64,000 nt of DNA, from assembly GCA_963709305.1 (NCBI GenBank), contig CAVPWO010000003.1, positions 49,760 through 113,759 on the forward strand. The letters run 5' to 3'. The notes under the pieces were generated by a model. That model worked only from the letters and a program-made list of their open reading frames with translations, was not told the DNA's origin and made no database searches. The position numbers were made by a program, and so were the translations under genes. This DNA comes from an uncultured Acidobacteriaceae bacterium (lineage in GTDB: Bacteria > Acidobacteriota > Terriglobia > Terriglobales > Acidobacteriaceae). Shown here in pieces: positions 1-64,000 of this stretch (positions are counted from its first letter, which is position 1; every line of letters begins with the position of its first letter).

Positions 1-314
1 CCCTCGGCCGCCGCGCGCTCCACCACGCGATCGACGTCGGGAAGGTATACATACAGGCTCACCGGACTTCCGCCGACGGTGGCGGGGCCGGTGTGTCCCT
101 GACCCATGCTGGGATTCTCGTCGGCCAGCATGATGTGCGAGTCGCCGATCTTCAACTCGGCGTGGCCAATCTTGCCGTCCGGGCCATTCATGCGAACAGT
201 TTCCTTGGCTCCGAAGACTTTCTTGTAATACTCAATCGCCTGGGCTGCGCCCTTGATGACTAGATAGGGTGTAACGGAGTTGTAATCCTTTGGGATGTAC
301 GAGACTTTGGTCAT
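1..314 (-). CDS. VOC/glyoxalase-family protein (PhnB-like); C-terminal part lies outside the window
   Basis: Reverse translation from ATG at 312-314 gives MTKVSYIPKDYNSVTPYLVIKGAAQAIEYYKKVFGAKE...HAELKIGDSHIML. A GAGGAG RBS lies just upstream. Clear paralogue of the ORF at 39446-39934. Confidence 0.75.
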   Translation of the reverse strand, partial: MTKVSYIPKDYNSVTPYLVIKGAAQAIEYYKKVFGAKETVRMNGPDGKIGHAELKIGDSHIMLADENPSMGQGHTGPATVGGSPVSLYVYLPDVDRVVERAAAE

Positions 315-550
315 GATTTTTTTCTCCTCAGAAATATAGGCTAAGGGTGGAGGGTGATGGCGCGTATGCTGGAACGCCGGGAGCGATCCAGCACTGTCCT
401 TTATGAGAGCACAATTGGATCGGCAATTCTCAAGACACCCCAGATACGATTTCTAATGCGCTAACACTCACGCTGTTGCGGTAATTCCGACGAGACCGCA
501 CTATCAATCCTGGTTGACGGATATCTGGGCAGGATCGCTTGGACAGAGCG

Positions 551-1480
551 TTAAGGCGCGGCCGGAACACTCATCTGAATCGTTTGCATCCAGATCTCGG
601 CCAGCTTCGGCCACGAAGTAACCGGAAGCTCGGTGCGCCTCAGTCCATAACCGTGGCCGCCATGGGCGTACAGGTGCATCTCGGCTGGTACCTTGGCGTT
701 CTTTAAAGCTTGAAAGTACACGGTGGAGTTCTCCACATGCACCGGATCGTCTTCTGCCTGAACAAGAAAAGTGGGCGGAGTCTGGCCGGTGACATGAATC
801 TCCGGATTCGGAGCAAAGTCCTGGTCCGCGAGAGCCAGATAGCCGGGATAGATGATAACCGCAAAGTCGGGACGGCAGCTGACCTGATCGGCGGCATCGA
901 TGGGATCGTAAAGTCGATGCTCGAAGTGCGTGCTGAGCGCTGCGGCCAGATGAGCGCCAGCAGAAAATCCCAGCACTCCGACGCGATTCGGATCAATGTG
1001 CCAGTCGCTGGCGTGCGAGCGGACAATCCCCAACGCCCGTTGCGCGTCCTGCAGCGCGGCGGAAGACTTGGGATAGGGCCCGGAGTCGGGTACGCGATAT
1101 TTCACCAGCAGGCAGCTGATGCCGACAGAATTCAGCCAGTCGCAAACCTCGGTGCCTTCGAGGTCGATGGCCAGGATGTGGTACCCGCCGCCGGGAAAGA
1201 CGACCACGGCGGCGCCAGTGTTCTTTTGCCGAGGTGTGTAAACGGTAAGTGTGGGAACCGAGACGTTTCCCAGCCGGATGACGGGCTTGCCGGCGATCAG
1301 GTTGTCTTTGGCGGTCGTGGTATCGACCTCCGGAGCCGAATTCGCCGCAGCGCCGGGCGCGCCGTGCGGCCACAGGTTCAGCGTCAAGTGGCCGGAGGCG
1401 GGCTGCCACGCGGGGCTTTGGGCGAACAGGCTGGCAGAGAGAGCAACCACCGCGGCAAGAGCGAGTAAAAGGCGAGGCAT
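551..1480 (-). CDS. secreted alpha/beta-hydrolase (esterase/lipase-like)
   Basis: 309-aa ORF with signal peptide MPRLLLALAAVVALSASLFAQ. It has a GFSAGAH nucleophile elbow (GxSxG) and a C-terminal HGGHGYG motif. Confidence 0.8.
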   Translation of the reverse strand: MPRLLLALAAVVALSASLFAQSPAWQPASGHLTLNLWPHGAPGAAANSAPEVDTTTAKDNLIAGKPVIRLGNVSVPTLTVYTPRQKNTGAAVVVFPGGGYHILAIDLEGTEVCDWLNSVGISCLLVKYRVPDSGPYPKSSAALQDAQRALGIVRSHASDWHIDPNRVGVLGFSAGAHLAAALSTHFEHRLYDPIDAADQVSCRPDFAVIIYPGYLALADQDFAPNPEIHVTGQTPPTFLVQAEDDPVHVENSTVYFQALKNAKVPAEMHLYAHGGHGYGLRRTELPVTSWPKLAEIWMQTIQMSVPAAP

Positions 1481-1786
1481 AATTAATCATCGCAACCGCG
1501 GGGGCAGGTGTGCAACAGTAGAGGTCGCGCACTAGGAACTGAGTATCAGATTCAGGAGGTCCGTTATGGCTGCAAAGAGACGAACCATTCGCTGCGATAC
1601 TGGCGCGGCCGAGAAGTCCGTAGAAACGCCTGGCGCAAAATCCCGGATACACCTAACGTGATTAGCGAGGTTGTCGCGCTTCAACGTTTCCAGGATCTCA
1701 TGAAGAAAAACGCAGGCAAGCTTAAGTTTGCGTCAGAATAGCGCGAATCAACAGCTTCTGCGAAATATGCTAGTTGTGTTTTAAGA

Positions 1787-2656
1787 ATGTCTACCGCCGC
1801 AATCTCGATTCGCCGCCGGGTCCTGGGAAATGCGCGTCACAATCCACTGGCAGCGATTGGCGCGGTGTTGGTCGTTGTGTTCGTGATCTTCGCGTTGTTC
1901 GCGCCGTGGATTGCGCCTCGAGATCCTGCCGCGATCAACTTGCCCGCGCGTCTCGATCGGCCATCGTCCGCGCACTGGTTCGGTACCGATGAACTGGGCC
2001 GCGACATCTTCTCTCGGATCATTTACGGCGCGCGCATCTCGATGCTCGTCGGCAGCTGCGTCGTCTTGGCATCGCTGACTCTCGGACTGATCATCGGCTC
2101 GATCGCAGGCTACTACGGAGGCGGGATCGACCGCTTCGTTAACGTCGTCTTAATGAATGCATTTCTTTCGTTTCCGGGAATTCTGCTGGCGATCGCGTTC
2201 ATCGCCTTCCGCGGCCCGGGCATTTTTAATCTTGTGCTCGCGCTGTCGCTGGGCGGATGGGTGGGCTACGCGCGCCTGGTTCGTGGACAAGTTCTCGCCG
2301 CTCGCGAACGCGAATACGTCGAAGCCGCTCGCGCCCTGGGCGCCAGCGATCTGCGCATCATCGTCCGCCACATTCTGCCGAATATTATTCAGCCTGTCGT
2401 GGTCCAAGCCGCCATCGGCATGGCCGGCGCTATCTTGGCCGAAGCGACCATGAGTTTTCTCGGCTTGGGCGTTCCACCGCCCACTGCCAGCTGGGGAGCC
2501 ATGCTTAATGACGGTCGCGCCCATCTGTTCGACGCGCCGCATCTGGTGCTCTTTCCCGCGCTCGCCGTGATGCTGGCCGTGCTCAGCTTCAACTTTATTG
2601 GCGACGCCTTGCGCGATTACCTCGACCCCCGCTCGCGCATCGAAGCCGGACTCTGA
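1787..2656 (+). CDS. ABC peptide/nickel-type transporter permease (OppC/DppC family), orphan
   Basis: 289-aa multi-TM ORF with an EAA-type loop (EAARALGASDLRIIVRHILPN) and the C-terminal NFIGDALRDYLDPR motif typical of OppC/DppC. No partner permease, ATPase or binding-protein gene is adjacent. Confidence 0.85.
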   Translation: MSTAAISIRRRVLGNARHNPLAAIGAVLVVVFVIFALFAPWIAPRDPAAINLPARLDRPSSAHWFGTDELGRDIFSRIIYGARISMLVGSCVVLASLTLGLIIGSIAGYYGGGIDRFVNVVLMNAFLSFPGILLAIAFIAFRGPGIFNLVLALSLGGWVGYARLVRGQVLAAREREYVEAARALGASDLRIIVRHILPNIIQPVVVQAAIGMAGAILAEATMSFLGLGVPPPTASWGAMLNDGRAHLFDAPHLVLFPALAVMLAVLSFNFIGDALRDYLDPRSRIEAGL

Positions 2657-2721
2657 GATCCCTCGTCGCACTCGGGATTTCGGCTGCGGGCTCCCGCTTC
2701 GCTCACGCCCGCAAAACGCCT

Positions 2722-2788
2722 CAACTTTATTGGCGACGCTCTCCGCGATTACCTCGACCCCCGCTCGCGCATCGAAGCCGGACTCTAG
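2722..2788 (+). repeat. ghost copy of the last 67 nt (21 codons plus stop) of the permease gene
   Basis: 2722-2788 repeats 2590-2656 almost exactly. The internal differences are synonymous (gcc ttg cgc vs gct ctc cgc, both A-L-R), and the stop differs (TGA vs TAG). Confidence 0.9.
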
Positions 2789-2939
2789 CTCAGGGCGAGA
2801 TTCCCAAAAGCTTCCAACTGCTGCAAACCAAAGCACATAAAAATCGCGCAACATTTCTTTACACTTCGGGTTCCTGATTGACGTGGCCACACTGCAGCAG
2901 AAATAGAAAATAAAAAACGATTCGACGGAGACGATTCCA

Positions 2940-3542
2940 ATGAAGACCAGGACGACGCTGCTCAGCACCATGCTGGCACTTCTCACTTTGCCAGTTGTGG
3001 CCCAAACCACCACTCCCACTCCGGTTACCGGACAATCTATTCAAGACCGCAAGGAAAATCAGCAGGATCGCATCGCCAACGGCGTTAAAAGCGGCGAACT
3101 TACCGCCGGCGAAACCGCCAACCTGGAGAAAAAAGAGTCGAGCGTGAATCAGGAAGAGCGTGACATGCGCAAACTGGACAATGGCAAGCTGACTACGCAG
3201 GATAAAGCCACGCTCAACCAGCAGCAGAATCAGCTTTCCAAACAGATTTACCAGGACAAGCACAACTCGGCCGTGCAGAATGCCGACCCCAAGAGCGAAG
3301 TCGGAAAGCGCGCCGAAAATCAGCAAGACCGCATCGCGCAAGGCGTCAAGAGTGGACAGTTGACGGCCGGTGAAACCGCACATCTGGAAAAAAACGAAGC
3401 CAAGGTCAACCAGGAAGTGCGCAGCGACCGGCAAGCCAACGGCGGCAAGCTGACTCCACAGGAGAAGGCCAAAGTCAACCGTCAGCAGAATCGCCAGTCG
3501 CGCCAGATCTATCGCGACAAGCACAACGGCCGTCACCAATAG
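2940..3542 (+). CDS. secreted Q/K/E-rich protein with two ~75-aa internal repeats, function unknown
   Basis: 200-aa ORF with signal peptide MKTRTTLLSTMLALLTLPVVAQ. The repeat unit ENQQDRIAxGVKSGxLTAGETAxLEK...NGGKLTxQxKAxxNxQQNxxSxQIYxDKHN occurs twice. Confidence 0.7.
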   Translation: MKTRTTLLSTMLALLTLPVVAQTTTPTPVTGQSIQDRKENQQDRIANGVKSGELTAGETANLEKKESSVNQEERDMRKLDNGKLTTQDKATLNQQQNQLSKQIYQDKHNSAVQNADPKSEVGKRAENQQDRIAQGVKSGQLTAGETAHLEKNEAKVNQEVRSDRQANGGKLTPQEKAKVNRQQNRQSRQIYRDKHNGRHQ

Positions 3543-3575
3543 CCGGGATTCGGCGCCGGGAAGCGTAATGCTTGG

Positions 3576-3609
3576 AAAGCCCTCGCGATAGCCGGGGGCT
3601 TTTGTTTTT
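3576..3609 (+). terminator. rho-independent terminator
   Basis: Stem aaagccc/gggcttt followed by tttgttttt, immediately after the stop at 3542. Confidence 0.6.
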
Positions 3610-3653
3610 CCACGAGATCCTGTAACCGGCTGATAATAAGGTAAATACCGGTC

Positions 3654-3682
3654 TTGACATGAATCGCAAATTGCAATACTAT
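3654..3682 (+). promoter_or_regulatory. sigma70-type promoter for the XRE/NfeD/flotillin cluster
   Basis: TTGACA (3654-3659), a 17-nt spacer, then TACTAT (3677-3682). The spacer contains the small palindrome GCAA-A-TTGC. It lies 36 nt upstream of the ATG at 3718. Confidence 0.55.
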
Positions 3683-3717
3683 TATGTCGATTTGGAATAC
3701 AGCCTGAGAGCGGGCCG

Positions 3718-4278
3718 ATGAAGCTGGGCGAGAAAATTCGCTACCTGCGCGAAGTGGAAGGATCGCTGCGCGGTCTCGGCCGCCCCATGACGCAATTGGA
3801 ACTGGTGCGCGCCATCCGCGAAGAGTTGGGGAAAGGTCGCTCTAGCAGAGGGCGCTCTAACCAGGCGAAGACCATCAGCCAGTCGTACCTCTCGCAGATC
3901 GAGAACGGAGCCCGTCCGCACATGACGCAATCCTCACGCGCGCTGCTGGCGAAATTTTTTAAAGTGCATCCCGGCTTTCTGGTGGATGACCCCGAGGGCT
4001 ATCACGCGGAGCTGACTTCGGATCTGCGTACGACCGAAGGCCAGCTCGATGTCTGGCTGTTGCAAGGTTCGGAACGATTCGCGAGCGACCCGGAGGTCAG
4101 CGATGTGCTGATCAAAGCCGCGCGTGAAAAAGATACGCGGCGGGCATTGTTGCTGTTGGGCGCGATTCTCGACACGCCGGGACTGGCCGACCGCTTATTG
4201 GAAGCGTTGCGGCCGGAGTTGGGCGCGGGCGGCAACCATCGTAGTTCCGCGAGCGCGGAAGGGAGGCGAATCCGATGA
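3718..4278 (+). CDS. XRE-family helix-turn-helix transcriptional regulator with an uncharacterised C-terminal domain
   Basis: 186-aa ORF carrying the ISQSYLSQIENGARP recognition-helix motif of Cro/C1-type HTH. Its stop overlaps the next start (ATGA at 4275-4278). Confidence 0.8.
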   Translation: MKLGEKIRYLREVEGSLRGLGRPMTQLELVRAIREELGKGRSSRGRSNQAKTISQSYLSQIENGARPHMTQSSRALLAKFFKVHPGFLVDDPEGYHAELTSDLRTTEGQLDVWLLQGSERFASDPEVSDVLIKAAREKDTRRALLLLGAILDTPGLADRLLEALRPELGAGGNHRSSASAEGRRIR

Positions 4279-4946
4279 CGCCGACAAGGTTGGATTGGTC
4301 AGATTTCTACCTGATTTGCTTCGCGGTCGGTTTTTGCTTCAGCTTCTTTTCGTTCGTGTTTGGAGGAGCGCGCTTCGGCCGACTGCATCTGCCGCATTTT
4401 CACGGACACTCTGGTGCGCCGGCGCACCTTCCGGTTGCCGGCGGGCCCGCGGGATCGCATTCGCCGGTCGCCCATCAAACGGCGCACGGCAGCAGCGTTT
4501 CGCCCTTCAACCCGCCGTCCCTGGCTGCATTTCTGGCGTGGTTTGGGGGCACAGGATATTTGCTCACCCGCTTTTCGTCGGTCTGGGTGGGCCTGGGCCT
4601 TCTGCTGTCGGTGCTCAGCGGAATTGTCGGCGGAGGAATTATTTTTCTTTTCCTCAGTCGAGTTCTGATGTCGGACGACGAGAACATCGACCCCGCCGAC
4701 TACGACATGGTGGGCGTGCTGGGCCGACTATGCGTTCCCATCCGCGAAGGCGGGACGGGTGAGATCCTTTATTCGCAGGCTGGCACGCGCCGGGTTTGCG
4801 GCGCTCGCAGCGAAGACGGCAGTGCCATCGCCAAGGGGACCGAGGTCGTCGTCACGCGATATGAGAAGGGCATTGCTTATGTCCGCCTGTGGAGCGAAAT
4901 GTCTGGAGAAAGTGACTCCGAAACCGCGGGCACGGTTGGAAGCTGA
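4275..4946 (+). CDS. NfeD/YqiJ-like membrane protein (flotillin partner)
   Basis: 223-aa ORF with N-terminal TM segments and a C-terminal soluble OB-fold-like segment (GTGEILYSQAGTRRVCGARSEDGSAIAKGTEVVVTRYEKGIAYV). It sits upstream of a flotillin gene, as in yqiJK and yuaFG. Confidence 0.8.
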   Translation: MTPTRLDWSDFYLICFAVGFCFSFFSFVFGGARFGRLHLPHFHGHSGAPAHLPVAGGPAGSHSPVAHQTAHGSSVSPFNPPSLAAFLAWFGGTGYLLTRFSSVWVGLGLLLSVLSGIVGGGIIFLFLSRVLMSDDENIDPADYDMVGVLGRLCVPIREGGTGEILYSQAGTRRVCGARSEDGSAIAKGTEVVVTRYEKGIAYVRLWSEMSGESDSETAGTVGS

Positions 4947-4990
4947 ACCACAACAGAGCACGGTGTAGAAACAGTGCGCCTGGAGACTCT

Positions 4991-5410
4991 ATGAATCGAC
5001 GTTGCTACACACTGGCGACCTGGCTGATGTGGCTGACTCTGCCCCTCACGGCATTGACCTACCTGCGCGTCTGGGGACGCTTGCCGAGGCGGATGGCGGT
5101 GCACTTCGATGCCAACTGGCAGCCCGACGGCTACACCTCGCGGGAAGGCGCGCTGCTGCTCGCGCTTGGCATTGTCGCCTTCATGCTCGTACTGTTCACA
5201 GTCGCGTCCTACGCAGTCCGAACCAATAAACCGAATTCCGCATGGCCGTTGATGGTGGTTTTCTATGTGACGCTGACGACGCTTTATCTGGTCAATAACT
5301 GGATCGCCCAGCGCAACCTCGCTGCGCATTCCTCAAGATCAGTGCCATGCACAACCATTCCCCACGGAGGTCAGTCCGCAAAACTGATCGCTCTTCAACT
5401 GCATTCGTAA
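4991..5410 (+). CDS. DUF1648-like small membrane protein
   Basis: 139-aa ORF with 3-4 TM segments and the LPRRMAVHFDANWQPDGY motif characteristic of DUF1648. Confidence 0.65.
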   Translation: MNRRCYTLATWLMWLTLPLTALTYLRVWGRLPRRMAVHFDANWQPDGYTSREGALLLALGIVAFMLVLFTVASYAVRTNKPNSAWPLMVVFYVTLTTLYLVNNWIAQRNLAAHSSRSVPCTTIPHGGQSAKLIALQLHS

Positions 5411-5422
5411 CAGGAGGCGTTT

Positions 5423-6865
5423 ATGTTCAGTGGAGTCTCGAGCATCGTTCAAATCTGGATTTTCGTTGGGCTGGGAGTGATGGTCATCCTGTTCCTCATG
5501 AGCGGAATGGCCCGGCTCTATCGCAAAGCAGGGCCGCACGAGGCACTCATCGTGTACGGCCTGGGCGGGACGCGGGTGGTGCAGGGACACGGCACGCTGG
5601 TGCTGCCCATGGTGCAGATCTGCCGCGATCTGTCGCTGGAATTGATGTCGTTCGACGTGGCGCCGCAGCAGGATTTGTACACCAAGCAAGGCGTCGCGGT
5701 GACGGTCGAAGCCGTGGCGCAAATCAAGGTCAAGTCCGATCGTGAGTCGGTTCTGACCGCGGCCGAACAGTTCCTCACCAAGAGCGACCAGGAGCGCGAA
5801 GGCCTGATCCGTCTGGTGATGGAAGGCCACCTGCGCGGCATCATCGGCCAACTCACGGTGGAAGAAATCGTCAAGCAGCCGGAGATGGTTTCAGACCGCA
5901 TGCGCGGGACATGCGCCGAGGACATGAACAAGATGGGCCTGGAAGTGATCTCGTTCACCATCAAGGAAGTGCGCGACAAGAACGAATACATCACTAACAT
6001 GGGCAAGCCCGACGTGGCTCGCATCAAGCGCGACGCCGATGTCGCTACCGCGGAAGCCGACCGCGATACCGCGATCAAGCGTGCGCTGGCGCAGCGGGAA
6101 TCGGCCGTGGCCAAGGCGCAGGCTGATCAGGAGCGCGTGCTCGCAGAAACCTTGTCGCTGGCCAAGCAGGCCGAATCGCAGCGCGACCTGGAGATCAAGA
6201 AGGCGCAGTACCTGGAGGTCACCAAACGCCAGCAGGCGCAGGCTGACAAGGCTTACGACATCCAGACCAACATCATGCAGCAGCAAGTGATCGCCGAACA
6301 GGTGAAGGTGCAGCAGATCGAAAAAGAGCAGCAGGTGAAGGTGCAGGAAGCGGAAATCAATCGCCGGGAGAAAGAGTTGATCGCAACCGTGCTGAAGCCG
6401 GCTGAAATCGAGCGTCAGAGAATTGAGACACTCGCTGCGGCCGAGAAGCAGCGACTGATCGCGGAAGCGGAAGGGCAGGCGTCGTCGATTCGCGCCCAAG
6501 GCGAGGCCGAAGCCGAAATCATCTTTAAGAAAGGTGAGTCCGAAGCCAAAGCGATGAACGTGAAAGCCGAGGCGTATCAGGAATACAACCAGGCGGCAGT
6601 GATCGACAAACTGTTCGCCAGCATGCCCGAGATCGTCAAGGCGTTGGCGGCTCCGCTCGCCAACGTCGACAAGATCACCATCGTCTCCACCGGAAACGGC
6701 GAAGCCGCAGGCATGAACAAAATCACGGGCGACATCACCAAGATGGCGGCGCAAGTGCCCGCATTGTTCGAGACCCTCTCGGGCATGCCGCTATCGGAGT
6801 TGCTGGGCAAGGTCCGCCAGATCGGCGACAAAGCCCTGAAGCCGGCAGAGACGCCGAAGAACTAG
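5423..6865 (+). CDS. flotillin (SPFH/band-7 family, FloT/YqiK-like)
   Basis: 480-aa ORF with an N-terminal TM segment, an SPFH domain and a long EA-rich coiled-coil (flotillin repeats). Confidence 0.9.
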   Translation: MFSGVSSIVQIWIFVGLGVMVILFLMSGMARLYRKAGPHEALIVYGLGGTRVVQGHGTLVLPMVQICRDLSLELMSFDVAPQQDLYTKQGVAVTVEAVAQIKVKSDRESVLTAAEQFLTKSDQEREGLIRLVMEGHLRGIIGQLTVEEIVKQPEMVSDRMRGTCAEDMNKMGLEVISFTIKEVRDKNEYITNMGKPDVARIKRDADVATAEADRDTAIKRALAQRESAVAKAQADQERVLAETLSLAKQAESQRDLEIKKAQYLEVTKRQQAQADKAYDIQTNIMQQQVIAEQVKVQQIEKEQQVKVQEAEINRREKELIATVLKPAEIERQRIETLAAAEKQRLIAEAEGQASSIRAQGEAEAEIIFKKGESEAKAMNVKAEAYQEYNQAAVIDKLFASMPEIVKALAAPLANVDKITIVSTGNGEAAGMNKITGDITKMAAQVPALFETLSGMPLSELLGKVRQIGDKALKPAETPKN

Positions 6866-6883
6866 CGAGGGGTGCACGTGAAT

Positions 6884-6961
6884 CGGCTTCCGGCGGCCAA
6901 CTTCCGGGGATTATCAATTCTGGGTGCCGGAAGCCGGAAAGCGGAAGGCGGCAGGAGCAAG
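6884..6961. repeat. inverted heptanucleotide word arrays
   Basis: cggcttccgg (6884-6893) is the exact reverse complement of ccggaagccg (6927-6936). Tandem heptads ccggaag ccggaaa gcggaag gcggcag follow. The block starts 19 nt after the flotillin stop. Confidence 0.8.
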
Positions 6962-6964
6962 GTT

Positions 6965-7177
6965 ATGACTAACAAATCGAAACTCAACGGATTTGGCATA
7001 GTACTGGGAGCGGCACTGGGCGCGGTTCTCGGGATTGTAGCTGGGCACGTCGGCATCTGGCTGGCCATCGGCGTCGCGATCGGCGTGTTACTCGGCGCCA
7101 CACTCCGCCGCAAACAGACGCAGTGCCCGCAGTGCGCCCAGCTCCACCGCATACACGAAGTGAACAGGCAGGTCTGA
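6965..7177 (+). CDS. small glycine-zipper membrane protein with C-terminal CxxC
   Basis: Internal ATG of the 6872-7177 ORF gives MTNKSKLNGFGIVLGAALGAVLGIVAGHVGIWLAIGVAIGVLLG...CPQC. The upstream part of that ORF is repeat DNA. Confidence 0.45.
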   Translation: MTNKSKLNGFGIVLGAALGAVLGIVAGHVGIWLAIGVAIGVLLGATLRRKQTQCPQCAQLHRIHEVNRQV

Positions 7178-7202
7178 GGCGCAATTTAAGGTCTCAAGAA
7201 AG

Positions 7203-7222
7203 TAGCTGACAGCTGATAGCTA
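7203..7222. repeat. heptanucleotide word array (agctgac agctgat agctag)
   Basis: Near-palindromic array centred on cagctg, lying between the small membrane ORF and pspA. Confidence 0.7.
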
Positions 7223-7243
7223 GATAAAGAAAAGGAGTTCATC

Positions 7244-7903
7244 ATGGCATTACTGGAGCGCGTTTCCACACTAGTCCGAGCCAACCTCAACGACCTGATC
7301 GACAAGGCCGAGGAGCCGGAAAAAATGATCAAGCAGGTTATTCTCGACATGCAGAACCAGTTATTGCAGGTCAAAACGCAGGTGGCGATTGCCATTGCCG
7401 ACCAGCACCTGCTGGAAAAAAAGCAGAAAGAAAACGAGAACAAAGTAGCGGAGTGGATGCGCAAAGCCGAACTCGCCGTCGACAAAAAAGAAGACGACCT
7501 TGCGCGCGCCTCGTTGCTGCGCGTGGAAAGCTATCGCGAACTCAGCGAGAATTTCACACAGCAGGTCTCGGACCAGAAGGCGCAAGTGGAGAATCTGAAA
7601 TCCGCCCTGCGTCAACTGGAACAAAAGCTTACCGAGGCTCAGGCCAAGGCCGACGTGCTGATTGCACAGCATCGCCGCGCCCGCGCCGTGGGCAAGGCCA
7701 GCGACGCGCGCATGGCGTCAGGCGATGGCTCAAAGACTGCAGCCTTCGATCGGATGAAGCGCAAAGTGGCGCACTCGGAGGCGGTGAGCCAGGCCAAGTC
7801 GGAAATAGCCGGCGACAACCTCGAAGACCGCCTGGCCGCGCTCGGCAAAGAAGACCGCATCGAGCAACTGCTGGCCGAGTTGAAGACCAAGCGCGGAGCG
7901 TGA
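7244..7903 (+). CDS. pspA: PspA/IM30 family protein (phage shock protein A)
   Basis: 219-aa ORF starting MALLERVSTLVRANLNDLIDKAEEPEKMIKQVILDMQNQL, a typical PspA N-terminus and coiled coil. An AAGGAG RBS is present. Confidence 0.9.
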   Translation: MALLERVSTLVRANLNDLIDKAEEPEKMIKQVILDMQNQLLQVKTQVAIAIADQHLLEKKQKENENKVAEWMRKAELAVDKKEDDLARASLLRVESYRELSENFTQQVSDQKAQVENLKSALRQLEQKLTEAQAKADVLIAQHRRARAVGKASDARMASGDGSKTAAFDRMKRKVAHSEAVSQAKSEIAGDNLEDRLAALGKEDRIEQLLAELKTKRGA

Positions 7904-8016
7904 GGGTTTTATTCCAGCGTCTTTTATTGAGGCGTAGTTCGGCGATCTCGGCTCGCCGCGGCACCCTATCGCGCACCGCACGCACGAACCGCCGTCGTAA
8001 ACAGAGGAGAATGTTT

Positions 8017-8448
8017 ATGAAAGTCAGGATCGAACGCTGGGCCTTCACCCTTTTTGTCGCCTTGCTGCTAGGTGCGGCAGCAGACGCCCAAGCTGCGCAA
8101 ACGCCAGAACAGCTCGCCCAACAATCCTCCACTTCGTGGTTGGCTCTCGTCGACTCAGGAAAGTGGGCGGAGAGTTGGGATGAGGCTGCCCAATTTTTTA
8201 AGGCGGCCGTCACCAAAGATCAGTGGCTAAGCTCGTTGGGCACAGTTCGCACGCCTCTCGGCAAGGTCTTATCGCGAAAGCTTAAGACCGCCACGTATAC
8301 CAAAACGCTGCCAGGAGCCCCCGATGGAGAATATGTGAAAATTCAGTACGACACCAGCTTTGAGCATAAACAAGCGGCAGTCGAGACCGTAGTCCCAATG
8401 CTCGATAAGGACGGCAAATGGAGAATTTCTGGATACTTCATCAAGTAG
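8017..8448 (+). CDS. secreted DUF4019-like protein
   Basis: ATG at 8017 lies 7 nt after AGGAGA. Signal peptide MKVRIERWAFTLFVALLLGAAADAQA. The pattern WLALVDSGKWAESW...WRISGYFI matches DUF4019. The longer 7453 ORF start overlaps pspA and is rejected. Confidence 0.7.
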   Translation: MKVRIERWAFTLFVALLLGAAADAQAAQTPEQLAQQSSTSWLALVDSGKWAESWDEAAQFFKAAVTKDQWLSSLGTVRTPLGKVLSRKLKTATYTKTLPGAPDGEYVKIQYDTSFEHKQAAVETVVPMLDKDGKWRISGYFIK

Positions 8449-8579
8449 AATCAATTTCGAGTCGAGTCTCTCAACAGTTGGCGGACCCGGAGTGGGGCGG
8501 TACATCCATTGACGGGCCTGCCTGCATCTCTCTATTCTCGTAGTGAATTCTCATAGTGATCTCATTTGAAGGACGGTAC

Positions 8580-9125
8580 ATGAAGAAGCTTGCATTCCTG
8601 TTCGTGCTGGCGCTGGAACTCGCGGTTTGCGGCTGCGGCAGTAACACCATCGCACCGACGACCACGAGTACTCAAGCTCAGGGCAATTGGGAGGCTGAGC
8701 TTACTGGAGGCACCGACCAGGCCAGTCTGCTCAATTTCATCACCGAATTTAATGTGACCAACGGTGGCCCCCTCGACATTAAGGCCTTCCAGTTTTTCAA
8801 TACAGGGAAGTGTTTTGCCATCGGCTCCATCGACGCGCCAGGTTCCAGTGAGAGCGGTACCGCCACTCTGATCACCGGTTCTGCAAATCAAGTGACTGGA
8901 ACATTGACTTATAAAGTGACCTCGATATCGCCAGCCGGCAACACGCTTATGATGTCCGGAAACCTGACCGGCACTTCGAATGGAACTCCTACCACCACAG
9001 GCACGCTGAGCAACGGAGTTGTAGTCGGCACCTGGACCTTGACCGGGGCGGCCGGCGATCCCAGTTGCGCGGGCTCGGGCAATTTCATCATGTGTCAGGG
9101 GACCGGCACTTGCAGCACACCTTAG
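8580..9125 (+). CDS. putative lipoprotein, function unknown
   Basis: MKKLAFLFVLALELAVCGCGS is a lipobox-like signal. The remainder is T/G/S-rich and beta-rich. Confidence 0.6.
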   Translation: MKKLAFLFVLALELAVCGCGSNTIAPTTTSTQAQGNWEAELTGGTDQASLLNFITEFNVTNGGPLDIKAFQFFNTGKCFAIGSIDAPGSSESGTATLITGSANQVTGTLTYKVTSISPAGNTLMMSGNLTGTSNGTPTTTGTLSNGVVVGTWTLTGAAGDPSCAGSGNFIMCQGTGTCSTP

Positions 9126-9251
9126 AAGAGGCCCGGCTGTGACCCTCGAGCCGCCGCATCTCCGGCTATATGTGCTCTCTCTTTCAAGTTCTCCCACTCT
9201 TCCTTCCTCGTGCCTCGCTGCTATACAGTGGGAGCACGGATACTAAGTACC

Positions 9252-10274
9252 ATGAAGCGCTCTCTGCAACAGATTGCCGAGGCGGTTGGAGCCCGCCTGA
9301 TGGGCGAGGGCCGCGTCGAAGTGAGCGCGGTGGCCAGCATTGCGTCGGCGTCGCCGGACGATCTGGTTTTCGTCGAGGATGAGAAACATCTGGCCGACGC
9401 GCTGCAATCGCAGGCGGGAGCAGTGATTGCGGGAGAGTTCGCAGAGGCGGTAACGTCATCACTGTCGGCCAGTCGCCCTCTTCTCCTCAGCGATCAGCCC
9501 AAATTGGCTTTTGCCCGCGCCGCACGCTTTCTGCGGGAGGGATCGCAGCCCGATCGTCGTCGCGCGCAGCAGGGAAGTGCGCACGCTACCGCGGTGATCC
9601 ATTCTTCGGTTGTGCTGGGCCCTGGAGTCGTAGTCGAAGAACGCGCCGTGGTCGGCGAACTAGCGCAGATCGGAAAGTACACCCGGGTTGGCGCCGGTTG
9701 CGCCGTTGGTGCCGGGGTGACCATCGGGCACGACTGTGAGATTTATCCGAACGTCACGATCTATCCGGGCACCACCCTGGGCGACCGCGTAATCGTGCAC
9801 GCCGGAGCAGTGCTGGGCAGCGACGGCTTCGGATACGTGCGCGACCGCAAAACCGGGCACTACGAAAAATTCCCCCAGGTAGGACGCCTGGTCATCGAAG
9901 ATGACGTTGAAATCGGCGCCAATGCCACCATCGATCGTGGCGCGCTCGATGAAACCCGCATCCGCCGCGGCACGAAGATCGACAACCTGGTCCACATCGG
10001 GCACAACTGCCAGATCGGCGAAGATGTAATCATCGCGGCCCAGACTGGATTGTCGGGAAGCATCGTGATCGAAAACGGAGTCGTGCTGGGCGGCCAGGTC
10101 GGCATCGGCGAGCACGCGCGTATAGAAGAAGGAGTCATGCTGGGCGGCCAGGGCGGCGTTCTGCCCAACAAAGTTCTGCGCGGCAAAGGCGTGGCATTCT
10201 GGGGAACTCCGGCGCAGCCGGTGCGGGAATATCTGAAGCAACTGGCGACGCTGGCTCGGTTGACAAAAAAGTAG
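9252..10274 (+). CDS. lpxD: UDP-3-O-acylglucosamine N-acyltransferase
   Basis: Has the N-terminal LpxD domain ([13 protein letters not shown]...DLVFVED) followed by left-handed beta-helix hexapeptide repeats and a C-terminal helix. Confidence 0.9.
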
Positions 10275-10280
10275 AAGGGC

Positions 10281-10378
10281 CGGCTTCCGGCGTTCGGCTT
10301 CCGGACCGGGGTTGTTTCATGGCGGCAGTGGAAGTCGAAAGCGGTTTCCGAAAGCCGGATGCCGGATAGCGGAAGCCG
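10281..10378. repeat. inverted heptanucleotide word arrays filling the lpxD downstream spacer
   Basis: cggcttc cggcgtt cggcttc cggaccg (10281-10308) faces gaaagcg gtttccg aaagccg gatgccg gatagcg gaagccg (10337-10378). Confidence 0.8.
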
Positions 10379-10384
10379 TCATCT

Positions 10385-11008
10385 ATGGCAATCATCGTCG
10401 TTGGCGGACATTCCCGCAGCGTGGGCAAGACCAGCGTGGTCGCTGGCCTCATCTCGGCGTTGCGTGAATTCGACTGGACTGCGGTTAAGATTACCCAGTA
10501 CGGCCATGGCATTTGTTCGGCGAATGGCGAGCCCTGTGACTGCGCTACCGGCGACCACTCCTGGGCAATCCTGGAAGAGCGCGACCGTTCGGGCGAATCG
10601 GATACGTCCCGCTTTCTGGTGGCGGGAGCTGCGCGGGCCCTGTGGGTGCGAACGGAGCAAGGGCGCCTCGCAGAAGCGATGCCAGCCCTGCGCCAACGCC
10701 TGGGAGATGCAGGCAACGTGATCATGGAGTCGAACAGCGTGCTGAAATTTATGCGCCCTGATCTATATCTCACGGTGCTCGATCCCTCGACGCCGGATTT
10801 CAAGAACTCGGCGCGGGGGTTCCTGGACCGCGCCAGTGCGGTAATCCTGCACGAAGTCCCGAGTGCGTCGGCGTGGCAATCCGTCTCGTTGAAACCGGTC
10901 ACGGGCCGGCCTATCTTTCACATCACGCCACCGAACTATGTAACACCAGAGATCGCCCACTTTGTCCGTTCAGCACTGACTCAAGAAGCATCGCAAGCTA
11001 GAAGCTAA
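10385..11008 (+). CDS. MobB-like P-loop NTPase, function unknown
   Basis: 207-aa ORF with a Walker A motif (GGHSRSVGKTS) at the N-terminus. The layout resembles MobB. It has an unusual HGICSANGEPCDCATGDH Cys/His cluster. Confidence 0.5.
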   Translation: MAIIVVGGHSRSVGKTSVVAGLISALREFDWTAVKITQYGHGICSANGEPCDCATGDHSWAILEERDRSGESDTSRFLVAGAARALWVRTEQGRLAEAMPALRQRLGDAGNVIMESNSVLKFMRPDLYLTVLDPSTPDFKNSARGFLDRASAVILHEVPSASAWQSVSLKPVTGRPIFHITPPNYVTPEIAHFVRSALTQEASQARS

Positions 11009-11029
11009 AAGCTAAAAGGTAAAAGCTGC
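10995..11029. repeat. heptanucleotide word array (aagctag aagctaa aagctaa aaggtaa aagctgc)
   Basis: Five tandem 7-mers. They encode the last residues and the stop (11006-11008) of the preceding ORF. Confidence 0.85.
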
Positions 11030-11033
11030 TCTT

Positions 11034-12652
11034 TTGCTATCCTTTCCCGTGCGGCAAATTCATTTCAGCGCCTGGCTGTTGGTCGTGGTCTCAGCCATTC
11101 TTCAGATCATCATCTTTCCGCTCCCCGGCATTTATGTTCTGTCGTGGTTCGCGCTCACGCCGTTGATCCTCGCTCTGCTGCGCGCGCGCCCCGCGGGCGA
11201 ACTCGAGATTGCCGGCTCCGTACGCCTTCGTCCCGCCACGCCCGGCCAGGGATTTCTGCTGGGCTACGTCTGCGGAATTCTGTGGTACGCAGGCACCTGC
11301 TACTGGATCTACGACACCATGCGCCAGTACGGCGGGCTTAGCGCCCCCGAAGCCCTGCTCGCGCTATTTCTGTTCTGCTGCTATCTCGGCCTCTACCACG
11401 GTCTTTTCGGATTGCTGGTGAGCCTGCTGGCGGGCTCGGGCCGCGATTTTCGATGGCCGCTGGTTAGTGGCTCCGTTTCTATGGGTCGCTGTGGAGTTGG
11501 CGCGCACGCAGATTACCGGATTTCCCTGGAATCTGCTCGGCATCGCGCAAGTTGACAACATCGCCCTCTGCCGCATCGCGGAATGGACCGGTGTGTACGG
11601 CATCTCGCTGGAGATTGCGCTGGTGAATGTCGCGCTTGGCGGCGGCGTTTCTGGTTCCGCGGGAGAAGCGCGGCGCGATGCTGGCGGCGGCATTGGCCGC
11701 AGCCGCGGTTCTGCAGGCCGGCAGGCTGATGGACGCTCCTCCAGCCAAGGCCGATCATGCGGCACTGCTGGTGCAGCAAAATATTCCGGTGTCGGCAGAA
11801 TGGACGCCGGCTTCTTTACAGCGAACGTTGAACGAGTTGACGGTACTCACGGTCAAGTCCGTGGCCGCCAGCCCGATGAAGATCGACTTGGTCGTCTGGC
11901 CGGAGTCGCCCGCGCCTTTCTTCAGCAACGATCCGCGATTTCGCCAGGCCGTCAGCGCGATGGCTCGCGACACAAAAACCTGGACCATCGCCGGCGCCAT
12001 CGGTACTTCATCGGCCCCGAGTCTGTCTGGCCAGACGGCTGCAGTGTTCAATTCCGCTGCATTAATCAGCCCCAGCGGCGAATGGAGCGCGCGTTACGAC
12101 AAGATCCATCTTGTACCCTTCGGCGAATATCTGCCGTTTCCCACTTTGTTTGCCTTCGCCGGCGGCCTCACAAAAGAAGTCGGCGAATTTCAGCACGGCA
12201 CAACGCGTAGCCCTCTAGATGGCGGAGAGCAACGCCTCGGCGTATTCATCTGTTACGAATCCATATTTCCGGACGAAGTCCGGCAGTTCGCCAACCAGGG
12301 CGCACAGGTGTTCGTGAATATTTCCAATGACGGATGGTACGGTGATAGCGGTGCCTACGCGCAGCACCTGAATCAGACACGCATGCGCACCGTCGAAAGC
12401 AATCGCTGGCTTCTGAGCGCGACCGATACCGGCGTCACGGCTTCTATCGACCCCTGGGGCCGCGTGGTGGCCCGCATTCCGCGCAAGCAGCGCGCAACCC
12501 TGGTCGCGCCCTACGCCCTTACTTCCGTCACTACTTTCTATACGCGCCACGGCGACTGGTTCGCCTATGCCTGTGCGATAATTTCGATAGGAGCGTTGCT
12601 CGCGCGCTTCACATTCTCGAAAAACCTCAAAAAGGCTGACGCGCCCTCATGA
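11034..12652 (+). pseudogene. lnt: apolipoprotein N-acyltransferase, reading frame broken twice (+1, +1)
   Basis: The N-terminal TM region is in frame 0 (11034-~11450). The conserved PFLWVAVELARTQITGFPWNLLG segment is in frame 1 (11422-~11640). The CN-hydrolase domain is in frame 2 (11627-12652). Confidence 0.8.
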
Positions 12653-13750
12653 ATCAGGAGCTGGTACTGGAGTACGAAAAACTGAATAAAAAGGTCCACG
12701 AACTTCGGGAGTATCTTTGACGCGGAGAAAGTACGTCCGCAGCTAGCCGAAATTGAAAAGCAGTCCGCCGACCCGAATCTGTGGTCGAATCCGCAGCGCT
12801 CCCAACAGGTGATGCGCGAAAAGAAGCGGTTGGAGCACGTGCTCTCAACCGACGCCGATCTGGCCCGCCGCGGCGACGACATCAAGGCCTACTTCGATCT
12901 CTCGCAGGAAGGTGAAAGTGTCGACGCAGACCTGCAGCGCGAAATCGGATCGCTGCGTGAGTTGCTCGACCGCCTCGAAACCGAAACCCTGCTCTCCGGC
13001 GAGAACGACGCCCGCAATGCCATCGTCACCATTCATCCCGGCGCGGGCGGCACCGAATCGCAGGATTGGGCTGACATGCTGCTGCGCATGTATTTACGCT
13101 GGGCCGAGCGCCAAAGGTTCGAGACCGTGCTCTATGACTATCAGCCGGGCGAAGAGGCGGGACTGAAGTCGGCAACCTTTGCCGTCAATGGCGAATACGC
13201 CTTCGGACTTCTACAGAGCGAAATTGGAGTGCACCGGCTGGTGCGCATCTCGCCCTTCGATCAGGCCAAGCGGCGGCATACTTCATTCGCCAGCGTGTAC
13301 GTTTCGCCGGAAATTGACGACAGCATCGAAATCGTCATCAAGCCGGAGGACATCCGCACCGACACTTACCGCTCCAGCGGCAAGGGCGGACAGCACGTGA
13401 ACACGACAGATTCCGCGGTGCGCATCACGCACATCGCCACCGGCCTGGTCGCCAGTTGCCAGAACGAGCGCTCGCAGCACAAGAACCGCGAGCGCGCCAT
13501 GAGCATGCTGCGCTCGAAACTTTACGAATTCGAAATGGAGAAGAAGCGCGCCGCCACCAAAAAGATTGAAGACTCCAAGCTCGACATCGAATTCGGGTCG
13601 CAGATTCGTTCTTATGTCCTGCAGCCCTACCGCATGATTAAGGATCATCGCACCAAGACCGAAGTCGGCGACGTCGATCGCGTGCTCGACGGTGACCTGC
13701 AGCCTTTCATTCGCGCTTATTTGCTGGCGCGGCGTGGAGAGAAGCAGTAA
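12649..13750 (+). CDS. prfB: peptide chain release factor 2, join(12649..12717,12719..13750) via programmed +1 frameshift
   Basis: The short ORF MNQELVLEYEKLNKKVHELREYL ends at CTT TGA C. The +1 frame continues DAEKVRPQLAEIEKQSADPNLW... through the SPF and GGQ motifs (SSGKGGQHVNTTDSAVR). Confidence 0.95.
12707..12721 (+). promoter_or_regulatory. prfB autoregulatory frameshift site
   Basis: GGGAG TAT CTT TGA C: an internal Shine-Dalgarno-like element 3 nt before the slippery CTT and the in-frame UGA-C. Confidence 0.9.
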
Positions 13751-14409
13751 TGAAGATGCGGGCGCCCGGGAAAAGAAGCCGAACAGCGAAGGCGATCAAG
13801 CTCGGGCCGCGCTTCCATCGCGCTTTTCTATTCGCGGCTCAAAAGCATTCCGGGCAGACTCGCAAGGCATCGACCATTCCTTATATCGCGCACCTCATGG
13901 GAGTCGCATCGCTGGTGCTTGAGGCCGGCGGCGATGAAGATTTGGCCATTGCCGCGCTGCTTCACGATGTGGTGGAAGATTGCGGCGGAGTCCCCATGCT
14001 GAAAGAAGTTCGCCGCCGTTTCGGCGAGCGCGTCGCCAAACTGGTGGAAGGATGCACCGATGCAGATGCCGATCCTAAGCCTCCCTGGCGTGAGCGAAAA
14101 GACATATACCTTCGGCACCTCAAAACCGCGGATGGAGATACGCGACTGGTCTCGGCTGCCGATAAACTGAACAACGTGCGCTCCATTGTCAGCGACTACC
14201 GCGCCATTGGAGAATCAGTGTGGTCACGGTTCAACGGTGGACGCGAAGGCACTCTTTGGTACTATCGGACTTTGCGGGATATCTTTCTCCGGCACCAGCA
14301 AAATCGCATCACCCGGGATTTCGCATTAGCGGTCAGTGAACTCGAATCTCTGGCCGAGGGGAAGTTGGTTCCAGTTAGCGCAAGTGCGGAACCGGTCGTC
14401 GGAACATAA
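13750..14409 (+). CDS. HD-domain protein (RelA/SpoT-type (p)ppGpp hydrolase-like, small alarmone hydrolase candidate)
   Basis: 219-aa ORF with HSGQTRKASTIPYIAHLMGVA...LLHDVVEDC motifs. Its ATG overlaps the prfB stop (TAATG). Confidence 0.75.
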   Translation: MKMRAPGKRSRTAKAIKLGPRFHRAFLFAAQKHSGQTRKASTIPYIAHLMGVASLVLEAGGDEDLAIAALLHDVVEDCGGVPMLKEVRRRFGERVAKLVEGCTDADADPKPPWRERKDIYLRHLKTADGDTRLVSAADKLNNVRSIVSDYRAIGESVWSRFNGGREGTLWYYRTLRDIFLRHQQNRITRDFALAVSELESLAEGKLVPVSASAEPVVGT

Positions 14410-14413
14410 GGCT

Positions 14414-15211
14414 ATGGCGCGAACCATCGAGCAAATCCGCGCTTCCAAGCTGCCCTCTAACATGATGCAGTTTGCTGCTCGGGGCGCGCTCCAGGTGCCG
14501 GCGGCCGAGAACATCGAGATTCTGGTTCATCTGGCACGCCACAATAAGGTTTACGGCGAACTCGCTCGCATGACTCTTGCCGGGTGGGACGAAAAAGCTT
14601 CCCTGGCGGCCGCGACCGACCCTACGACCCCGCCCGAAGTGCTGGACTATTTCATCTCACCCGACAATTTGCGGCCGAAGTTGCTGCCCGTCCTGCTGGA
14701 AAATCCCTCGGTCCCCGAAGGTCAACTCATCAAGCTTGCGCTCTCCGCAACCCGGGAATCGATCGAAGTGATGCTTGGGAGTCCCCGGGTGCGATCGCTG
14801 CCCGGCGTCCTTGCAGCGATCCGCTCAAGTCCGTATTTGCACAAGGAAGAGGCCGAGGAACTTCGGAAGTTGGCCGCTCCGATGGAGGTTTCCAGCTCCA
14901 GCGAAGAGGAAGGACCATCCGCGTTGGAGGAGTCCGGTTCTGCAAGCGATGCAGCCGTGCCGGACGCCGACTCCCGAGACCTCCGACTGAAGCGGATGAT
15001 GCGGATGACGACGAGCACTGTTTCCGCGTACATCAACGATCACATGCACGACATTGCCGCCGAAGGGGAGAAGCCATTTCATGCGATTGGAGGGATTGTC
15101 GACTTGCTGGGGGAGGATTATTTTCCGGTGAGTCCAGCGGAGCAGCCTGCGACTGAAACACCTGCTGCCCCCGCCGCTGTTGCCGCGCCAAAAGACTGCC
15201 GCGCCGGCTAA
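14414..15211 (+). CDS. repeat protein (leucine-rich-repeat-variant/HEAT-like), N-terminal part
   Basis: Starts MARTIEQIRASKLPSNMMQFAARGAL and carries ENPSVP-type helical repeats, then an acidic S/E-rich linker. It probably continues into 15180-15659. Confidence 0.55.
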   Translation: MARTIEQIRASKLPSNMMQFAARGALQVPAAENIEILVHLARHNKVYGELARMTLAGWDEKASLAAATDPTTPPEVLDYFISPDNLRPKLLPVLLENPSVPEGQLIKLALSATRESIEVMLGSPRVRSLPGVLAAIRSSPYLHKEEAEELRKLAAPMEVSSSSEEEGPSALEESGSASDAAVPDADSRDLRLKRMMRMTTSTVSAYINDHMHDIAAEGEKPFHAIGGIVDLLGEDYFPVSPAEQPATETPAAPAAVAAPKDCRAG

Positions 15212-15659
15212 ACGGCCGCAAACCGAGCCCAAGCGCGAAAACGCACTGCAGAAAATCAATCATCTCGACGTGAAGGGCCGCATCCAACTGGCCTTGAAAG
15301 GCAATAAAGAGGAGCGTTCGCTGCTGATTCGCGACGGCACAAAAGTTGTGGCCTTGGCTGTACTCGATGCCCCCAAACTTTCCGACGGCGAAGTAGAAAA
15401 ATTCGCCAGCCAGAAGAATGTGCTGGAGGCGGTATTGCGCCAGATTCCGCTGAAGCGCCGCTTCATGAAAAACTACAAGGTGGTGCGCAACCTGGTGGCA
15501 AATCCGCGGACCCCCCTCGATCTCGGCCTCGGCCTGATGAAGAATCTGTTGGTCGCGGATTTGAAAAACCTTTCCGCGAATAAAGAAGTTTCGGAAACCA
15601 TTCGTAAACTCGCGATGAAAATGTATAAGCAGAAGCTGGACGCAGCCGCCAAAAAATAG
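15180..15659 (+). CDS. repeat protein (LRV/HEAT-like), C-terminal part
   Basis: Only a TTG start is available. It has the LVANPRTPLDLGLGLMKNL repeat signature and overlaps the previous ORF by 32 nt in the +1 frame. Confidence 0.55.
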   Translation: MPRQKTAAPAKRPQTEPKRENALQKINHLDVKGRIQLALKGNKEERSLLIRDGTKVVALAVLDAPKLSDGEVEKFASQKNVLEAVLRQIPLKRRFMKNYKVVRNLVANPRTPLDLGLGLMKNLLVADLKNLSANKEVSETIRKLAMKMYKQKLDAAAKK

Positions 15660-15671
15660 CCCGGAGGGCCA

Positions 15672-16085
15672 GTGGCTTCCTCGCCGCAATCCGATCCCAT
15701 CGCGGAGTTGTTGAAGCGCTCCAAAACCATTGCCGTAGTCGGACTCTCCTGCAATCCCTTGCGTCCCAGCCACGGCGTTTCGGCCTACATGCAGACCCAC
15801 GGATATCGCATCATCCCCGTAAATCCGCAGATCGATCAGTGCCTGGGCGAGAAGGCATACGCGTCGCTGCTCGACGTGCCCGTTAAGATCGACATCGTAG
15901 ACATCTTCCGCCGGCCCGAGTTTGTGGAAGAATTAGTCGACCAGTCGATCCAACTCAAGGTCCCGGCAATCTGGATGCAAGAAGAGGTGATTCATCCGAA
16001 GGCGGCGGAAAAGGCCCGCCAGGCTGGGATTTTCGTGGTGATGGACCGCTGCATCCTGAAGGAACATCGCGCGCGAATGCGCTGA
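15672..16085 (+). CDS. CoA-binding domain protein (YccU-like)
   Basis: 137-aa ORF with IAVVGLSCNPLRPSHGVSAYMQTHGYRIIPVNP, typical of the CoA_binding_2 family. Confidence 0.8.
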   Translation: MASSPQSDPIAELLKRSKTIAVVGLSCNPLRPSHGVSAYMQTHGYRIIPVNPQIDQCLGEKAYASLLDVPVKIDIVDIFRRPEFVEELVDQSIQLKVPAIWMQEEVIHPKAAEKARQAGIFVVMDRCILKEHRARMR

Positions 16086-16223
16086 GCCGGAAGCCATCTC
16101 GCAACCGACTTGCGGAATAACAATGGCTTGTGAGCGGCCTGTTTTGGGAAGAGCATGCCCTTAAAGGCTGCGGAAAAACTTAAAACATGTGCCTTTATCG
16201 TGGAAGAGCGGCGTCGTGGAAGA

Positions 16224-16241
16224 GCGGCCCTTTAGGGCCGC
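16224..16241. terminator. strong hairpin between convergent genes
   Basis: gcggccc-ttta-gggccgc forms a perfect 7-bp GC stem. It sits in the spacer between the CoA-binding gene (+) and the PP2C gene (-). Confidence 0.5.
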
Positions 16242-16284
16242 GTAAGGCGAGCATAACAGGAGCGGGCTTCAGCCCCTGCGGGCT

Positions 16285-17559
16285 TCAGCGTCCGACACCG
16301 ACAAACACCACGCTGGCATCGTCGCGCAAGGCAGCGCCGTTGGTGAAAGATCGCACGTCATCCTCGATGCTCACCGCTGACGCCCCCGGCTTTGCCGCAT
16401 GGGAAGCGAGACTGCACAGACCGTACTCTTCTCCGTTTGCGTTCTCTGCTTCCGTAATCCCGTCGCTATAGAAGATCAGCTTCGACCCTTCAGGCAACGC
16501 AATCCGGCTCTCGGAATAATCTCCGCAGCCCAGTCCCAGTGGCAATCCGCGCTCTGTATCCAGAAAGTGCTCGCCCTGGTTGTCGATGAACAGCGGACGC
16601 AAGTGTCCTGCATTGGCAAACACCACGGAGCGCTTTGACGGGTCGAGCACCGCATAGACCATGGTCACGAATTTTCCCGCGGGAAAATCGTCCACTAGCA
16701 ACTGGTTCAATCGGGTCAGCACTTCGCCGGGCGTGCAGCAGGCCTCCGCCAGCGAGCGCAACATACCACGCGTTGCCGACATGAGCAGAGCCGCGGCGGT
16801 TCCTTTGCCCGAGACGTCGGCCAGCACAATTCCCCAGCGTCCGTCAGGGAACGGAATGAAGTCGTACCAGTCGCCGCCCACGGCACGCGCCGGCACGCTG
16901 AGACCGGAAACCACGAACCCGGGAATGTAGGGAGAGCTCTTGGGCAGCAGCGCCTGCTGAATGGCGCGCGCCTCCTGGGCTTCAAGGTCCATGACCGCGC
17001 GTTCGTCGCGCTCGGACTGGAAGCGCCGCGCGTTGTGCACAGCAATGGCAACGTGGTCGCATAACGCCTGCAGAATTCTCAACTGCTGCCGGGGAAATCC
17101 GTCTACTTCGGGATGCGATGCCGTGAACACGCCCACCAGCCGGTCGCCGACGCGCAGCGGAATTGCTACTTCCGACAGCGTAGACGCCTCGCAGGCATAG
17201 TAATATTGATCCTGCCGGACGTCCGGCGCATAGCGCGTTTGGCCGGTGGCGGCCACATAACCGACCATTCCTTCCTGCCCAATCTTCAGGCGATGTCCTT
17301 TGCCGTGCAGACTGCATCCTCGAACTCCCGCGAGCACCATCTCGCTGTGTTTCTCGTCGTGTAAATAAATACTGGTCTCGAGGCAGCCGAAGGATTCCGT
17401 CACTTCGCTCACTACGCTTGCGATGAGCAGGTCAAGATCGAGAATCGAGGTGATTTTCTGCGCCGCTTTTTGCACCCGCTGCAAATCTTCTACAAGGTCG
17501 GCGGGCAGAGCGCGGGCGGGAACAATCTCACTGAAGGGGACATTGGGAGTCGTAGCCAT
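16285..17559 (-). CDS. GAF-domain PP2C/SpoIIE-type serine phosphatase (RsbU-like)
   Basis: N-terminal GAF domain and C-terminal PP2C motifs (GGDWYDF, VLADVSGKG, DGITEA). The start is chosen at MATTPNV (17557-17559), which has an AAGGAA RBS. Confidence 0.85.
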   Translation of the reverse strand: MATTPNVPFSEIVPARALPADLVEDLQRVQKAAQKITSILDLDLLIASVVSEVTESFGCLETSIYLHDEKHSEMVLAGVRGCSLHGKGHRLKIGQEGMVGYVAATGQTRYAPDVRQDQYYYACEASTLSEVAIPLRVGDRLVGVFTASHPEVDGFPRQQLRILQALCDHVAIAVHNARRFQSERDERAVMDLEAQEARAIQQALLPKSSPYIPGFVVSGLSVPARAVGGDWYDFIPFPDGRWGIVLADVSGKGTAAALLMSATRGMLRSLAEACCTPGEVLTRLNQLLVDDFPAGKFVTMVYAVLDPSKRSVVFANAGHLRPLFIDNQGEHFLDTERGLPLGLGCGDYSESRIALPEGSKLIFYSDGITEAENANGEEYGLCSLASHAAKPGASAVSIEDDVRSFTNGAALRDDASVVFVGVGR

Positions 17560-17640
17560 GACACCGTTCCTTGCGACAAAGCGACGGAATACCGCGGAGC
17601 AAACAACCACTGATGTCAAATAGGATGTCTCGCGGGCGGG

Positions 17641-19029
17641 CTAGGATTCTTTCTTTGGGCGCGGCGAAGCACTCTCGCTGGCCCGTGAACGCTGGCGTTT
17701 TATCTCGTCCATCCGCTCCCGGATGCGCTTCTCAACGCCTTCATTTCCGGGGCGATAGTAGACGCGATCCCGCAGATTGTCAGGCAGGCATTGCATGTCG
17801 GCGACCTTGGCTTCGAGATCGTGCGCGTATTGATATCCCTGGCCGTAGCCCAGTCCTTTCATCAGCGCGGTGGGAGCGTTGCGCAGGTGAAGCGGAACGG
17901 AGTCGGCCGCAGTCTGTTCCACATCCTGCTGCACCTCGCCGTAAGCGGTATACAGTGCATTCGACTTGGGCGCGACTGAAAGATAAACGACGGCCTGAGC
18001 CAGCGCCAGATTGCCTTCCGGCATGCCAATGAAATCGACAGCATCGCGCGCCGCCATGCACAGAGACAGGGCGTTGGGATCGGCCAGCCCAATATCTTCC
18101 ACCGCCATGCGCACCACACGACGCGCAACGTAAAGCGGATCTTCTCCAGCTTCGAGCATGCGCCCCAGCCAGTACAGCGCCGCATCCGGATCGCTGTTGC
18201 GAACTGACTTATGCAGTGCGGAAATCAGGTTGTAATGTTCTTCGCCGGACTTGTCGTAGAGCAAAACTCGCTTCTGAAGCGCATCGCGCACGATTTCGTC
18301 GGTAATCTCCGGCACGCCCCCGGCATTTTTCTGTGCCAGCCCTGCCGCGACTTCTAAAACGTTATAGGCGCTGCGCGCATCCCCGCTGGTGTAGCTGGCA
18401 ATTTTCTTAAGCGCGTCGTCGGAAGCTGTCAGATTCTTTTCGCCAAGACCGCGCTCGCGATCCGTGAGCGCCCGCCGGAGCAGCAGCACGATCTGCTCTT
18501 CGGTCAGCGGCTTCAAAACATAAACGCGACAACGGGAGAGCAAAGCAGAATTGATTTCAAACGACGGATTCTCAGTCGTAGCGCCGATCAGCCGGATATT
18601 CCCTTTCTCCACGTGCGGAAGAAACGCATCCTGCTGCGCTTTGTTGAAGCGATGAATCTCGTCGATAAAAACGATCGTGCGAGTCCCGTACTGCCGCGCC
18701 CGCTCCGCGTCAGCCATCACCTGCTTGATCTCTTTGATCCCGGCCAGCACTGCCGAGAACTCGATGAACTCCGCCTTGGTCATGCTCGCGATGATCTTGG
18801 CGAGCGTAGTCTTTCCCGTCCCCGGAGGCCCCCAAAAAATAAGCGAGCCGGTGTCGTCGCGGTCGACCTGCGTGCGCAGAGGCTTGCCCGGTCCAATCAA
18901 GTGCTCCTGCCCGACGTACTCGTCGAGCGTGCGCGGACGCATGCGATCGGCAAGCGGCCGCGGCGTATCGGCCGCGCCGCTGGCATTCGGGATGGGCTGG
19001 AAAAGACTCATGAGCGTTAGAGACGCCAC
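17641..19029 (-). CDS. rarA: replication-associated recombination protein A (AAA+ ATPase)
   Basis: 462-aa ORF with Walker A (GPPGTGKTT) and Walker B ([12 protein letters not shown]) motifs and a MgsA C-terminal domain. Confidence 0.9.
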
Positions 19030-19197
19030 GGGCGTTAGTTTCAGCTTAACTCATTCGATGATGGAGGGCGCCCGAACGGCGCGTCGCCGGCGGAGGATTC
19101 AAGCGCTCTGCTGGCTTCTTTTGAAGGGGTCATCCCCAACCGCGCCGCAGTTCAGCCGCGAGAGGGATCTCGCAGCCGGCGCTTCCCGGACGCGTTC

Positions 19198-19255
19198 ACC
19201 GCACGCGAGATCCTTCCCTCCGCCCGAAAAGCGGATCCGGTCAGGATGACTCCCA
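19198..19255 (+). repeat. dispersed REP-like element, copy A
   Basis: About 84% identical over ~51 nt to 52504-52560, including an exact 15-mer cgcgagatccttccc and a ggatgac tail. Confidence 0.75.
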
Positions 19256-19283
19256 TCTGGAAGGTGAATGAATCTGCAGGCCT

Positions 19284-20120
19284 CTACAGTGCGACTTCTT
19301 TTGTCGCATCCACAAACTGCAGCTCCGGCGCCCCAGGCAAAGCCCCAATCTCCGCTGCGTAACGATAAAACAGCCGCAACCCCTCCAGGCACCCGGCGTC
19401 GAGATGGTAGTGAATATTCTGTGTTAGGTAGCTCCGTACAGCGGCCTCAGTTAAGTCCAGCCGCCGCGCCCATTGCCGGGCGATCTGGTTCAGGCTCGGG
19501 GCCTCCAGGCCGTGATCGCGCGAGTTCTGAAAAACCGCCGGCAAGTCCAAAGTCGGAGAAGCCTCCCGTAAAGCATCTCTGAGTACCGCCCAAAAAGCGA
19601 AGACAAACGGCTTGCCGGTGTGCCGAATCCATTCCTCCGCGAGATCAAGCGTATGGTAGCGGCTGCAATCAATCTTCAGTGCAGGGTCTCCGATGAGCAA
19701 GCCGGCATCGTACGAAGCCAGCATGCTGCCGATATCAGGCGCCATCGGCGCGAACGTCCGTCCGCCGCCGAGCCACTTCTCAAACAGGACTTTCGTCAGC
19801 GCCACCGACGTCATGGATGAAGTATCCAACGCGACGCTGCGAACCTGCTCCAGCGGAACTTTGCTGACCAGCAGAATCGAGCGTACAGCCCGTCGCGACG
19901 CAATCGCGACATCCGGCAATATCTGCAATCCAGGAATCTCGGCATAGGCCGCTGCCGGAATAATGCCGATGTCGGCGGTACCGCCCGCCAGCGAGCGGGC
20001 GCAATCGGAGGGCAGAGTATAGGAAATATCGAATTCCCGCCCGGCCTTCTCGTGCTCGAAATCCCACATCAGAGGGGCAGTATTAAGGTAGGAAATGGCG
20101 GAAATGCGTAAACGTCTCAT
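19284..20120 (-). CDS. mqnA: chorismate dehydratase (futalosine-pathway menaquinone biosynthesis)
   Basis: 278-aa ORF with the N-terminal LRISAISYLNTAPL signature of MqnA (VitK2_biosynth family). Confidence 0.8.
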   Translation of the reverse strand: MRRLRISAISYLNTAPLMWDFEHEKAGREFDISYTLPSDCARSLAGGTADIGIIPAAAYAEIPGLQILPDVAIASRRAVRSILLVSKVPLEQVRSVALDTSSMTSVALTKVLFEKWLGGGRTFAPMAPDIGSMLASYDAGLLIGDPALKIDCSRYHTLDLAEEWIRHTGKPFVFAFWAVLRDALREASPTLDLPAVFQNSRDHGLEAPSLNQIARQWARRLDLTEAAVRSYLTQNIHYHLDAGCLEGLRLFYRYAAEIGALPGAPELQFVDATKEVAL

Positions 20121-20187
20121 CTTTCCACAATTTTAACAAACCATTTGTGACGGATGACCTTGACACGCCCATCGGCCGCTCACTACA

Positions 20188-21366
20188 GTGCGCTCGGAGT
20201 CCCATTTGCCCAACATTGCAGTATCCCCGGTCACGACCCATCTTCTGGAGTGGCTGGCCATTTCGCTGACCCCCGGCCTCGGGCCCACAAAAGCGCGCAA
20301 GCTGATCGAACACTTCGGTTCGGCTGAAGGCGTCCTCCACGCTTCGTTGACCGAACTCGAAGGCACCGGCATTCAGGCGGTTTCCGCCCAATCGTTGGCC
20401 ACCGGGAAATCCGCGGAACTGGCTCGGGAAGAAATTGCGCGTGCCGCTGCCGCCGACGTAATCATGATCTCGATGGACGATCCGTCCTACCCGGCGCGGC
20501 TGAAAGAGATCTACGATCCGCCACTGATTCTTCGCGTCCGCGGGAATGCCGAAGTGCTCACCAAGCCCGGCATCGCCATGGTGGGCACGCGCCATCCCAC
20601 GCCCTATGGTTCCGGCATGGCCGAGCGGTTGGCCTGCGATCTGGCCGCGCAAGGGCTGGTCATCATTAGTGGTATGGCGCGCGGCGTCGACACCGCCAGC
20701 CATCGCGGAGCAATTTCCGCCAAAGGCAAGACCATCGCGGTATTCGGCACTGGCGTGGATGTGATCTATCCGAAAGAGAATTCAAGATTATCGGAACAAA
20801 TTCTGGCTCTCGATGGCGCACTGATCTCCGAGTTTCCTCTGGGAACTTTCGCCGCGCCGCAAAATTTTCCCATCCGGAACCGAATCATCAGCGGAATGTC
20901 GGTCGGCGTACTCGTGGTCGAAGCCGCGGAATACTCCGGAACGCGCATCACCGCGCGCTGCGCCCTGGAACAAAATCGCGACGTCTTCGCTGTCCCCGGC
21001 AACGTCACCAACAAGAATTCCTGGGGACCGAACACGCTCATCAAACAGGGCGCCAAGCTGGTGGCAACCTGGGAAGATGTGTGGGAAGATCTTCCGCCAG
21101 AAGTACGACTTGCACTGACTCCGCCCGCCTCGCCTGAATCCCCAGGCTCCTCGTCGGCATCTCTATTTCCAGACGAAGGGCTCCCTCCTCACGAAAAGCG
21201 AATCCTGAGCTTGCTGAAAGCGGACGAGTCCACTCACATCGACGAGATTGTCGAGCGCCTGGAAAACCAATTGTCGTCCTCCGAAATCTTTGCCGCCCTG
21301 TTCGAACTGGAACTAGCCGGCAAGATCAGGCAGATGCCGGGGAAGAATTTTGTGAAAAGCTTTTAG
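20188..21366 (+). CDS. dprA: DNA-processing protein A (Smf)
   Basis: 392-aa ORF with a SAM-like N-terminus, a Rossmann-fold core (GTRHPTPYG...ISGMARGVD) and a C-terminal winged-helix DML1 domain. Confidence 0.9.
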   Translation: MRSESHLPNIAVSPVTTHLLEWLAISLTPGLGPTKARKLIEHFGSAEGVLHASLTELEGTGIQAVSAQSLATGKSAELAREEIARAAAADVIMISMDDPSYPARLKEIYDPPLILRVRGNAEVLTKPGIAMVGTRHPTPYGSGMAERLACDLAAQGLVIISGMARGVDTASHRGAISAKGKTIAVFGTGVDVIYPKENSRLSEQILALDGALISEFPLGTFAAPQNFPIRNRIISGMSVGVLVVEAAEYSGTRITARCALEQNRDVFAVPGNVTNKNSWGPNTLIKQGAKLVATWEDVWEDLPPEVRLALTPPASPESPGSSSASLFPDEGLPPHEKRILSLLKADESTHIDEIVERLENQLSSSEIFAALFELELAGKIRQMPGKNFVKSF

Positions 21367-21370
21367 AAAA

Positions 21371-21409
21371 GCTATCAGCTGTCAGCTATCAGCCGTCAGC
21401 TTTCAGCTT
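21371..21409. repeat. heptanucleotide word array (gctatca gctgtca gctatca gccgtca gctttca gctt)
   Basis: Starts 5 nt after the dprA stop. 21377-21400 is a 23/24 inverted match to 21777-21800. Confidence 0.9.
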
Positions 21410-21430
21410 GGTCACAGTGAAGGAGGCTCC

Positions 21431-21788
21431 TTGCAGGAATTTCGAAATCTTAAGGTCTGGGAAAAGGCGCACGCTCTCACTCTTGACGTCTATAAAGCAA
21501 GCAGATCCTTCCCCCGGGAAGAGATGTACGGCTTGACCAGTCAGATGCGGAGAGCGTCGGTTTCGATCGGCGCCAACATCGCAGAGGGAGCTTGCAGAAG
21601 GGGTGACGTAGACTTTGCTCGCTTCTTGCAAATGGCTGCAGGTTCGGCGAGTGAAGTGGAGTATCACTTGCTCCTCGCACGCGACTTAAATCTGCTGGAA
21701 GCCTCAGAGTGAGCGACTTTCGGCCGAGGCGGTGGAGGTCAAACGAATGCTGGCATCGCTGATGCAAAAGCTGAGAGCTGACAGCTGA
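21431..21788 (+). pseudogene. four-helix-bundle protein (23S rRNA intervening-sequence protein family), +1 frame break near codon 91
   Basis: MQEFRNLKVWEKAHALTLDVYK...GSASEVEYHLLLARDLNLLEA then stops at 21710-21712. The expected C-terminus (SERLSAEAVEVKRMLASLMQKLRADS*) continues in the +1 frame to 21788. Confidence 0.8.
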
Positions 21789-21800
21789 TAGCTGACAGCT
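21769..21800. repeat. heptanucleotide word array (agctgag agctgac agctgat agctgac agct)
   Basis: Inverted relative to 21371-21409. It overlaps the last codons of the four-helix-bundle ORF. Confidence 0.9.
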
Positions 21801-21875
21801 TTCCCCCAGTAACTTGTTGCTTTCCACCCATTCGTGCTAGCTTCGAAAACGGACGCAACTGAAATTGAGGACACA

Positions 21876-24371
21876 TTGTCAAAGGGTTTAGTCATTGTCG
21901 AGTCGCCGGGTAAGGCGAAAACCATCCAGAAATATCTGGGGAAGGGCTTCACGGTCGAGGCTTCGCTCGGCCACGTAAAGGATCTGCCCAAGAGCACGCT
22001 GGGTGTCGACATCAAGAACGATTTCGAAACGGACTACGTGGTCATCCCCGGCAAAGAAAAAGTGGTGGCCCGGCTGAAAAAGCTGGCAGCCTCGGCGGAC
22101 GCCATCTATTTGGCGCCTGATCCGGACCGCGAAGGCGAGGCCATCGCCTTTCATCTGGCTTTCGAACTCGACGGCAACGGCAAAGGGAAGAAAGCCAAGA
22201 AGGCCAAAGTAAAGAAGGGCGAGCCGGAACTTCCTCCCCGCATCCAGCGCGTTACCTTCAACGAGATCACCAAGCGCGCGGTTCAGGCAGCTTTCGAACA
22301 TCCCCGGGCAATCGATCAGAACCTGGTGGACGCGCAGCAAGCACGCCGTGTGCTCGACCGCCTCGTGGGATATCAGGTCTCTCCGCTGCTCTGGGACAAA
22401 GTTCGTCGCGGACTTTCGGCCGGCCGCGTGCAGACCGTCGCCCTGCGTCTGATTGTCGAACGCGAACGCGAAATCAAAGCATTCGAGAAAAAAGAATACT
22501 GGACGATCGATGCACACCTCGCGGCCAGCAAGCCGCCCGCTTTCGACGCGCGCTTCGTGGGCAAGGGCGAGGAAAAGGTTGAGGTCACAAACGGCGAAGA
22601 CGCGGAAAAGATTCGCGCCGCCCTCGAAGAGTCCGACTGGATGGTGCGCTCGGTCGACAAGAAAGAGCGCCGCCGCAACGCCGCGCCTCCCTTCACTACC
22701 AGCAAGTTGCAACAGGATTCATCGCGCAAGCTGCGTTTCAGCGTGAAGCGCACCATGATGATCGCCCAGCGTTTGTACGAGGGCGTGGAGTTAGGGGAAG
22801 AAGGTTCGATCGGTCTCATTACGTACATGCGTACCGACTCGGTCCGCGTTGCCCCCGAAGCCATTCAGGAAGTTCGTGAATATGTCGGCAGGGAATACGG
22901 TGCGCCTTATTTGCCGGAGACCCCCAATGCTTATAAAGAAAAGAAAGATGCGCAGGGCGCTCACGAGGCGATTCGTCCAACTTCGGCCGTGCGCCATCCT
23001 GACCAGGTCAAGCAGTACTTAAAAGAGGATGAGTTCAAGGTCTACAAGCTGATCTGGCAGCGCTTCGTCGCTTCGCAGATCAATCCCGCAGTCTTTGATC
23101 AGACCACTGTCGATATCGACGCCAAAAATGGCAACGACGTTTACTGGTTCCGCGTCACCGGATCGGTGCTCAAGTTCGACGGCTTCCTGCGTGTGTACGA
23201 AGAATCGAAAGAAGGTAAAGACGAAGAAGACGAGGAATTGAAGCACAAACTGCCCGCGCTCGACGCTGGACAGAGACTTACGCTGAAAGAACTGAAGCCC
23301 GAACAGCACTTCACCGAACCGCCGCCGCGCTACAACGAGGCCTCGCTGGTGAAAGAACTCGAAGAACGCGGCATCGGCCGCCCATCGACCTACGCGGCGA
23401 TTCTCTCGACCATTCAGGAGCGGCAGTACGTGCAGAAGGTCGGCGGAAAATTTTCTCCCACCGAAATCGGCCTCGTCGTCACCGATCTGCTGGTCGAAAA
23501 CTTCCGCGATATTTTTGACGTGCAATACACGGCGCATCTGGAAGAGGAACTGGATCAGATCGAAGAGGGCAAAGAAACCTGGACCGACACCCTCGGCGAT
23601 TTCTACAAGAAATTCCAGAAAGATTTGAAGTATGCCGAAAAGCACATGGAAAACATCAAGCGGATGGAGAAGCCCACGGACGAGAAGTGCGAGAAGTGTG
23701 GCGCGCCGCTGGTGATCAAATGGGGCAAGCACGGTTCGTTCTACGCCTGCAGCACCTACGATAAGGAAGATCCGAACACCTGCACCTTCACCAAAGAAAA
23801 TCCTATCAACCTGCCCGACCTCGATTCCGCCGACGTGCAGGAGACCACGCAGGAAGAGTACTGCGAAAATTGTGGCCGCGTGATGGTGCTGAAGCGCGGG
23901 CGCTTTGGGCAGTTCATGGCCTGCACGGGATATCCCGACTGCAAGACCACGCGCCGTTTGGACCAGGGCAAGAAGGTCCCCGACATTCCGCTGGACGAGT
24001 TGTGCCCCAAGTGTGGGCGCAACATGATGATCCGCCACGGGCGTTTTGGTGAGTTCACCACCTGCAGCGGATATCCCGAGTGCAAGTATGTGAAGCAGAA
24101 TTTCATCGGGGTGAAGTGCCCTCAGTGTAGAGACGGTGAACTGGTCGAAAAGCGCGCCCGCAAGGGCAACACTTTTTACGGTTGCGGAAATTATCCCAAC
24201 TGCAAGTTCACCTCCGCCCACAAGCCGATCCCGGAGAAATGTCCGAGTTGCGGCCACGAATATCTGGTCGAGAAATTTCTGAAGGCCGGCCCGGTGATCG
24301 CGTGTCCGAATAAGGAATGCGACTACGAGCGGCCGAACCCCGCAGCGGAAGCGGCTGCGGGCACGGCGTAA
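21876..24371 (+). CDS. topA: DNA topoisomerase I
   Basis: Has a Toprim N-terminus (LVIVESPGKAKTIQKYLG), an active-site Tyr region and five C-terminal C4 zinc ribbons. A TTG at 21876 lies 5 nt after GAGG. An alternative in-frame GTG is at 21834. Confidence 0.95.
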   Translation: MSKGLVIVESPGKAKTIQKYLGKGFTVEASLGHVKDLPKSTLGVDIKNDFETDYVVIPGKEKVVARLKKLAASADAIYLAPDPDREGEAIAFHLAFELDGNGKGKKAKKAKVKKGEPELPPRIQRVTFNEITKRAVQAAFEHPRAIDQNLVDAQQARRVLDRLVGYQVSPLLWDKVRRGLSAGRVQTVALRLIVEREREIKAFEKKEYWTIDAHLAASKPPAFDARFVGKGEEKVEVTNGEDAEKIRAALEESDWMVRSVDKKERRRNAAPPFTTSKLQQDSSRKLRFSVKRTMMIAQRLYEGVELGEEGSIGLITYMRTDSVRVAPEAIQEVREYVGREYGAPYLPETPNAYKEKKDAQGAHEAIRPTSAVRHPDQVKQYLKEDEFKVYKLIWQRFVASQINPAVFDQTTVDIDAKNGNDVYWFRVTGSVLKFDGFLRVYEESKEGKDEEDEELKHKLPALDAGQRLTLKELKPEQHFTEPPPRYNEASLVKELEERGIGRPSTYAAILSTIQERQYVQKVGGKFSPTEIGLVVTDLLVENFRDIFDVQYTAHLEEELDQIEEGKETWTDTLGDFYKKFQKDLKYAEKHMENIKRMEKPTDEKCEKCGAPLVIKWGKHGSFYACSTYDKEDPNTCTFTKENPINLPDLDSADVQETTQEEYCENCGRVMVLKRGRFGQFMACTGYPDCKTTRRLDQGKKVPDIPLDELCPKCGRNMMIRHGRFGEFTTCSGYPECKYVKQNFIGVKCPQCRDGELVEKRARKGNTFYGCGNYPNCKFTSAHKPIPEKCPSCGHEYLVEKFLKAGPVIACPNKECDYERPNPAAEAAAGTA

Positions 24372-24480
24372 AATTCCATTGGGCAATTTGGTAAGGTTGT
24401 AATTGAGTAATTTCTGAGGCCAATCCCAATTGCCAGGTTTCAATTACCCAAGTTCTAAATTACCCAATTACCAAATCCAG
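24372..24480. repeat. low-complexity imperfect palindromic spacer (caattg / aattaccca words)
   Basis: Starts directly after the topA stop. atttggtaa (~24386) pairs with ttaccaaat (~24469), and ttaccca occurs repeatedly. Confidence 0.6.
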
Positions 24481-24494
24481 TCCCAAGGTGCTCG

Positions 24495-24953
24495 ATGGCC
24501 AAGAAGCCGACTCACGCCGATGCCCAATTGATCCTTCAACTTTACGATCTTCGCCGCGAAGCTGAGATGCGCAAGGCGCGCGTCTGGTGGGTGACATTCG
24601 ATCCTCGCAATGCCGACGACTTCCTCAAAGTCGCGTGGGCCCTTGGTACGCAAGAGAACTCATGGCTGCGGCAGGTCAGCGGCTACTGGAACATCGTGTG
24701 CTCGTTTGTGGTCACCGGCGTGTTGAACGAGGAACTGTTTCTGGCGCCCGGCTTCAGTGGCGAGTTGTTTTTAATTTATTCGAAAATCCATCCCATCGTG
24801 AAAGATCTGCGCGAAAAACTCAACGATCCCGACTTCTTTCTCAACATCGAAAAGGCCGTCACCCGTACCAAGTGGGGCCGGAACCGGCTACAGTTCATGA
24901 TCAAGCGCGTCGAAAACATGCGCCAGCGCTATGCGGAACAGAAGTTGAAATGA
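24495..24953 (+). CDS. conserved hypothetical protein
   Basis: 152-aa ORF with good coding appearance and no motif I can name. Confidence 0.6.
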   Translation: MAKKPTHADAQLILQLYDLRREAEMRKARVWWVTFDPRNADDFLKVAWALGTQENSWLRQVSGYWNIVCSFVVTGVLNEELFLAPGFSGELFLIYSKIHPIVKDLREKLNDPDFFLNIEKAVTRTKWGRNRLQFMIKRVENMRQRYAEQKLK

Positions 24954-25004
24954 CTCCGGGGAAATGTCGGGCAGTCTCATCTGTTATCCTAAACTGCTGT
25001 GCGG

Positions 25005-25175
25005 ATGATCTGGTGGTTTCTGATACTGGGCGGGAGCACACTGGTGGTTGTGTGTGTCGCGATCGCCCTGTATGTGCACTTGAGGCATCACCTGCAAAAG
25101 GCGCACGCCTCGCATGACGGAAACCCGGCGAAAGTTGAACATCAGCGCCAGACGGACAGCATCGAACACCGATAG
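25005..25175 (+). CDS. possible 56-aa single-TM peptide
   Basis: MIWWFLILGGSTLVVVCVAIALYVHLRHH... It is below the ORF-track length cutoff and ends 6 nt before the bioY ORF. Confidence 0.3.
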   Translation: MIWWFLILGGSTLVVVCVAIALYVHLRHHLQKAHASHDGNPAKVEHQRQTDSIEHR

Positions 25176-25181
25176 GTTTGC

Positions 25182-25796
25182 ATGGACGGAAATGCAATGA
25201 TGGAAAAATCTGCGATTCAAACTCTGGCCACTCCGCAGGAGCGCGCCCTTGACGCCTCCCGCCAGGTCGCGCTCGTGGTGGGTGCGAGTCTTGTGGTGGC
25301 CCTCTGTGCGCGCATCACCATTCCCTTGATGCCCCTCACGCCCGTCCCGCTCACGGTGCAGAACCTGGGCGTGCTGCTGGTCGGGTTGTTGCTGGGCAGC
25401 CGTCGCGGCTTCGCCGCGTTGGCGCTTTATTTGGTCGAAGGCGCCGTGGGACTGCCCGTGTTCAGTACGAGCGCCATGGATCTCCACGGAATCGCGCAGT
25501 TGCTCGGGCCTACCGGCGGATTTCTAATGGTTTATCCCTTCGTCGCCTTCCTCGCGGGCTATATTTTTGAGCGCGGAGCCAAGACCTTCGTGCGCGCGGC
25601 AATCGCCGGATTCCTCGCTGAGATTTTGCTATTCGCCGGAGGCTTGACCTGGCTCTATGTCTTCACGCATTCCCTGGCGAAGGCAGCCTATCTCGGCCTC
25701 TACTGGTTCCTGGCCGCCGAAGTCATCAAAGTCATGTTGGCCGCCGGGATCGCCTCACGCTGGCCGGGCCGTACAAGAAGCGCACTCAAGCAGTAG
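25182..25796 (+). CDS. bioY: biotin transporter BioY (ECF S-component)
   Basis: 204-aa ORF with 6 TM segments and the PVPLTVQNLGVLLVGLLLG...GLPVFS pattern typical of BioY. No bioMN genes are adjacent. Confidence 0.85.
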   Translation: MDGNAMMEKSAIQTLATPQERALDASRQVALVVGASLVVALCARITIPLMPLTPVPLTVQNLGVLLVGLLLGSRRGFAALALYLVEGAVGLPVFSTSAMDLHGIAQLLGPTGGFLMVYPFVAFLAGYIFERGAKTFVRAAIAGFLAEILLFAGGLTWLYVFTHSLAKAAYLGLYWFLAAEVIKVMLAAGIASRWPGRTRSALKQ

Positions 25797-25813
25797 ATTT
25801 CCTGGAGTTTCCC

Positions 25814-26695
25814 ATGACCGTAGTATCCGAAAACCCAAAAGCGCCAGGCAGCAGTGTCGCCGGTCAGGCGCGCGAGATTACCGTGGCCCACAGCCCGGAC
25901 TCCGACGATGCCTTCATGTTTTACGGCCTGGCCACAAACAAAGTTCGCGCCGCGGCCCTGCGCTTCACACATACCCTCTGCGACATTGAGACCCTGAATC
26001 AGAAAGCGCGCGAAGGCGTCTACGACGTCAGTGCGATTTCGTTTCATGCCTATCCCTACGTTCAGGATAAATATGCCCTGATGTCTTGCGGAGGCAGCGT
26101 AGGCGAGGGCTACGGGCCCATGATCGTCTCCCCGCGCGCCTTTACCCCGAGCGAAATCAAGACCAAGCGCATTGCCGTGCCCGGCACTCTCACCACCGCG
26201 TACCTCGCGTTGCAGTTGTTTGCTCCCGGGGTCGAAACCGAAGTCGTTCGCTTCGACCAGATCATCCCCCAAGTGCTGGAAGGAAAATACGAAGCCGGTC
26301 TGATCATCCACGAAGGCCAGCTCACTTACGACAAGGCGGGCCTGCACCGCATTGTCGATCTCGGCCGCTGGTGGCAGAAGGTGACCGGCTTACCTTTGCC
26401 ATTGGGAGGCAACGCGATCCGCCGCGCCCTTGGTCCCGAATTGACCTCGGCAGTTTCGGCAGCCTTGCGCGAGAGCATCCAATACGCCCTCGACCACCGC
26501 GAAGAAGCGCTCTCGTATGCGATGCAGTTCGCCCGTGATCTCGACTCGCAGTCCGCCGACAAATTCGTCGGGATGTACGTGAACGAGCGCACCCTCGACT
26601 ACGGCCCCGACGGCCGCGAAGCCGTCCGCCGCCTCCTCGACATGGGCCACAAGGCCGGCATCATCGGTCCAGAAGCCAGAGTGGACTGGGTGTAG
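25814..26695 (+). CDS. MqnA/MqnD-family (VitK2_biosynth, periplasmic-binding-protein-like fold) protein
   Basis: 293-aa ORF with the HSPDSDDAFMFYGL N-terminal motif. It is a second member of the family that includes mqnA at 19284-20120. Confidence 0.75.
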   Translation: MTVVSENPKAPGSSVAGQAREITVAHSPDSDDAFMFYGLATNKVRAAALRFTHTLCDIETLNQKAREGVYDVSAISFHAYPYVQDKYALMSCGGSVGEGYGPMIVSPRAFTPSEIKTKRIAVPGTLTTAYLALQLFAPGVETEVVRFDQIIPQVLEGKYEAGLIIHEGQLTYDKAGLHRIVDLGRWWQKVTGLPLPLGGNAIRRALGPELTSAVSAALRESIQYALDHREEALSYAMQFARDLDSQSADKFVGMYVNERTLDYGPDGREAVRRLLDMGHKAGIIGPEARVDWV

Positions 26696-26862
26696 CTACG
26701 AGCTTCGAGCTACGAGCTTCGAGCCACGAGCTATGAGCCCCGAGCTTTGAGCTACGAGTGGGATCGGCCGTACACTACCGGGCATTTGCTGGTAGATTCC
26801 AAAGCTAAATCTCCGCGCTGCCGGCTTGCTCATAGCTCGTGGCTCGAAGCTTGCGGCTCAAA
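26696..26862. repeat. nine-unit heptad array plus inverted five-unit array (22-bp perfect inverted repeat)
   Basis: ctacgag cttcgag ctacgag cttcgag ccacgag ctatgag ccccgag ctttgag ctacgag (26696-26758). 26717-26738 is the exact reverse complement of 26828-26849. Confidence 0.9.
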
Positions 26863-26873
26863 CGTTTCATCGA

Positions 26874-27575
26874 ATGCCAAGTTCCGTTCCTCAAACCCTC
26901 CTCATCGACGCCGACGACACGCTCTGGGAGAACAATATTTATTTCGAGCGGGCCATCGCCCGCTTCATCTCATTTCTGAATCACCACGAATTTTCTCCCG
27001 AGCAGGTGCGCGAAGTGCTCAACGACGTGGAGCGCGACTGCATCCTGAAACATGGCTACGGCCTGCACAGCTTCGCCCACGCGCTGCTCGAGACTTTCGA
27101 GCGTTTGAGCGTCGTGCCGGTCACGCCCGAGTTGCACGCCCAGATTCACAGCTTGGCCCACACCATTGCCGACCAGCCACTCGAGCACTTGCCCGAGGTG
27201 CCGGAGACCCTGCAATATTTAAAGGAGCGCCATCGCTTGATCCTGATGACCAAGGGAGCGCTCGTGGAACAAAAAGGAAAAGTCGAGCGCTCCGGCCTGA
27301 AAGAATATTTCGCCGCGGTCGAAATTGTAGCCGAGAAGGATCCCGCGGCCTACGCCGAGGTTGTCGAAAAGTACGAGCTTGCGCACGACTCAACCTGGAT
27401 GGTCGGCAACAGCCCGAAATCCGACATCAATCCCGCCCTCGCCGCCGGGTTGAACGCCGTCTTCGTGCCGCACGGCAGCACCTGGATCCTCGAGCACGAG
27501 GAAGTCAATCCAGCACCCCCGCGACAGAAATTGCTCATCGTCGGCCGCTTCGCCGAACTGCGCGATCACTTCTAG
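26874..27575 (+). CDS. HAD-superfamily hydrolase
   Basis: LLIDADDTLWEN provides the DxD motif I. KG at motif III and a GNSPKSD-type motif IV are also present. The start is placed at MPSSVPQTLL. Confidence 0.8.
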   Translation: MPSSVPQTLLIDADDTLWENNIYFERAIARFISFLNHHEFSPEQVREVLNDVERDCILKHGYGLHSFAHALLETFERLSVVPVTPELHAQIHSLAHTIADQPLEHLPEVPETLQYLKERHRLILMTKGALVEQKGKVERSGLKEYFAAVEIVAEKDPAAYAEVVEKYELAHDSTWMVGNSPKSDINPALAAGLNAVFVPHGSTWILEHEEVNPAPPRQKLLIVGRFAELRDHF

Positions 27576-27577
27576 GC

Positions 27578-27658
27578 GAATCTTAACCACAGAGGACACA
27601 GAGGAACACAAGGGGAATAAAACCCCCGTGAAACTCTGGTCCTCTGTGGTTAAGATTC
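27578..27658. repeat. perfect 20-bp inverted repeat hairpin with internal 9-mer repeats
   Basis: gaatcttaaccacagaggac (27578-27597) pairs with gtcctctgtggttaagattc (27639-27658). The loop contains cacagagga x2 and a gggg-aataaaa-cccc mini-hairpin. It starts 3 nt after the HAD stop. Confidence 0.9.
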
Positions 27659-27756
27659 TGATCTTGCTGGAGAATCTCCGTCCCCGTAATTTTCTCCTCG
27701 CTACCACCGCATCAAACTAACCAACATAGGCCGATTTCCCGCATGCTACGCTGATC

Positions 27757-29049
27757 TTGCTCTGGGATCTGACTCCACCTCGCGTGGCGATTCAGACCAA
27801 CAATTTACGGCGGCTGTTGCACACGGTTGAGGCGCTCTCCGAGCTCGGCCCCGCGCTCACGGCGGAGCGCGATTTCTCGGAGACCTCGCGCCTCATGCTG
27901 TCTGCCATCACGGAAGCGGCGGGCGCGCGCGAAGGCGTGCTCCTTCTGTTCCATGACAAGCCCGCCATGCTGACCTCTGCCGCGTCCCTGGGATTCGCGC
28001 TCATGCCCGATCCCGCCTTCATTCCTCTCCTCCCCAAACATGTACATGCGCTCACGGCTGCGCGTGGTCCCATCGTTCTCAATTCGTCTACCTATCCCGA
28101 GTTTCTGAGTTCGAACGGCAACGTCGCGCCGGAACTGTTCAAATGCATCGCCCCGCTGAAAGCTGGAGGCCGCCTGGCGGGAGTCGTCGCTCTCGGTCGC
28201 CGCCCCGGCGACGCGCTCTATGAAGACAGCGAACTCGACGCTCTGCAACTGCTGTGCAGCTACGTCGCGCTGGCGGTTCAGAATCACGCTCTCACGCAAA
28301 GCATCGCGCAACGCGTCTCCGAAAATCTGCGCCTCATGGCCTCGCTGCACGGCTTCTACGACAACGCACTCGAAGCCTTTGCCACCGCCATCGACGTAAA
28401 ACACGTCAACATTCACGGACATTCCCTGCGCGTCGGGCGCTACGCCGCAGCGATCGGCGAAGCCATGGGTATGGAGCCCAGCGAAGTGGCGGCCGTGCGC
28501 AGCGCCGGATATCTGCACGACATCGGAAAAGTTGCCGTCGATCGCCGCCTCTTCGGCAAAGCCGGAGCGCTCGATCCCGAAGAGTTTCGCGAGATGGCCG
28601 ATCACACCGTTGTCGGCCACCAGATCGTCAGCAGCGTGCAATTTCCTTGGCCAAAGATTCCCGAAATTGTGCGCTGGCATCACGAACGCAGCGACGGCTC
28701 CGGCTATCCCGACAAACTCGCGCAAGACGACTTGCCCATGCCGGTGCGCGTCATCGGCCTCGCCGATTCCTTTGATGCTATGACCAGTTCGCGTCCCTAT
28801 CGCGCCCCGCTCTCGGTCGGCAGCGCCCTCAGCGAACTCGTCAGAATGGCGCCGGAAAAATATGATCCGAACGTGGTACAAGGCTTGCTGATTCAGGTAC
28901 GGCGCGACGCGGTAGGCAGCAGCCGAACCCCCTTGCTCGATACCATGACCGTGAACATCGCCGCCACCGACATCGATCATCTGGCCGCGACTCTGCAGCA
29001 CAAGGTGTCGCGCGGCAGAGTGTATTTGACGAAAGAGATCGGCTCCTAA
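27757..29049 (+). CDS. GAF-domain HD-GYP phosphodiesterase (c-di-GMP signalling)
   Basis: Contains HSLRVGRYA...YLHDIGKVAV...HHERSDGSGYP, which are HD and GYP signatures. Confidence 0.85.
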   Translation: MLWDLTPPRVAIQTNNLRRLLHTVEALSELGPALTAERDFSETSRLMLSAITEAAGAREGVLLLFHDKPAMLTSAASLGFALMPDPAFIPLLPKHVHALTAARGPIVLNSSTYPEFLSSNGNVAPELFKCIAPLKAGGRLAGVVALGRRPGDALYEDSELDALQLLCSYVALAVQNHALTQSIAQRVSENLRLMASLHGFYDNALEAFATAIDVKHVNIHGHSLRVGRYAAAIGEAMGMEPSEVAAVRSAGYLHDIGKVAVDRRLFGKAGALDPEEFREMADHTVVGHQIVSSVQFPWPKIPEIVRWHHERSDGSGYPDKLAQDDLPMPVRVIGLADSFDAMTSSRPYRAPLSVGSALSELVRMAPEKYDPNVVQGLLIQVRRDAVGSSRTPLLDTMTVNIAATDIDHLAATLQHKVSRGRVYLTKEIGS

Positions 29050-29165
29050 CGGCTGATAGACTCCTCACCCCAATCGGGTCCAGAGCGGGAAGCCGCTGAC
29101 TCGCACTCTCGAAAGTCGCTCGCAGAAGCAAGTCGCGGAATGGTAAACTGCGCGGAAGGCGGCCT

Positions 29166-29549
29166 ATGTCAATATGCCTCTTTCAAACCGTCCTAACCGT
29201 CGCCCTCCTGTTGCCATTCTCCAGCGTTCCCTTCGTCGCAACTCCGCGACAAAGTGTCAAGCAGGACCCAGCCTCCGTAACCATCAATCCGCCTGAGGCG
29301 ACTGTGCATGTGGGACAAACGCAGACGTTTGAAGCCGTCGTGAAAGGCACTCACAGCACTGGAATACAATGGGCAGTTGAAGAGCGCAACGGCGGGCGCA
29401 TCACCGAAGATGGAATTTACACAGCTCCCCGCCACCTGGGCCTTTATCACGTCATTGCGGCTAGTGAGGAAAATCCCGCCGCGAAAGCTGTCGCCAAAGT
29501 AACGGTAGTCACGGAGTATGACATCCCTGATTCGCAAAAGCTAAGGTAA
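29166..29549 (+). CDS. secreted bacterial Ig-like (Big_2-like) domain protein
   Basis: 127-aa ORF with a signal peptide and a VTINPPEATVHVGQTQTFEAVV...YTAP pattern. Confidence 0.6.
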   Translation: MSICLFQTVLTVALLLPFSSVPFVATPRQSVKQDPASVTINPPEATVHVGQTQTFEAVVKGTHSTGIQWAVEERNGGRITEDGIYTAPRHLGLYHVIAASEENPAAKAVAKVTVVTEYDIPDSQKLR

Positions 29550-29813
29550 GCTCGGAGGGAACAGGGCGAGCACGGGCCCTCCCGCCTGCCGGACAAACTC
29601 CGGTCATGCAACCGCGTAAATTCTCCTTTCTAGGCGATTCGCGTCCATGCGATAACAACAATCGGCAGAGTCGTAACAGGGGAAATTTCATCGGGGCACG
29701 TCGCCTACCTTGTCTTCCAATCACTAGGGGCCTATTCAGGAACCATCTCCGGCAGCAACTTTTTCCCCGCCAGGGGTTCATAATCAGGAGAACCGCTCCG
29801 CCGGGGAAACTTC

Positions 29814-31967
29814 ATGCCATCCAAGTCTCGGAAGCTGGCACTATCTCTCCTGTGTCTGAGCTTCGCCTGCGTCGTCCCGCAATTGCTAGCCAGGAAGAAA
29901 GAGAAAGCAACCGAGCCCGGTCCGAACGAGCAGAAGCGCGCCGTGCAAGCCCTCAATCGCCTCACCTTTGGGCCGCGCCCGGGTGATGTGCAGCAGGTTA
30001 TGGCGATGGGCGTCGACCGCTGGATCGATCTGCAATTGCATCCCGAGAAAATTCCAGATACTGCAATCGGTGCCCGCCTCGCTGAATTCCGCACCCTGCA
30101 CATGAGTTCGAAGGAGATCGCCGAGGAATTCCCCGACAACCAGATGGTCAAGCAAGTCATGGATGGCAAACGGCCACTGCCTTCCGATCCGGCGAAGCGC
30201 GCGGTGTTTCAGGTGCAGATGGCGCGCCTCGAAGAGAGAAAGGAAAAGAAGCAACGGAAGAATGAAAACGGAAAGGCGGAAGCTGTCGTTCCGGTTGCTT
30301 CTCAACCGTCTGCGTCCGACACCGCGAAGACGGCGGAAGAACTCGCAGCCGCGGCCGGTAGTGGAAATGCTACGCTGGGCGCACCGGCAGACAGCAACTC
30401 CATGAACTCAATGAGCATGAACTCAACGAGCGCGAGCTCAACCAGCTTGAACTCGATGAGGGAAGAGACGAGGCCCATGCCCGTGGACCCCGGCGAAGCC
30501 CGCCGCCGCGAAGATCGCCTCTACGCCGATCTAAAGGTTGCCAGTCTCGTCGATCTGCTCCCTGACCAGCGCTACAAGAAAGTGATGGCGATGTCGGCCG
30601 ACGAGCAACTCGCATTTGCCGATTCCCTGCGTGGCGGCGTCAAAGCGCAGGATTTCGTCGCGGGCATGAATCCGAAGCAGAAGGAAACGCTGCTCGCCAT
30701 GAACAATCCGCAGGCCGTGGTGGCCGATGAACTCGTGCAGGCCAAGCTGTTGCGCGCAATCTACAGCGACCGTCAGCTCGAAGAAGTGATGACCGATTTC
30801 TGGTTCAACCACTTCAACGTCTTCTCCGGCAAAGGCCCGGAGCGTCTGTTCCTCACCAACTACGAGCAGGAAGTAATCCGTCCACACGCATTCGGAAAAT
30901 TCGAAGACTTGCTAGTCGCCACGGCGAAGAGTCCTGCGATGTTGTTCTACCTGGACAACTGGTTGAGTGTGGGCCCGAACTCCATGCGCGCCCTCGGAAT
31001 TCCCGATCATCCGGCTCGTTATGGCCCGCGCCGCTTTCCGCCGCCCAATCCGAAAGCGAAGCGTAAAGCGAACAATGGCCTGAACGAAAACTACGGCCGC
31101 GAACTGCTGGAACTGCAAACCCTCAGCGTGAACGGAGGTTATTCGCAGCGCGACGTGACCGAGGTCGCCAAAGTCTTCACCGGATGGACAATTGAAAAAC
31201 CCAACGATGGCGGCGGCTTCAAATACGATCCGCGGATGCACGAACCCGGCCCCAAGTTGGTTTTGGGCCATCGCATCAAGCCTAAAAGCAACGGGGAAGA
31301 TGAGGGCAGGGAAGTCCTGCACCTGCTGGCGACTAGCCCGCAGACCGCGCATTTCATTTGCCTGAAACTTGCGCAACGTTTTGTTTCCGACGATCCGCCG
31401 CCGGCGCTGGTTGACCGCATGGCCAAGACTTTCGAGAAAAAGAAAGGGGACATTCGCGAAGTTCTCAGCACTCTTTTCCATTCCCCGGAATTCTGGACCG
31501 GCAGCGCCTATCGCGCCAAAATCAAAACGCCTCTCGAGTTTGTGGCCTCAGCCGTGCGAGCCACCGGCGCCGATGTGGACGACGCCCTTCCCCTCGCGCG
31601 TCAGATCGCCAACATAGGCATGCCGCTCTACGGAGCGCAGCCGCCGACGGGCTATTCCATGAAGGCCGAGACCTGGGTAAGTTCATCCGCCCTGCTGAAT
31701 CGCATGAACTTTGCGCTAGCTTTGACCGCCGGCAAAATCCGCGGCGTGAAAGTAGATACTTCGCGGCTGACTGGAACTTCGCCAACGCCGTCAGATCCGA
31801 CCCTGGCCCTGTCAACCATGGAAGCGAAACTCCTGGCCGCCGACGTGTCGAAGCAGACGCACGACTCGATCATGACGCAAATAGCGCCAGCGAAACCCAA
31901 CCGTCCGCCCGACGCAGGCACCATCGCCGGCCTTCTGCTAGGATCGCCGGAGTTTCAGCGGAGATAA
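29814..31967 (+). CDS. DUF1800 family protein
   Basis: 717-aa ORF with a signal peptide, a low-complexity S/N/M insert, the DFWFNHFNVF signature and C-terminal LLLGSPEFQRR. Confidence 0.85.
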   Translation: MPSKSRKLALSLLCLSFACVVPQLLARKKEKATEPGPNEQKRAVQALNRLTFGPRPGDVQQVMAMGVDRWIDLQLHPEKIPDTAIGARLAEFRTLHMSSKEIAEEFPDNQMVKQVMDGKRPLPSDPAKRAVFQVQMARLEERKEKKQRKNENGKAEAVVPVASQPSASDTAKTAEELAAAAGSGNATLGAPADSNSMNSMSMNSTSASSTSLNSMREETRPMPVDPGEARRREDRLYADLKVASLVDLLPDQRYKKVMAMSADEQLAFADSLRGGVKAQDFVAGMNPKQKETLLAMNNPQAVVADELVQAKLLRAIYSDRQLEEVMTDFWFNHFNVFSGKGPERLFLTNYEQEVIRPHAFGKFEDLLVATAKSPAMLFYLDNWLSVGPNSMRALGIPDHPARYGPRRFPPPNPKAKRKANNGLNENYGRELLELQTLSVNGGYSQRDVTEVAKVFTGWTIEKPNDGGGFKYDPRMHEPGPKLVLGHRIKPKSNGEDEGREVLHLLATSPQTAHFICLKLAQRFVSDDPPPALVDRMAKTFEKKKGDIREVLSTLFHSPEFWTGSAYRAKIKTPLEFVASAVRATGADVDDALPLARQIANIGMPLYGAQPPTGYSMKAETWVSSSALLNRMNFALALTAGKIRGVKVDTSRLTGTSPTPSDPTLALSTMEAKLLAADVSKQTHDSIMTQIAPAKPNRPPDAGTIAGLLLGSPEFQRR

Positions 31968-32048
31968 GATCGCCGTAGAGATGTAGCTTGCTACGTCTCT
32001 GGCGGCGGCAATGAAAGGTGTAGCAATCTACGTCTCACGAGGTTTGAA

Positions 32049-33293
32049 GTGACAATCACGCGACGGGTTTTTCTTCGCAACAGCGCTCTCGCCGTCGTCG
32101 GCACGGCTGCGGTCCCAAGCTTCCTGACCCGCGCTGCATTCGGCGCCATCGACGCGGGTACGGGCAACAAGCGTCTCGTCGTCATTTTTCAGCGCGGCGC
32201 TGCCGATGGATTGAACATCGTCGTCCCTCACGCCGAGCCGCAGTATTACGCCATGCGGCCAAGCATCAACATTCCTCGGAATGCCGTCCTCGATCTCGAC
32301 GGCCGCTTCGGGCTGCATCCCGCGCTGTCGGCGTTTCAGCCGCTGTGGCAGCAGGGACATCTGGCCGTCGTGCATGCCGCGGGGTCGCCCGACACCACGC
32401 GCTCGCACTTCGACGCCCAGGATTTCATGGAGAGCGGCACTCCCGGCGTGAAGGCCACCGACGATGGATGGCTTAACCGCTCGCTGCGCAATTTGCCGCC
32501 GGCTCAGCAGACTTCTCCGTTCCGCGCCATTTCTCTCGGCCCGTCGTTGCCGAGAATTCTAAGCGGCTCCGAGCCCGCGGTGGCAATGAATAACATCAAC
32601 GATTTCTCCGTGGGCGGAAGAAATCCCAAACCTTCCCCGGCCGCGCTCGCCTTTGAAGCCATGTACGACCACTCCTCCGACAGCGTGCTGCACGGCACCG
32701 GCGCGGAAACTTTCGACGCGGTAAAAATGCTGAAAGCCGCCGATCCCGGAAAGTACGCGCCCGCACCCGGCGCAAATTATCCCAAAGGCCGCTTCGCCGA
32801 CGGCCTGCGCCAACTCGCGCAACTGATCAAAGCCAATCTCGGCGTGCGGATCGCCTTTGCCGACATCGGGGGATGGGACCACCACGTCAACGAAGGCGCG
32901 ACCGAAGGCCAGCTGGCCAACGTACTGACGGATTTCTCGCAATCGCTCGCGGCATTCTGGACCGATCTCGGCGACCTGGGCGAAGACACCGTCGTCGTCA
33001 CCATGTCGGAGTTCGGCCGCACCGCGCGCGAAAACGGCAACCGCGGCACCGACCACGGCCACGCCAACGTGATGTTCGTCCTGGGTGGTCCGGTGAAAGG
33101 CGGCAAAGTCTACGGCCGCTGGCCCGGCCTCGATCAGTCCCAACTCTACGAAGGCCGCGACCTGGCCCTGACCACGGACTTCCGCCAGGTAATCGGAGAA
33201 GCCGTCGCCTGCCACATGGGGAACAAGAATCTGGCAGCAGTTTTTCCCGGCTTCGATAATCAGTCAGGAAAATTCCTGCGCTACCTCGGCTAA
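32049..33293 (+). CDS. DUF1501 family protein (sulfatase/phosphatase-like, Tat-exported)
   Basis: Twin-arginine signal (TRRVFLRNSALAVVG) and GGWDHH and SEFGRT motifs. Confidence 0.9.
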   Translation: MTITRRVFLRNSALAVVGTAAVPSFLTRAAFGAIDAGTGNKRLVVIFQRGAADGLNIVVPHAEPQYYAMRPSINIPRNAVLDLDGRFGLHPALSAFQPLWQQGHLAVVHAAGSPDTTRSHFDAQDFMESGTPGVKATDDGWLNRSLRNLPPAQQTSPFRAISLGPSLPRILSGSEPAVAMNNINDFSVGGRNPKPSPAALAFEAMYDHSSDSVLHGTGAETFDAVKMLKAADPGKYAPAPGANYPKGRFADGLRQLAQLIKANLGVRIAFADIGGWDHHVNEGATEGQLANVLTDFSQSLAAFWTDLGDLGEDTVVVTMSEFGRTARENGNRGTDHGHANVMFVLGGPVKGGKVYGRWPGLDQSQLYEGRDLALTTDFRQVIGEAVACHMGNKNLAAVFPGFDNQSGKFLRYLG

Positions 33294-33485
33294 CAGAATC
33301 GTGGAAGCGCCCGCTTTCAGAAGATTAGAAAGCTCCGCATCTGCGCTGTTTCGAAGAGCACGGCTTCAGAGCCTGCCGACACAATCCGATTGGTATCAGG
33401 GCAACGGTTTCAGCCGTGCCGTAAGCTGTGCAAAAGGAATGTTGGCTTTAGCCGCTGAGGGTGGCATCAAGCCGCAACTAACCCG

Positions 33486-34145
33486 TCAATTGAGGACGCC
33501 GCGTTGCCGCGTGTAGTCCACCCAGGCTTCAGCGGCAAGAAACGTCGTCGTGAACCCGAGCCAGAACGCGATTCCAAAGAACTCATGCGGCGTGAGCCGC
33601 CGGAATGCAAAGAACGTCCCAACGATGGGCCGTGTTGTAGCCACCCCCAGCCCGACGCCGAAGGCGCGAATCATCCACTCACGATGCCGCGCCACCTCCT
33701 TGCGCCGAATGTGCCGATAAGCCTTGATCAGACAATAAAGAAATACAATGGCGAACAGCGTAGTCGCCGCGGTTTCATTGGGTCCGCCGATGCTCATCGT
33801 GTAGCTCATGATCAGCGCTGACACTCCAATAATCAGTCCGCAGACCACCAGCACTCTTCCTATCCAGCGATGAAGTTGCAAGTGCCTTTGTCGCACGCTG
33901 GGCACGAACTGCAAGGGCGCGAGAATAAGAAATAGGCCGCCGGGAAGAATGTGTATCAAGGTCAACGCCATGTGCCGCGCGAATCCCGCGTCGAGGGCGG
34001 CAGCCGGCGAAGCGCTCCCACCGCCAAGCGAACCGGGCCTGAACAGAACCAGCGTGCGGCGAGTAACGGCGGCAACCCCGATCACAACCAGAAATATGAC
34101 TCCCGTCCAGAGGAAACGCGTCGTGCGTTTTGATACCGGCATCAA
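33486..34145 (-). CDS. DUF2306 membrane protein
   Basis: 219-aa multi-TM ORF with the HILPGGLFLILAPLQF...HRWIGRV signature. Confidence 0.7.
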   Translation of the reverse strand: MMPVSKRTTRFLWTGVIFLVVIGVAAVTRRTLVLFRPGSLGGGSASPAAALDAGFARHMALTLIHILPGGLFLILAPLQFVPSVRQRHLQLHRWIGRVLVVCGLIIGVSALIMSYTMSIGGPNETAATTLFAIVFLYCLIKAYRHIRRKEVARHREWMIRAFGVGLGVATTRPIVGTFFAFRRLTPHEFFGIAFWLGFTTTFLAAEAWVDYTRQRGVLN

Positions 34146-34151
34146 AAAATC

Positions 34152-34745
34152 CTAAACTTCGCTAGTTAACTCCACCTTGGATCTGTTTTGGGCGGGAAAG
34201 CGTTGACGAAGGGCAGCCACTACTGCCGCGTCCGCTCTAGCGGATATCATTTCCAAGGGCGAGAAACCTCGCCGCCGTGCCAACCACAGCGTGACCAACA
34301 ACAGCACAACAGTGATCGCCATATTGGGCCACGCGTTCAGTCCCCACTCCCCACGCCACGCGAGTTGCAGTGAAGAGGAGAACGGCTGCAGATAGGGAAT
34401 TGGCCACTGATAGCCCTCCGGCCCTCGGGAACCCAGTATGTCTTCGAGCAAATGCAAGTGGAAGCTCAACAGCGCGAACAGGCCGGTCGCCCACTTTCGT
34501 GTGGCGAGGGCAAACGCCAGTATGGCGACCACCAACGCGAACGTCAGACTGTGTAGTGCGTGGTGGTACAGCGTGAACCACAACAGCGGATGCGCCGAGT
34601 TTCGAGTGAGGACTTCAGGAATTATTCCCAGACCATCGACGTCGGGGACCACGCAGGCCAACGTCACCAGGGCCCGATCTCTTCGATTTAACCCGGCACA
34701 GTTTGCCAGGACCCATCCGGTGAAGAAGTGGGTGACGGGACTCAT
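34152..34745 (-). CDS. membrane-bound metal-dependent hydrolase (DUF457/YdjM-like)
   Basis: MSPVTHFFTGW...VPDVDGLG...YHHALHS...HLHLLEDIL shows the His/Asp motifs of DUF457. It overlaps the upstream Rieske gene by 4 nt. Confidence 0.75.
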   Translation of the reverse strand: MSPVTHFFTGWVLANCAGLNRRDRALVTLACVVPDVDGLGIIPEVLTRNSAHPLLWFTLYHHALHSLTFALVVAILAFALATRKWATGLFALLSFHLHLLEDILGSRGPEGYQWPIPYLQPFSSSLQLAWRGEWGLNAWPNMAITVVLLLVTLWLARRRGFSPLEMISARADAAVVAALRQRFPAQNRSKVELTSEV

Positions 34746-35065
34746 GGCGCTGATTCTGCTTCGATGTCAATCAGGACTTCGCCATTCTCGACCTTGATGG
34801 AGTAGGTTTTCAGCTTCTCATCAGGATGCCCATCGGCCACGCCAGTCTTCGGGTCCCATCGCCAGCCGTGCCAGGGGCAGACTACCCTGCCGTCTTCGAC
34901 CATTCCCTGTCCGAGCGAGCCGCCCTGATGCCGGCACTCGTTATCCATGGCGCTGAGCTTTCCCCAGATGTTGGCAATGCAGATCATTTTCCCATTGCAG
35001 GGAAAGTCTTGCGCTTCGTTGGTTTTGGGCAAATGAGCTTGAGGAATTATTTTGACGAAGGCCAT
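34742..35065 (-). CDS. Rieske [2Fe-2S] domain protein (ferredoxin-like)
   Basis: Carries CRHQGGSL...CPWHGWRW, i.e. the CxH...CxxH cluster ligands. Confidence 0.85.
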   Translation of the reverse strand: MAFVKIIPQAHLPKTNEAQDFPCNGKMICIANIWGKLSAMDNECRHQGGSLGQGMVEDGRVVCPWHGWRWDPKTGVADGHPDEKLKTYSIKVENGEVLIDIEAESAP

Positions 35066-35145
35066 GATCGATTCTGATTTATTTTAGCCTCTCGCGCGAC
35101 GACCGGCAGTGTACAGAAATGGTTCCTCCACTGGCGATGACTGGC

Positions 35146-35170
35146 GGACAGCCGAGGCGGCTGTCTCTAC
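35146..35170. repeat. dispersed hairpin element gacagccgaggcggctgtctctac, copy 1
   Basis: 23/24 identical (one indel) to 39382-39404. It forms a 7-bp stem. Confidence 0.75.
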
Positions 35171-35181
35171 CGAGCCGTTTC

Positions 35182-35220
35182 GCTGACAACGGATAGCTGA
35201 GAGCTGACAGCTCCACAGCT
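35182..35220. repeat. heptanucleotide word array (gctgaca acggata gctgaga gctgaca gctccac)
   Basis: Directly abuts the nuoB stop. Closely resembles the array at 37971-37998. Confidence 0.75.
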
Positions 35221-35779
35221 ACCTCGGTTGCATGGTTTGCGCGATCATCACCTGGCGCTTGAAATTTTCCACCATGTTGGGATCGAGCCGGACTTCTGTC
35301 GGCTTCCGGGCCAGCGTCATGGTGTCGATCTTGTCCTGCAACTTGAGCAGCGCGTAGAAAAGATTCTCGGGACGCGGCGGGCATCCAGTGACGTAAACAT
35401 CCGTGGGGACGATTTTGTCGACGCCCTGCAGCACCGCATAAGTATTGAACGGCCCGCCCACCGAAGAACACGCGCCCATGGAGATCACCCATTTCGGATC
35501 GGGCATCTGGTCGTAGATGCGCTTGACCACCGGCGCCATCTTCAGCGTGACCGTGCCCGCCACAATCATCAGGTCGCTCTGCCGCGGGCTGGGGCGGAAG
35601 ACCTCCGACCCGAAGCGCGCAATGTCGAAGCGCGACGTGGACGAGGCGATCATCTCAATCGCGCAGCAGGCCAACCCAAACGTCATCGGCCACACCGCCG
35701 ACTTGCGCGCCCAGTTGAAAACATAATCAACCGTGCTGATCATGAAATTCTTTTCAAACTTGTTCTGCAGCCAGCCCAT
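35219..35779 (-). CDS. nuoB: NADH-quinone oxidoreductase subunit B, stand-alone
   Basis: [17 protein letters not shown] and GCPPRPE supply all four N2-cluster cysteines. No nuoA, nuoC or nuoD gene is adjacent. Confidence 0.9.
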
Positions 35780-36084
35780 TGGGATCGTCCCTCTCCGATT
35801 GCTACCGGAAGCGCTATACAGGCAGTCTAGGTAAGCACCGAAGCACTGTCAAACCTGTTTGGGGGTGAGAACAGGACGGGACGGAATATGCACCCCTTGA
35901 GCTCGGTAGCGGAGCTGTGTGGTCGACGGGGGCATTGGACTGCGGCGGGGTTGCGAATCGGTGGCGCGTCGATTCAGCTTGCTTATCGTGTTCGCTGCAG
36001 CTATGACCGTGTTGGCGAGTTCTTTCGACCGTATCCTGGACGACCGGTGACAACGGGGAGCTTTGTTTTCGCAAATCGAAGGGA

Positions 36085-37134
36085 TCAGCCCAGCAGTTGC
36101 TTCGCGATCCGGCAGTACAAATCAATCGCCTCCGCCAGTTGCTGCTTCTCGATGTATTCGCCGTCGGTGTGCGCCACGTGAATCGATCCCGGACCGAGCA
36201 GCAGCGGTTCGCCCCAGTTGGTGAGCTTTGGGATGTCCGTAGTAAACGCCGCAATCATCGTCGGCAATCCGTCGACCGTGCGCAAGCGAAGAAAAGGAAG
36301 CTCCAGCGGGAAGGTGACGTCTACCGCATCGCCGGCAGTCGAAACAATCTGTCGCCGCAAATCATCCGACGGACCAACCAGCCGGTAAAGCAAGTCCGCG
36401 TGCGCATAATCAGGGATCACGTTGGGCGCGCGTCCGCCTTCAATGAGCCCGATGTTCAGCGTGCACGGTCCAACCTCCGGATCGGAAGGCAGCGGCATCG
36501 CGCGCAACCGCGTCAGCGCCGGAATCAGCTTGTCAATCGCGGACTCTCCCAACTCCGGATACGCCGAATGCGCCATGCGTCCCGTCGCAGTGACCTCAAC
36601 ACGTAGCGTCCCTTTCGATGCGAGGGCCAGGCGATTCTCCGTCGGCTCGCCGTTGATCAGAAAGCGGGATTTTGCGCCTTTTGCGTTGGCGGCATATTCA
36701 TTCGCCGCATACTCATTTGCTACCTGCGCGCCCAGGCTGTCGCGTTCTTCTCCGACCACAAACAGAAGCCCCACATGGATGTTCTGCTGTCGCAATCGTT
36801 CCGCAGCCGCAATTTGCGCTGCGATAATGCCCTTGGCGTCGCAGGATCCGCGCCCATAAATGCGTCCCGCATCTTCCGATGATGGAATGAATGGAGGAAC
36901 CGTATCCATGTGCGTGGAGAACACCACTTCAGGATGCGGATGTTCTTCTGATGTCGCGTAAACATTGAATCGGTCGGCCTCGACCGGCATTTTCCTGGTT
37001 TGATAGCCCAGGCGACAAAGTTCTCCGTAAAGATAATTCCCCACCGCAGCTTCGTTGCCAGTGATGGATTCGATGTCCACCAGTTGCCGCGTAAGAGTTA
37101 CAGCGTCCATGGAGGAGAGAATAGCAGAGAGCAA
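36085..37134 (-). CDS. M20-family metallopeptidase (ArgE/DapE-like deacylase)
   Basis: 349-aa ORF with HMDTVP, GRGSCDAKG and GEE motifs and a dimerisation-domain insertion. Confidence 0.85.
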   Translation of the reverse strand: MLSAILSSMDAVTLTRQLVDIESITGNEAAVGNYLYGELCRLGYQTRKMPVEADRFNVYATSEEHPHPEVVFSTHMDTVPPFIPSSEDAGRIYGRGSCDAKGIIAAQIAAAERLRQQNIHVGLLFVVGEERDSLGAQVANEYAANEYAANAKGAKSRFLINGEPTENRLALASKGTLRVEVTATGRMAHSAYPELGESAIDKLIPALTRLRAMPLPSDPEVGPCTLNIGLIEGGRAPNVIPDYAHADLLYRLVGPSDDLRRQIVSTAGDAVDVTFPLELPFLRLRTVDGLPTMIAAFTTDIPKLTNWGEPLLLGPGSIHVAHTDGEYIEKQQLAEAIDLYCRIAKQLLG

Positions 37135-37235
37135 AAGGACGTCAGACCTAGGACTTCATACTTTGGACTTCCGAACTCAGACCTTTGATGTCAGCCAGTT
37201 TCTTCTCTTCCACCCTTAGCGTGTAATCTGACGTT

Positions 37236-37929
37236 GTGATTTCTTCGAACCCTTCCATCCGATCGCTCTTTCTCGACGGTTCCGCGGGACGCCTGGAAGC
37301 TCTCCTGAACGCCGGTACAGCGAATGCAACGCACGCCGCTGTGGTCTGCCATCCACATCCGCTGTTTGGCGGAACGCTGCACAACAAAGTCGTCTTCCAT
37401 ACTATGAAGGCGCTAAACAGCTTTGGTTTTCCCGTATTGCGCTTCAATTTCCGCGGGACCGGCTTGAGCCAGGGAGAACATGATCAGGGCAATGGAGAAG
37501 TCGAAGATGTTCGTACCGCGCTCGACTGGCTCGACGCCGAATATCAGCCTGCCGCTAATATTTGCCGGATTCTCCTTCGGAGCAGCGGTCGGATTGCGTG
37601 CTGCGTGCCCGGATACGCGAGTTCGTGCGGTCATCGGTGTTGGCACGCCTGTCGGTCCAGTGGCTGCCGACAGCGACGTGCCGCGCACGTACACCTTTGA
37701 CTTCCTGCAGGATTGCGCCAAGCCCAAACTTTTCGTCAGTGGAGCTCGCGACCAGTTTGGTCCGCGCGCGAAGCTGGAAGCGCTGCTTGCGTCGATGCCG
37801 GAGCCGAAGAAGCTGGTGTTGATCGAAGGCGCGGATCATTTCTTCGAAGGGCGCTTGCGCGAACTGCGGGAAGCGATTGAAGCATGGGTGAAGGAAGCTC
37901 TCAGCTCTCAGCCGTCAGCTTTCAGCTAA
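37236..37929 (+). pseudogene. alpha/beta-hydrolase, +1 frame break near 37548
   Basis: Frame 0 carries the N-terminal part (HPHPLFGGTLHNKV...DWLDAEYQ). Frame +1 carries LPLIFAGFSFGAAVG (the GxSxG elbow) through to the C-terminus. Confidence 0.75.
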
Positions 37930-37998
37930 AACCCCGAAGTGAAGACGCCGAGGTGCATTTCTTACTTGCCGCTGACAACCGAAAGCCGATAGCTGACA
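37897..37998. repeat. two heptanucleotide word arrays in inverted orientation
   Basis: gctctca gctctca gccgtca gctttca (37897-37924) encodes the hydrolase C-terminal tail and shares 20 nt with 21390-21409. gctgaca accgaaa gccgata gctgaca is at 37971-37998. Confidence 0.8.
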
Positions 37999-38019
37999 GC
38001 GATCTCTATAATTCTCACC

Positions 38020-39345
38020 ATGTCTGACTTCGGCCGCGAAAACAGGTTCGGCAATATGCGTGAGGCTGCACGGCGGATATTCCAGAGTGCGCTGGCTGAA
38101 GCGTCGATTGCCAAAGGCTTTGCGCGGAACGTGCATTGCGAACGGGGAATTGTGCGCATCTGCGACGATCTTTATGATCTGCGCTCGTATTCGCGGGTGT
38201 TCGTCGTATCGATCGGCAAGGCCGGACACACCATGGTCGAGGCCCTGGCGGAGTTGATTGGAGGCTCGCTGGAAGGAATCTTGGCAACTTCCGCGCATCC
38301 ATCCACGCAGTTGCATGGGTTCCGATATTTTCGCGGCGGACACCCGACGCCGAATGCGGAGTCTATTCAGGCCGCTGGCGCAATACTGCGAGCATTGCAG
38401 GCTATGCCAGCTTCGGCGCTGGTGATCTACCTGCTCAGCGGTGGAGGCTCGTCAATGGTTGAGAAGCCCATCGACGACGAGATTTCTCCCGACGATCTGA
38501 TTGCCACCTATCGGGCACTGGTGCTTTCCGGCGCGCCTATTGCGGAGATCAATGCCGTGCGCAAACACCTTTCTGCGGTGAAAGGCGGACGTTTGGCGCA
38601 GGCCGCGTTTCCCGCCCACCAGGTGTCGCTGCTGGTGTCGGATGTTCCCGACAATATGCCTGACGCCCTCGCTTCCGGTCCGACCATGCCCGATTCGACG
38701 TCGGTCGAGGATTGTTACCGCATCGCGGAGAAATACGAACTCTTGAAACAATTTCCGCAATCGACACGGGAGATCTTTGAACGCCGCGCCCTACAGGAGA
38801 CGCCGAAGTCCGACGATCCGGCATTTGTGCACGCTCGCTGGTGGCCCGTGCTCACAAACCAGACGGTAATTGAAGAAGCGGGTATCGGCGCTGAGCGCGC
38901 AGGTTTTGTCGTGCATGTGGATAACTCCTGCGACGATTGGGATTACGAGAAAGCCGCCGAGTATCTGTTGCAGCGGCTGCGCGACTTGAGGAAGCAGTGT
39001 TCACCCGTGTGTCTGATTTCTGGCGGTGAAGTTACGGTGAAGGTCACAAGCGGCGGAATTGGCGGACGCAATCAACAGTTCGCGCTGGCGTGCGCAGAAC
39101 AAATTGCGGAAGAAAACATTACAGTGCTAAGCGCGGGAACGGACGGAATCGATGGCAACAGCCCGGCTGCAGGAGCGCTGGTGGATGGTACGACCTTCGA
39201 GCGTGCGCGGGCTCGGGGACTGGACATTCGTAGCGCGCTGGAAGAGTTTAACGCCTTCCCATTTTTCAAGGCGCTTGAGGATGCGATCGAGATTGGACCG
39301 ACCGGGAATAATCTGCGCGATCTGAGGATTCTGCTGGCTTACTGA
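38020..39345 (+). CDS. glycerate 2-kinase / hydroxypyruvate-reductase-like (DUF4147 + MOFRL domains)
   Basis: 441-aa ORF with SIGKAGHTM, LLSGGGSS and GTDGIDG motifs typical of the MOFRL family. Confidence 0.8.
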   Translation: MSDFGRENRFGNMREAARRIFQSALAEASIAKGFARNVHCERGIVRICDDLYDLRSYSRVFVVSIGKAGHTMVEALAELIGGSLEGILATSAHPSTQLHGFRYFRGGHPTPNAESIQAAGAILRALQAMPASALVIYLLSGGGSSMVEKPIDDEISPDDLIATYRALVLSGAPIAEINAVRKHLSAVKGGRLAQAAFPAHQVSLLVSDVPDNMPDALASGPTMPDSTSVEDCYRIAEKYELLKQFPQSTREIFERRALQETPKSDDPAFVHARWWPVLTNQTVIEEAGIGAERAGFVVHVDNSCDDWDYEKAAEYLLQRLRDLRKQCSPVCLISGGEVTVKVTSGGIGGRNQQFALACAEQIAEENITVLSAGTDGIDGNSPAAGALVDGTTFERARARGLDIRSALEEFNAFPFFKALEDAIEIGPTGNNLRDLRILLAY

Positions 39346-39379
39346 AGTGCGCCACTGCGCCACCGGGTTTCGCCCAGGC

Positions 39380-39405
39380 GAGACAGCCGGGCGGCTGTCT
39401 CTACG
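39380..39405. terminator. hairpin gagacagcc-gggc-ggctgtctc (dispersed element copy 2), probable bidirectional terminator
   Basis: Perfect 9-bp stem between convergent genes, followed by catttttgatttt. Confidence 0.55.
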
Positions 39406-39445
39406 TGGGCATTTTTGATTTTCACATCTTTGATGTCGCTAATCG

Positions 39446-39934
39446 CTACGCCGTTTTTTCTAGTTGTGGTTTCATTTTTTCCATGGCTTCATCCATGGCG
39501 TGCTTCATTTCATCGCCCGACATGTCTTTGGTGTGAGTAGCGATCGACCATTTGTGGCCAAAGGGATCTTTCAGCTTGCCGTAGCGGTCGCCCCAGAACT
39601 GGTCGGTGACCGGCATTTCGACCTGCGCTCCAGCTTTCACGGCACGATCAAACGCGGCATCGACGCCGTCGACGTAGATGTGCAAGCCCATGCCAGCGCC
39701 GCCGCTGCTGAGCGGAGAGAGAGCTCCGTAGTCGGGAAACTCGTCGCTCAGCATAATGATAGAGTCGCCGATCATTAACTCGGCGTGCATGACTTTGCCG
39801 TCTGGGCCCTTCATGACACCCCTCTCCTTTGCGCCGAATGCTTGCTTGTAGAACTCGATGGCGCGAACCGCGTCGCGAACTGTGAGAAATGGTGTGAGTG
39901 TGTGGTACCCGTCGGGAATTGGTTTTGCGGACAT
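39446..39934 (-). CDS. VOC/glyoxalase-family protein (PhnB-like)
   Basis: 162-aa ORF containing LTPFLTVRDAVRAIEFYKQAFGAKE...HAELMIGDSIIMLSDE. Confidence 0.85.
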   Translation of the reverse strand: MSAKPIPDGYHTLTPFLTVRDAVRAIEFYKQAFGAKERGVMKGPDGKVMHAELMIGDSIIMLSDEFPDYGALSPLSSGGAGMGLHIYVDGVDAAFDRAVKAGAQVEMPVTDQFWGDRYGKLKDPFGHKWSIATHTKDMSGDEMKHAMDEAMEKMKPQLEKTA

Positions 39935-40030
39935 AGAAACCTCCTATGAGAAAATTCGAGGCTGGAAGTTTACACCAGAGGGCACTGCTGGTGGTTAAAG
40001 AATTGTTGCGTGCCTGGAATTATGCCGACC

Positions 40031-40064
40031 TTTTTAATTGCGGAATCTTTTTAATTGCGGAATC
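40031..40064. repeat. perfect 17-bp tandem duplication tttttaattgcggaatc x2
   Basis: Read directly from the sequence. It is followed by the palindrome gtata-tgt-tatac (40065-40077) and lies ~100-130 bp upstream of the VOC gene start. Confidence 0.9.
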
Positions 40065-40174
40065 GTATATGTTATACAGTCTCGTCGAATTGACAATGCG
40101 TGTTCAACTGTTTCGTTAGAACGGGTCACGGACCGATCCAGCGGGCGCGCCCGCCATTAAAACAACACAAGCAG

Positions 40175-40387
40175 GTTGCAGTGGATGGGAAGTTGCTGGA
40201 TCGATATGCCGGCCGCTATTCGATACTGCCAGAGGCGACTCTAACGGTCCGTCGAGAAGGCGATCATCTTTCGGTGCAAGAAGTTGACGAGCCGAAAGAA
40301 GATCTGCTGCCGGAGAGCGAGACGGATTTCTTTTCGACGGTAGCCGACGATACTTACAGCTTGGAAATCAACAGCGAAATCCATTTT
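40175..40387 (+). pseudogene. isolated DUF3471-like domain fragment (C-terminal domain of beta-lactamase-related serine hydrolases)
   Basis: LLDRYAGRYSILPEATLTVRREGDHLSVQEVDEPKEDLLPESETDFFSTVADDTYSLEI resembles DUF3471. No catalytic domain lies upstream. Confidence 0.4.
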
Positions 40388-40444
40388 GCGAGGTTGATGC
40401 AACCTCCAGCGACTAAGGCCGTCATTCATTTTGCACGACTTACG

Positions 40445-40470
40445 GCGCGGCTAAAAAGCCGCGCTCTTTC
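40445..40470 (+). terminator. hairpin gcgcggc-taaaaa-gccgcgc followed by tctttc
   Basis: 7-bp GC stem followed by a weak T tract. Confidence 0.45.
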
Positions 40471-40619
40471 AAAACAAATGCAACGGACTCTTTCCGCACC
40501 CTCTAAAGCCGTGCCCTTCCCGGTGTTCTCAATAAAATTATTTCCCAACATCATTGCCGGCAAGAACTCTTCCCGAAATATTTCCGGCAAATGACCTTCA
40601 AATATTCTTGAAGTGGGGG

Positions 40620-41558
40620 CTAGAAGAATCTGGTAACGCCCTCTTCCATTACGACCACGCGGTCCTTAATGCCCGCGGCGCCAGCTTCCTGCTCGAGCAG
40701 TTGCAGCGGCTCATCGACCGGTTCGTGCGACAGGCGGAAGCTGCCGTAGTGCATGGGGACCATCCAGCGGGACTTGAGATCGAGAAAGGCGCGCATGGCG
40801 TCGGCGGGATTGGTGTGCACGTTGCGGAACTGCGGCGGATTGTAGGCGCCGATGGGAAGCAGTGCGAGTTCCGGGGCCAGACGGCGCCCGATTTCACTAA
40901 AGCCCGCAAAGTAAGCCGTATCGCCGGCGTGATAGACGGAGTGTTTGCCGGCTTTCAAAACAAAGCCGCCGTAACCGCGATGCGAATCTTTCAGAATGCG
41001 CGCCCCCCAGTGTCGCGAAGGAACGTGCGTGATGGAGAGGTTGCCCAGGCGTGAACTTTTCCACCAATCGAGTTCAATGATCTCGGAAAAGCCGAGATCG
41101 GAAACCAGGTCGGCTACATGAGCTGGAATGATGATGGAAGGCGCCACCCCGCGCGTGCGCAGATTGTTCTGCACGAGAGAGCGCAGCGACGGCCGGTGCA
41201 GGTGGTCGAAGTGAGCGTGGGAAACCAGCACCACGTCGATGGCCGGAAGATCTGCAATGCGAAGGCCGGGACGGCGCAGGCGCTTTAGTACGAATAACCA
41301 GCGCGCGAAGTTAGGATCGATGACGACACTCTTGCCACCGATTTGCACGAAGAAGCTGGCGTGACCGATGAAGGTGACACCAAGTTCTCCATTGACGGCA
41401 AGTCGCGGTTTGTGGGTCTCCCCTCTGCGCGGAGTAACTGCGGAGTGACGCACCAGCCGTCCGAACTGGGTGGCGCGCTTGCGTAGAGCCGGATTGCGAA
41501 GGGTCTGTTTAATCATCCTGCGCCAGAGCCTGGGGGCTGGAGCGGAAGCAGCCTGCAC
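40620..41558 (-). CDS. MBL-fold metallo-hydrolase (NAPE-PLD-like)
   Basis: 312-aa ORF with VLVSHAHFDHL (the HxHxDH motif) and a downstream His/Asp pattern. Confidence 0.85.
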   Translation of the reverse strand: MQAASAPAPRLWRRMIKQTLRNPALRKRATQFGRLVRHSAVTPRRGETHKPRLAVNGELGVTFIGHASFFVQIGGKSVVIDPNFARWLFVLKRLRRPGLRIADLPAIDVVLVSHAHFDHLHRPSLRSLVQNNLRTRGVAPSIIIPAHVADLVSDLGFSEIIELDWWKSSRLGNLSITHVPSRHWGARILKDSHRGYGGFVLKAGKHSVYHAGDTAYFAGFSEIGRRLAPELALLPIGAYNPPQFRNVHTNPADAMRAFLDLKSRWMVPMHYGSFRLSHEPVDEPLQLLEQEAGAAGIKDRVVVMEEGVTRFF

Positions 41559-41928
41559 TGTCCATATTAGTCCCGATTGCCGCCAGAGCGGAGTAATTAC
41601 GGCGATGCGGCGAATTTATTTACCGGCTATTCATCTTAGATGCAAAATAGAGGTGCTTGCTGCTTTTTAGTTATGCCAGTCGCGGTGTTCAGCATTACAA
41701 ATAAATACAAAAGATCTGCCGGTTGTTTGGTAAGGATCTGTTTACAAACTGAGGCAGCACCCAAGCCCGCGCGACTTTTGGCAGTCAGAGGACCACGATC
41801 TCCAACCTGGACTACTCCGCTGCTCTGCTCCATGTTCAGTAGGTTCAGTGCTTGACCTTGATCGAGTAGGTCATATCTAATCCGAAAGCGTCTTGTTGTG
41901 ATGTTTGCGGACGACAGGAGAAGTCGGC

Positions 41929-42810
41929 ATGCGAGTCGCGTTTATGGGGCTGGGAATCATGGGACACGCCATGGCAACGAATCTGGTGAAGGCGGGACAC
42001 GAAGTCACGGTGTGGAACCGCACGCCGGGCAAACTGGTGGAAGGCGCGGGAGTGGCGCAGACTCCGGCGGCGGCGGCGCAGGGCGCGGAGGTGGTATGGA
42101 TGTGCGTGTCCGATACCGCCGCGGTCGAAAGCGTGATCTTCGGGGCGGACGGCGCGGAGGCCTCCCTGGCGGAGAGCGTCATCATCGCGGATTCGAGCAC
42201 GATTTCTCCGTCAGCCACTATGAAATTCGCGGAGCGCGTGGGGCCGAAGGGCGTGACCTGGGTGGATGCGCCGATGACGGGATCAAAGATTGGAGCGCGC
42301 GACGGGACCCTGGTGTTCATTGTGGGAGGCAGCGAAGCCGCGGTGGAACGTCTCAAGCCGCTGTTTGCCGCGATGGGTAAGAAGATTTTCCGCATGGGTG
42401 AGACCGGGAAGGGACAGGCGACGAAACTCGCCATGAATTTGCAAATCGCGCTGATCTTTGAAGGATTCGCCGAGGCGTTGACTCTGGCCACCAAACTCGG
42501 AGTGGATACGCAACAACTCCTGTCGCTGATTGAGGCCACGATGGTGCGGTCGGGCGTGGTGGACTACAAAGGGCCTTTTATTCTGCAGCGCGACTTCACG
42601 CCAAACTTTCCGCTGCGGCTTATGCACAAAGACATCCGCCTCACTTTGGAGGCGGCCACGGAAGCGCGAGTGAAGCTGCCGGCGCTGGAGACGGTGGAAG
42701 AGATTTATGAGATGGCGTCGGAAGAGGGAAATCAGGATCTGGACTATGCCGCTACACTGATGCTGCTGGAGAAGTGGGCAGGCGTGCAGGTGAAGGGCAG
42801 GGCCGCGTAG
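41929..42810 (+). CDS. NAD(P)-dependent oxidoreductase (3-hydroxyisobutyrate / 6-phosphogluconate dehydrogenase-like)
   Basis: MRVAFMGLGIMGHAMATNL is a Rossmann GxGxxG motif. An AGGAG RBS lies 9 nt upstream. Confidence 0.85.
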   Translation: MRVAFMGLGIMGHAMATNLVKAGHEVTVWNRTPGKLVEGAGVAQTPAAAAQGAEVVWMCVSDTAAVESVIFGADGAEASLAESVIIADSSTISPSATMKFAERVGPKGVTWVDAPMTGSKIGARDGTLVFIVGGSEAAVERLKPLFAAMGKKIFRMGETGKGQATKLAMNLQIALIFEGFAEALTLATKLGVDTQQLLSLIEATMVRSGVVDYKGPFILQRDFTPNFPLRLMHKDIRLTLEAATEARVKLPALETVEEIYEMASEEGNQDLDYAATLMLLEKWAGVQVKGRAA

Positions 42811-42848
42811 TTAGGATGTTCAAGTTATCGCTTATTTGCTTTTGATTC

Positions 42849-43004
42849 ATGTCCAAAGATCGAGGAAAGTCTCTGCCGATAATGCGCCGGAAAGACGTGG
42901 TTCAACGGTTCAACTTTTGGTCGCTGGATGGCGCTCTGTTCGTGGAAATTAGCGGACTAACGAGAGCTGAAGTCGAGAAATACAGCGCCAAACATTGGCT
43001 CTAG
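42849..43004 (+). CDS. possible 51-aa ORF
   Basis: MSKDRGKSLPIMRRKDVVQRFNFWSLDGALFVEISGLTRAEVEKYSAKHWL. No supporting motif, so this is speculative. Confidence 0.2.
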   Translation: MSKDRGKSLPIMRRKDVVQRFNFWSLDGALFVEISGLTRAEVEKYSAKHWL

Positions 43005-43136
43005 AAAGCGCCGAAGATTACCCCGCAATTACCGCCGTAATCCCCCAAATCCCGCTATTACACAAGTATTACAGTCACTATGCCCATTCCCTTGGTACGG
43101 TAGACGTAGGGCTGATCGAACTCAAACAACCACGAA

Positions 43137-44069
<933 letters not shown>

Positions 44070-44100
44070 GCGGTCGCATTCTCAAACGTCCCATAAAGTC

Positions 44101-44127
44101 AGCCCCGGCTTCTGCCGGGGCTTTTTC
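44101..44127 (+). terminator. rho-independent terminator
   Basis: agccccggc-ttct-gccggggct forms a perfect 9-bp stem, followed by ttttt. Confidence 0.85.
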
Positions 44128-44160
44128 GTGCCGGAATTGCGGCAGGTTACGCTCGAATCG

Positions 44161-44604
44161 CTAGATGCGGATGATCATCACTTCGGTGGATTTGATCAAG
44201 GCTGCCGCAGTTTGTCCCTTTTTCAAATTCATTTCACGCGCGGAGCTGGCCGTGATAATCGATGTGATCTGCTGCCCGCCGATGGAAATCTTCACTTCCG
44301 CCATCAGGCCGCTGATGCGAACTGAATCGACGCGCCCGACCAACTGATTGCGTCCACTGACCCGGCGCATCACTTCTTTCCGTTCCATTTCGGTGCGACC
44401 TCGGGTTCTGAAAAGTAGCTTGTCCACTTCGTCCTGTGGAATCCGGTGATGTCCTCCGGCTGTTGGTATGCTGCGAATTTTCTTTTTGTAAATCCACTGC
44501 TTGATGGTCGGAAAGCTGATTCCCAGCTCCAAGGCCGCATCTCGCGGACTAAGCAATGGCTCGCTCGCCCGTCTTCCACGTTGCCTCTTGGTTTCTGTAG
44601 CCAC
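44161..44604 (-). CDS. excisionase/MerR-type HTH fused to a TOBE (molybdate-binding, ModE C-terminal-like) domain
   Basis: 147-aa ORF. LSPRDAALELGISFPTIKQWIYKKKI is the HTH. The C-terminal SGRNQLVGRVDSVRISGLMAEVKISIGGQQITSIIT...LIKSTEVMI is TOBE/Mop-like. Confidence 0.8.
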   Translation of the reverse strand: MATETKRQRGRRASEPLLSPRDAALELGISFPTIKQWIYKKKIRSIPTAGGHHRIPQDEVDKLLFRTRGRTEMERKEVMRRVSGRNQLVGRVDSVRISGLMAEVKISIGGQQITSIITASSAREMNLKKGQTAAALIKSTEVMIIRI

Positions 44605-44650
44605 GCTCGAAAATCGTACCGTGAACCCGGATGGCGGTCAATCCCAGAAA

Positions 44651-44672
44651 CGTATATGGGATTCCTATAGCG
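44651..44672. promoter_or_regulatory. candidate operator CGTATAT-N8-TATAGCG in the divergent promoter region
   Basis: Imperfect inverted repeat with TATA half-sites, reminiscent of ModE-type operators. Direct repeats catagccg and catagtcg, 11 nt apart, lie at 44708-44726. Confidence 0.3.
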
Positions 44673-44790
44673 AAACACAATATCCTCTATTCTCTTTCAT
44701 ATGTGCCCATAGCCGTATCATAGTCGACGTACGAACCGGTTATTGTATACACTTCCAGTTCGTCTTAACTCTACATTGCGGAGAGACAAA

Positions 44791-47700
44791 ATGCAGAAGA
44801 TGGAGGGTTGGAGCCGGTCGTTCGCCGGACTGCTTCGGTCGCTGGACCTTTTACGTGTTTTCCTCAGTCCGATAATCGAGAACCCGTATCCTTTCATCTC
44901 GGCATTGCTGCTCTTTTGTTTCTACTGTTTCTGCGCCCCATCGTCTTCCGCCCAGGTGTCGGGGAGCCTGTCCGGTCTGGTGAGTGACCCATCAGGAGCC
45001 GCAGTATCGGCGGGGTCAGTAACGGCGACGAATCTCGATACTGGAATTGCCCGCACGACTTCGACAGATCAAAGTGGGCGCTATCGATTGTTTGCGCTGC
45101 CGGTTGGGTTCTACGAACTCAGGGTTGCGAAGAACGGATTCGCCGAAGGCATCCGATCTGGCGTCCGACTTGCAGTCGGGCAAGAGGCAACTGTCGATGT
45201 GAGTCTGCGGATAGGACAGGTCAGTCAACAAATTAAGGTGACGGAGGATGCTCCGGTTGTGAACCTGACCACGCAGGATATTTCGGGTGTAGTCGAAGAA
45301 AGACAAGTGAAAGATTTGCCTCTGAACGGGCGCAGCTATGACTTGTTGGTCACTTTGAATCCCGGGGTTGTCAACTTCACGTGGGAAAAGACTGGGGGAA
45401 TTGGCGTCTCGAATTCGACCACCGGAAATAACTTTGCAGTTTCCGGGAATCGTCCCCAACAAAATCTGTTCTTATTGAATGGAGTCGAATTCACGGGAGC
45501 CGCCGAGAATAATATGCAACCCGGGGGCAGCAGCCAGGGGTTGCTGGGCGTGGACGCGGCACGAGAATTCAACGTCCTGCGCGACTCCTATGGCGCGGAG
45601 TACGGCAAGCGGCCCGGCGGGCAGGTCGCGATTGTGACTCAGTCGGGGACCAATCAACTGCACGGCAGTGTCTACGAATTTCTGCGCAATAGCGCACTGG
45701 ATGCTCCCAACTATTTCGATCAGGGCTCGGCACCGCCGTTCCAGAGAAACCAGTTCGGCGGTTCACTGGGAGGGCCCCTTCGAACCAATAAGATGTTTCT
45801 GTTTGGCAACTATGAGGGATTGCGCCAGCATGTGCATCAGACCTCGGTTGCTTTTGTTCCGGACGCGGCTTCGCGTGCAGCCGCGGCGCCCAGCGTTCAG
45901 CCTCTGCTCAACTTATGGCCGGTAGCGCCAGGTGGAGCTCCGGATTTCAATGGGATTGCGCAAGTCTTCAGCAGTCCCTTACAAACGATCCGCGAGGATT
46001 TCGGCACGGTACGACTTGACCACGTTTTTTCCACGCATGATTCCCTGGCGTCGGTGTATACGATCGATGACGGGAACGATTTTACGGCTACTCCGCTTGA
46101 TCCTTACAGCGCCGACATTCTTACACTTCGCGAGCAGGTGTTCAGTCTGGAAGAAACGCACGCGTTTTCGGAAGAGATGGTCAACGTGACGAGAGCCGGA
46201 TTCTCGCGGGCCGGATACTTCTTCACCGGCGAACCTACGCCCGGCACGCCGGCTGCCGGGGTTCCCGGATTCCTGGTTGGACATCCTGTCGGTGCGGTCG
46301 TAGTCGGCGGTAGTGCCGCATCGAACCCGCAGGCGCAGATCGGCCTCGCAGGCAGTAATAACGGAAGCAATCTGCGGATCGCACGGAATTTATTCACCTT
46401 TGAAGACCGTGTCACCATGACGCGCGGGCGGCATCAGCTCACGTTCGGGGCATGGTTCCAGCCGTTCCAGTCGAACGAGACCATTGCCCTGAGCCAATTC
46501 GGTCAGGCCACGTTTACCAGCCTGCAGACATTTCTGCAGGGGACGACCTCAACTTTTTTGTACGATCCCGCTCCGACTGAAATGAACTGGCGTTCGTTAT
46601 TTGGCGCATGGTACGCCGAAGACGTGATTCGAATCGCGCCGAGATTGACGCTGTCGCTTGGTTTCAGGGACGAGTTTACGACCGGGTGGAATGAGGCCCA
46701 CGATCGCGCCGCCAACTACACCTTCACAAACGGCGTGATCTCGACGCAGCCGCACATTGGACACTCGTTGTTCACCACCAACAATGCAAAGTTTTTACCC
46801 CAGCCCCGGATCGGCTTGGCTTGGAGTCCAACCGCCAATAAAACTGTAGTCCGCGCAGGTTTTGGAATGTACAACGACTTGCAGGATGCGTTAGGCTACC
46901 GTACCGATCAAAACGCACCCTACAATCCGACTTACAGTATCAAGTCACTTGCCGTCTCGTCACTCCCTATAGATCCAACTGCTGCCGCACCGACCGGGGC
47001 GCAACTGGTGCCGGGAGGAGTTCAGCCGGATATGAAGACGCCAACCCTGATCTCATGGTCGCTGGGGGTGGAGCAAGAGATTTCGCCCAACACATCGCTC
47101 ACTGTCGGGTATGTTGGAAGTCATGGCTACCATGAACTCATCGGCATCGATGCTAACGAGCCATTTCCCGTAATTTGTCCGGCCTCGCCTTGCCCTGCGG
47201 ATTATCCCGCCACATTTCCCGCCGGACTGGCGAACACTCCGGTTCCTGCGGGCGCTTTCTATGTTCCAACCGCGGTCAGACCAAATCCTCAAATTGCGAA
47301 CACCTGGACATGGTTTTCTCTGGGCACCGCCAACTACAATGCGTTGCAGCTCGATGCGAATCGGCGCTTCAGTCACGGGTTTTCCCTGCGCGGCGTCTAC
47401 ACCTGGTCCAAGGCTCTGGATGACGGCGATTCCCTGAATGCAACGACTGCAGGGAATGCGCCGGGACTGGTTTCGAATCCTTTCAACCTGCGGGCAGACT
47501 ACGGACTCGCTACTTACGACGCAAGGGATATCGCGGTCATCAACGGAATGTACCAACTGCCTTTCGGGCGCGGACAACCTTTGGGAGGAAGTCTTGAGGG
47601 CTGGCACAATGTTTTGGCAGGAGGGTGGTCAGTCAACAGCGTCGTCACGCTTCAATCTGGATTCCCGTTTACGCCGCAGCTCAGCTATAACCCATCGAAC

Positions 47701-48099
47701 AACGGCGATACGCGTAACCCGGTGCGGCCTTTTGCGAACCCCAATTTCACCGGTCCCATAATTCTGGGTAAGCCCAGTCAGTGGTTCAATCCCAATGCCT
47801 TTCTCGCTCCCGCCAACACGGCGGGCAATTCCGGCTTTTACGGAAATTTGGGACGAGACACACTGATCGGCCCGGGCCTGGCGGCGTGGGACTTCTCTGT
47901 GCTAAAGGAAACCACTTTGCACGAACGACTTGGCCTTCAATTTCGCGCAGAGATTTTCAACCTGCTCAACCGGGCCAACTTCAATACACCGAATTTGATT
48001 GCGTTTACGCCTTCGGGAGTCTCAGGTACCGCTGGAGCAATCACCAGCACTTCCACAGCATCACGGCAAATTCAGTTTGGATTGAAACTGATTTGGTAG
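44791..48099 (+). CDS. TonB-dependent receptor with N-terminal carboxypeptidase-regulatory-like domain
   Basis: ATG lies 6 nt after GGAGAG. Signal peptide ends ...APSSSAQ. A CarboxypepD_reg-like domain (GRYRLFALPVGFYELRV), plug and barrel follow, with a C-terminal aromatic residue (...GLKLIW). Confidence 0.85.
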   Translation: MQKMEGWSRSFAGLLRSLDLLRVFLSPIIENPYPFISALLLFCFYCFCAPSSSAQVSGSLSGLVSDPSGAAVSAGSVTATNLDTGIARTTSTDQSGRYRLFALPVGFYELRVAKNGFAEGIRSGVRLAVGQEATVDVSLRIGQVSQQIKVTEDAPVVNLTTQDISGVVEERQVKDLPLNGRSYDLLVTLNPGVVNFTWEKTGGIGVSNSTTGNNFAVSGNRPQQNLFLLNGVEFTGAAENNMQPGGSSQGLLGVDAAREFNVLRDSYGAEYGKRPGGQVAIVTQSGTNQLHGSVYEFLRNSALDAPNYFDQGSAPPFQRNQFGGSLGGPLRTNKMFLFGNYEGLRQHVHQTSVAFVPDAASRAAAAPSVQPLLNLWPVAPGGAPDFNGIAQVFSSPLQTIREDFGTVRLDHVFSTHDSLASVYTIDDGNDFTATPLDPYSADILTLREQVFSLEETHAFSEEMVNVTRAGFSRAGYFFTGEPTPGTPAAGVPGFLVGHPVGAVVVGGSAASNPQAQIGLAGSNNGSNLRIARNLFTFEDRVTMTRGRHQLTFGAWFQPFQSNETIALSQFGQATFTSLQTFLQGTTSTFLYDPAPTEMNWRSLFGAWYAEDVIRIAPRLTLSLGFRDEFTTGWNEAHDRAANYTFTNGVISTQPHIGHSLFTTNNAKFLPQPRIGLAWSPTANKTVVRAGFGMYNDLQDALGYRTDQNAPYNPTYSIKSLAVSSLPIDPTAAAPTGAQLVPGGVQPDMKTPTLISWSLGVEQEISPNTSLTVGYVGSHGYHELIGIDANEPFPVICPASPCPADYPATFPAGLANTPVPAGAFYVPTAVRPNPQIANTWTWFSLGTANYNALQLDANRRFSHGFSLRGVYTWSKALDDGDSLNATTAGNAPGLVSNPFNLRADYGLATYDARDIAVINGMYQLPFGRGQPLGGSLEGWHNVLAGGWSVNSVVTLQSGFPFTPQLSYNPSNNGDTRNPVRPFANPNFTGPIILGKPSQWFNPNAFLAPANTAGNSGFYGNLGRDTLIGPGLAAWDFSVLKETTLHERLGLQFRAEIFNLLNRANFNTPNLIAFTPSGVSGTAGAITSTSTASRQIQFGLKLIW

Positions 48100-48207
48100 A
48101 GCAGCGCCCGCTCTCTCAGCCATACCTTGTGCCGCCGGATTGTCTTTAAGCATGCGCAGATTGTTCCGGCATCAATCCTAACGCGGTAGAATCGGTGCGA
48201 GAACGCT

Positions 48208-49116
48208 ATGCGCATCTCGAGCCGCCGCGGAACCATCGCTTTCTTTCTCTGCCTGGGCGTGGGCCTGGTGGCGCTGGCTGTTGCCCTGAACGTGGGCTGG
48301 ATCATTCTCAACTGGCGCGAGGGCGTGCTGCTGTTTTTCGGGATCATCTTCTTTGCGCTGATCATTGCGGGGATGGTGGTCAACACGATTTTTCTGGTGC
48401 GCGAGTTGCGGCGCAGCGAGCAGCATGACAGCTTTATCAACGCCGTTACCCATGAATTAAAAACCCCGGTGGCGTCGATCCGGCTGCATCTGGAGACTTT
48501 GCAGCGCCGCGAAGTGGCGGAGCCGCAGAAGCAGGAATTTTACCGGCTGATGCTGCGCGACACCGACCGGCTCACGGAAACGGTGGAGCAGGTGCTACGG
48601 GCGGGGCGGGCGGGCGACAAGAAAACGGGCCGCGAAAAAGCGGAAGTGGATTTCGGACAATTGGTGCGTGACTGCATGGACGCCACCCGATCGCGGCATC
48701 ATCTGCAATCCGAAGCCCTGCGTTATGAGGAAGCCGCGAGCAACGGGAGCGGAATCCGGGTACGCGGCAGCGCGGAAGATTTGCGCACCGCGGTTTTTAA
48801 TGTGCTCGACAATGCCGTGAAATATTCCGGCGATCGTGTAAATGTGCGAGTTCGCCTGGAAGCCACGGACGAGGAACGGATCGTGCTCCGCGTGCAGGAT
48901 CAGGGCGTGGGAATTCCTGCCGACGATGTGAAGCGCATTTTCAAACGCTTTTATCGGGTTACGCATCGCTCGCTGGCGCACGTCAAGGGGACCGGGCTGG
49001 GCCTGTTTATTGTGAAGGCGATCGTGCTCAAGCATGGAGGAAAAGTGTTTGCCGAGAGCGATGGCGAAGGGCACGGCGCCACGATTGTGTTGGAACTGCC
49101 GAGGTGGACGGAATGA
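48208..49116 (+). CDS. sensor histidine kinase
   Basis: Two N-terminal TM segments, an H-box (SFINAVTHELKTP), and N and G boxes (NAVKYS, GTGLGL). Confidence 0.85.
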   Translation: MRISSRRGTIAFFLCLGVGLVALAVALNVGWIILNWREGVLLFFGIIFFALIIAGMVVNTIFLVRELRRSEQHDSFINAVTHELKTPVASIRLHLETLQRREVAEPQKQEFYRLMLRDTDRLTETVEQVLRAGRAGDKKTGREKAEVDFGQLVRDCMDATRSRHHLQSEALRYEEAASNGSGIRVRGSAEDLRTAVFNVLDNAVKYSGDRVNVRVRLEATDEERIVLRVQDQGVGIPADDVKRIFKRFYRVTHRSLAHVKGTGLGLFIVKAIVLKHGGKVFAESDGEGHGATIVLELPRWTE

Positions 49117-49862
49117 CCCGGGTTCTAGTGGTGGAGGATGAAGCTCATCTAGCGCAGGGATTGCAGTTCAACCTGGAGGCTGAGGGGTACGCGGCGGAAG
49201 TAGTCGGGGATGGTGAGGCTGCGACGGATCGACTACTGGAGAAGAAAGAGAATTTTGATGCCGTGGTGCTCGATATCATGCTGCCGGGAAAAGACGGGTT
49301 CAGCGTGGTGTCGGAGTTGCGTGCCGCGCGGAATTATGTTCCGGTTCTGATGCTGACGGCGCGCGGGCGTCCGGAGGATGTGCTAAAGGGATTTGCTTCC
49401 GGGGCCGACGACTATCTGGCGAAGCCGTTTGATCTCTCGATTTTGTTGGCGCGATTGCAAGGATTGCTGCGGCGCAGCCAGTGGGTGCGCGGCGGTCCGG
49501 CTGCTGCGACGGAAAGGCCGGCGGACCCGGCAGACGGCGAAGACTTCGGAACATTTTCATTTAACGGGAAGACGATCGACTTTGGTACGCTCGAACTGCG
49601 ATCCGGGGAGAGTACGATTCATTTGACGTTGATGGAGTCGGATCTCTTGCGACATCTGGTACGCAACGATGGACGGATTGTATCGCGCAAGCAGATTTTG
49701 GAAGAAGTGTGGGGACTGCACGAAGATACCGACACTCGGGCCATCGACAATTTCGTGGTGCGGCTGCGGCGATATATCGAAGATGATCCAGCGAATCCGC
49801 GGCACTTGCTGACCGTACGGGGAGTGGGATACCGCTTTTTAGCGCGGCCGGAAAAAGGATAG
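49113..49862 (+). CDS. OmpR/PhoB-family response regulator
   Basis: MTRVLVVEDE... is the receiver domain, with a winged-helix C-terminus (LLTVRGVGYRF). Its ATG overlaps the kinase stop (ATGA). Confidence 0.9.
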   Translation: MTRVLVVEDEAHLAQGLQFNLEAEGYAAEVVGDGEAATDRLLEKKENFDAVVLDIMLPGKDGFSVVSELRAARNYVPVLMLTARGRPEDVLKGFASGADDYLAKPFDLSILLARLQGLLRRSQWVRGGPAAATERPADPADGEDFGTFSFNGKTIDFGTLELRSGESTIHLTLMESDLLRHLVRNDGRIVSRKQILEEVWGLHEDTDTRAIDNFVVRLRRYIEDDPANPRHLLTVRGVGYRFLARPEKG

Positions 49863-49912
49863 CGGGTAGTGACGAATGCCGGCAACTCCCCGGCAACTCT
49901 GCGATTGGAATA

Positions 49913-51562
49913 TCAGGCGCGGCAAAGTTCTGCCACAAGCGTCTCCCGGCGCTCGATTGCAATATCATCGAGGCGGCGCAGGACAAGCACATACACAGGG
50001 ATTGAGATCGCTGCCAGCACGAGAAAAATCGGCGTAGCAATCCACAGATTCTTGTACAGGCGCGCGATCATGAAGACGGCCAGCCCCACCCCTGCGGTAA
50101 TAATCTGCACGCCGAAGCTCGCGATCACGGTGGTCTGTGAGGCGTTCTGCCGGCCGAGGGCCGAAAAATCCCTCTTCTTGGGGGTATAGATCGACAGCAG
50201 GTTGCCGGCGGCGAAGTTCAAAGGAGCGGCGAATAGGAGTCCGGCCAGAGTCGCAACCGTAACAGCCACATGTGGAGGGCCATAAAGATAGGAGACGGCG
50301 ATCCACGCGAACGCGGTGTTCGCGATGAGAATGCTGGCATGAGTCAAGTTTTTTGCCAACACGATTCGGCGGAAGCTGACTGGCGACGCGTAGAAAAATT
50401 GGATGCCTCCGCCGTCGCCGCCGAAACTGTTGAACACCAGGTTAGTGAGAACGAGGATCGCGTAGGCGGCCGCGCCCGGGAACGCCATGTCGGGGGTGCG
50501 GCTGAAGGAACTGGAGTGGCGGAGGGCATTCATTGCCCCGAAGCGAAAGATCAGCAGCATGAAGATCGGCATGATCAGCGTAAGCAGCATGGGGCCGCTC
50601 CGCGCCAGGTAACGCATTTCTTTCTCGAACACGGCTGCGACCGATTGTGAAAAACCTGGCAGGTTCCATCCCACTTGCAGGCCCTGAGCGCGCGGGACAG
50701 CGGGACGCGCCGCCGCTTCGCTGAGATTCTCACCGCGAAATTGTGCGCGCAGCCTAAGGTGTAACAGAACGGCGATGACGGTAGTAATTAGTGCCAGAAT
50801 AAACAGGGAAGCCCAACCGAGCAGAAACTGCGCGTGTGCAGGCTGTGCAATGGCGTTCGCCGCAAGGCCGGGCGGCAATACGGCCTGGGCTTGTCTTCCG
50901 ATCTCGACTGCCCGGCTGAATCCGGGACGCGGTGTTCTCCCGAACCGTCCCATCATCGGGCCGATCAGTTGAAAGCTGAACATGGCCAGAATGAAGAGAA
51001 CGCCCATGATTTCGCGGGTGCGGCGCTGTGCGAGCCAGCGCTCCAGCCAGGCGAAGACAGTCTGCATCAGGACGAGGTTGAAGAAGGCGAACGTCAGGAG
51101 GACGATCAGCGCCCAGGGAAATAGGAGAGGGCGCGCGACGGTAACGCCCAGCAAAATTCCAAGCAAGGCAACGGTCCCGATCGCACTGGCGGGATCGAAC
51201 AATCCATAGGCGAGGCGGACTAGAAAATAGGAACGGTAAGTAAGCGGGAACCGCAGCAGTTCGCCAGAGTCGGGATTGCTGGCGAAGGCGGTTGACATCA
51301 CGGGAAAGAACTGCCAGAACAAAAATATCGGCCACAACAGGATTGCCAGATATCCGGCGTTGTTTTGCGAGACGAAGTACCAGGAAAAGACTGTTGCGGC
51401 GACGAATGCGCCGATTCCGCCGACGATGAAGACGAAAGCGATCAAAACGCGCGAGGCCAGTTCCATTTTTCCGCGCTTGCTGCGCAGGCCATTGAGGAAC
51501 ATGCGGAAGCGCAAGTCGGCGATGGCTATGAGCTGGCTGCGGCGATGGATGGAAGAAGCCAT
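49913..51562 (-). CDS. multi-TM ABC exporter permease-like protein
   Basis: 549-aa ORF with about 12 TM segments, directly downstream of an ABC ATPase gene. Confidence 0.7.
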   Translation of the reverse strand: MASSIHRRSQLIAIADLRFRMFLNGLRSKRGKMELASRVLIAFVFIVGGIGAFVAATVFSWYFVSQNNAGYLAILLWPIFLFWQFFPVMSTAFASNPDSGELLRFPLTYRSYFLVRLAYGLFDPASAIGTVALLGILLGVTVARPLLFPWALIVLLTFAFFNLVLMQTVFAWLERWLAQRRTREIMGVLFILAMFSFQLIGPMMGRFGRTPRPGFSRAVEIGRQAQAVLPPGLAANAIAQPAHAQFLLGWASLFILALITTVIAVLLHLRLRAQFRGENLSEAAARPAVPRAQGLQVGWNLPGFSQSVAAVFEKEMRYLARSGPMLLTLIMPIFMLLIFRFGAMNALRHSSSFSRTPDMAFPGAAAYAILVLTNLVFNSFGGDGGGIQFFYASPVSFRRIVLAKNLTHASILIANTAFAWIAVSYLYGPPHVAVTVATLAGLLFAAPLNFAAGNLLSIYTPKKRDFSALGRQNASQTTVIASFGVQIITAGVGLAVFMIARLYKNLWIATPIFLVLAAISIPVYVLVLRRLDDIAIERRETLVAELCRA

Positions 51563-51598
51563 TCGGTTCTATCTCCCCTTGTCCCTCAAGATTCGGCT

Positions 51599-52417
51599 CT
51601 AACCTAGCCATGAGAGCTCAAGCTCCGAGCGCTGGGTTCCGCCGACAATGCGGAGGAAGATTTCTTCCAGCGTCAGCTTCTCACCGGAGGGGGCTGCGCC
51701 ATCGTCTGAGCCGGCGGGCGTCTGGGCTTCTACGCCTGCGCGCAATTCTTCGAGCGAACCTTGGGCGACGAGCTTTCCTTGATGAATGATGGCGACGTGG
51801 CTACACAAACGCTCCACAATCTCGAGAACGTGCGAGGTGAGGAAAATCGTGGCACCGCGTGCGATCATGCCTTGCAGCATGGATTTCAGAGTACCGGCGG
51901 CGATCGCATCCACCCCTTCGAAGGGTTCGTCGAGAAACAGAACCTTGGGGCCATGAATCACGGCGGCAGCGAGAGCCAACTTCTTTTGCATCCCGTGAGA
52001 ATAGTCAGTAACCAGTTTTTTAGGCTGGTCGGCGAGTTGCATGAATTCGAGCAGTTCGGCTGCGCGCTTGGCGGCTGTCATGCGATCGAGACCATACATG
52101 CGTCCCGCGAAGCTGAGGAACTCCGCGCCGGTCAGGCGTCCGAACAGCGCCATACCTTCGGGCACGACCCCGATCTGGCGTTTGACCTCGACCGGGTCCG
52201 CATTGAGATCGATGCCTAGAATCTCAATACGTCCGGAACTGGGCGCGAGCAGGCCGGTCAGCATTTTGATGGTGGTGGATTTTCCCGCGCCATTGGGGCC
52301 GAGGAAGCCGAAGAATTGTCCCGGTGCGACGCGCAGGTCGATCCCGTCCACGGCAACGAGTTCTCCGAATCTGCGGGTGAGGGCCTGCGTGGAGATGGTG
52401 GGTGAGAGGTCCATCAA
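51599..52417 (-). CDS. ABC transporter ATP-binding protein
   Basis: Walker A (GPNGAGKST), signature motif (YSHGMQKKL) and Walker B (LFLDEPFEGVD). Confidence 0.9.
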   Translation of the reverse strand: MMDLSPTISTQALTRRFGELVAVDGIDLRVAPGQFFGFLGPNGAGKSTTIKMLTGLLAPSSGRIEILGIDLNADPVEVKRQIGVVPEGMALFGRLTGAEFLSFAGRMYGLDRMTAAKRAAELLEFMQLADQPKKLVTDYSHGMQKKLALAAAVIHGPKVLFLDEPFEGVDAIAAGTLKSMLQGMIARGATIFLTSHVLEIVERLCSHVAIIHQGKLVAQGSLEELRAGVEAQTPAGSDDGAAPSGEKLTLEEIFLRIVGGTQRSELELSWLG

Positions 52418-52503
52418 TTTTCTGAATCTAGCATAAACACGGGAAGGTGTGCGTTGGCCGAGGCCCAGTCGGCACGGTTCGGCAGAGGAAGGATGCGGAG
52501 CCC

Positions 52504-52560
52504 CTCTGCGCGCGAGATCCTTCCCCGCGCCTGAAATGCGGCTCCGTTCGGATGACCCCC
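52504..52560 (+). repeat. dispersed REP-like element, copy B
   Basis: See 19198-19255. Same orientation and the same position relative to a minus-strand gene stop. Confidence 0.75.
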
Positions 52561-52603
52561 TTAAGAAGGTTGCTGGCTCTTAGCCGATTCGGCCGGCCTC
52601 GTC

Positions 52604-53947
52604 TTACCTAAATCGGGTGGTACGCCAGAGAGCCGTGCCGCAGGTTGCCAGCAGGGCGAGCATCGCAATTGCAAGCGCAGCGGCCCAGCCTGCAGCGAGG
52701 TCCACGTGAGGAAACTTCGCGAGGACGGCAAGCACTATAAATAGAGCGGTTGTGACGAGAATGAGCAGCCAATCTAGCATTGTTCTGTGACTCGGACTGC
52801 CCGAGGCCTCGCCGTGAAGTGTTTCGGCCTTCATTTCCCGGCCCTCCAAGCCGGCGCGAAGGTATTCCTCATCGACGCCGTAGCGCGCGCCTTCACGGTC
52901 GGCGGCGCCCTGCCAGGAGGAATGCTCGCGCTCGGTCGCCGACGACAAAGCTATCGCCACCGCTCCCAGGGCCATGGCCAGCGATCCTCCGGCGACTTGC
53001 GCGTAGACGGACTGGGTTGCCCCGCGCAGTTCATGAAAAACGAGGATGCCCCACAGCAGTCCCCAGAGCTGATTGGTGTTGGAGAGAGGAATGCCGCGGC
53101 TGATGCCGACGTACTTCGTGGCGTATTGCTGGAATAAATCTCCGATGACCCAGACGAAGCCGCCCAGCATCAGCCAGAACAAAACCGACTTAGCGCCAAT
53201 GAGCTCGTGCCACAACGGCGTCGCGCCGCGATAGGTGACCGCGAGCGCCGTCATGGTGGCAAGTTCTCCGACCGTGAAAAATGTAATGAAGGAGAGCGGA
53301 TTCATGCCGGTGAGATAGGCTTTGCGGTAAGGAATGTACATCGTTCCCCACAGAATGCCGGCGCCCAGTGCGGCGTAGATGCCGAGCGCGGCTTTTCCCG
53401 GCGCGGCCTGATGGGAAGATGCAATCGCCAGCAGCGTGGCTCCAGCGAACATGCAGACGGCGCCGCCCAAGACGCCGAGCCAGCGTTTCCATCCCGCGTA
53501 GTGCAGTTCCTTGAAAAGTAGGAAGCCCCAGAAGATGCCGAGCAGGCTGTTGGTGTTCCACAGGGGAAACGCGATGCTGAGGCCGACGTTGCGGATGGCG
53601 TAAATGGTGAGGGTGTTGGCGACGGCCCACATGCATCCGGCGAGCACGGCCCATACGATCAGGTGCGGGGCCTGGCGCACGTCGTTGCGAACATGCGAGG
53701 TGCCGCGGATGAAAGCCGGAACGCTCCAGCGGGCCAGGAAAACTCCGAATACCATGATGAGCGAGACAGTGATCGGAGAAATATCTGGGTTGACGAGCTT
53801 GATGGGAGCTTCGGCACCGCCCAGCCAGGCTCCCGCAGCGAAGCCGCAGAAGATGCCGAGAGCTTGCAGCGAACGCAGGCGAGTGGCGTGCGAGGAAGTT
53901 GGAATGGGGGGCGCGGCAGCCTGCACGCTTGCCGGAGATGAGTTCAA
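52604..53947 (-). CDS. GRP-family (glucose/ribose porter-like) sugar transporter with C-terminal extension
   Basis: Duplicated 5-TM halves, each ending in a NTN-containing motif (FPLWNTNSLLGIFWGFLLFKEL and IPLSNTNQLWGLLWGILVFHEL). TTG start. Confidence 0.7.
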   Translation of the reverse strand: MNSSPASVQAAAPPIPTSSHATRLRSLQALGIFCGFAAGAWLGGAEAPIKLVNPDISPITVSLIMVFGVFLARWSVPAFIRGTSHVRNDVRQAPHLIVWAVLAGCMWAVANTLTIYAIRNVGLSIAFPLWNTNSLLGIFWGFLLFKELHYAGWKRWLGVLGGAVCMFAGATLLAIASSHQAAPGKAALGIYAALGAGILWGTMYIPYRKAYLTGMNPLSFITFFTVGELATMTALAVTYRGATPLWHELIGAKSVLFWLMLGGFVWVIGDLFQQYATKYVGISRGIPLSNTNQLWGLLWGILVFHELRGATQSVYAQVAGGSLAMALGAVAIALSSATEREHSSWQGAADREGARYGVDEEYLRAGLEGREMKAETLHGEASGSPSHRTMLDWLLILVTTALFIVLAVLAKFPHVDLAAGWAAALAIAMLALLATCGTALWRTTRFR

Positions 53948-54069
53948 CGGAGCTTATCCAGGAGCAGGAGACCGCCGACGAGAACGATCATCGGAATCCA
54001 GAAATGGAGATCGGTGGCGATGGCGCGAAACAGATTCAGTGGAGCGGAGGATTCGCTTGGGATCGACAT
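53944..54069 (-). CDS. possible 41-aa single-TM peptide translationally coupled to the transporter
   Basis: MSIPSESSAPLNLFRAIATDLHFWIPMIVLVGGLLLLDKLR. A GAGGTG RBS lies 5 nt upstream. Its TGA overlaps the transporter TTG start (TTGA). Confidence 0.4.
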   Translation of the reverse strand: MSIPSESSAPLNLFRAIATDLHFWIPMIVLVGGLLLLDKLR

Positions 54070-54726
54070 CGACACCTCAGAACGATTTTCTTAACGATAC
54101 TTAAACCTAGCGTGTCATCTTAGGGACACGCCAGGCGGGAGTCAACGCTTCACTCCAGACGAGGGGTACGGCGACACACGCCACCCCGCGCTCAGCCGTC
54201 GATCTCGTTTCGGCATTCATTCGAAGAGCTAGGCGGTGCATTCCGACCACCAGTAAGTCGGATGAGAACTATCTTTCTTTTCCGATAAATAGATTAAAGC
54301 TCGGATCCGCAACTTTGCATCTTTCAAAGTAGTGATATCCTTCCCTGGAAGCCACTTGAAACTCCCTGAAAACTTACTAAACGAATAAGCTAGTACTCCG
54401 TTTCTTACACAGTTAGTACGTACAGGAAGGGTACTAATACGGAACACTTTACTTATAAAAACGGGACAATCCTAGATTCATTTCTTACACTGTAAGCATG
54501 CTAGCCGCTAGCAGAAGTTCCAACGCTCGATGATTACTTGTCTCCTACGCATGAGACCCGGAGTACTGAGATGGTTTCCTGTGACGTTGAAGGCGAAACG
54601 ATCGTCGTACCCATTCGCCGAGGATATTAGGTGTCTCGATTCAGTTTACGGTTCAAATCGAAAATTCTGGGCTAGATACGGAGCGTAGTGATAACGAACG
54701 GTTTTGGAACTCCGCGGAGGTGGAAT

Positions 54727-57501
54727 GTGGCCTTTTTTGCAAGGTGCGCTACGCTGCTGACAACGTTCGCGCTGACGGCTGGCTTTACCGCATCGGCGTT
54801 TGGGCAGCGCTTCGCGAGGCCGGATGGTTCGGTCCCCGTGCCGAGAGATTGGAGCGCAAAGCATGTTCTCTTCACCGGGGGCTTCACCCCAGAGCAGGCA
54901 GCGCAGATGTGGAACGAGCCGCGGGCCTACGCACAGTGGCTTCTGCATGGGAATGCGCCGGAAGGTTCAGGCCTAGTGGGCAAGCCGCCAATGCCTCGAA
55001 GGCCGCGAAGGAAGGCACGGGGCGGCGCGATGAAAAAGGACTGGGCCGTTGCGCTGGGCGCCGGCGGCGTCGCTCAAGGCATGTCGCCCGCCAAGTACTC
55101 CTTCGACGTGAATGCGACGCCGAGCTGCAGTTCCGATTTCGTAGTATTCCCCATCAACGCGCCGACCCGGAACACGCGCGCCCACGTTGTCGGCACCTTC
55201 AGCGCCGAACCGGCAGCTGGCAACACTACGGCCATCACCGTTACTCCGACCGGCGGAACCGCAGTGACTCTGACGTTGACCTCATCGGCTATCTCGAACA
55301 CGGGGCTAAACTTCGAAGTTTCCAGTACGGTTGCCACCAATGCCACCAACCTGGCGGCGGCGATCAATCGTAATCTCAGTAGTACCGCTGTCGACCTTGT
55401 CGCGGCGGTTGCGTCGGGAAATACGATTACGGTATACGCGCTCACGCCAGGAACCCGCGTGACGCTGACTGATGCAAACACACTGACCAATTTCAGCTGG
55501 GGCACGGTCACTGCCGGGACCAACGGCGCGCAAGCCAACATCGTCGCCTTCAACCAACTCTACAGCGGGTCTGGGGCATCGCTGTGTGGTCTCACGAATC
55601 CGGAATTCATCTTTTCGTACGCCTCTGGGGTTGGCCCGGTCGCCACCTCGCCCGGCCTCTCGCTCGCTGGCACAAAGATCTCCTACGTCGAGAACGACCC
55701 GAACATCGGAGCGATCCTCCATGTTCTAACATTCGGCAGCGGTAGCACCGAGTACGGAGCCAGCGCCAGCTGCGCCAGTAACAACAACGGCGGAGCCACC
55801 TTGCCGACCTGCGCAACAAACCCGGTGATCCCCGGGAGCACATCCGGAAGCACCGCCACGGACTTCATGCTTCCTTTGGGTTTGGTTGCTGCCAATGCAG
55901 CCACCGGAGTGGCTGGCGCGGCGGATAGCTTCTCGTCCCCGTTCATCGACTACGCCACCGATACTACTTACGTCGGTGATAACAATGGCTTCCTGTATTC
56001 GATCACGCCGACATTCAACGGGACGCCAGCGTATGCGGGAGGGAATTTTCCGGTGCATGTAAGCCCCAGCCCTGCGTCGCTCACCCCAACTGGGGTGACG
56101 GCAACCACGACTGTAGTGACGGTCACGGTGACCAACACGCTTAGTATCGGAGAATTGGTTACCATCGCGGGCGTAACTGCTAACGCTGGCAACGGCTGCA
56201 CAGCGGCTGACGCCGCTGCCATCAATGGGACACAAACCGTTATTGCTGCAGGCTTAAGCGGAACACAGTTTGAATTCAACGCCACGATACCCAGCGCGAC
56301 TACGGGCACCGGCTGCACGATCGGCGGCGCGACGGCTATCCCAGGGTCTAACTTCCTCTCGGCCCCGGTGGTCGATGTGGGTGGCACGGGCAATATTTTT
56401 GTCGGCGATAGCAGTTCTAACCTCTACGCGTTGACGCCGGCCGGGGCTACCGCGGCGACGGCTCTTGCTCTCGGCGTCAACGGGGCGACGAACCAAGGTG
56501 CCATCAACGGCGGCATTCGCGACGCTGCCATCATTGACTCCACGAACGGGGTGGGGTATGTCGTAACCGCGTGTAACCCCAACACCACCGGCGAGGGCGA
56601 CACAGGAATAACGGGCAACACCGGCCTTGTCCAATTCAAATTCACCAGCAACACCCTGAGCGCAGCCGTGTACGCAGGTCTCGACACGGGAGCAAATCAA
56701 AGCTGTACGACCGCTGGCTTTCCAAACTATGCCCCCATCCCGGACGAACGCTACTATGCCTTGGGCATCACTAGTGCCACGGCGGCGAACAACGGAGAGA
56801 TAATCGGCGCCACCTCCGGCACCGGCGGCCAACAGTTCAAAGAATTACAGTTCGTTAGTTCCACCATGCAGGTAACGCCGCCCAACAACGACAAGCCTCA
56901 ACTGGGCACCAACGCTTCGGTCATATCGCCGCTCACCGAGTTCTTCAACACTCAGGTATTCGGGGTGACGGGGGTTACGGCAACTACAACCGTAGTCACG
57001 GTCACGGCGACTAACACACTCACTGCCAACGACCTGATCACGCTCTCGGGCGTAACTGCCAATCCTGCCAATGGTTGCAGCGCCAGCGACGTCAGTGCCA
57101 TCAATGGCGGACTACAGACTGTTGTTACGGCGAGCGCAACCCAGTTCACCTTCAACGCTACGATACCCACCGCGACTACCGGCGCCGGTTGCACGGTCAC
57201 GGGCGCAACGGCCACGGGCGGACCGGATTACCTGTTCGTAGGAGTGAATGCAAATCCAAGCGCAGTATATACTCTCCTTTTGCCCAGCTCGCTTCTCGTT
57301 GCCCAAGGCGTCGCGCCTACCAGTGTGGCAACGAACACCGCCGATATAGCTGGCGGGACAAGCGCCATGACCGTGGACAACGATTCCACCTCCGGGCAGG
57401 CGTCAAGCATCTACTTCGGTACCCTGGCGACGTCAACCACCATTTGCGGAATCACTGCCGCCTATTGCGCGGTCAAGCTGACGCAGGCCGGGTTGCAGTA
57501 G
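54727..57501 (+). CDS. large secreted T/A/G-rich beta-propeller-like protein with two inserted repeat domains
   Basis: GTG at 54727 lies 5 nt after GGAGGTG. Signal peptide ends ...FTASAFGQ. Blade-like motifs recur (YVGDNNGFLYSITP, IFVGDSSSNLYALTP, YLFVGVNANPSAVYTL). ORF-track start is 54688. Confidence 0.75.
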   Translation: MAFFARCATLLTTFALTAGFTASAFGQRFARPDGSVPVPRDWSAKHVLFTGGFTPEQAAQMWNEPRAYAQWLLHGNAPEGSGLVGKPPMPRRPRRKARGGAMKKDWAVALGAGGVAQGMSPAKYSFDVNATPSCSSDFVVFPINAPTRNTRAHVVGTFSAEPAAGNTTAITVTPTGGTAVTLTLTSSAISNTGLNFEVSSTVATNATNLAAAINRNLSSTAVDLVAAVASGNTITVYALTPGTRVTLTDANTLTNFSWGTVTAGTNGAQANIVAFNQLYSGSGASLCGLTNPEFIFSYASGVGPVATSPGLSLAGTKISYVENDPNIGAILHVLTFGSGSTEYGASASCASNNNGGATLPTCATNPVIPGSTSGSTATDFMLPLGLVAANAATGVAGAADSFSSPFIDYATDTTYVGDNNGFLYSITPTFNGTPAYAGGNFPVHVSPSPASLTPTGVTATTTVVTVTVTNTLSIGELVTIAGVTANAGNGCTAADAAAINGTQTVIAAGLSGTQFEFNATIPSATTGTGCTIGGATAIPGSNFLSAPVVDVGGTGNIFVGDSSSNLYALTPAGATAATALALGVNGATNQGAINGGIRDAAIIDSTNGVGYVVTACNPNTTGEGDTGITGNTGLVQFKFTSNTLSAAVYAGLDTGANQSCTTAGFPNYAPIPDERYYALGITSATAANNGEIIGATSGTGGQQFKELQFVSSTMQVTPPNNDKPQLGTNASVISPLTEFFNTQVFGVTGVTATTTVVTVTATNTLTANDLITLSGVTANPANGCSASDVSAINGGLQTVVTASATQFTFNATIPTATTGAGCTVTGATATGGPDYLFVGVNANPSAVYTLLLPSSLLVAQGVAPTSVATNTADIAGGTSAMTVDNDSTSGQASSIYFGTLATSTTICGITAAYCAVKLTQAGLQ
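56092..56337 (+). repeat. intragenic repeat unit 1 (~82 aa, two conserved Cys)
   Basis: GVTATTTVVTVTVTNTLSIGELVTIAGVTANAGNGCTAADAAAINGTQTVIAAGLSGTQFEFNATIPSATTGTGCTIGGATA. Confidence 0.85.
56971..57213 (+). repeat. intragenic repeat unit 2
   Basis: GVTATTTVVTVTATNTLTANDLITLSGVTANPANGCSASDVSAINGGLQTVVTASATQFTFNATIPTATTGAGCTVTGATA. Confidence 0.85.
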
Positions 57502-57586
57502 TTCGCCCTCATCGAACGAATAGGCTCTTCAGAAAGCTGCCTTATCGTTCAGAGGAGATAGGACTCCGCGAGTTTAGAGTGCGCAA

Positions 57587-57620
57587 GAAAAAACACCCCG
57601 GCTTTTGACCGGGGCGTTTG
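57587..57620 (-). terminator. terminator hairpin ccccgg-cttttga-ccgggg (T tract on minus strand, serves glnA)
   Basis: On the minus strand the stem is followed by tgttttttct. It lies between convergent genes. Confidence 0.6.
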
Positions 57621-57636
57621 GCAGACCTGCAGCAAT

Positions 57637-59067
57637 CTAAAACAAATTCCACAGGAACTGGTTGTAGACCTCGTGGTGGAACTGGACTTCCTGCGCTTTG
57701 ATCAAGGTTCCCAGGGCGCGGGGGCAGCGGTCGGCGGAGGCTTGCTTCAGGTCGGCGTAGCGGCCCTTTACATCTTCTCCGAGCAAAGTGTTGATCCACT
57801 CAGCCTTTCTGAAGTTCGTGAGAGCGTCGTAGATGTTATCGGGCAGGTAGCGCTCGGCTTGGCGCAGATTTTTGATCTTGGCGGTGTCACCGTCGAGGCC
57901 GGTTTTGAAGATCGCGAGCATCACCATGTAGGGATTTGCATCCGGAGCTACTGAGCGAACCTCGACGCGCATGCTCTTCTCGTTGCCGATAGGTATGCGA
58001 ATCATGGATCCGCGATCGACGGCGGACGCCTTGATCTGGTTGGGCGCTTCGAAGTGGGGATCGAGGCGGCGATAGGCATTCACGCTGGGATTCAGCAGCA
58101 GGCAAATGTCGTTGCCGTGGGTAAGGATGCGGTCGATGAAGGCCCATCCCATCTTGCTGAGCTTTTCTTCGCCCTTGGCATCCCAAAACAAGTTCTTGCC
58201 GTCTTCGCTGATGGAAACGTTGGTGTGCATGCCGCTGCCGTTCACGCCGATGACGGGCTTGGGCAGGAAGGATGCAGTGAGTCCCATGTTGGTAGCGACC
58301 TGGCGGCAGATCAGCTTGTAGAGCTGAATCTGGTCGGCGGCGGCTACAACCTCGCCGTAGCCGTAGTTGATTTCAAACTGCGAGGGCGCGACCTCCGGAT
58401 GGTCTTTTTCGTTCTGGAATCCCATGGCCCGCTGCACTTCCGCGGTCGTGTCGATAAAGGTGCGCAGCGGATCGCCGGGAAGGGAATGGTAGTATCCGCC
58501 GGTGTTGACATATTCGAACTCGCTGGTTTCGTGATAGTGGCGCTCGGCGTCCGGGCCCTTAAAGAGGAATCCTTCAATCTCGTTGGCGGCGTTGAGGGTG
58601 TAGCCTTTCTTCTTGTGGAGATCTTCGGCGTAATTTTTGAGCACGCCGCGAATGTCGCCGGAATAAGATGTTCCACCCTTGTCGATGACCTCGCCGAAGA
58701 CCAACACTTTGCCGGAGCCGAAGACATCGGCCGGAGCCCAGTAGAATGCGCCCCAGTCAATGCCCAGGCGAAGATCGCTTTCGCGCTGCGCGGTGAAGCC
58801 GCGGATCGAGGAGCCATCGAAGGTGAGGTTGTCCCAGCTCTTGAGCAGGAACTTCTTGTCGTAGTCGAGCATGTGTAACCGGCCTTCGAGATCGCTGAAG
58901 AGCACAGTCACGGCCTTAATCCGCTTCTCGTCGGTCAGGTACTTGAGGCGATCCTCTTGCACCTTGTGAGATGCGACGCGGTTCCTGCGCTGGTCTTTGG
59001 CCTTGATGTTGAGTTCTTCCAGTTCGTCGTATGAGAGCGCCAGGAAATTGCGCAGTTCGGTGGGCAT
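57637..59067 (-). CDS. glnA: glutamine synthetase family protein
   Basis: 476-aa ORF with a beta-grasp N-domain and catalytic-domain motifs (KPVIGVNGSGMHTNVS, NPSVNAYRRL, MRVEVRSVAPDANPY). Confidence 0.9.
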   Translation of the reverse strand: MPTELRNFLALSYDELEELNIKAKDQRRNRVASHKVQEDRLKYLTDEKRIKAVTVLFSDLEGRLHMLDYDKKFLLKSWDNLTFDGSSIRGFTAQRESDLRLGIDWGAFYWAPADVFGSGKVLVFGEVIDKGGTSYSGDIRGVLKNYAEDLHKKKGYTLNAANEIEGFLFKGPDAERHYHETSEFEYVNTGGYYHSLPGDPLRTFIDTTAEVQRAMGFQNEKDHPEVAPSQFEINYGYGEVVAAADQIQLYKLICRQVATNMGLTASFLPKPVIGVNGSGMHTNVSISEDGKNLFWDAKGEEKLSKMGWAFIDRILTHGNDICLLLNPSVNAYRRLDPHFEAPNQIKASAVDRGSMIRIPIGNEKSMRVEVRSVAPDANPYMVMLAIFKTGLDGDTAKIKNLRQAERYLPDNIYDALTNFRKAEWINTLLGEDVKGRYADLKQASADRCPRALGTLIKAQEVQFHHEVYNQFLWNLF

Positions 59068-59264
59068 GGATGTCCTTAATCTCCTTCGCGTGGAACCTTA
59101 TGATTTGGCAAAACCGTACTGCCGGTACAAGGGAGTTGAAATGGCTGGTTTCAACACGCTGAGTTGGAACACGAAAGAATAGCGCGGGACACGGGTACTC
59201 GCCAATCGAAAAAGCTGATGAGACGCATAAAAGAGATTTATTCGGGAGTGGGTTTGAATCTCCT

Positions 59265-60185
59265 TCAGAATTTCGATGTCACTAGCGAAGCGACCATCCA
59301 GTCATTCATGGGATTCAGGGCTCCGCAGTCGAGGCACTTCGTCTGAGGGAACTGTGTGCCGCAGCGGGGACAGACCTCCCGGGTTTGGAAGGTGTCGAAT
59401 GGCTGGCCGCATTTTCCGCACGTCCAGAACTCGCCTACCGGCGGCGCTGTCTTACAGGCCGGGCAGGCAAAGCCATCGCGGCGCGGAAGTTTTGCAAACC
59501 GTGATAGAGCTTGCGCCTGCTTGAGACCGCCCCAACAACTCATCAGCATAAAAAGAGCGATCGCGCCCAACCAGACATCTTGCTTCCACAGGGCTAGACC
59601 GATGAAACCCACAACGCCGATCAATCCGATGATTGCGGCCACCATGAGGCTGCGAGCGCGCCCCAGCACAAACCAGAGCAGGGAGCGAAGGATCTGGCCG
59701 CCATCGAGAGGATAAATCGGCAGGATATTGAAAACTAACAATAAGACATTGATCTGCAAGACAGCCTGTACGAACTGGTATAGATCGGGCCAGGATTCCG
59801 CCCATCCTAGAGACTGGCCCACCATCAATACTGCGTAAGAAATTGGCAGGAGCGCTACATTGACCAGCGGTCCGGCTGCGATGCTCCACAGAGTGGCGCC
59901 GGGCCGTGGCGGAGGATCCACATAGGCCACGCCACCGAGCGGCCACAGTACAATTCGATTCGCTGTTCCTCCGACTTGTCGGCAAGCCAGGGCATGTCCG
60001 AACTCATGAATCATCACAATCAAGAACAGCGCCAGATACTCCAACACATTCCAGGCGACGGAGGAATAACTGCCTTTTCGCGTCTGGATTTCATATGCGG
60101 CCACCAGAAACCACGACCAGTGGAGGAATACATCGATCCCGCTGAAGCGGAACAGGCGGATCGATCCTTGGCTTGCGCTGGGCAT
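59265..60185 (-). CDS. M50-family (site-2 protease-like) membrane metalloprotease with C-terminal double zinc ribbon
   Basis: HEFGHAL is the HExxH motif. It has multiple TM segments. The C-terminus is CPACK...CGKCG...CPRCG...CLDCG (8 Cys). Confidence 0.8.
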   Translation of the reverse strand: MPSASQGSIRLFRFSGIDVFLHWSWFLVAAYEIQTRKGSYSSVAWNVLEYLALFLIVMIHEFGHALACRQVGGTANRIVLWPLGGVAYVDPPPRPGATLWSIAAGPLVNVALLPISYAVLMVGQSLGWAESWPDLYQFVQAVLQINVLLLVFNILPIYPLDGGQILRSLLWFVLGRARSLMVAAIIGLIGVVGFIGLALWKQDVWLGAIALFMLMSCWGGLKQAQALSRFAKLPRRDGFACPACKTAPPVGEFWTCGKCGQPFDTFQTREVCPRCGTQFPQTKCLDCGALNPMNDWMVASLVTSKF

Positions 60186-60352
60186 TTGGGCAGTTTAATT
60201 GATTCGTCCTCATTCCTCTAATGAAGTGAGCGGAGGTCGTCTTGCGAAAATGACATTCCCTCTTTGTTGCAGCGGGTCCGCGTGCCACGGCTGTGCGGGA
60301 CGAATGCGTCCGGGGCTACGTGTTTCGTTAACGATCATGCCGACACTTGAGA

Positions 60353-61015
60353 TTACTGGCGGTGGGCTGAGGCGCCGGCGGCCAACTCGCGCAGTGTGGT
60401 TAGGAACCCGGCGGCCGTCTTCGGATCATAGAGCGAATCGAGGGATATGGTGGCGGAAAATTGTGGAGACTCAGGACGAAAGCGGACTTGCAACACATCC
60501 TGCTGGCGCACGGTCATTAGCGTGTTGAGTTCGGGTGTGGAATCCTGCTTCCAGTGAGTGCGGGTGGTGAGAACGATGGGGCCGGGTTCGTAGATGTCCC
60601 ATTCGCGTTCATCGCGGCGGAGAGCGCTGACTCCGCGGCTGTGGGCGCACCAGCGATGGCGCACCACCTCGAGATGAAAGCTGGGCGAGCCGCCCAGATC
60701 GGCCTCGAAGGTTAGCGTCTCTTTCTGTTTGTGCACGCAACTGAGGAGCCAGTGGATTGGCAAGGCGCGCGGGCGGAACTTCATAGTGACGTTGGCGTTT
60801 TCGAAGCTGCGAGAAGGGAACTGGATGCGGGCATGGAGCCGGTGGCTGTTGAGCCAGCGCCAATCGAGGATGCGTCCTTTACCGGCGCACGCCGACTGCA
60901 CCCAGCGCAACGCCTCGGTACCTTTGCGGCGGTTGTAAGCGGCGAACAGGAAATACCAGATCCCCAGGACCGCAACCGCGCAGACGACGTCGATGACTAA
61001 CAGGCGTCCCACCAC
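60353..61015 (-). CDS. membrane-anchored hypothetical protein
   Basis: 220-aa ORF with a single N-terminal TM segment (LLVIDVVCAVAVLGIWYFLFAAY) and no recognisable motif. Confidence 0.6.
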   Translation of the reverse strand: MVGRLLVIDVVCAVAVLGIWYFLFAAYNRRKGTEALRWVQSACAGKGRILDWRWLNSHRLHARIQFPSRSFENANVTMKFRPRALPIHWLLSCVHKQKETLTFEADLGGSPSFHLEVVRHRWCAHSRGVSALRRDEREWDIYEPGPIVLTTRTHWKQDSTPELNTLMTVRQQDVLQVRFRPESPQFSATISLDSLYDPKTAAGFLTTLRELAAGASAHRQ

Positions 61016-61162
61016 GTCTCACACAGTCCTCTGATGCTGATGGTACGTCCGAGGTTGCGACCGAGGCAAGGGGCAATCGGCGCCCATGAAAGTTTTTTCC
61101 CAGATGCGTTGTAATGGCTGTGGAAAACACTTCCCGCGCGTTAAGGCTTCCCGCAACACGCC

Positions 61163-61660
61163 TTGGCAAACGCGGGCGTTGCGCCCCGTTACAATGTCGC
61201 CGTGGCTTTCGTCATCCGCGCCTTCGAGGCTGAAGACTTTGAAACGTTGTGGCGCATCGACCAGGAATGCTTCCCGCCGGGAATCTCGTACTCAAGGGAG
61301 GAACTGAAGTTTTACATGGGCCGGCGCGGGTCGTTCACCTTGGTCGCCGGCGATCCTGAAAATGGGAACATAGCGGGGTTCATCGTAGTGCATGAGGGCA
61401 TGCACGAAGGCGCGGTCGGACACGTCATTACCATCGACGTGATTTCGACGGCGCGCCGCTCGGGCGTAGGATCGCTGCTGCTGCGAGCCGCCGAGGATCG
61501 CCTGCGGGCTCGCGGATCGCACGCCGTGGGACTGGAAACCGCTGTGGACAACCTGGGTGCCCTGGCGTTTTACAAGCGACACGGCTACAACGTAATCAGA
61601 ACCTGGCCGCGCTACTATTCAAACGGCGTGGACGCGCTGGTGATGCGGAAAAAATTGTAG
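61163..61660 (+). CDS. GNAT-family N-acetyltransferase (RimI-like)
   Basis: RRSGVGSLLLRAAEDRLRARG is the acetyl-CoA binding motif A. The true start may be the in-frame GTG at 61202. Confidence 0.8.
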   Translation: MANAGVAPRYNVAVAFVIRAFEAEDFETLWRIDQECFPPGISYSREELKFYMGRRGSFTLVAGDPENGNIAGFIVVHEGMHEGAVGHVITIDVISTARRSGVGSLLLRAAEDRLRARGSHAVGLETAVDNLGALAFYKRHGYNVIRTWPRYYSNGVDALVMRKKL

Positions 61661-61708
61661 CGGCGGTATGGCTTCTGAAGATAACTTGTCCTAACCCGGA
61701 AAAATGAC

Positions 61709-62554
61709 ATGAAGGTTGCCATCCAGGGGGAACTCGGTTCATTCAGTCACGAAGCGGCGGAACGGATGCTGCCGCGGTGCACGGTTGTCCCGTGCCCTCG
61801 ATCCGTCGAAGTTTTCGATCGCGTCGAGCACGGATCGGTTGGAGCTGCGGTCATCCCGATCGAGAACACGCTGGCCGGAACCGTGGCGGAGCACGCCGAC
61901 CTGATGCTGACGCGCGGAGTTTTTATTCAGGCAGAATATCTGTTGCGCATCGTGCACAATGTGATCGCCGCGCCTGGGGTACGCATTGGATCGCTGCGAC
62001 GCGTACTGTCGCATCCCGTGGCTCTCGACCAGTGCCGGGACTTTTTTCAAAGGCATCCGAAAATCGAAGCGGTTCCGTTTTACGACACGGCGGGCAGCGT
62101 GAAGCACGTGATTGCTAACGGGTTGAAAGATGCTGCAGGAATTGCCGGACGCCAAGCTGCACGGGAATACTCCGGCAGCATTCTTGAATCCGGCATTGAA
62201 GACGACAAGAATAATTTCACTCGCTTCTTTTTGATTCGCAAGCTGGGCGGGGCCAGGCAGAAGAAGGGAAGTAAGGACTATCATCGCCTGATTCCTCGGG
62301 GCGCGAACAAGACGTCGATCGCTTTCCAGGTGAAGAATGTGCCGGGCGCGCTTTTTAAGTCGCTGAGTGTTTTTGCCTTGAGAGATATAAGCCTGAGCAA
62401 GATCGAGTCCCGGCCTATGCGGGGACGGCCTTGGGAGTATGTCTTCTACGTGGATTTTCTGCGCGCCGACGATGAGCCGGCACGCAATGCCCTGCGACAT
62501 CTTGGAGAAGTTGCTGAGTTCGTGAAAGTGCTGGGAATCTATCCGGCGGCCTAA
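61709..62554 (+). CDS. pheA: prephenate dehydratase
   Basis: PDT domain (IPIENTLAGTV) plus a C-terminal ACT domain (TSIAFQVKNVPGALFKSLSVFALRDISLSKIESRP). Confidence 0.9.
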   Translation: MKVAIQGELGSFSHEAAERMLPRCTVVPCPRSVEVFDRVEHGSVGAAVIPIENTLAGTVAEHADLMLTRGVFIQAEYLLRIVHNVIAAPGVRIGSLRRVLSHPVALDQCRDFFQRHPKIEAVPFYDTAGSVKHVIANGLKDAAGIAGRQAAREYSGSILESGIEDDKNNFTRFFLIRKLGGARQKKGSKDYHRLIPRGANKTSIAFQVKNVPGALFKSLSVFALRDISLSKIESRPMRGRPWEYVFYVDFLRADDEPARNALRHLGEVAEFVKVLGIYPAA

Positions 62555-62785
62555 GCTGGTGGCACCTTTCTACGAAACTAATGAGTTCCCAAGAAACTAG
62601 TGGGGTTCCCAATTTAGGGCTTGGCAAGAATGGACCCTCGGCGTTAGCCTCGGTACCTTCGGTACGTTCCACTGAGCACGTAACCGAATAGAATTCAAGC
62701 TCTTGCGGGAATCCCTTCCGGCACCTGAAACCTTTGCCGGAGGAATAACATCTAAACTTGAGCGAGTTACACTCAAGGAGACATA

Positions 62786-64000
62786 ATGAGTCAGCAGCCG
62801 CCCGTCGAGCGCACTCCTAAGAATAAGGAAACAAACGAGCAAAAGGCTCTTCCCGTGCTTCCAGTGCGGGACACGGTGCTGTTCCCGCATGCCGTTTTAC
62901 CTTTGACCGTGGGCAGGGAGAGCTCCGTTCAGCTGATTAATTCTCTTGGCGAAGACAAGACCATCATTGTGGTGGCGCAGCGCGAGGCGCGCGTGGATTC
63001 CCCGCAGCCCAGCGATCTGTATACGGTGGGGACGTCCGCCGTGGTGCACAAAGTCGTCAAGATGCCCAACCAGAGTTTGTTTGTTTTTGCGGAAGGTCTG
63101 GAACGGGTAAAGCTCGGCGAATTCACCCAACTGGCACCTTTCATGATCTCCCACTATTCCACGCTGCCTGAGGGGACCACACCAGTCGCGACCTCGGAGA
63201 TCGAAGCGCTGCAGCGCAATGTGCTGACTCTGTTTCAGCAGATCGTCGCCGGTTCCCCCACCTTGTCGGATGAACTTTCCACTGTAGCCATGAACATTGA
63301 CGAGCCGGGGCGTCTGGTGGATTTCATCGCCTCGTCCTTGCCGTCGTTGTCGACGCCCGACAAGCAGGACACGCTGGAGACCCTCGAGGTCCACGTGCGT
63401 CTGGAAAAAATCAACCAGCATCTGGCCAAGGAACTCGAAGTCCAGCAACTGCGCAACAAAATTCAAAGCGAAGTGCAGGACCGCGTGCAGCAGACGCAAC
63501 GCGAATATTACCTGCGGGAACAGATGAAGGCCATCCAGAAAGAGCTGGGAGAACAAGATGAAGGCCAGCGCGATGTTGAGGATCTGAAAAAGAAAATCGA
63601 AGAAGCGGGTATGCCTGACGAAGTGAAGAAAGAGGCGCTCAAGGAATTGGGTCGGCTCTCCCGGATGTCACCGATGGCGGCCGACTATTCGCTTACCCGC
63701 AACTACATTGAATGGCTGGCGGTTTTGCCGTGGGCGAAGACTTCCGGGCAGGAAATCGAGATTCCGAAGGCAAAGGAAATTCTGGATGCGGACCACTACG
63801 ATCTGGAGAAAGTCAAAGACCGCATTCTCGACTATCTTTCCGTTCGGCGGCTGAAGCCGAATATGAAGGGGCCGATTCTGTGCTTTGTTGGACCTCCGGG
63901 CGTGGGAAAGACTTCGCTGGGCAAGTCGATTGCGCGTGCCTTGGGCCGCAAGTTCGTGCGGCTTTCGCTCGGCGGCGTGCACGACGAGGCGGAAATTCGC
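62786..64000 (+). CDS. lon: ATP-dependent Lon protease, N-terminal part (runs off the window)
   Basis: ATG lies 5 nt after AAGGAG. Has the Lon N-domain ([23 protein letters not shown]), a coiled coil, and Walker A ([15 protein letters not shown]) at the window end. Confidence 0.95.

Follow-up and report, generated by a model that had tools for sequence, protein, structure and literature searches.

Heptanucleotide tandem repeats organized as palindromic elements in an acidobacterial contig and around PF05635 genes

Heptanucleotide arrays in intercistronic spacers

The window, a stretch of 64,000 nucleotides, derives from a Ca. Sulfotelmatobacter-like acidobacterium. All of the heptamer arrays cited in an earlier note on this DNA were recovered, in place or a few bases off, and TRF reported period-7 arrays at 6926-6951, 10995-11027, 21370-21408, 21769-21800, 26694-26758, 35182-35212, and 37896-37927. 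A lag-k autocorrelation scan (cutoff at least 16 matches per 21-nt window) detected seven arrays of period 7 versus 0.05 expected from Markov-1 simulations. The same scan returned seven arrays at period 14 (a multiple of 7), three each at periods 9 and 15, two at period 16, one at period 12, and none in the window at periods 3 to 6, 8, 10, 11, and 13. Period 7 is the sole short period strongly enriched. A looser scan found eight arrays versus 0.1 expected, with no site past 38 kb of the window passing as an array. In total, twelve arms were identified across nine spacers, rather than the at least ten spacers first proposed. Within each heptamer unit, one position varies and the other six are near-constant. 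The words belong to only about four families: AGCTNTC/GANAGCT (four loci), CGGCNTC/GANGCCG (two), AGCTNCG/CGNAGCT (one), and AGCTAAA (one); thus, words recur between loci, and the view that each locus has its own word was not upheld. The proposed inverted pairing was confirmed at five loci, with stems of 16-35 bp when folded. Arrays also encode the tails of ORFs as had been described (...QEASQARS*, ...SSQPSAFS*, and ...KLRADS*), and we agree that coding constraint does not explain a period of 7. The window is read as holding one full cassette of the intervening-sequence (IVS) type, along with four hairpins that lack an ORF and three solo arrays.

The first ORF-less hairpin has a left arm of CGGCTTC-type units (6884-6907) starting 18 nt past the flotillin stop codon and a right arm of GCCGGAA/GAAGCCG units (6927-6950; detected by TRF) ending 14 nt before a small ORF (6965-7177). 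Its arms are complementary at 71% over 24 nt or 88% over 16 nt, and the RNA fold of this hairpin is at -35.5 kcal/mol (z -2.1). Between the small ORF and pspA is a short solo array, AGCTGAC AGCTGAT AGCTAG (7203-7222; GANAGCT word), which has no partner arm and folds no better than shuffles. The second hairpin is formed by CGGCNTC units (10281-10304) positioned 6 nt past the lpxD stop codon and GANGCCG units (10355-10378) ending 6 nt before the next start codon, with an RNA fold at 10270-10390 of -55.1 kcal/mol (z -3.0). Among three relatives (L001 to L003), L002 has no orthologous spacer, and that of L003 carries a GGACNTC pair. A solo array of five AGCTAAA-type units (10995-11029; TRF) supplies the final residues and stop codon of ORF 10385-11008; the orthologous spacers of all three relatives likewise hold solo arrays, of different words.

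The full cassette lies on the plus strand between dprA and topA. Its left arm, five to six AGCTNTC units (21368-21409; TRF), begins 1-3 nt past the dprA stop codon and is followed by an ORF (21431-21795) assigned by its translation and profile matches to the TIGR02436/PF05635 four-helix-bundle family (23S rRNA intervening-sequence protein). The right arm, four to five GANAGCT units (21767-21802; TRF), supplies the final residues and stop codon of this ORF and ends 31 nt before topA. The arms (21368-21403 and 21767-21802) are 94% complementary over 33 nt; the left arm pairs with 21768-21800 in a 33-bp stem, and the 451-nt fold of 21360-21810 has a z of -5.3.

Nine AGCTNCG units (26694-26758; TRF) overlap the stop codon of an MqnA/D-like gene and face five CGNAGCT units (26828-26862) located 11 nt before the likely ATG (26874) of a HAD hydrolase gene. 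These arms (26704-26738 and 26828-26862) are 89% complementary over 35 nt, and the hairpin of 26685-26870 folds at -89.4 kcal/mol (z -5.9). The orthologous MqnA-HAD spacer of L001 to L003 has a pair whose words differ from that of the window. On the minus strand, a solo array of four AGCTNTC units (35182-35212; TRF) is positioned 6 nt past the nuoB stop codon and is followed by a separate small hairpin. Four to five AGCTNTC units (37896-37927; TRF) supply the final residues and stop codon of an alpha/beta-hydrolase ORF and are accompanied by a degenerate GANAGCT-like right arm (37971-38000) 19 nt before the next start codon. The arms of this last pair (37897-37926 and 37971-38000) are 73% complementary over 30 nt; its fold is not above shuffles (z +0.4), and it therefore looks like a decaying copy. 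A convincing stem was absent from this pair and from the arrays at 7203, 10995, and 35182.

The distance from array to preceding stop codon ranges from overlap up to 25 nt, and that to the next start codon is 4-31 nt in eight of the nine spacers. The arrays are as near the next start as the preceding stop; they take up the spacer between cistrons and are not specific markers of 3' ends. The elements occupy these short spacers almost entirely, the exception being that downstream of nuoB, which leaves 116 nt before the next start codon. The claim that arrays sit exactly at gene 3' ends found no support in 62 classifiable metagenomic cases, which showed no bias in spacer type (44 co-directional, 10 convergent, and 8 divergent, against a background of 171/34/40). 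As spacer usage equals background, promoter-side (divergent) spacers are not avoided.

PF05635 cassettes in the window and across phyla

The cassette ORF of the window is preceded by a GGAGG ribosome-binding site, carries a frameshift near 21709-21711, and matches Pfam PF05635 (E 8e-37) and NCBIfam TIGR02436 (E 4e-37). An orthologue matches PDB 2GSC (E 5e-21), and the gene is intact in L001 to L003. Searches with the protein gave nothing beyond PF05635 and a weak match to bAvd, with no recognizable catalytic domain and no defense-system match. Its identity tracks the heptamer word and not host kinship: relatives with the same word encode proteins 80% identical to that of the window (DprA 85-89%), while in the closest hosts (DprA 90-96% identical) this value is 48-62%. 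Outside orthologous sites, same-word cassette proteins are 58.9% identical, versus 52.3% for others. Of the four words in the window, three are found on cassettes of close relatives; the CGGCNTC word was on none of 85 cassettes.

The suggested link to four-helix-bundle genes proved real and strong. We sampled 84 PF05635 genes from Acidobacteriota, Chloroflexota, Verrucomicrobiota, Planctomycetota, Bacteroidota, Cyanobacteriota, Pseudomonadota, Gemmatimonadota, Omnitrophota, and Poribacteria. Mirror arrays, scored as an inverted repeat between the flanks, surround 78 of the 84 genes versus 2 of 249 control positions. The result holds for genes located away from the orthologous dprA-topA site, 37 of 41 having the inverted repeat. 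A period-7 array was detected in the flanks of 71 of the 84 genes and at 7 of the 249 controls. When periods 5 to 11 were tested, enrichment was observed at 7 alone; a test of period 4 was too lenient to inform. The geometry of the cassette is uniform, with the left arm ending ~26 nt ahead of the start, the right arm beginning ~7 nt ahead of the stop, a loop of ~395 nt, a stem of ~32 bp, and a median arm length of 5.3 units. For 58 of the 62 stems examined, permuting the unit order of the arms gave poorer pairing than that observed (p 4e-11). On the sense strand, G.U mismatches of cassette stems outnumber A.C mismatches (111 vs 69, p 0.002), a hint of RNA-level selection. Similar heptamer arms surround the gene in cultured Nostoc punctiforme and in Picosynechococcus, where the cassette is located between cmr2 and cmr3. 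Azospirillum lipoferum carries a PF05635 ORF with heptamer arms within its 23S rRNA gene.

Arrays without the gene and change among relatives

The converse link fails: though arrays flank most of the genes, the gene neighbors few of the arrays. Of 120 AGCTNTC arrays in metagenomes, 2 lie next to a PF05635 ORF; ORF-less pairs account for 42, and 55 were scored as single arms, 47 of these having no detectable partner. On array-bearing contigs, arrays outnumber PF05635 genes roughly 100 to 1. Because most arrays do not adjoin the gene, they may be an independent phenomenon in which it is embedded. The ORF-less pairs have no bias of G.U over A.C (26 vs 30), so the elements that dominate the window provide no support for RNA-level selection on them.

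The earlier note had argued for local expansion over copying. Local shifts in unit number and in the variable base do occur among relatives, whereas identical arms at separate loci and the inheritance of arms with the enclosed gene speak against expansion alone. In one relative, two loci separated by 5.5 kb share identical 31-nt arms. In L001 to L003 the cassette word recurs at the MqnA-HAD spacer, where the left arm of L001 is an identical 31-nt copy. More broadly, of 77 arrays near a cassette, 27 carry its word, compared with 5% for cassettes from other loci. Close relatives can have different alleles (words) at one chromosomal site, and comparison of filled with empty orthologous sites revealed no target-site duplication.

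Related repeats and candidate explanations

Although the arrays had been said to have no described function, intergenic heptanucleotide arrays are a described, if unexplained, class, including the STRR of Calothrix/Nostoc, GGGAATC in Xanthomonas, TAACTGA in Beggiatoaceae, and GGGACCG in Geobacter; heptamer over-representation is reported for many genomes. In Xanthomonas, GGGAATC forms convergent inverted pairs at 70-75 sites, and whether a site is singular or paired is conserved across species. The arrays resemble STRR/LSSR in their tandem 7-nt intergenic units, many loci per genome, lineage-specific words, and a length that differs between relatives while position is kept. They differ in having several words per genome, one systematically variable position per unit, and short (4-6 units), mirror-ordered arms, and Acidobacteriota are not among the described host phyla. 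Thus, the arrays are of a known kind; the near-universal link with PF05635 cassettes appears undescribed, and published STRR/LSSR accounts, as far as they could be searched, do not mention it.

We consider it probable (roughly 60%) that the arrays are STRR/LSSR-type tandem repeats organized as palindromic elements, with the IVS-type PF05635 cassette as the full form and RNase III-type RNA processing as the putative role. The element is two mirror-image arms, each of ~4-6 units of 7 nt. In the full form, a TIGR02436/PF05635 four-helix-bundle gene occupies the ~400-nt loop, which is the architecture of ORF-bearing 23S rRNA IVSs. Like those of Coxiella burnetii and Leptospira (~430 nt), the cassette has a PF05635 (S23p) ORF within a terminal-inverted-repeat stem and tandem heptamers whose copy number varies among strains (2-3 GACAGAT units in the Coxiella IVS), and Azospirillum joins the same ORF and arms to an rRNA gene. 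Unlike them, the window element lies between the protein-coding dprA and topA and not in rRNA helix 25 or 45, and most elements here are ORF-less. The 28-bp terminal stem of the Coxiella IVS is cut by RNase III, whereas such processing is putative for the window element.

A tentative alternative is a REPIN-RAYT-like system, in which the PF05635 protein, likely a pentameric basic barrel like Avd, would recognize its cognate word and promote the spread or maintenance of ORF-less pairs as non-autonomous partners of a "master" cassette. As with the REP/BIME and REPIN-RAYT sequences of Proteobacteria, extragenic palindromes fill intercistronic spacers as inverted doublets of lineage-specific sequence, and a dedicated gene lies between inverted copies of its cognate repeat. 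Several words occur per genome, and short-loop ORF-less doublets are ~20 times commoner than the gene-bearing form. The word sharing near cassettes, including the L001 copy, fits this scheme, as do the 5.3-unit median arm, the five chains in each of the homologous structures 2GSC and 2RLD, and Avd, a basic pentamer that binds a defined RNA element. However, RAYT is a Y1 HUH transposase, while the flanked gene here encodes a four-helix bundle of 115-125 aa with no recognizable catalytic domain; the repeat is a tandem heptamer array in place of one palindrome of 20-40 nt; mobility is putative; filled versus empty sites revealed no target-site duplication; the window's MqnA-HAD pair and both CGGCNTC pairs lack the resident cassette's word; and word sharing could result from ectopic gene conversion. 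Avd itself has a homologous fold (weak PF22296 match), but the cassette adjoins dprA and topA and no reverse transcriptase or template/variable repeat.

It is rather unlikely that the elements are palindromic satellites acting purely as DNA, without a role in RNA, their units made by polymerase slippage, their pairs arising and staying complementary through intrastrand template switching or arm-arm gene conversion, and the gene merely living in, or preferentially inserting into, existing palindromes. The great excess of arrays over genes, the symmetric mismatches of ORF-less stems, the absence of spacer-orientation bias, the local differences in unit number and variable base, and published proposals of slippage for heptamer excess agree with such an origin. 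Yet slippage alone does not account for 78 of 84 genes in ~ten phyla sitting at a fixed distance between two mirror arms, and the co-variation of protein with word and the sense-strand G.U excess of cassette stems are left unexplained. Factor-independent terminators or attenuators between genes, suggested by stable GC-containing hairpins directly after stop codons, are very improbable: as the earlier note observed, the arrays are distinct from U-tract terminators, of which that at 3575-3603 is real, whereas a T run is missing downstream of every array hairpin. The elements also lie inside apparent operons a few bases ahead of the next start codon, and solo arrays are stemless. We give scarcely any credence to contingency (phase-variation) loci that switch neighbor expression. 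Unit number does differ among relatives and among Coxiella strains, but slippage is lowered by the variable base of these imperfect units, the neighbors are housekeeping genes (lpxD, dprA, topA, and nuoB), period 7 at an ORF end alters only a few tail residues, and mirror pairing is unexplained.

Returning to palindromic elements with RNase III-type processing, the arms are true mirror images able to form stems of ~16-35 bp, and arms and enclosed gene are co-inherited as one unit, with differing words at the same site in close relatives. The elements would be co-transcribed with flanking genes and the double-stranded RNA stem cleaved by RNase III, so that the cassette mRNA would be released and the neighboring cistrons separated or stabilized; we infer that the function is RNase III-type RNA processing or mRNA stabilization. 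Replication slippage may add and remove units, while arm complementarity may be kept by arm-to-arm copying and, in cassettes, also by selection on the RNA stem. RNase III cleavage of IVSs has been demonstrated experimentally for Coxiella, Leptospira, and Salmonella.

Heptamer arrays and the spacers that hold them

Tandem 7-nt units were found at every coordinate cited in the earlier note, and period-7 arrays were called by TRF at 6926-6951, 10995-11027, 21370-21408, 21769-21800, 26694-26758, 35182-35212, and 37896-37927. When the window was scanned by lag-k autocorrelation, seven arrays of period 7 were detected compared with 0.05 expected from Markov-1 simulations, and period 14, as a multiple of 7, likewise returned seven; three arrays each were found for periods 9 and 15, two for period 16, one for period 12, and none in the window for periods 3 to 6, 8, 10, 11, and 13. 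A looser scan gave eight arrays (0.1 expected). Thus, judged by the scan counts relative to the simulations, the periodicity is real and is strongest at 7. Inverted pairs were present at five loci, of which four enclose no ORF and have loops of 19-89 nt. The proposal that each locus has its own word was not borne out, as only about four word families were identified in the window: (i) AGCTNTC/GANAGCT at 21368 with 21767, 37896 with 37971, 35182, and 7203; (ii) CGGCNTC/GANGCCG at 6884 with 6927 and 10281 with 10355; (iii) AGCTNCG/CGNAGCT at 26694 with 26828; and (iv) AGCTAAA at 10995. All eight arrays of the looser scan were located in the first 38 kb, with none above its cutoff in 38001-64000, an absence from the last 26 kb that has a chance of about 0.015 if placement is uniform; in this latter part gene orientation is more mixed and the genes are larger than in the array-bearing part. 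Two tandem repeats unrelated to the heptamers were also observed there, a perfect 17-nt unit repeated 2.1 times at 40030-40064 (CTTTTTAATTGCGGAAT; in a gap of 685 nt that separates called genes) and a 20-nt unit repeated twice at 62574-62612.

All window arrays were found in spacers or overlapping ORF ends, and the flanking genes were assigned by Pfam to flotillin, PspA, LpxD, Lnt, DprA, TopA, an MqnA/D-like protein, a HAD hydrolase, NuoB, an alpha/beta-hydrolase, and a glycerate-kinase-like protein; those DprA homologues with a source name were labelled Candidatus Sulfotelmatobacter (Acidobacteriota). Array starts ranged from overlap with the preceding stop codon to 25 nt downstream of it, and in eight of the nine spacers the array ended 4-31 nt upstream of the next start codon (the array downstream of nuoB ended 116 nt before the next gene). 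Based on this closeness to both stop and next start, the arrays fill eight of the nine spacers. That arrays can supply ORF tails was confirmed, with three window arrays encoding ORF ends, and the odd C-terminal tails of neighboring ORFs are best regarded as by-products of the arrays. The right arm of the hairpin between the MqnA/D-like and HAD hydrolase genes was also seen to overlap an annotated or possible TTG start of the latter (window 26826-26876; 17239-17262 in the relative L002), so that arrays can supply start regions besides stop codons; the true start of this gene in the window is likely the ATG at 26874. The suggested specificity for gene 3′ ends was not supported by comparison. The spacer types of metagenomic arrays matched background, indicating neither a 3′-end nor an anti-promoter bias, and no avoidance of divergent (promoter) spacers was seen among these arrays, although this test is weak because the genes were called crudely, from codon usage learned on this window.

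Several other origins of the arrays were considered. A CRISPR array was ruled out, as the window units are 7 nt and contiguous rather than repeats of 24-48 nt with unique spacers. An assembly artefact was rejected since dozens of independent assemblies, produced by different projects, have arrays at orthologous positions, and is also countered by the presence of arrays in finished genomes of cultured strains. The distinction drawn in the earlier note between arrays and U-tract terminators was upheld: a T run was absent after every arm, unlike the terminator at 3575-3603, and no array stem combined a hairpin with the U tract of an intrinsic (Rho-independent) terminator. An Rfam gathering scan of the whole window returned no matches, rRNA included, and thus a known riboswitch or sRNA family does not explain the spacers. 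The idea that arrays serve as suppliers of stop codons in all three frames was dropped, as it applied only to words containing TGA or TAG and to one arm and was not general. For annotation, array-filled spacers should be treated as a repeat-element family and not as terminators.

A four-helix-bundle gene between mirror-image arms

The 358-nt loop of the pair at 21368-21802, between dprA and topA, was found to be a PF05635/TIGR02436 gene ('four helix bundle protein'; 23S rRNA intervening-sequence protein) with an E-value of 8e-37, the product of which is homologous to PDB 2GSC. We refer to such a gene between mirror heptamer arms as a cassette. The ORF of the window carries a single frameshift near 21709-21711, which represents either a pseudogene or an assembly consensus error; within 21705-21715, frame 1 ends in LLEASE and a stop, and the C-terminus, ending in SERLSAEAVEVKRMLASLMQKLRADS and a stop, continues in frame 2. 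An intact gene of 101-125 aa was present in all relatives examined. These include L001, L002, and L003 (DprA 96%, 93%, and 90% identical, respectively), in which the intact gene occupies the same place with mirror heptamer arrays on both sides, and where the arm words (AGCTNCT in L001 and L002, GGCTNTT in L003) differ from that of the window. Neither elsewhere in the window nor within the loops of its ORF-less pairs did tblastn detect a second PF05635 gene or remnant, a result that gives no support to an origin of these pairs by internal deletion of a cassette. The PF05635 protein had no defense-system match in PADLOC, a relaxed Pfam scan added just a weak match to bAvd and none of HEPN type, and no transposase domain was found in the gene or its neighbors.

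An alignment of these PF05635 proteins from the dprA-topA site was used to search one genome per species, and 80 further loci from about ten phyla were recovered. An inverted repeat between the flanks (score of at least 13, 200 nt upstream versus 160 nt downstream) was identified at 78 of 84 PF05635 genes compared with only 2 of the 249 positions that served as controls within these loci, and a period-7 array at 71 of the 84 genes compared with 7 of the 249 controls. Periods 5, 6, and 8 to 11 were not enriched at these genes, and the period-4 test was too lenient for interpretation. Half of the loci correspond to the orthologous dprA-topA site of Terriglobia; among PF05635 genes outside of this site, 37 of 41 had the inverted repeat. 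The co-occurrence with four-helix-bundle genes that had been proposed as a check is thus strong in the direction from gene to arrays, and the most interesting outcome of the analysis is that, across about ten phyla, mirror-image heptamer arrays stand on both sides of nearly every PF05635 gene. The geometry of the cassette was constant (loop of about 395 nt, stem of about 32 bp, and about 5.3 units per arm), with the left arm ending about 26 nt upstream of the start codon and the right arm starting some 7 nt ahead of the stop codon, with an overlap of the ORF end in 60% of cases. True arm pairing exceeded the pairing of unit-order-permuted arms in 58 of 62 stems (p 4e-11), which reveals the arms to be genuine mirror images and not mere arrays of the same word; the variable position of the word was Watson-Crick paired in 64% of cases.

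When folded as RNA, three of the window pairs significantly surpassed shuffled sequence. The pair at 26694/26828 formed a stem of roughly 35 bp (z -5.9; -89.4 kcal/mol), and the 21368/21767 pair a 33-bp stem closing the cassette loop (z -5.3), with terminal repeats that are complementary at 94% over 33 nt and form the stem in the minimum-free-energy fold. The third of these pairs, 10281/10355, had a z score of -3.0. The 6884/6927 pair had one of -2.1, and the folds of the 37896/37971 pair and the solo arrays were not better than shuffles. On the sense strand of cassette stems, G.U outnumbered A.C (111 versus 69, p 0.002), whereas no strand bias was found in ORF-less pairs (26 versus 30), indicating RNA-level selection only for full cassettes.

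Inheritance, turnover, and arrays apart from the gene

At the dprA-topA site, the identity of the enclosed protein to the window copy was found to track the word and not the host. In the relatives that share the word of the window (L028, L056, and L070; DprA 85-89% identical) the enclosed protein was about 80% identical to that of the window, compared with 48-62% in the closest hosts with other words (DprA 90-96% identical); outside orthologous sites, protein pairs of the same word were 58.9% similar versus 52.3%. Gene and arms thus travel together, and different alleles replace each other at one site. Arrays varied in copy number or sequence at conserved positions, both in the spacers of L001-L003 and across 43 dprA-topA loci. 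A pair was present in the MqnA-HAD spacer of all four genomes compared, and had the word of the resident cassette in L001-L003 and not in the window; the left arm in L001 is a 31-nt identical copy of the cassette arm. In L002 the mirror arms of this spacer (16658-17262) enclose about 560 nt with an unrelated ORF of about 145 aa (beginning VSASFEESCRRFREFLVGNGY), and thus the cargo of the arms need not be a short loop or a PF05635 gene. The lpxD spacer array had the word CGGCNTC in the window and GGACNTC in L003, the spacer being absent in L002; no obvious target-site duplication, as would flank the inverted repeats of a MITE or a transposon, was seen between the filled (window, L003) and empty (L002) states, a comparison based on one empty site. 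Over all loci, 27 of 77 non-cassette arrays had the word of the local cassette, compared with 5% for unrelated cassettes. Turnover of the arrays may be driven by slippage together with arm-to-arm copying.

The converse association, from array to PF05635 gene, was weak. When metagenomes were scanned for AGCTNTC (3.5 units), 120 arrays were identified, only two of which adjoin a PF05635 ORF; 42 were ORF-less pairs, 55 were scored as single arms (47 without a detectable partner), one was a pair with other contents, and 20 were unclassified as the contig ended within 500 nt. Four of the 120 were inside genes called by the crude codon-usage caller.

Relation to known systems and possible role

To our knowledge, bacterial heptamer repeats have no accepted function, and we know of none for the 'S23/IVS protein' family, which is widespread, often multi-copy, and structurally solved. 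The window arrays share the properties of heptanucleotide STRR/LSSR repeats in that (i) 7-nt units are arranged head to tail in at least three copies, as detected by TRF and autocorrelation; (ii) they are mainly intergenic and at many dispersed loci; and (iii) they vary between genomes at conserved positions. These arrays are therefore a variant of this known class in a phylum new to it, and the inverted pairs are the stem module of IVS-type four-helix-bundle cassettes. Bacterial heptamer repeats have been noted since 1990, of the long simple repeats in prokaryotes heptamers have been shown since 2007 to be the most over-represented, and intergenic arrays are documented in several lineages, including Xanthomonas, where 70-75 convergent inverted pairs occur and whether an array is paired or single is conserved from one species to another. 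Neither a function nor a four-helix-bundle gene is mentioned in the heptamer-array papers, and in open-access texts no link between PF05635/TIGR02436 genes and flanking heptamer arrays was found besides the description of the Coxiella IVS. Inverted doublets with a short spacer, typical of REP/REPIN-RAYT systems, were represented by the four ORF-less window pairs and the 42 metagenomic ones; however, the flanked gene is PF05635 and not a Y1 (IS200/IS605-type) transposase. Likewise, the immediate neighbors are DprA and TopA and not the reverse transcriptase with template/variable repeat that accompanies an Avd-like gene in a diversity-generating retroelement (DGR).

A likeness was also seen to ORF-bearing intervening sequences of 23S rRNA. 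The Coxiella burnetii IVS has a PF05635 ORF, a terminal stem of 28 bp that RNase III cleaves, and 2-3 tandem GACAGAT heptamers whose number is strain-variable. By this likeness the dprA-topA element, the only one in the window to code for PF05635/S23p (in a frameshifted ORF) and with terminal inverted repeats forming a long stem around it, has the architecture of an ORF-bearing IVS placed in an mRNA spacer; with dprA and topA as flanks instead of helix 25 or 45 of a 23S rRNA gene, and with no rRNA in the window, it is not an rRNA IVS. On Azospirillum lipoferum 4B plasmid AZO_p2 (NC_016586.1 12901-16236), a PF05635 ORF with GACAGAG/GACGGAT arms was located about 1.2 kb into rRNA, in a stretch left blank in the annotation and identified by Rfam as a 23S rRNA gene; this element looks like a classical ORF-bearing IVS. 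Among PLSDB plasmids, most occurrences of the PF05635 gene were in Nostoc and Calothrix, from which STRR heptamers were originally described; the Nostoc punctiforme cassette has GTCAGGA arms. On a plasmid of Picosynechococcus sp. PCC 7003 (NZ_CP016476.1), a cassette with GGAGATA-type arms was positioned within a type III-B CRISPR operon, with cas10/cmr2 on one side and cmr3 on the other, which accounts for earlier reports of the family in cas operons and suggests that the published 'cas-associated 23S_rRNA_IVP genes' are insertions of the cassette element. One module is thus common to rRNA genes, operon spacers, and cas operons.

The arrays most likely act as dsRNA stems in operon transcripts, where they would be processed by RNase III or stabilize the mRNA. 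A serious rival is that they are a purely DNA-level, functionless satellite; the G.U excess of the cassette stems speaks for selection on RNA, and the ORF-less pairs are without this signature. Beyond the stem role, a protein-repeat partnership is made conceivable by the kinship of the PF05635 family with DGR Avd, a basic pentameric barrel with a defined RNA element as its ligand. In its full form, which we hold only tentatively (at roughly three chances in ten), TIGR02436/PF05635 proteins would be the cognate partners of bacterial heptanucleotide repeat arrays. A protein that is probably a pentamer would recognize its own word, as RNA or DNA, over some five tandem units of 7 nt, and mirror pairs without an ORF, together with solo arrays, would be seeded or maintained throughout the genome by each cassette, much as REPINs are maintained by RAYTs. 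If true, this would account for the long-noted heptamer excess in prokaryotes (cyanobacterial STRRs included), for how 23S rRNA intervening sequences with an ORF arose, and for what a large family related to DGR Avd does. The link between gene and arrays ties together the puzzles of the heptamer repeats and the S23/IVS protein and provides a testable model of RNase III stems and, possibly, of a protein-repeat pair.

Some homologues were arranged differently. The heptamer mirror rule is broken on plasmid 1 of Gemmatirosa kalamazoonensis, where units of period 8 (CTCCTGCC) flank the PF05635 homologue in direct rather than inverted orientation. Among viral contigs of IMG/VR, three more distant homologues, probably Avd-like, were without heptamer arrays, and the three closest had arrays just upstream (GTAGTCT, GGGAGTA, and GAGTTAG). 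In the cyanobacterium Tildeniella nuda (3636-4116 of the compared locus), at least eight consecutive (CCGCTGA)n blocks with short TAA/AAGC linkers and a spacing of about 41-55 nt form a higher-order repeat built from heptamer arrays, with the words CCCCACT and GAAGGCA nearby.
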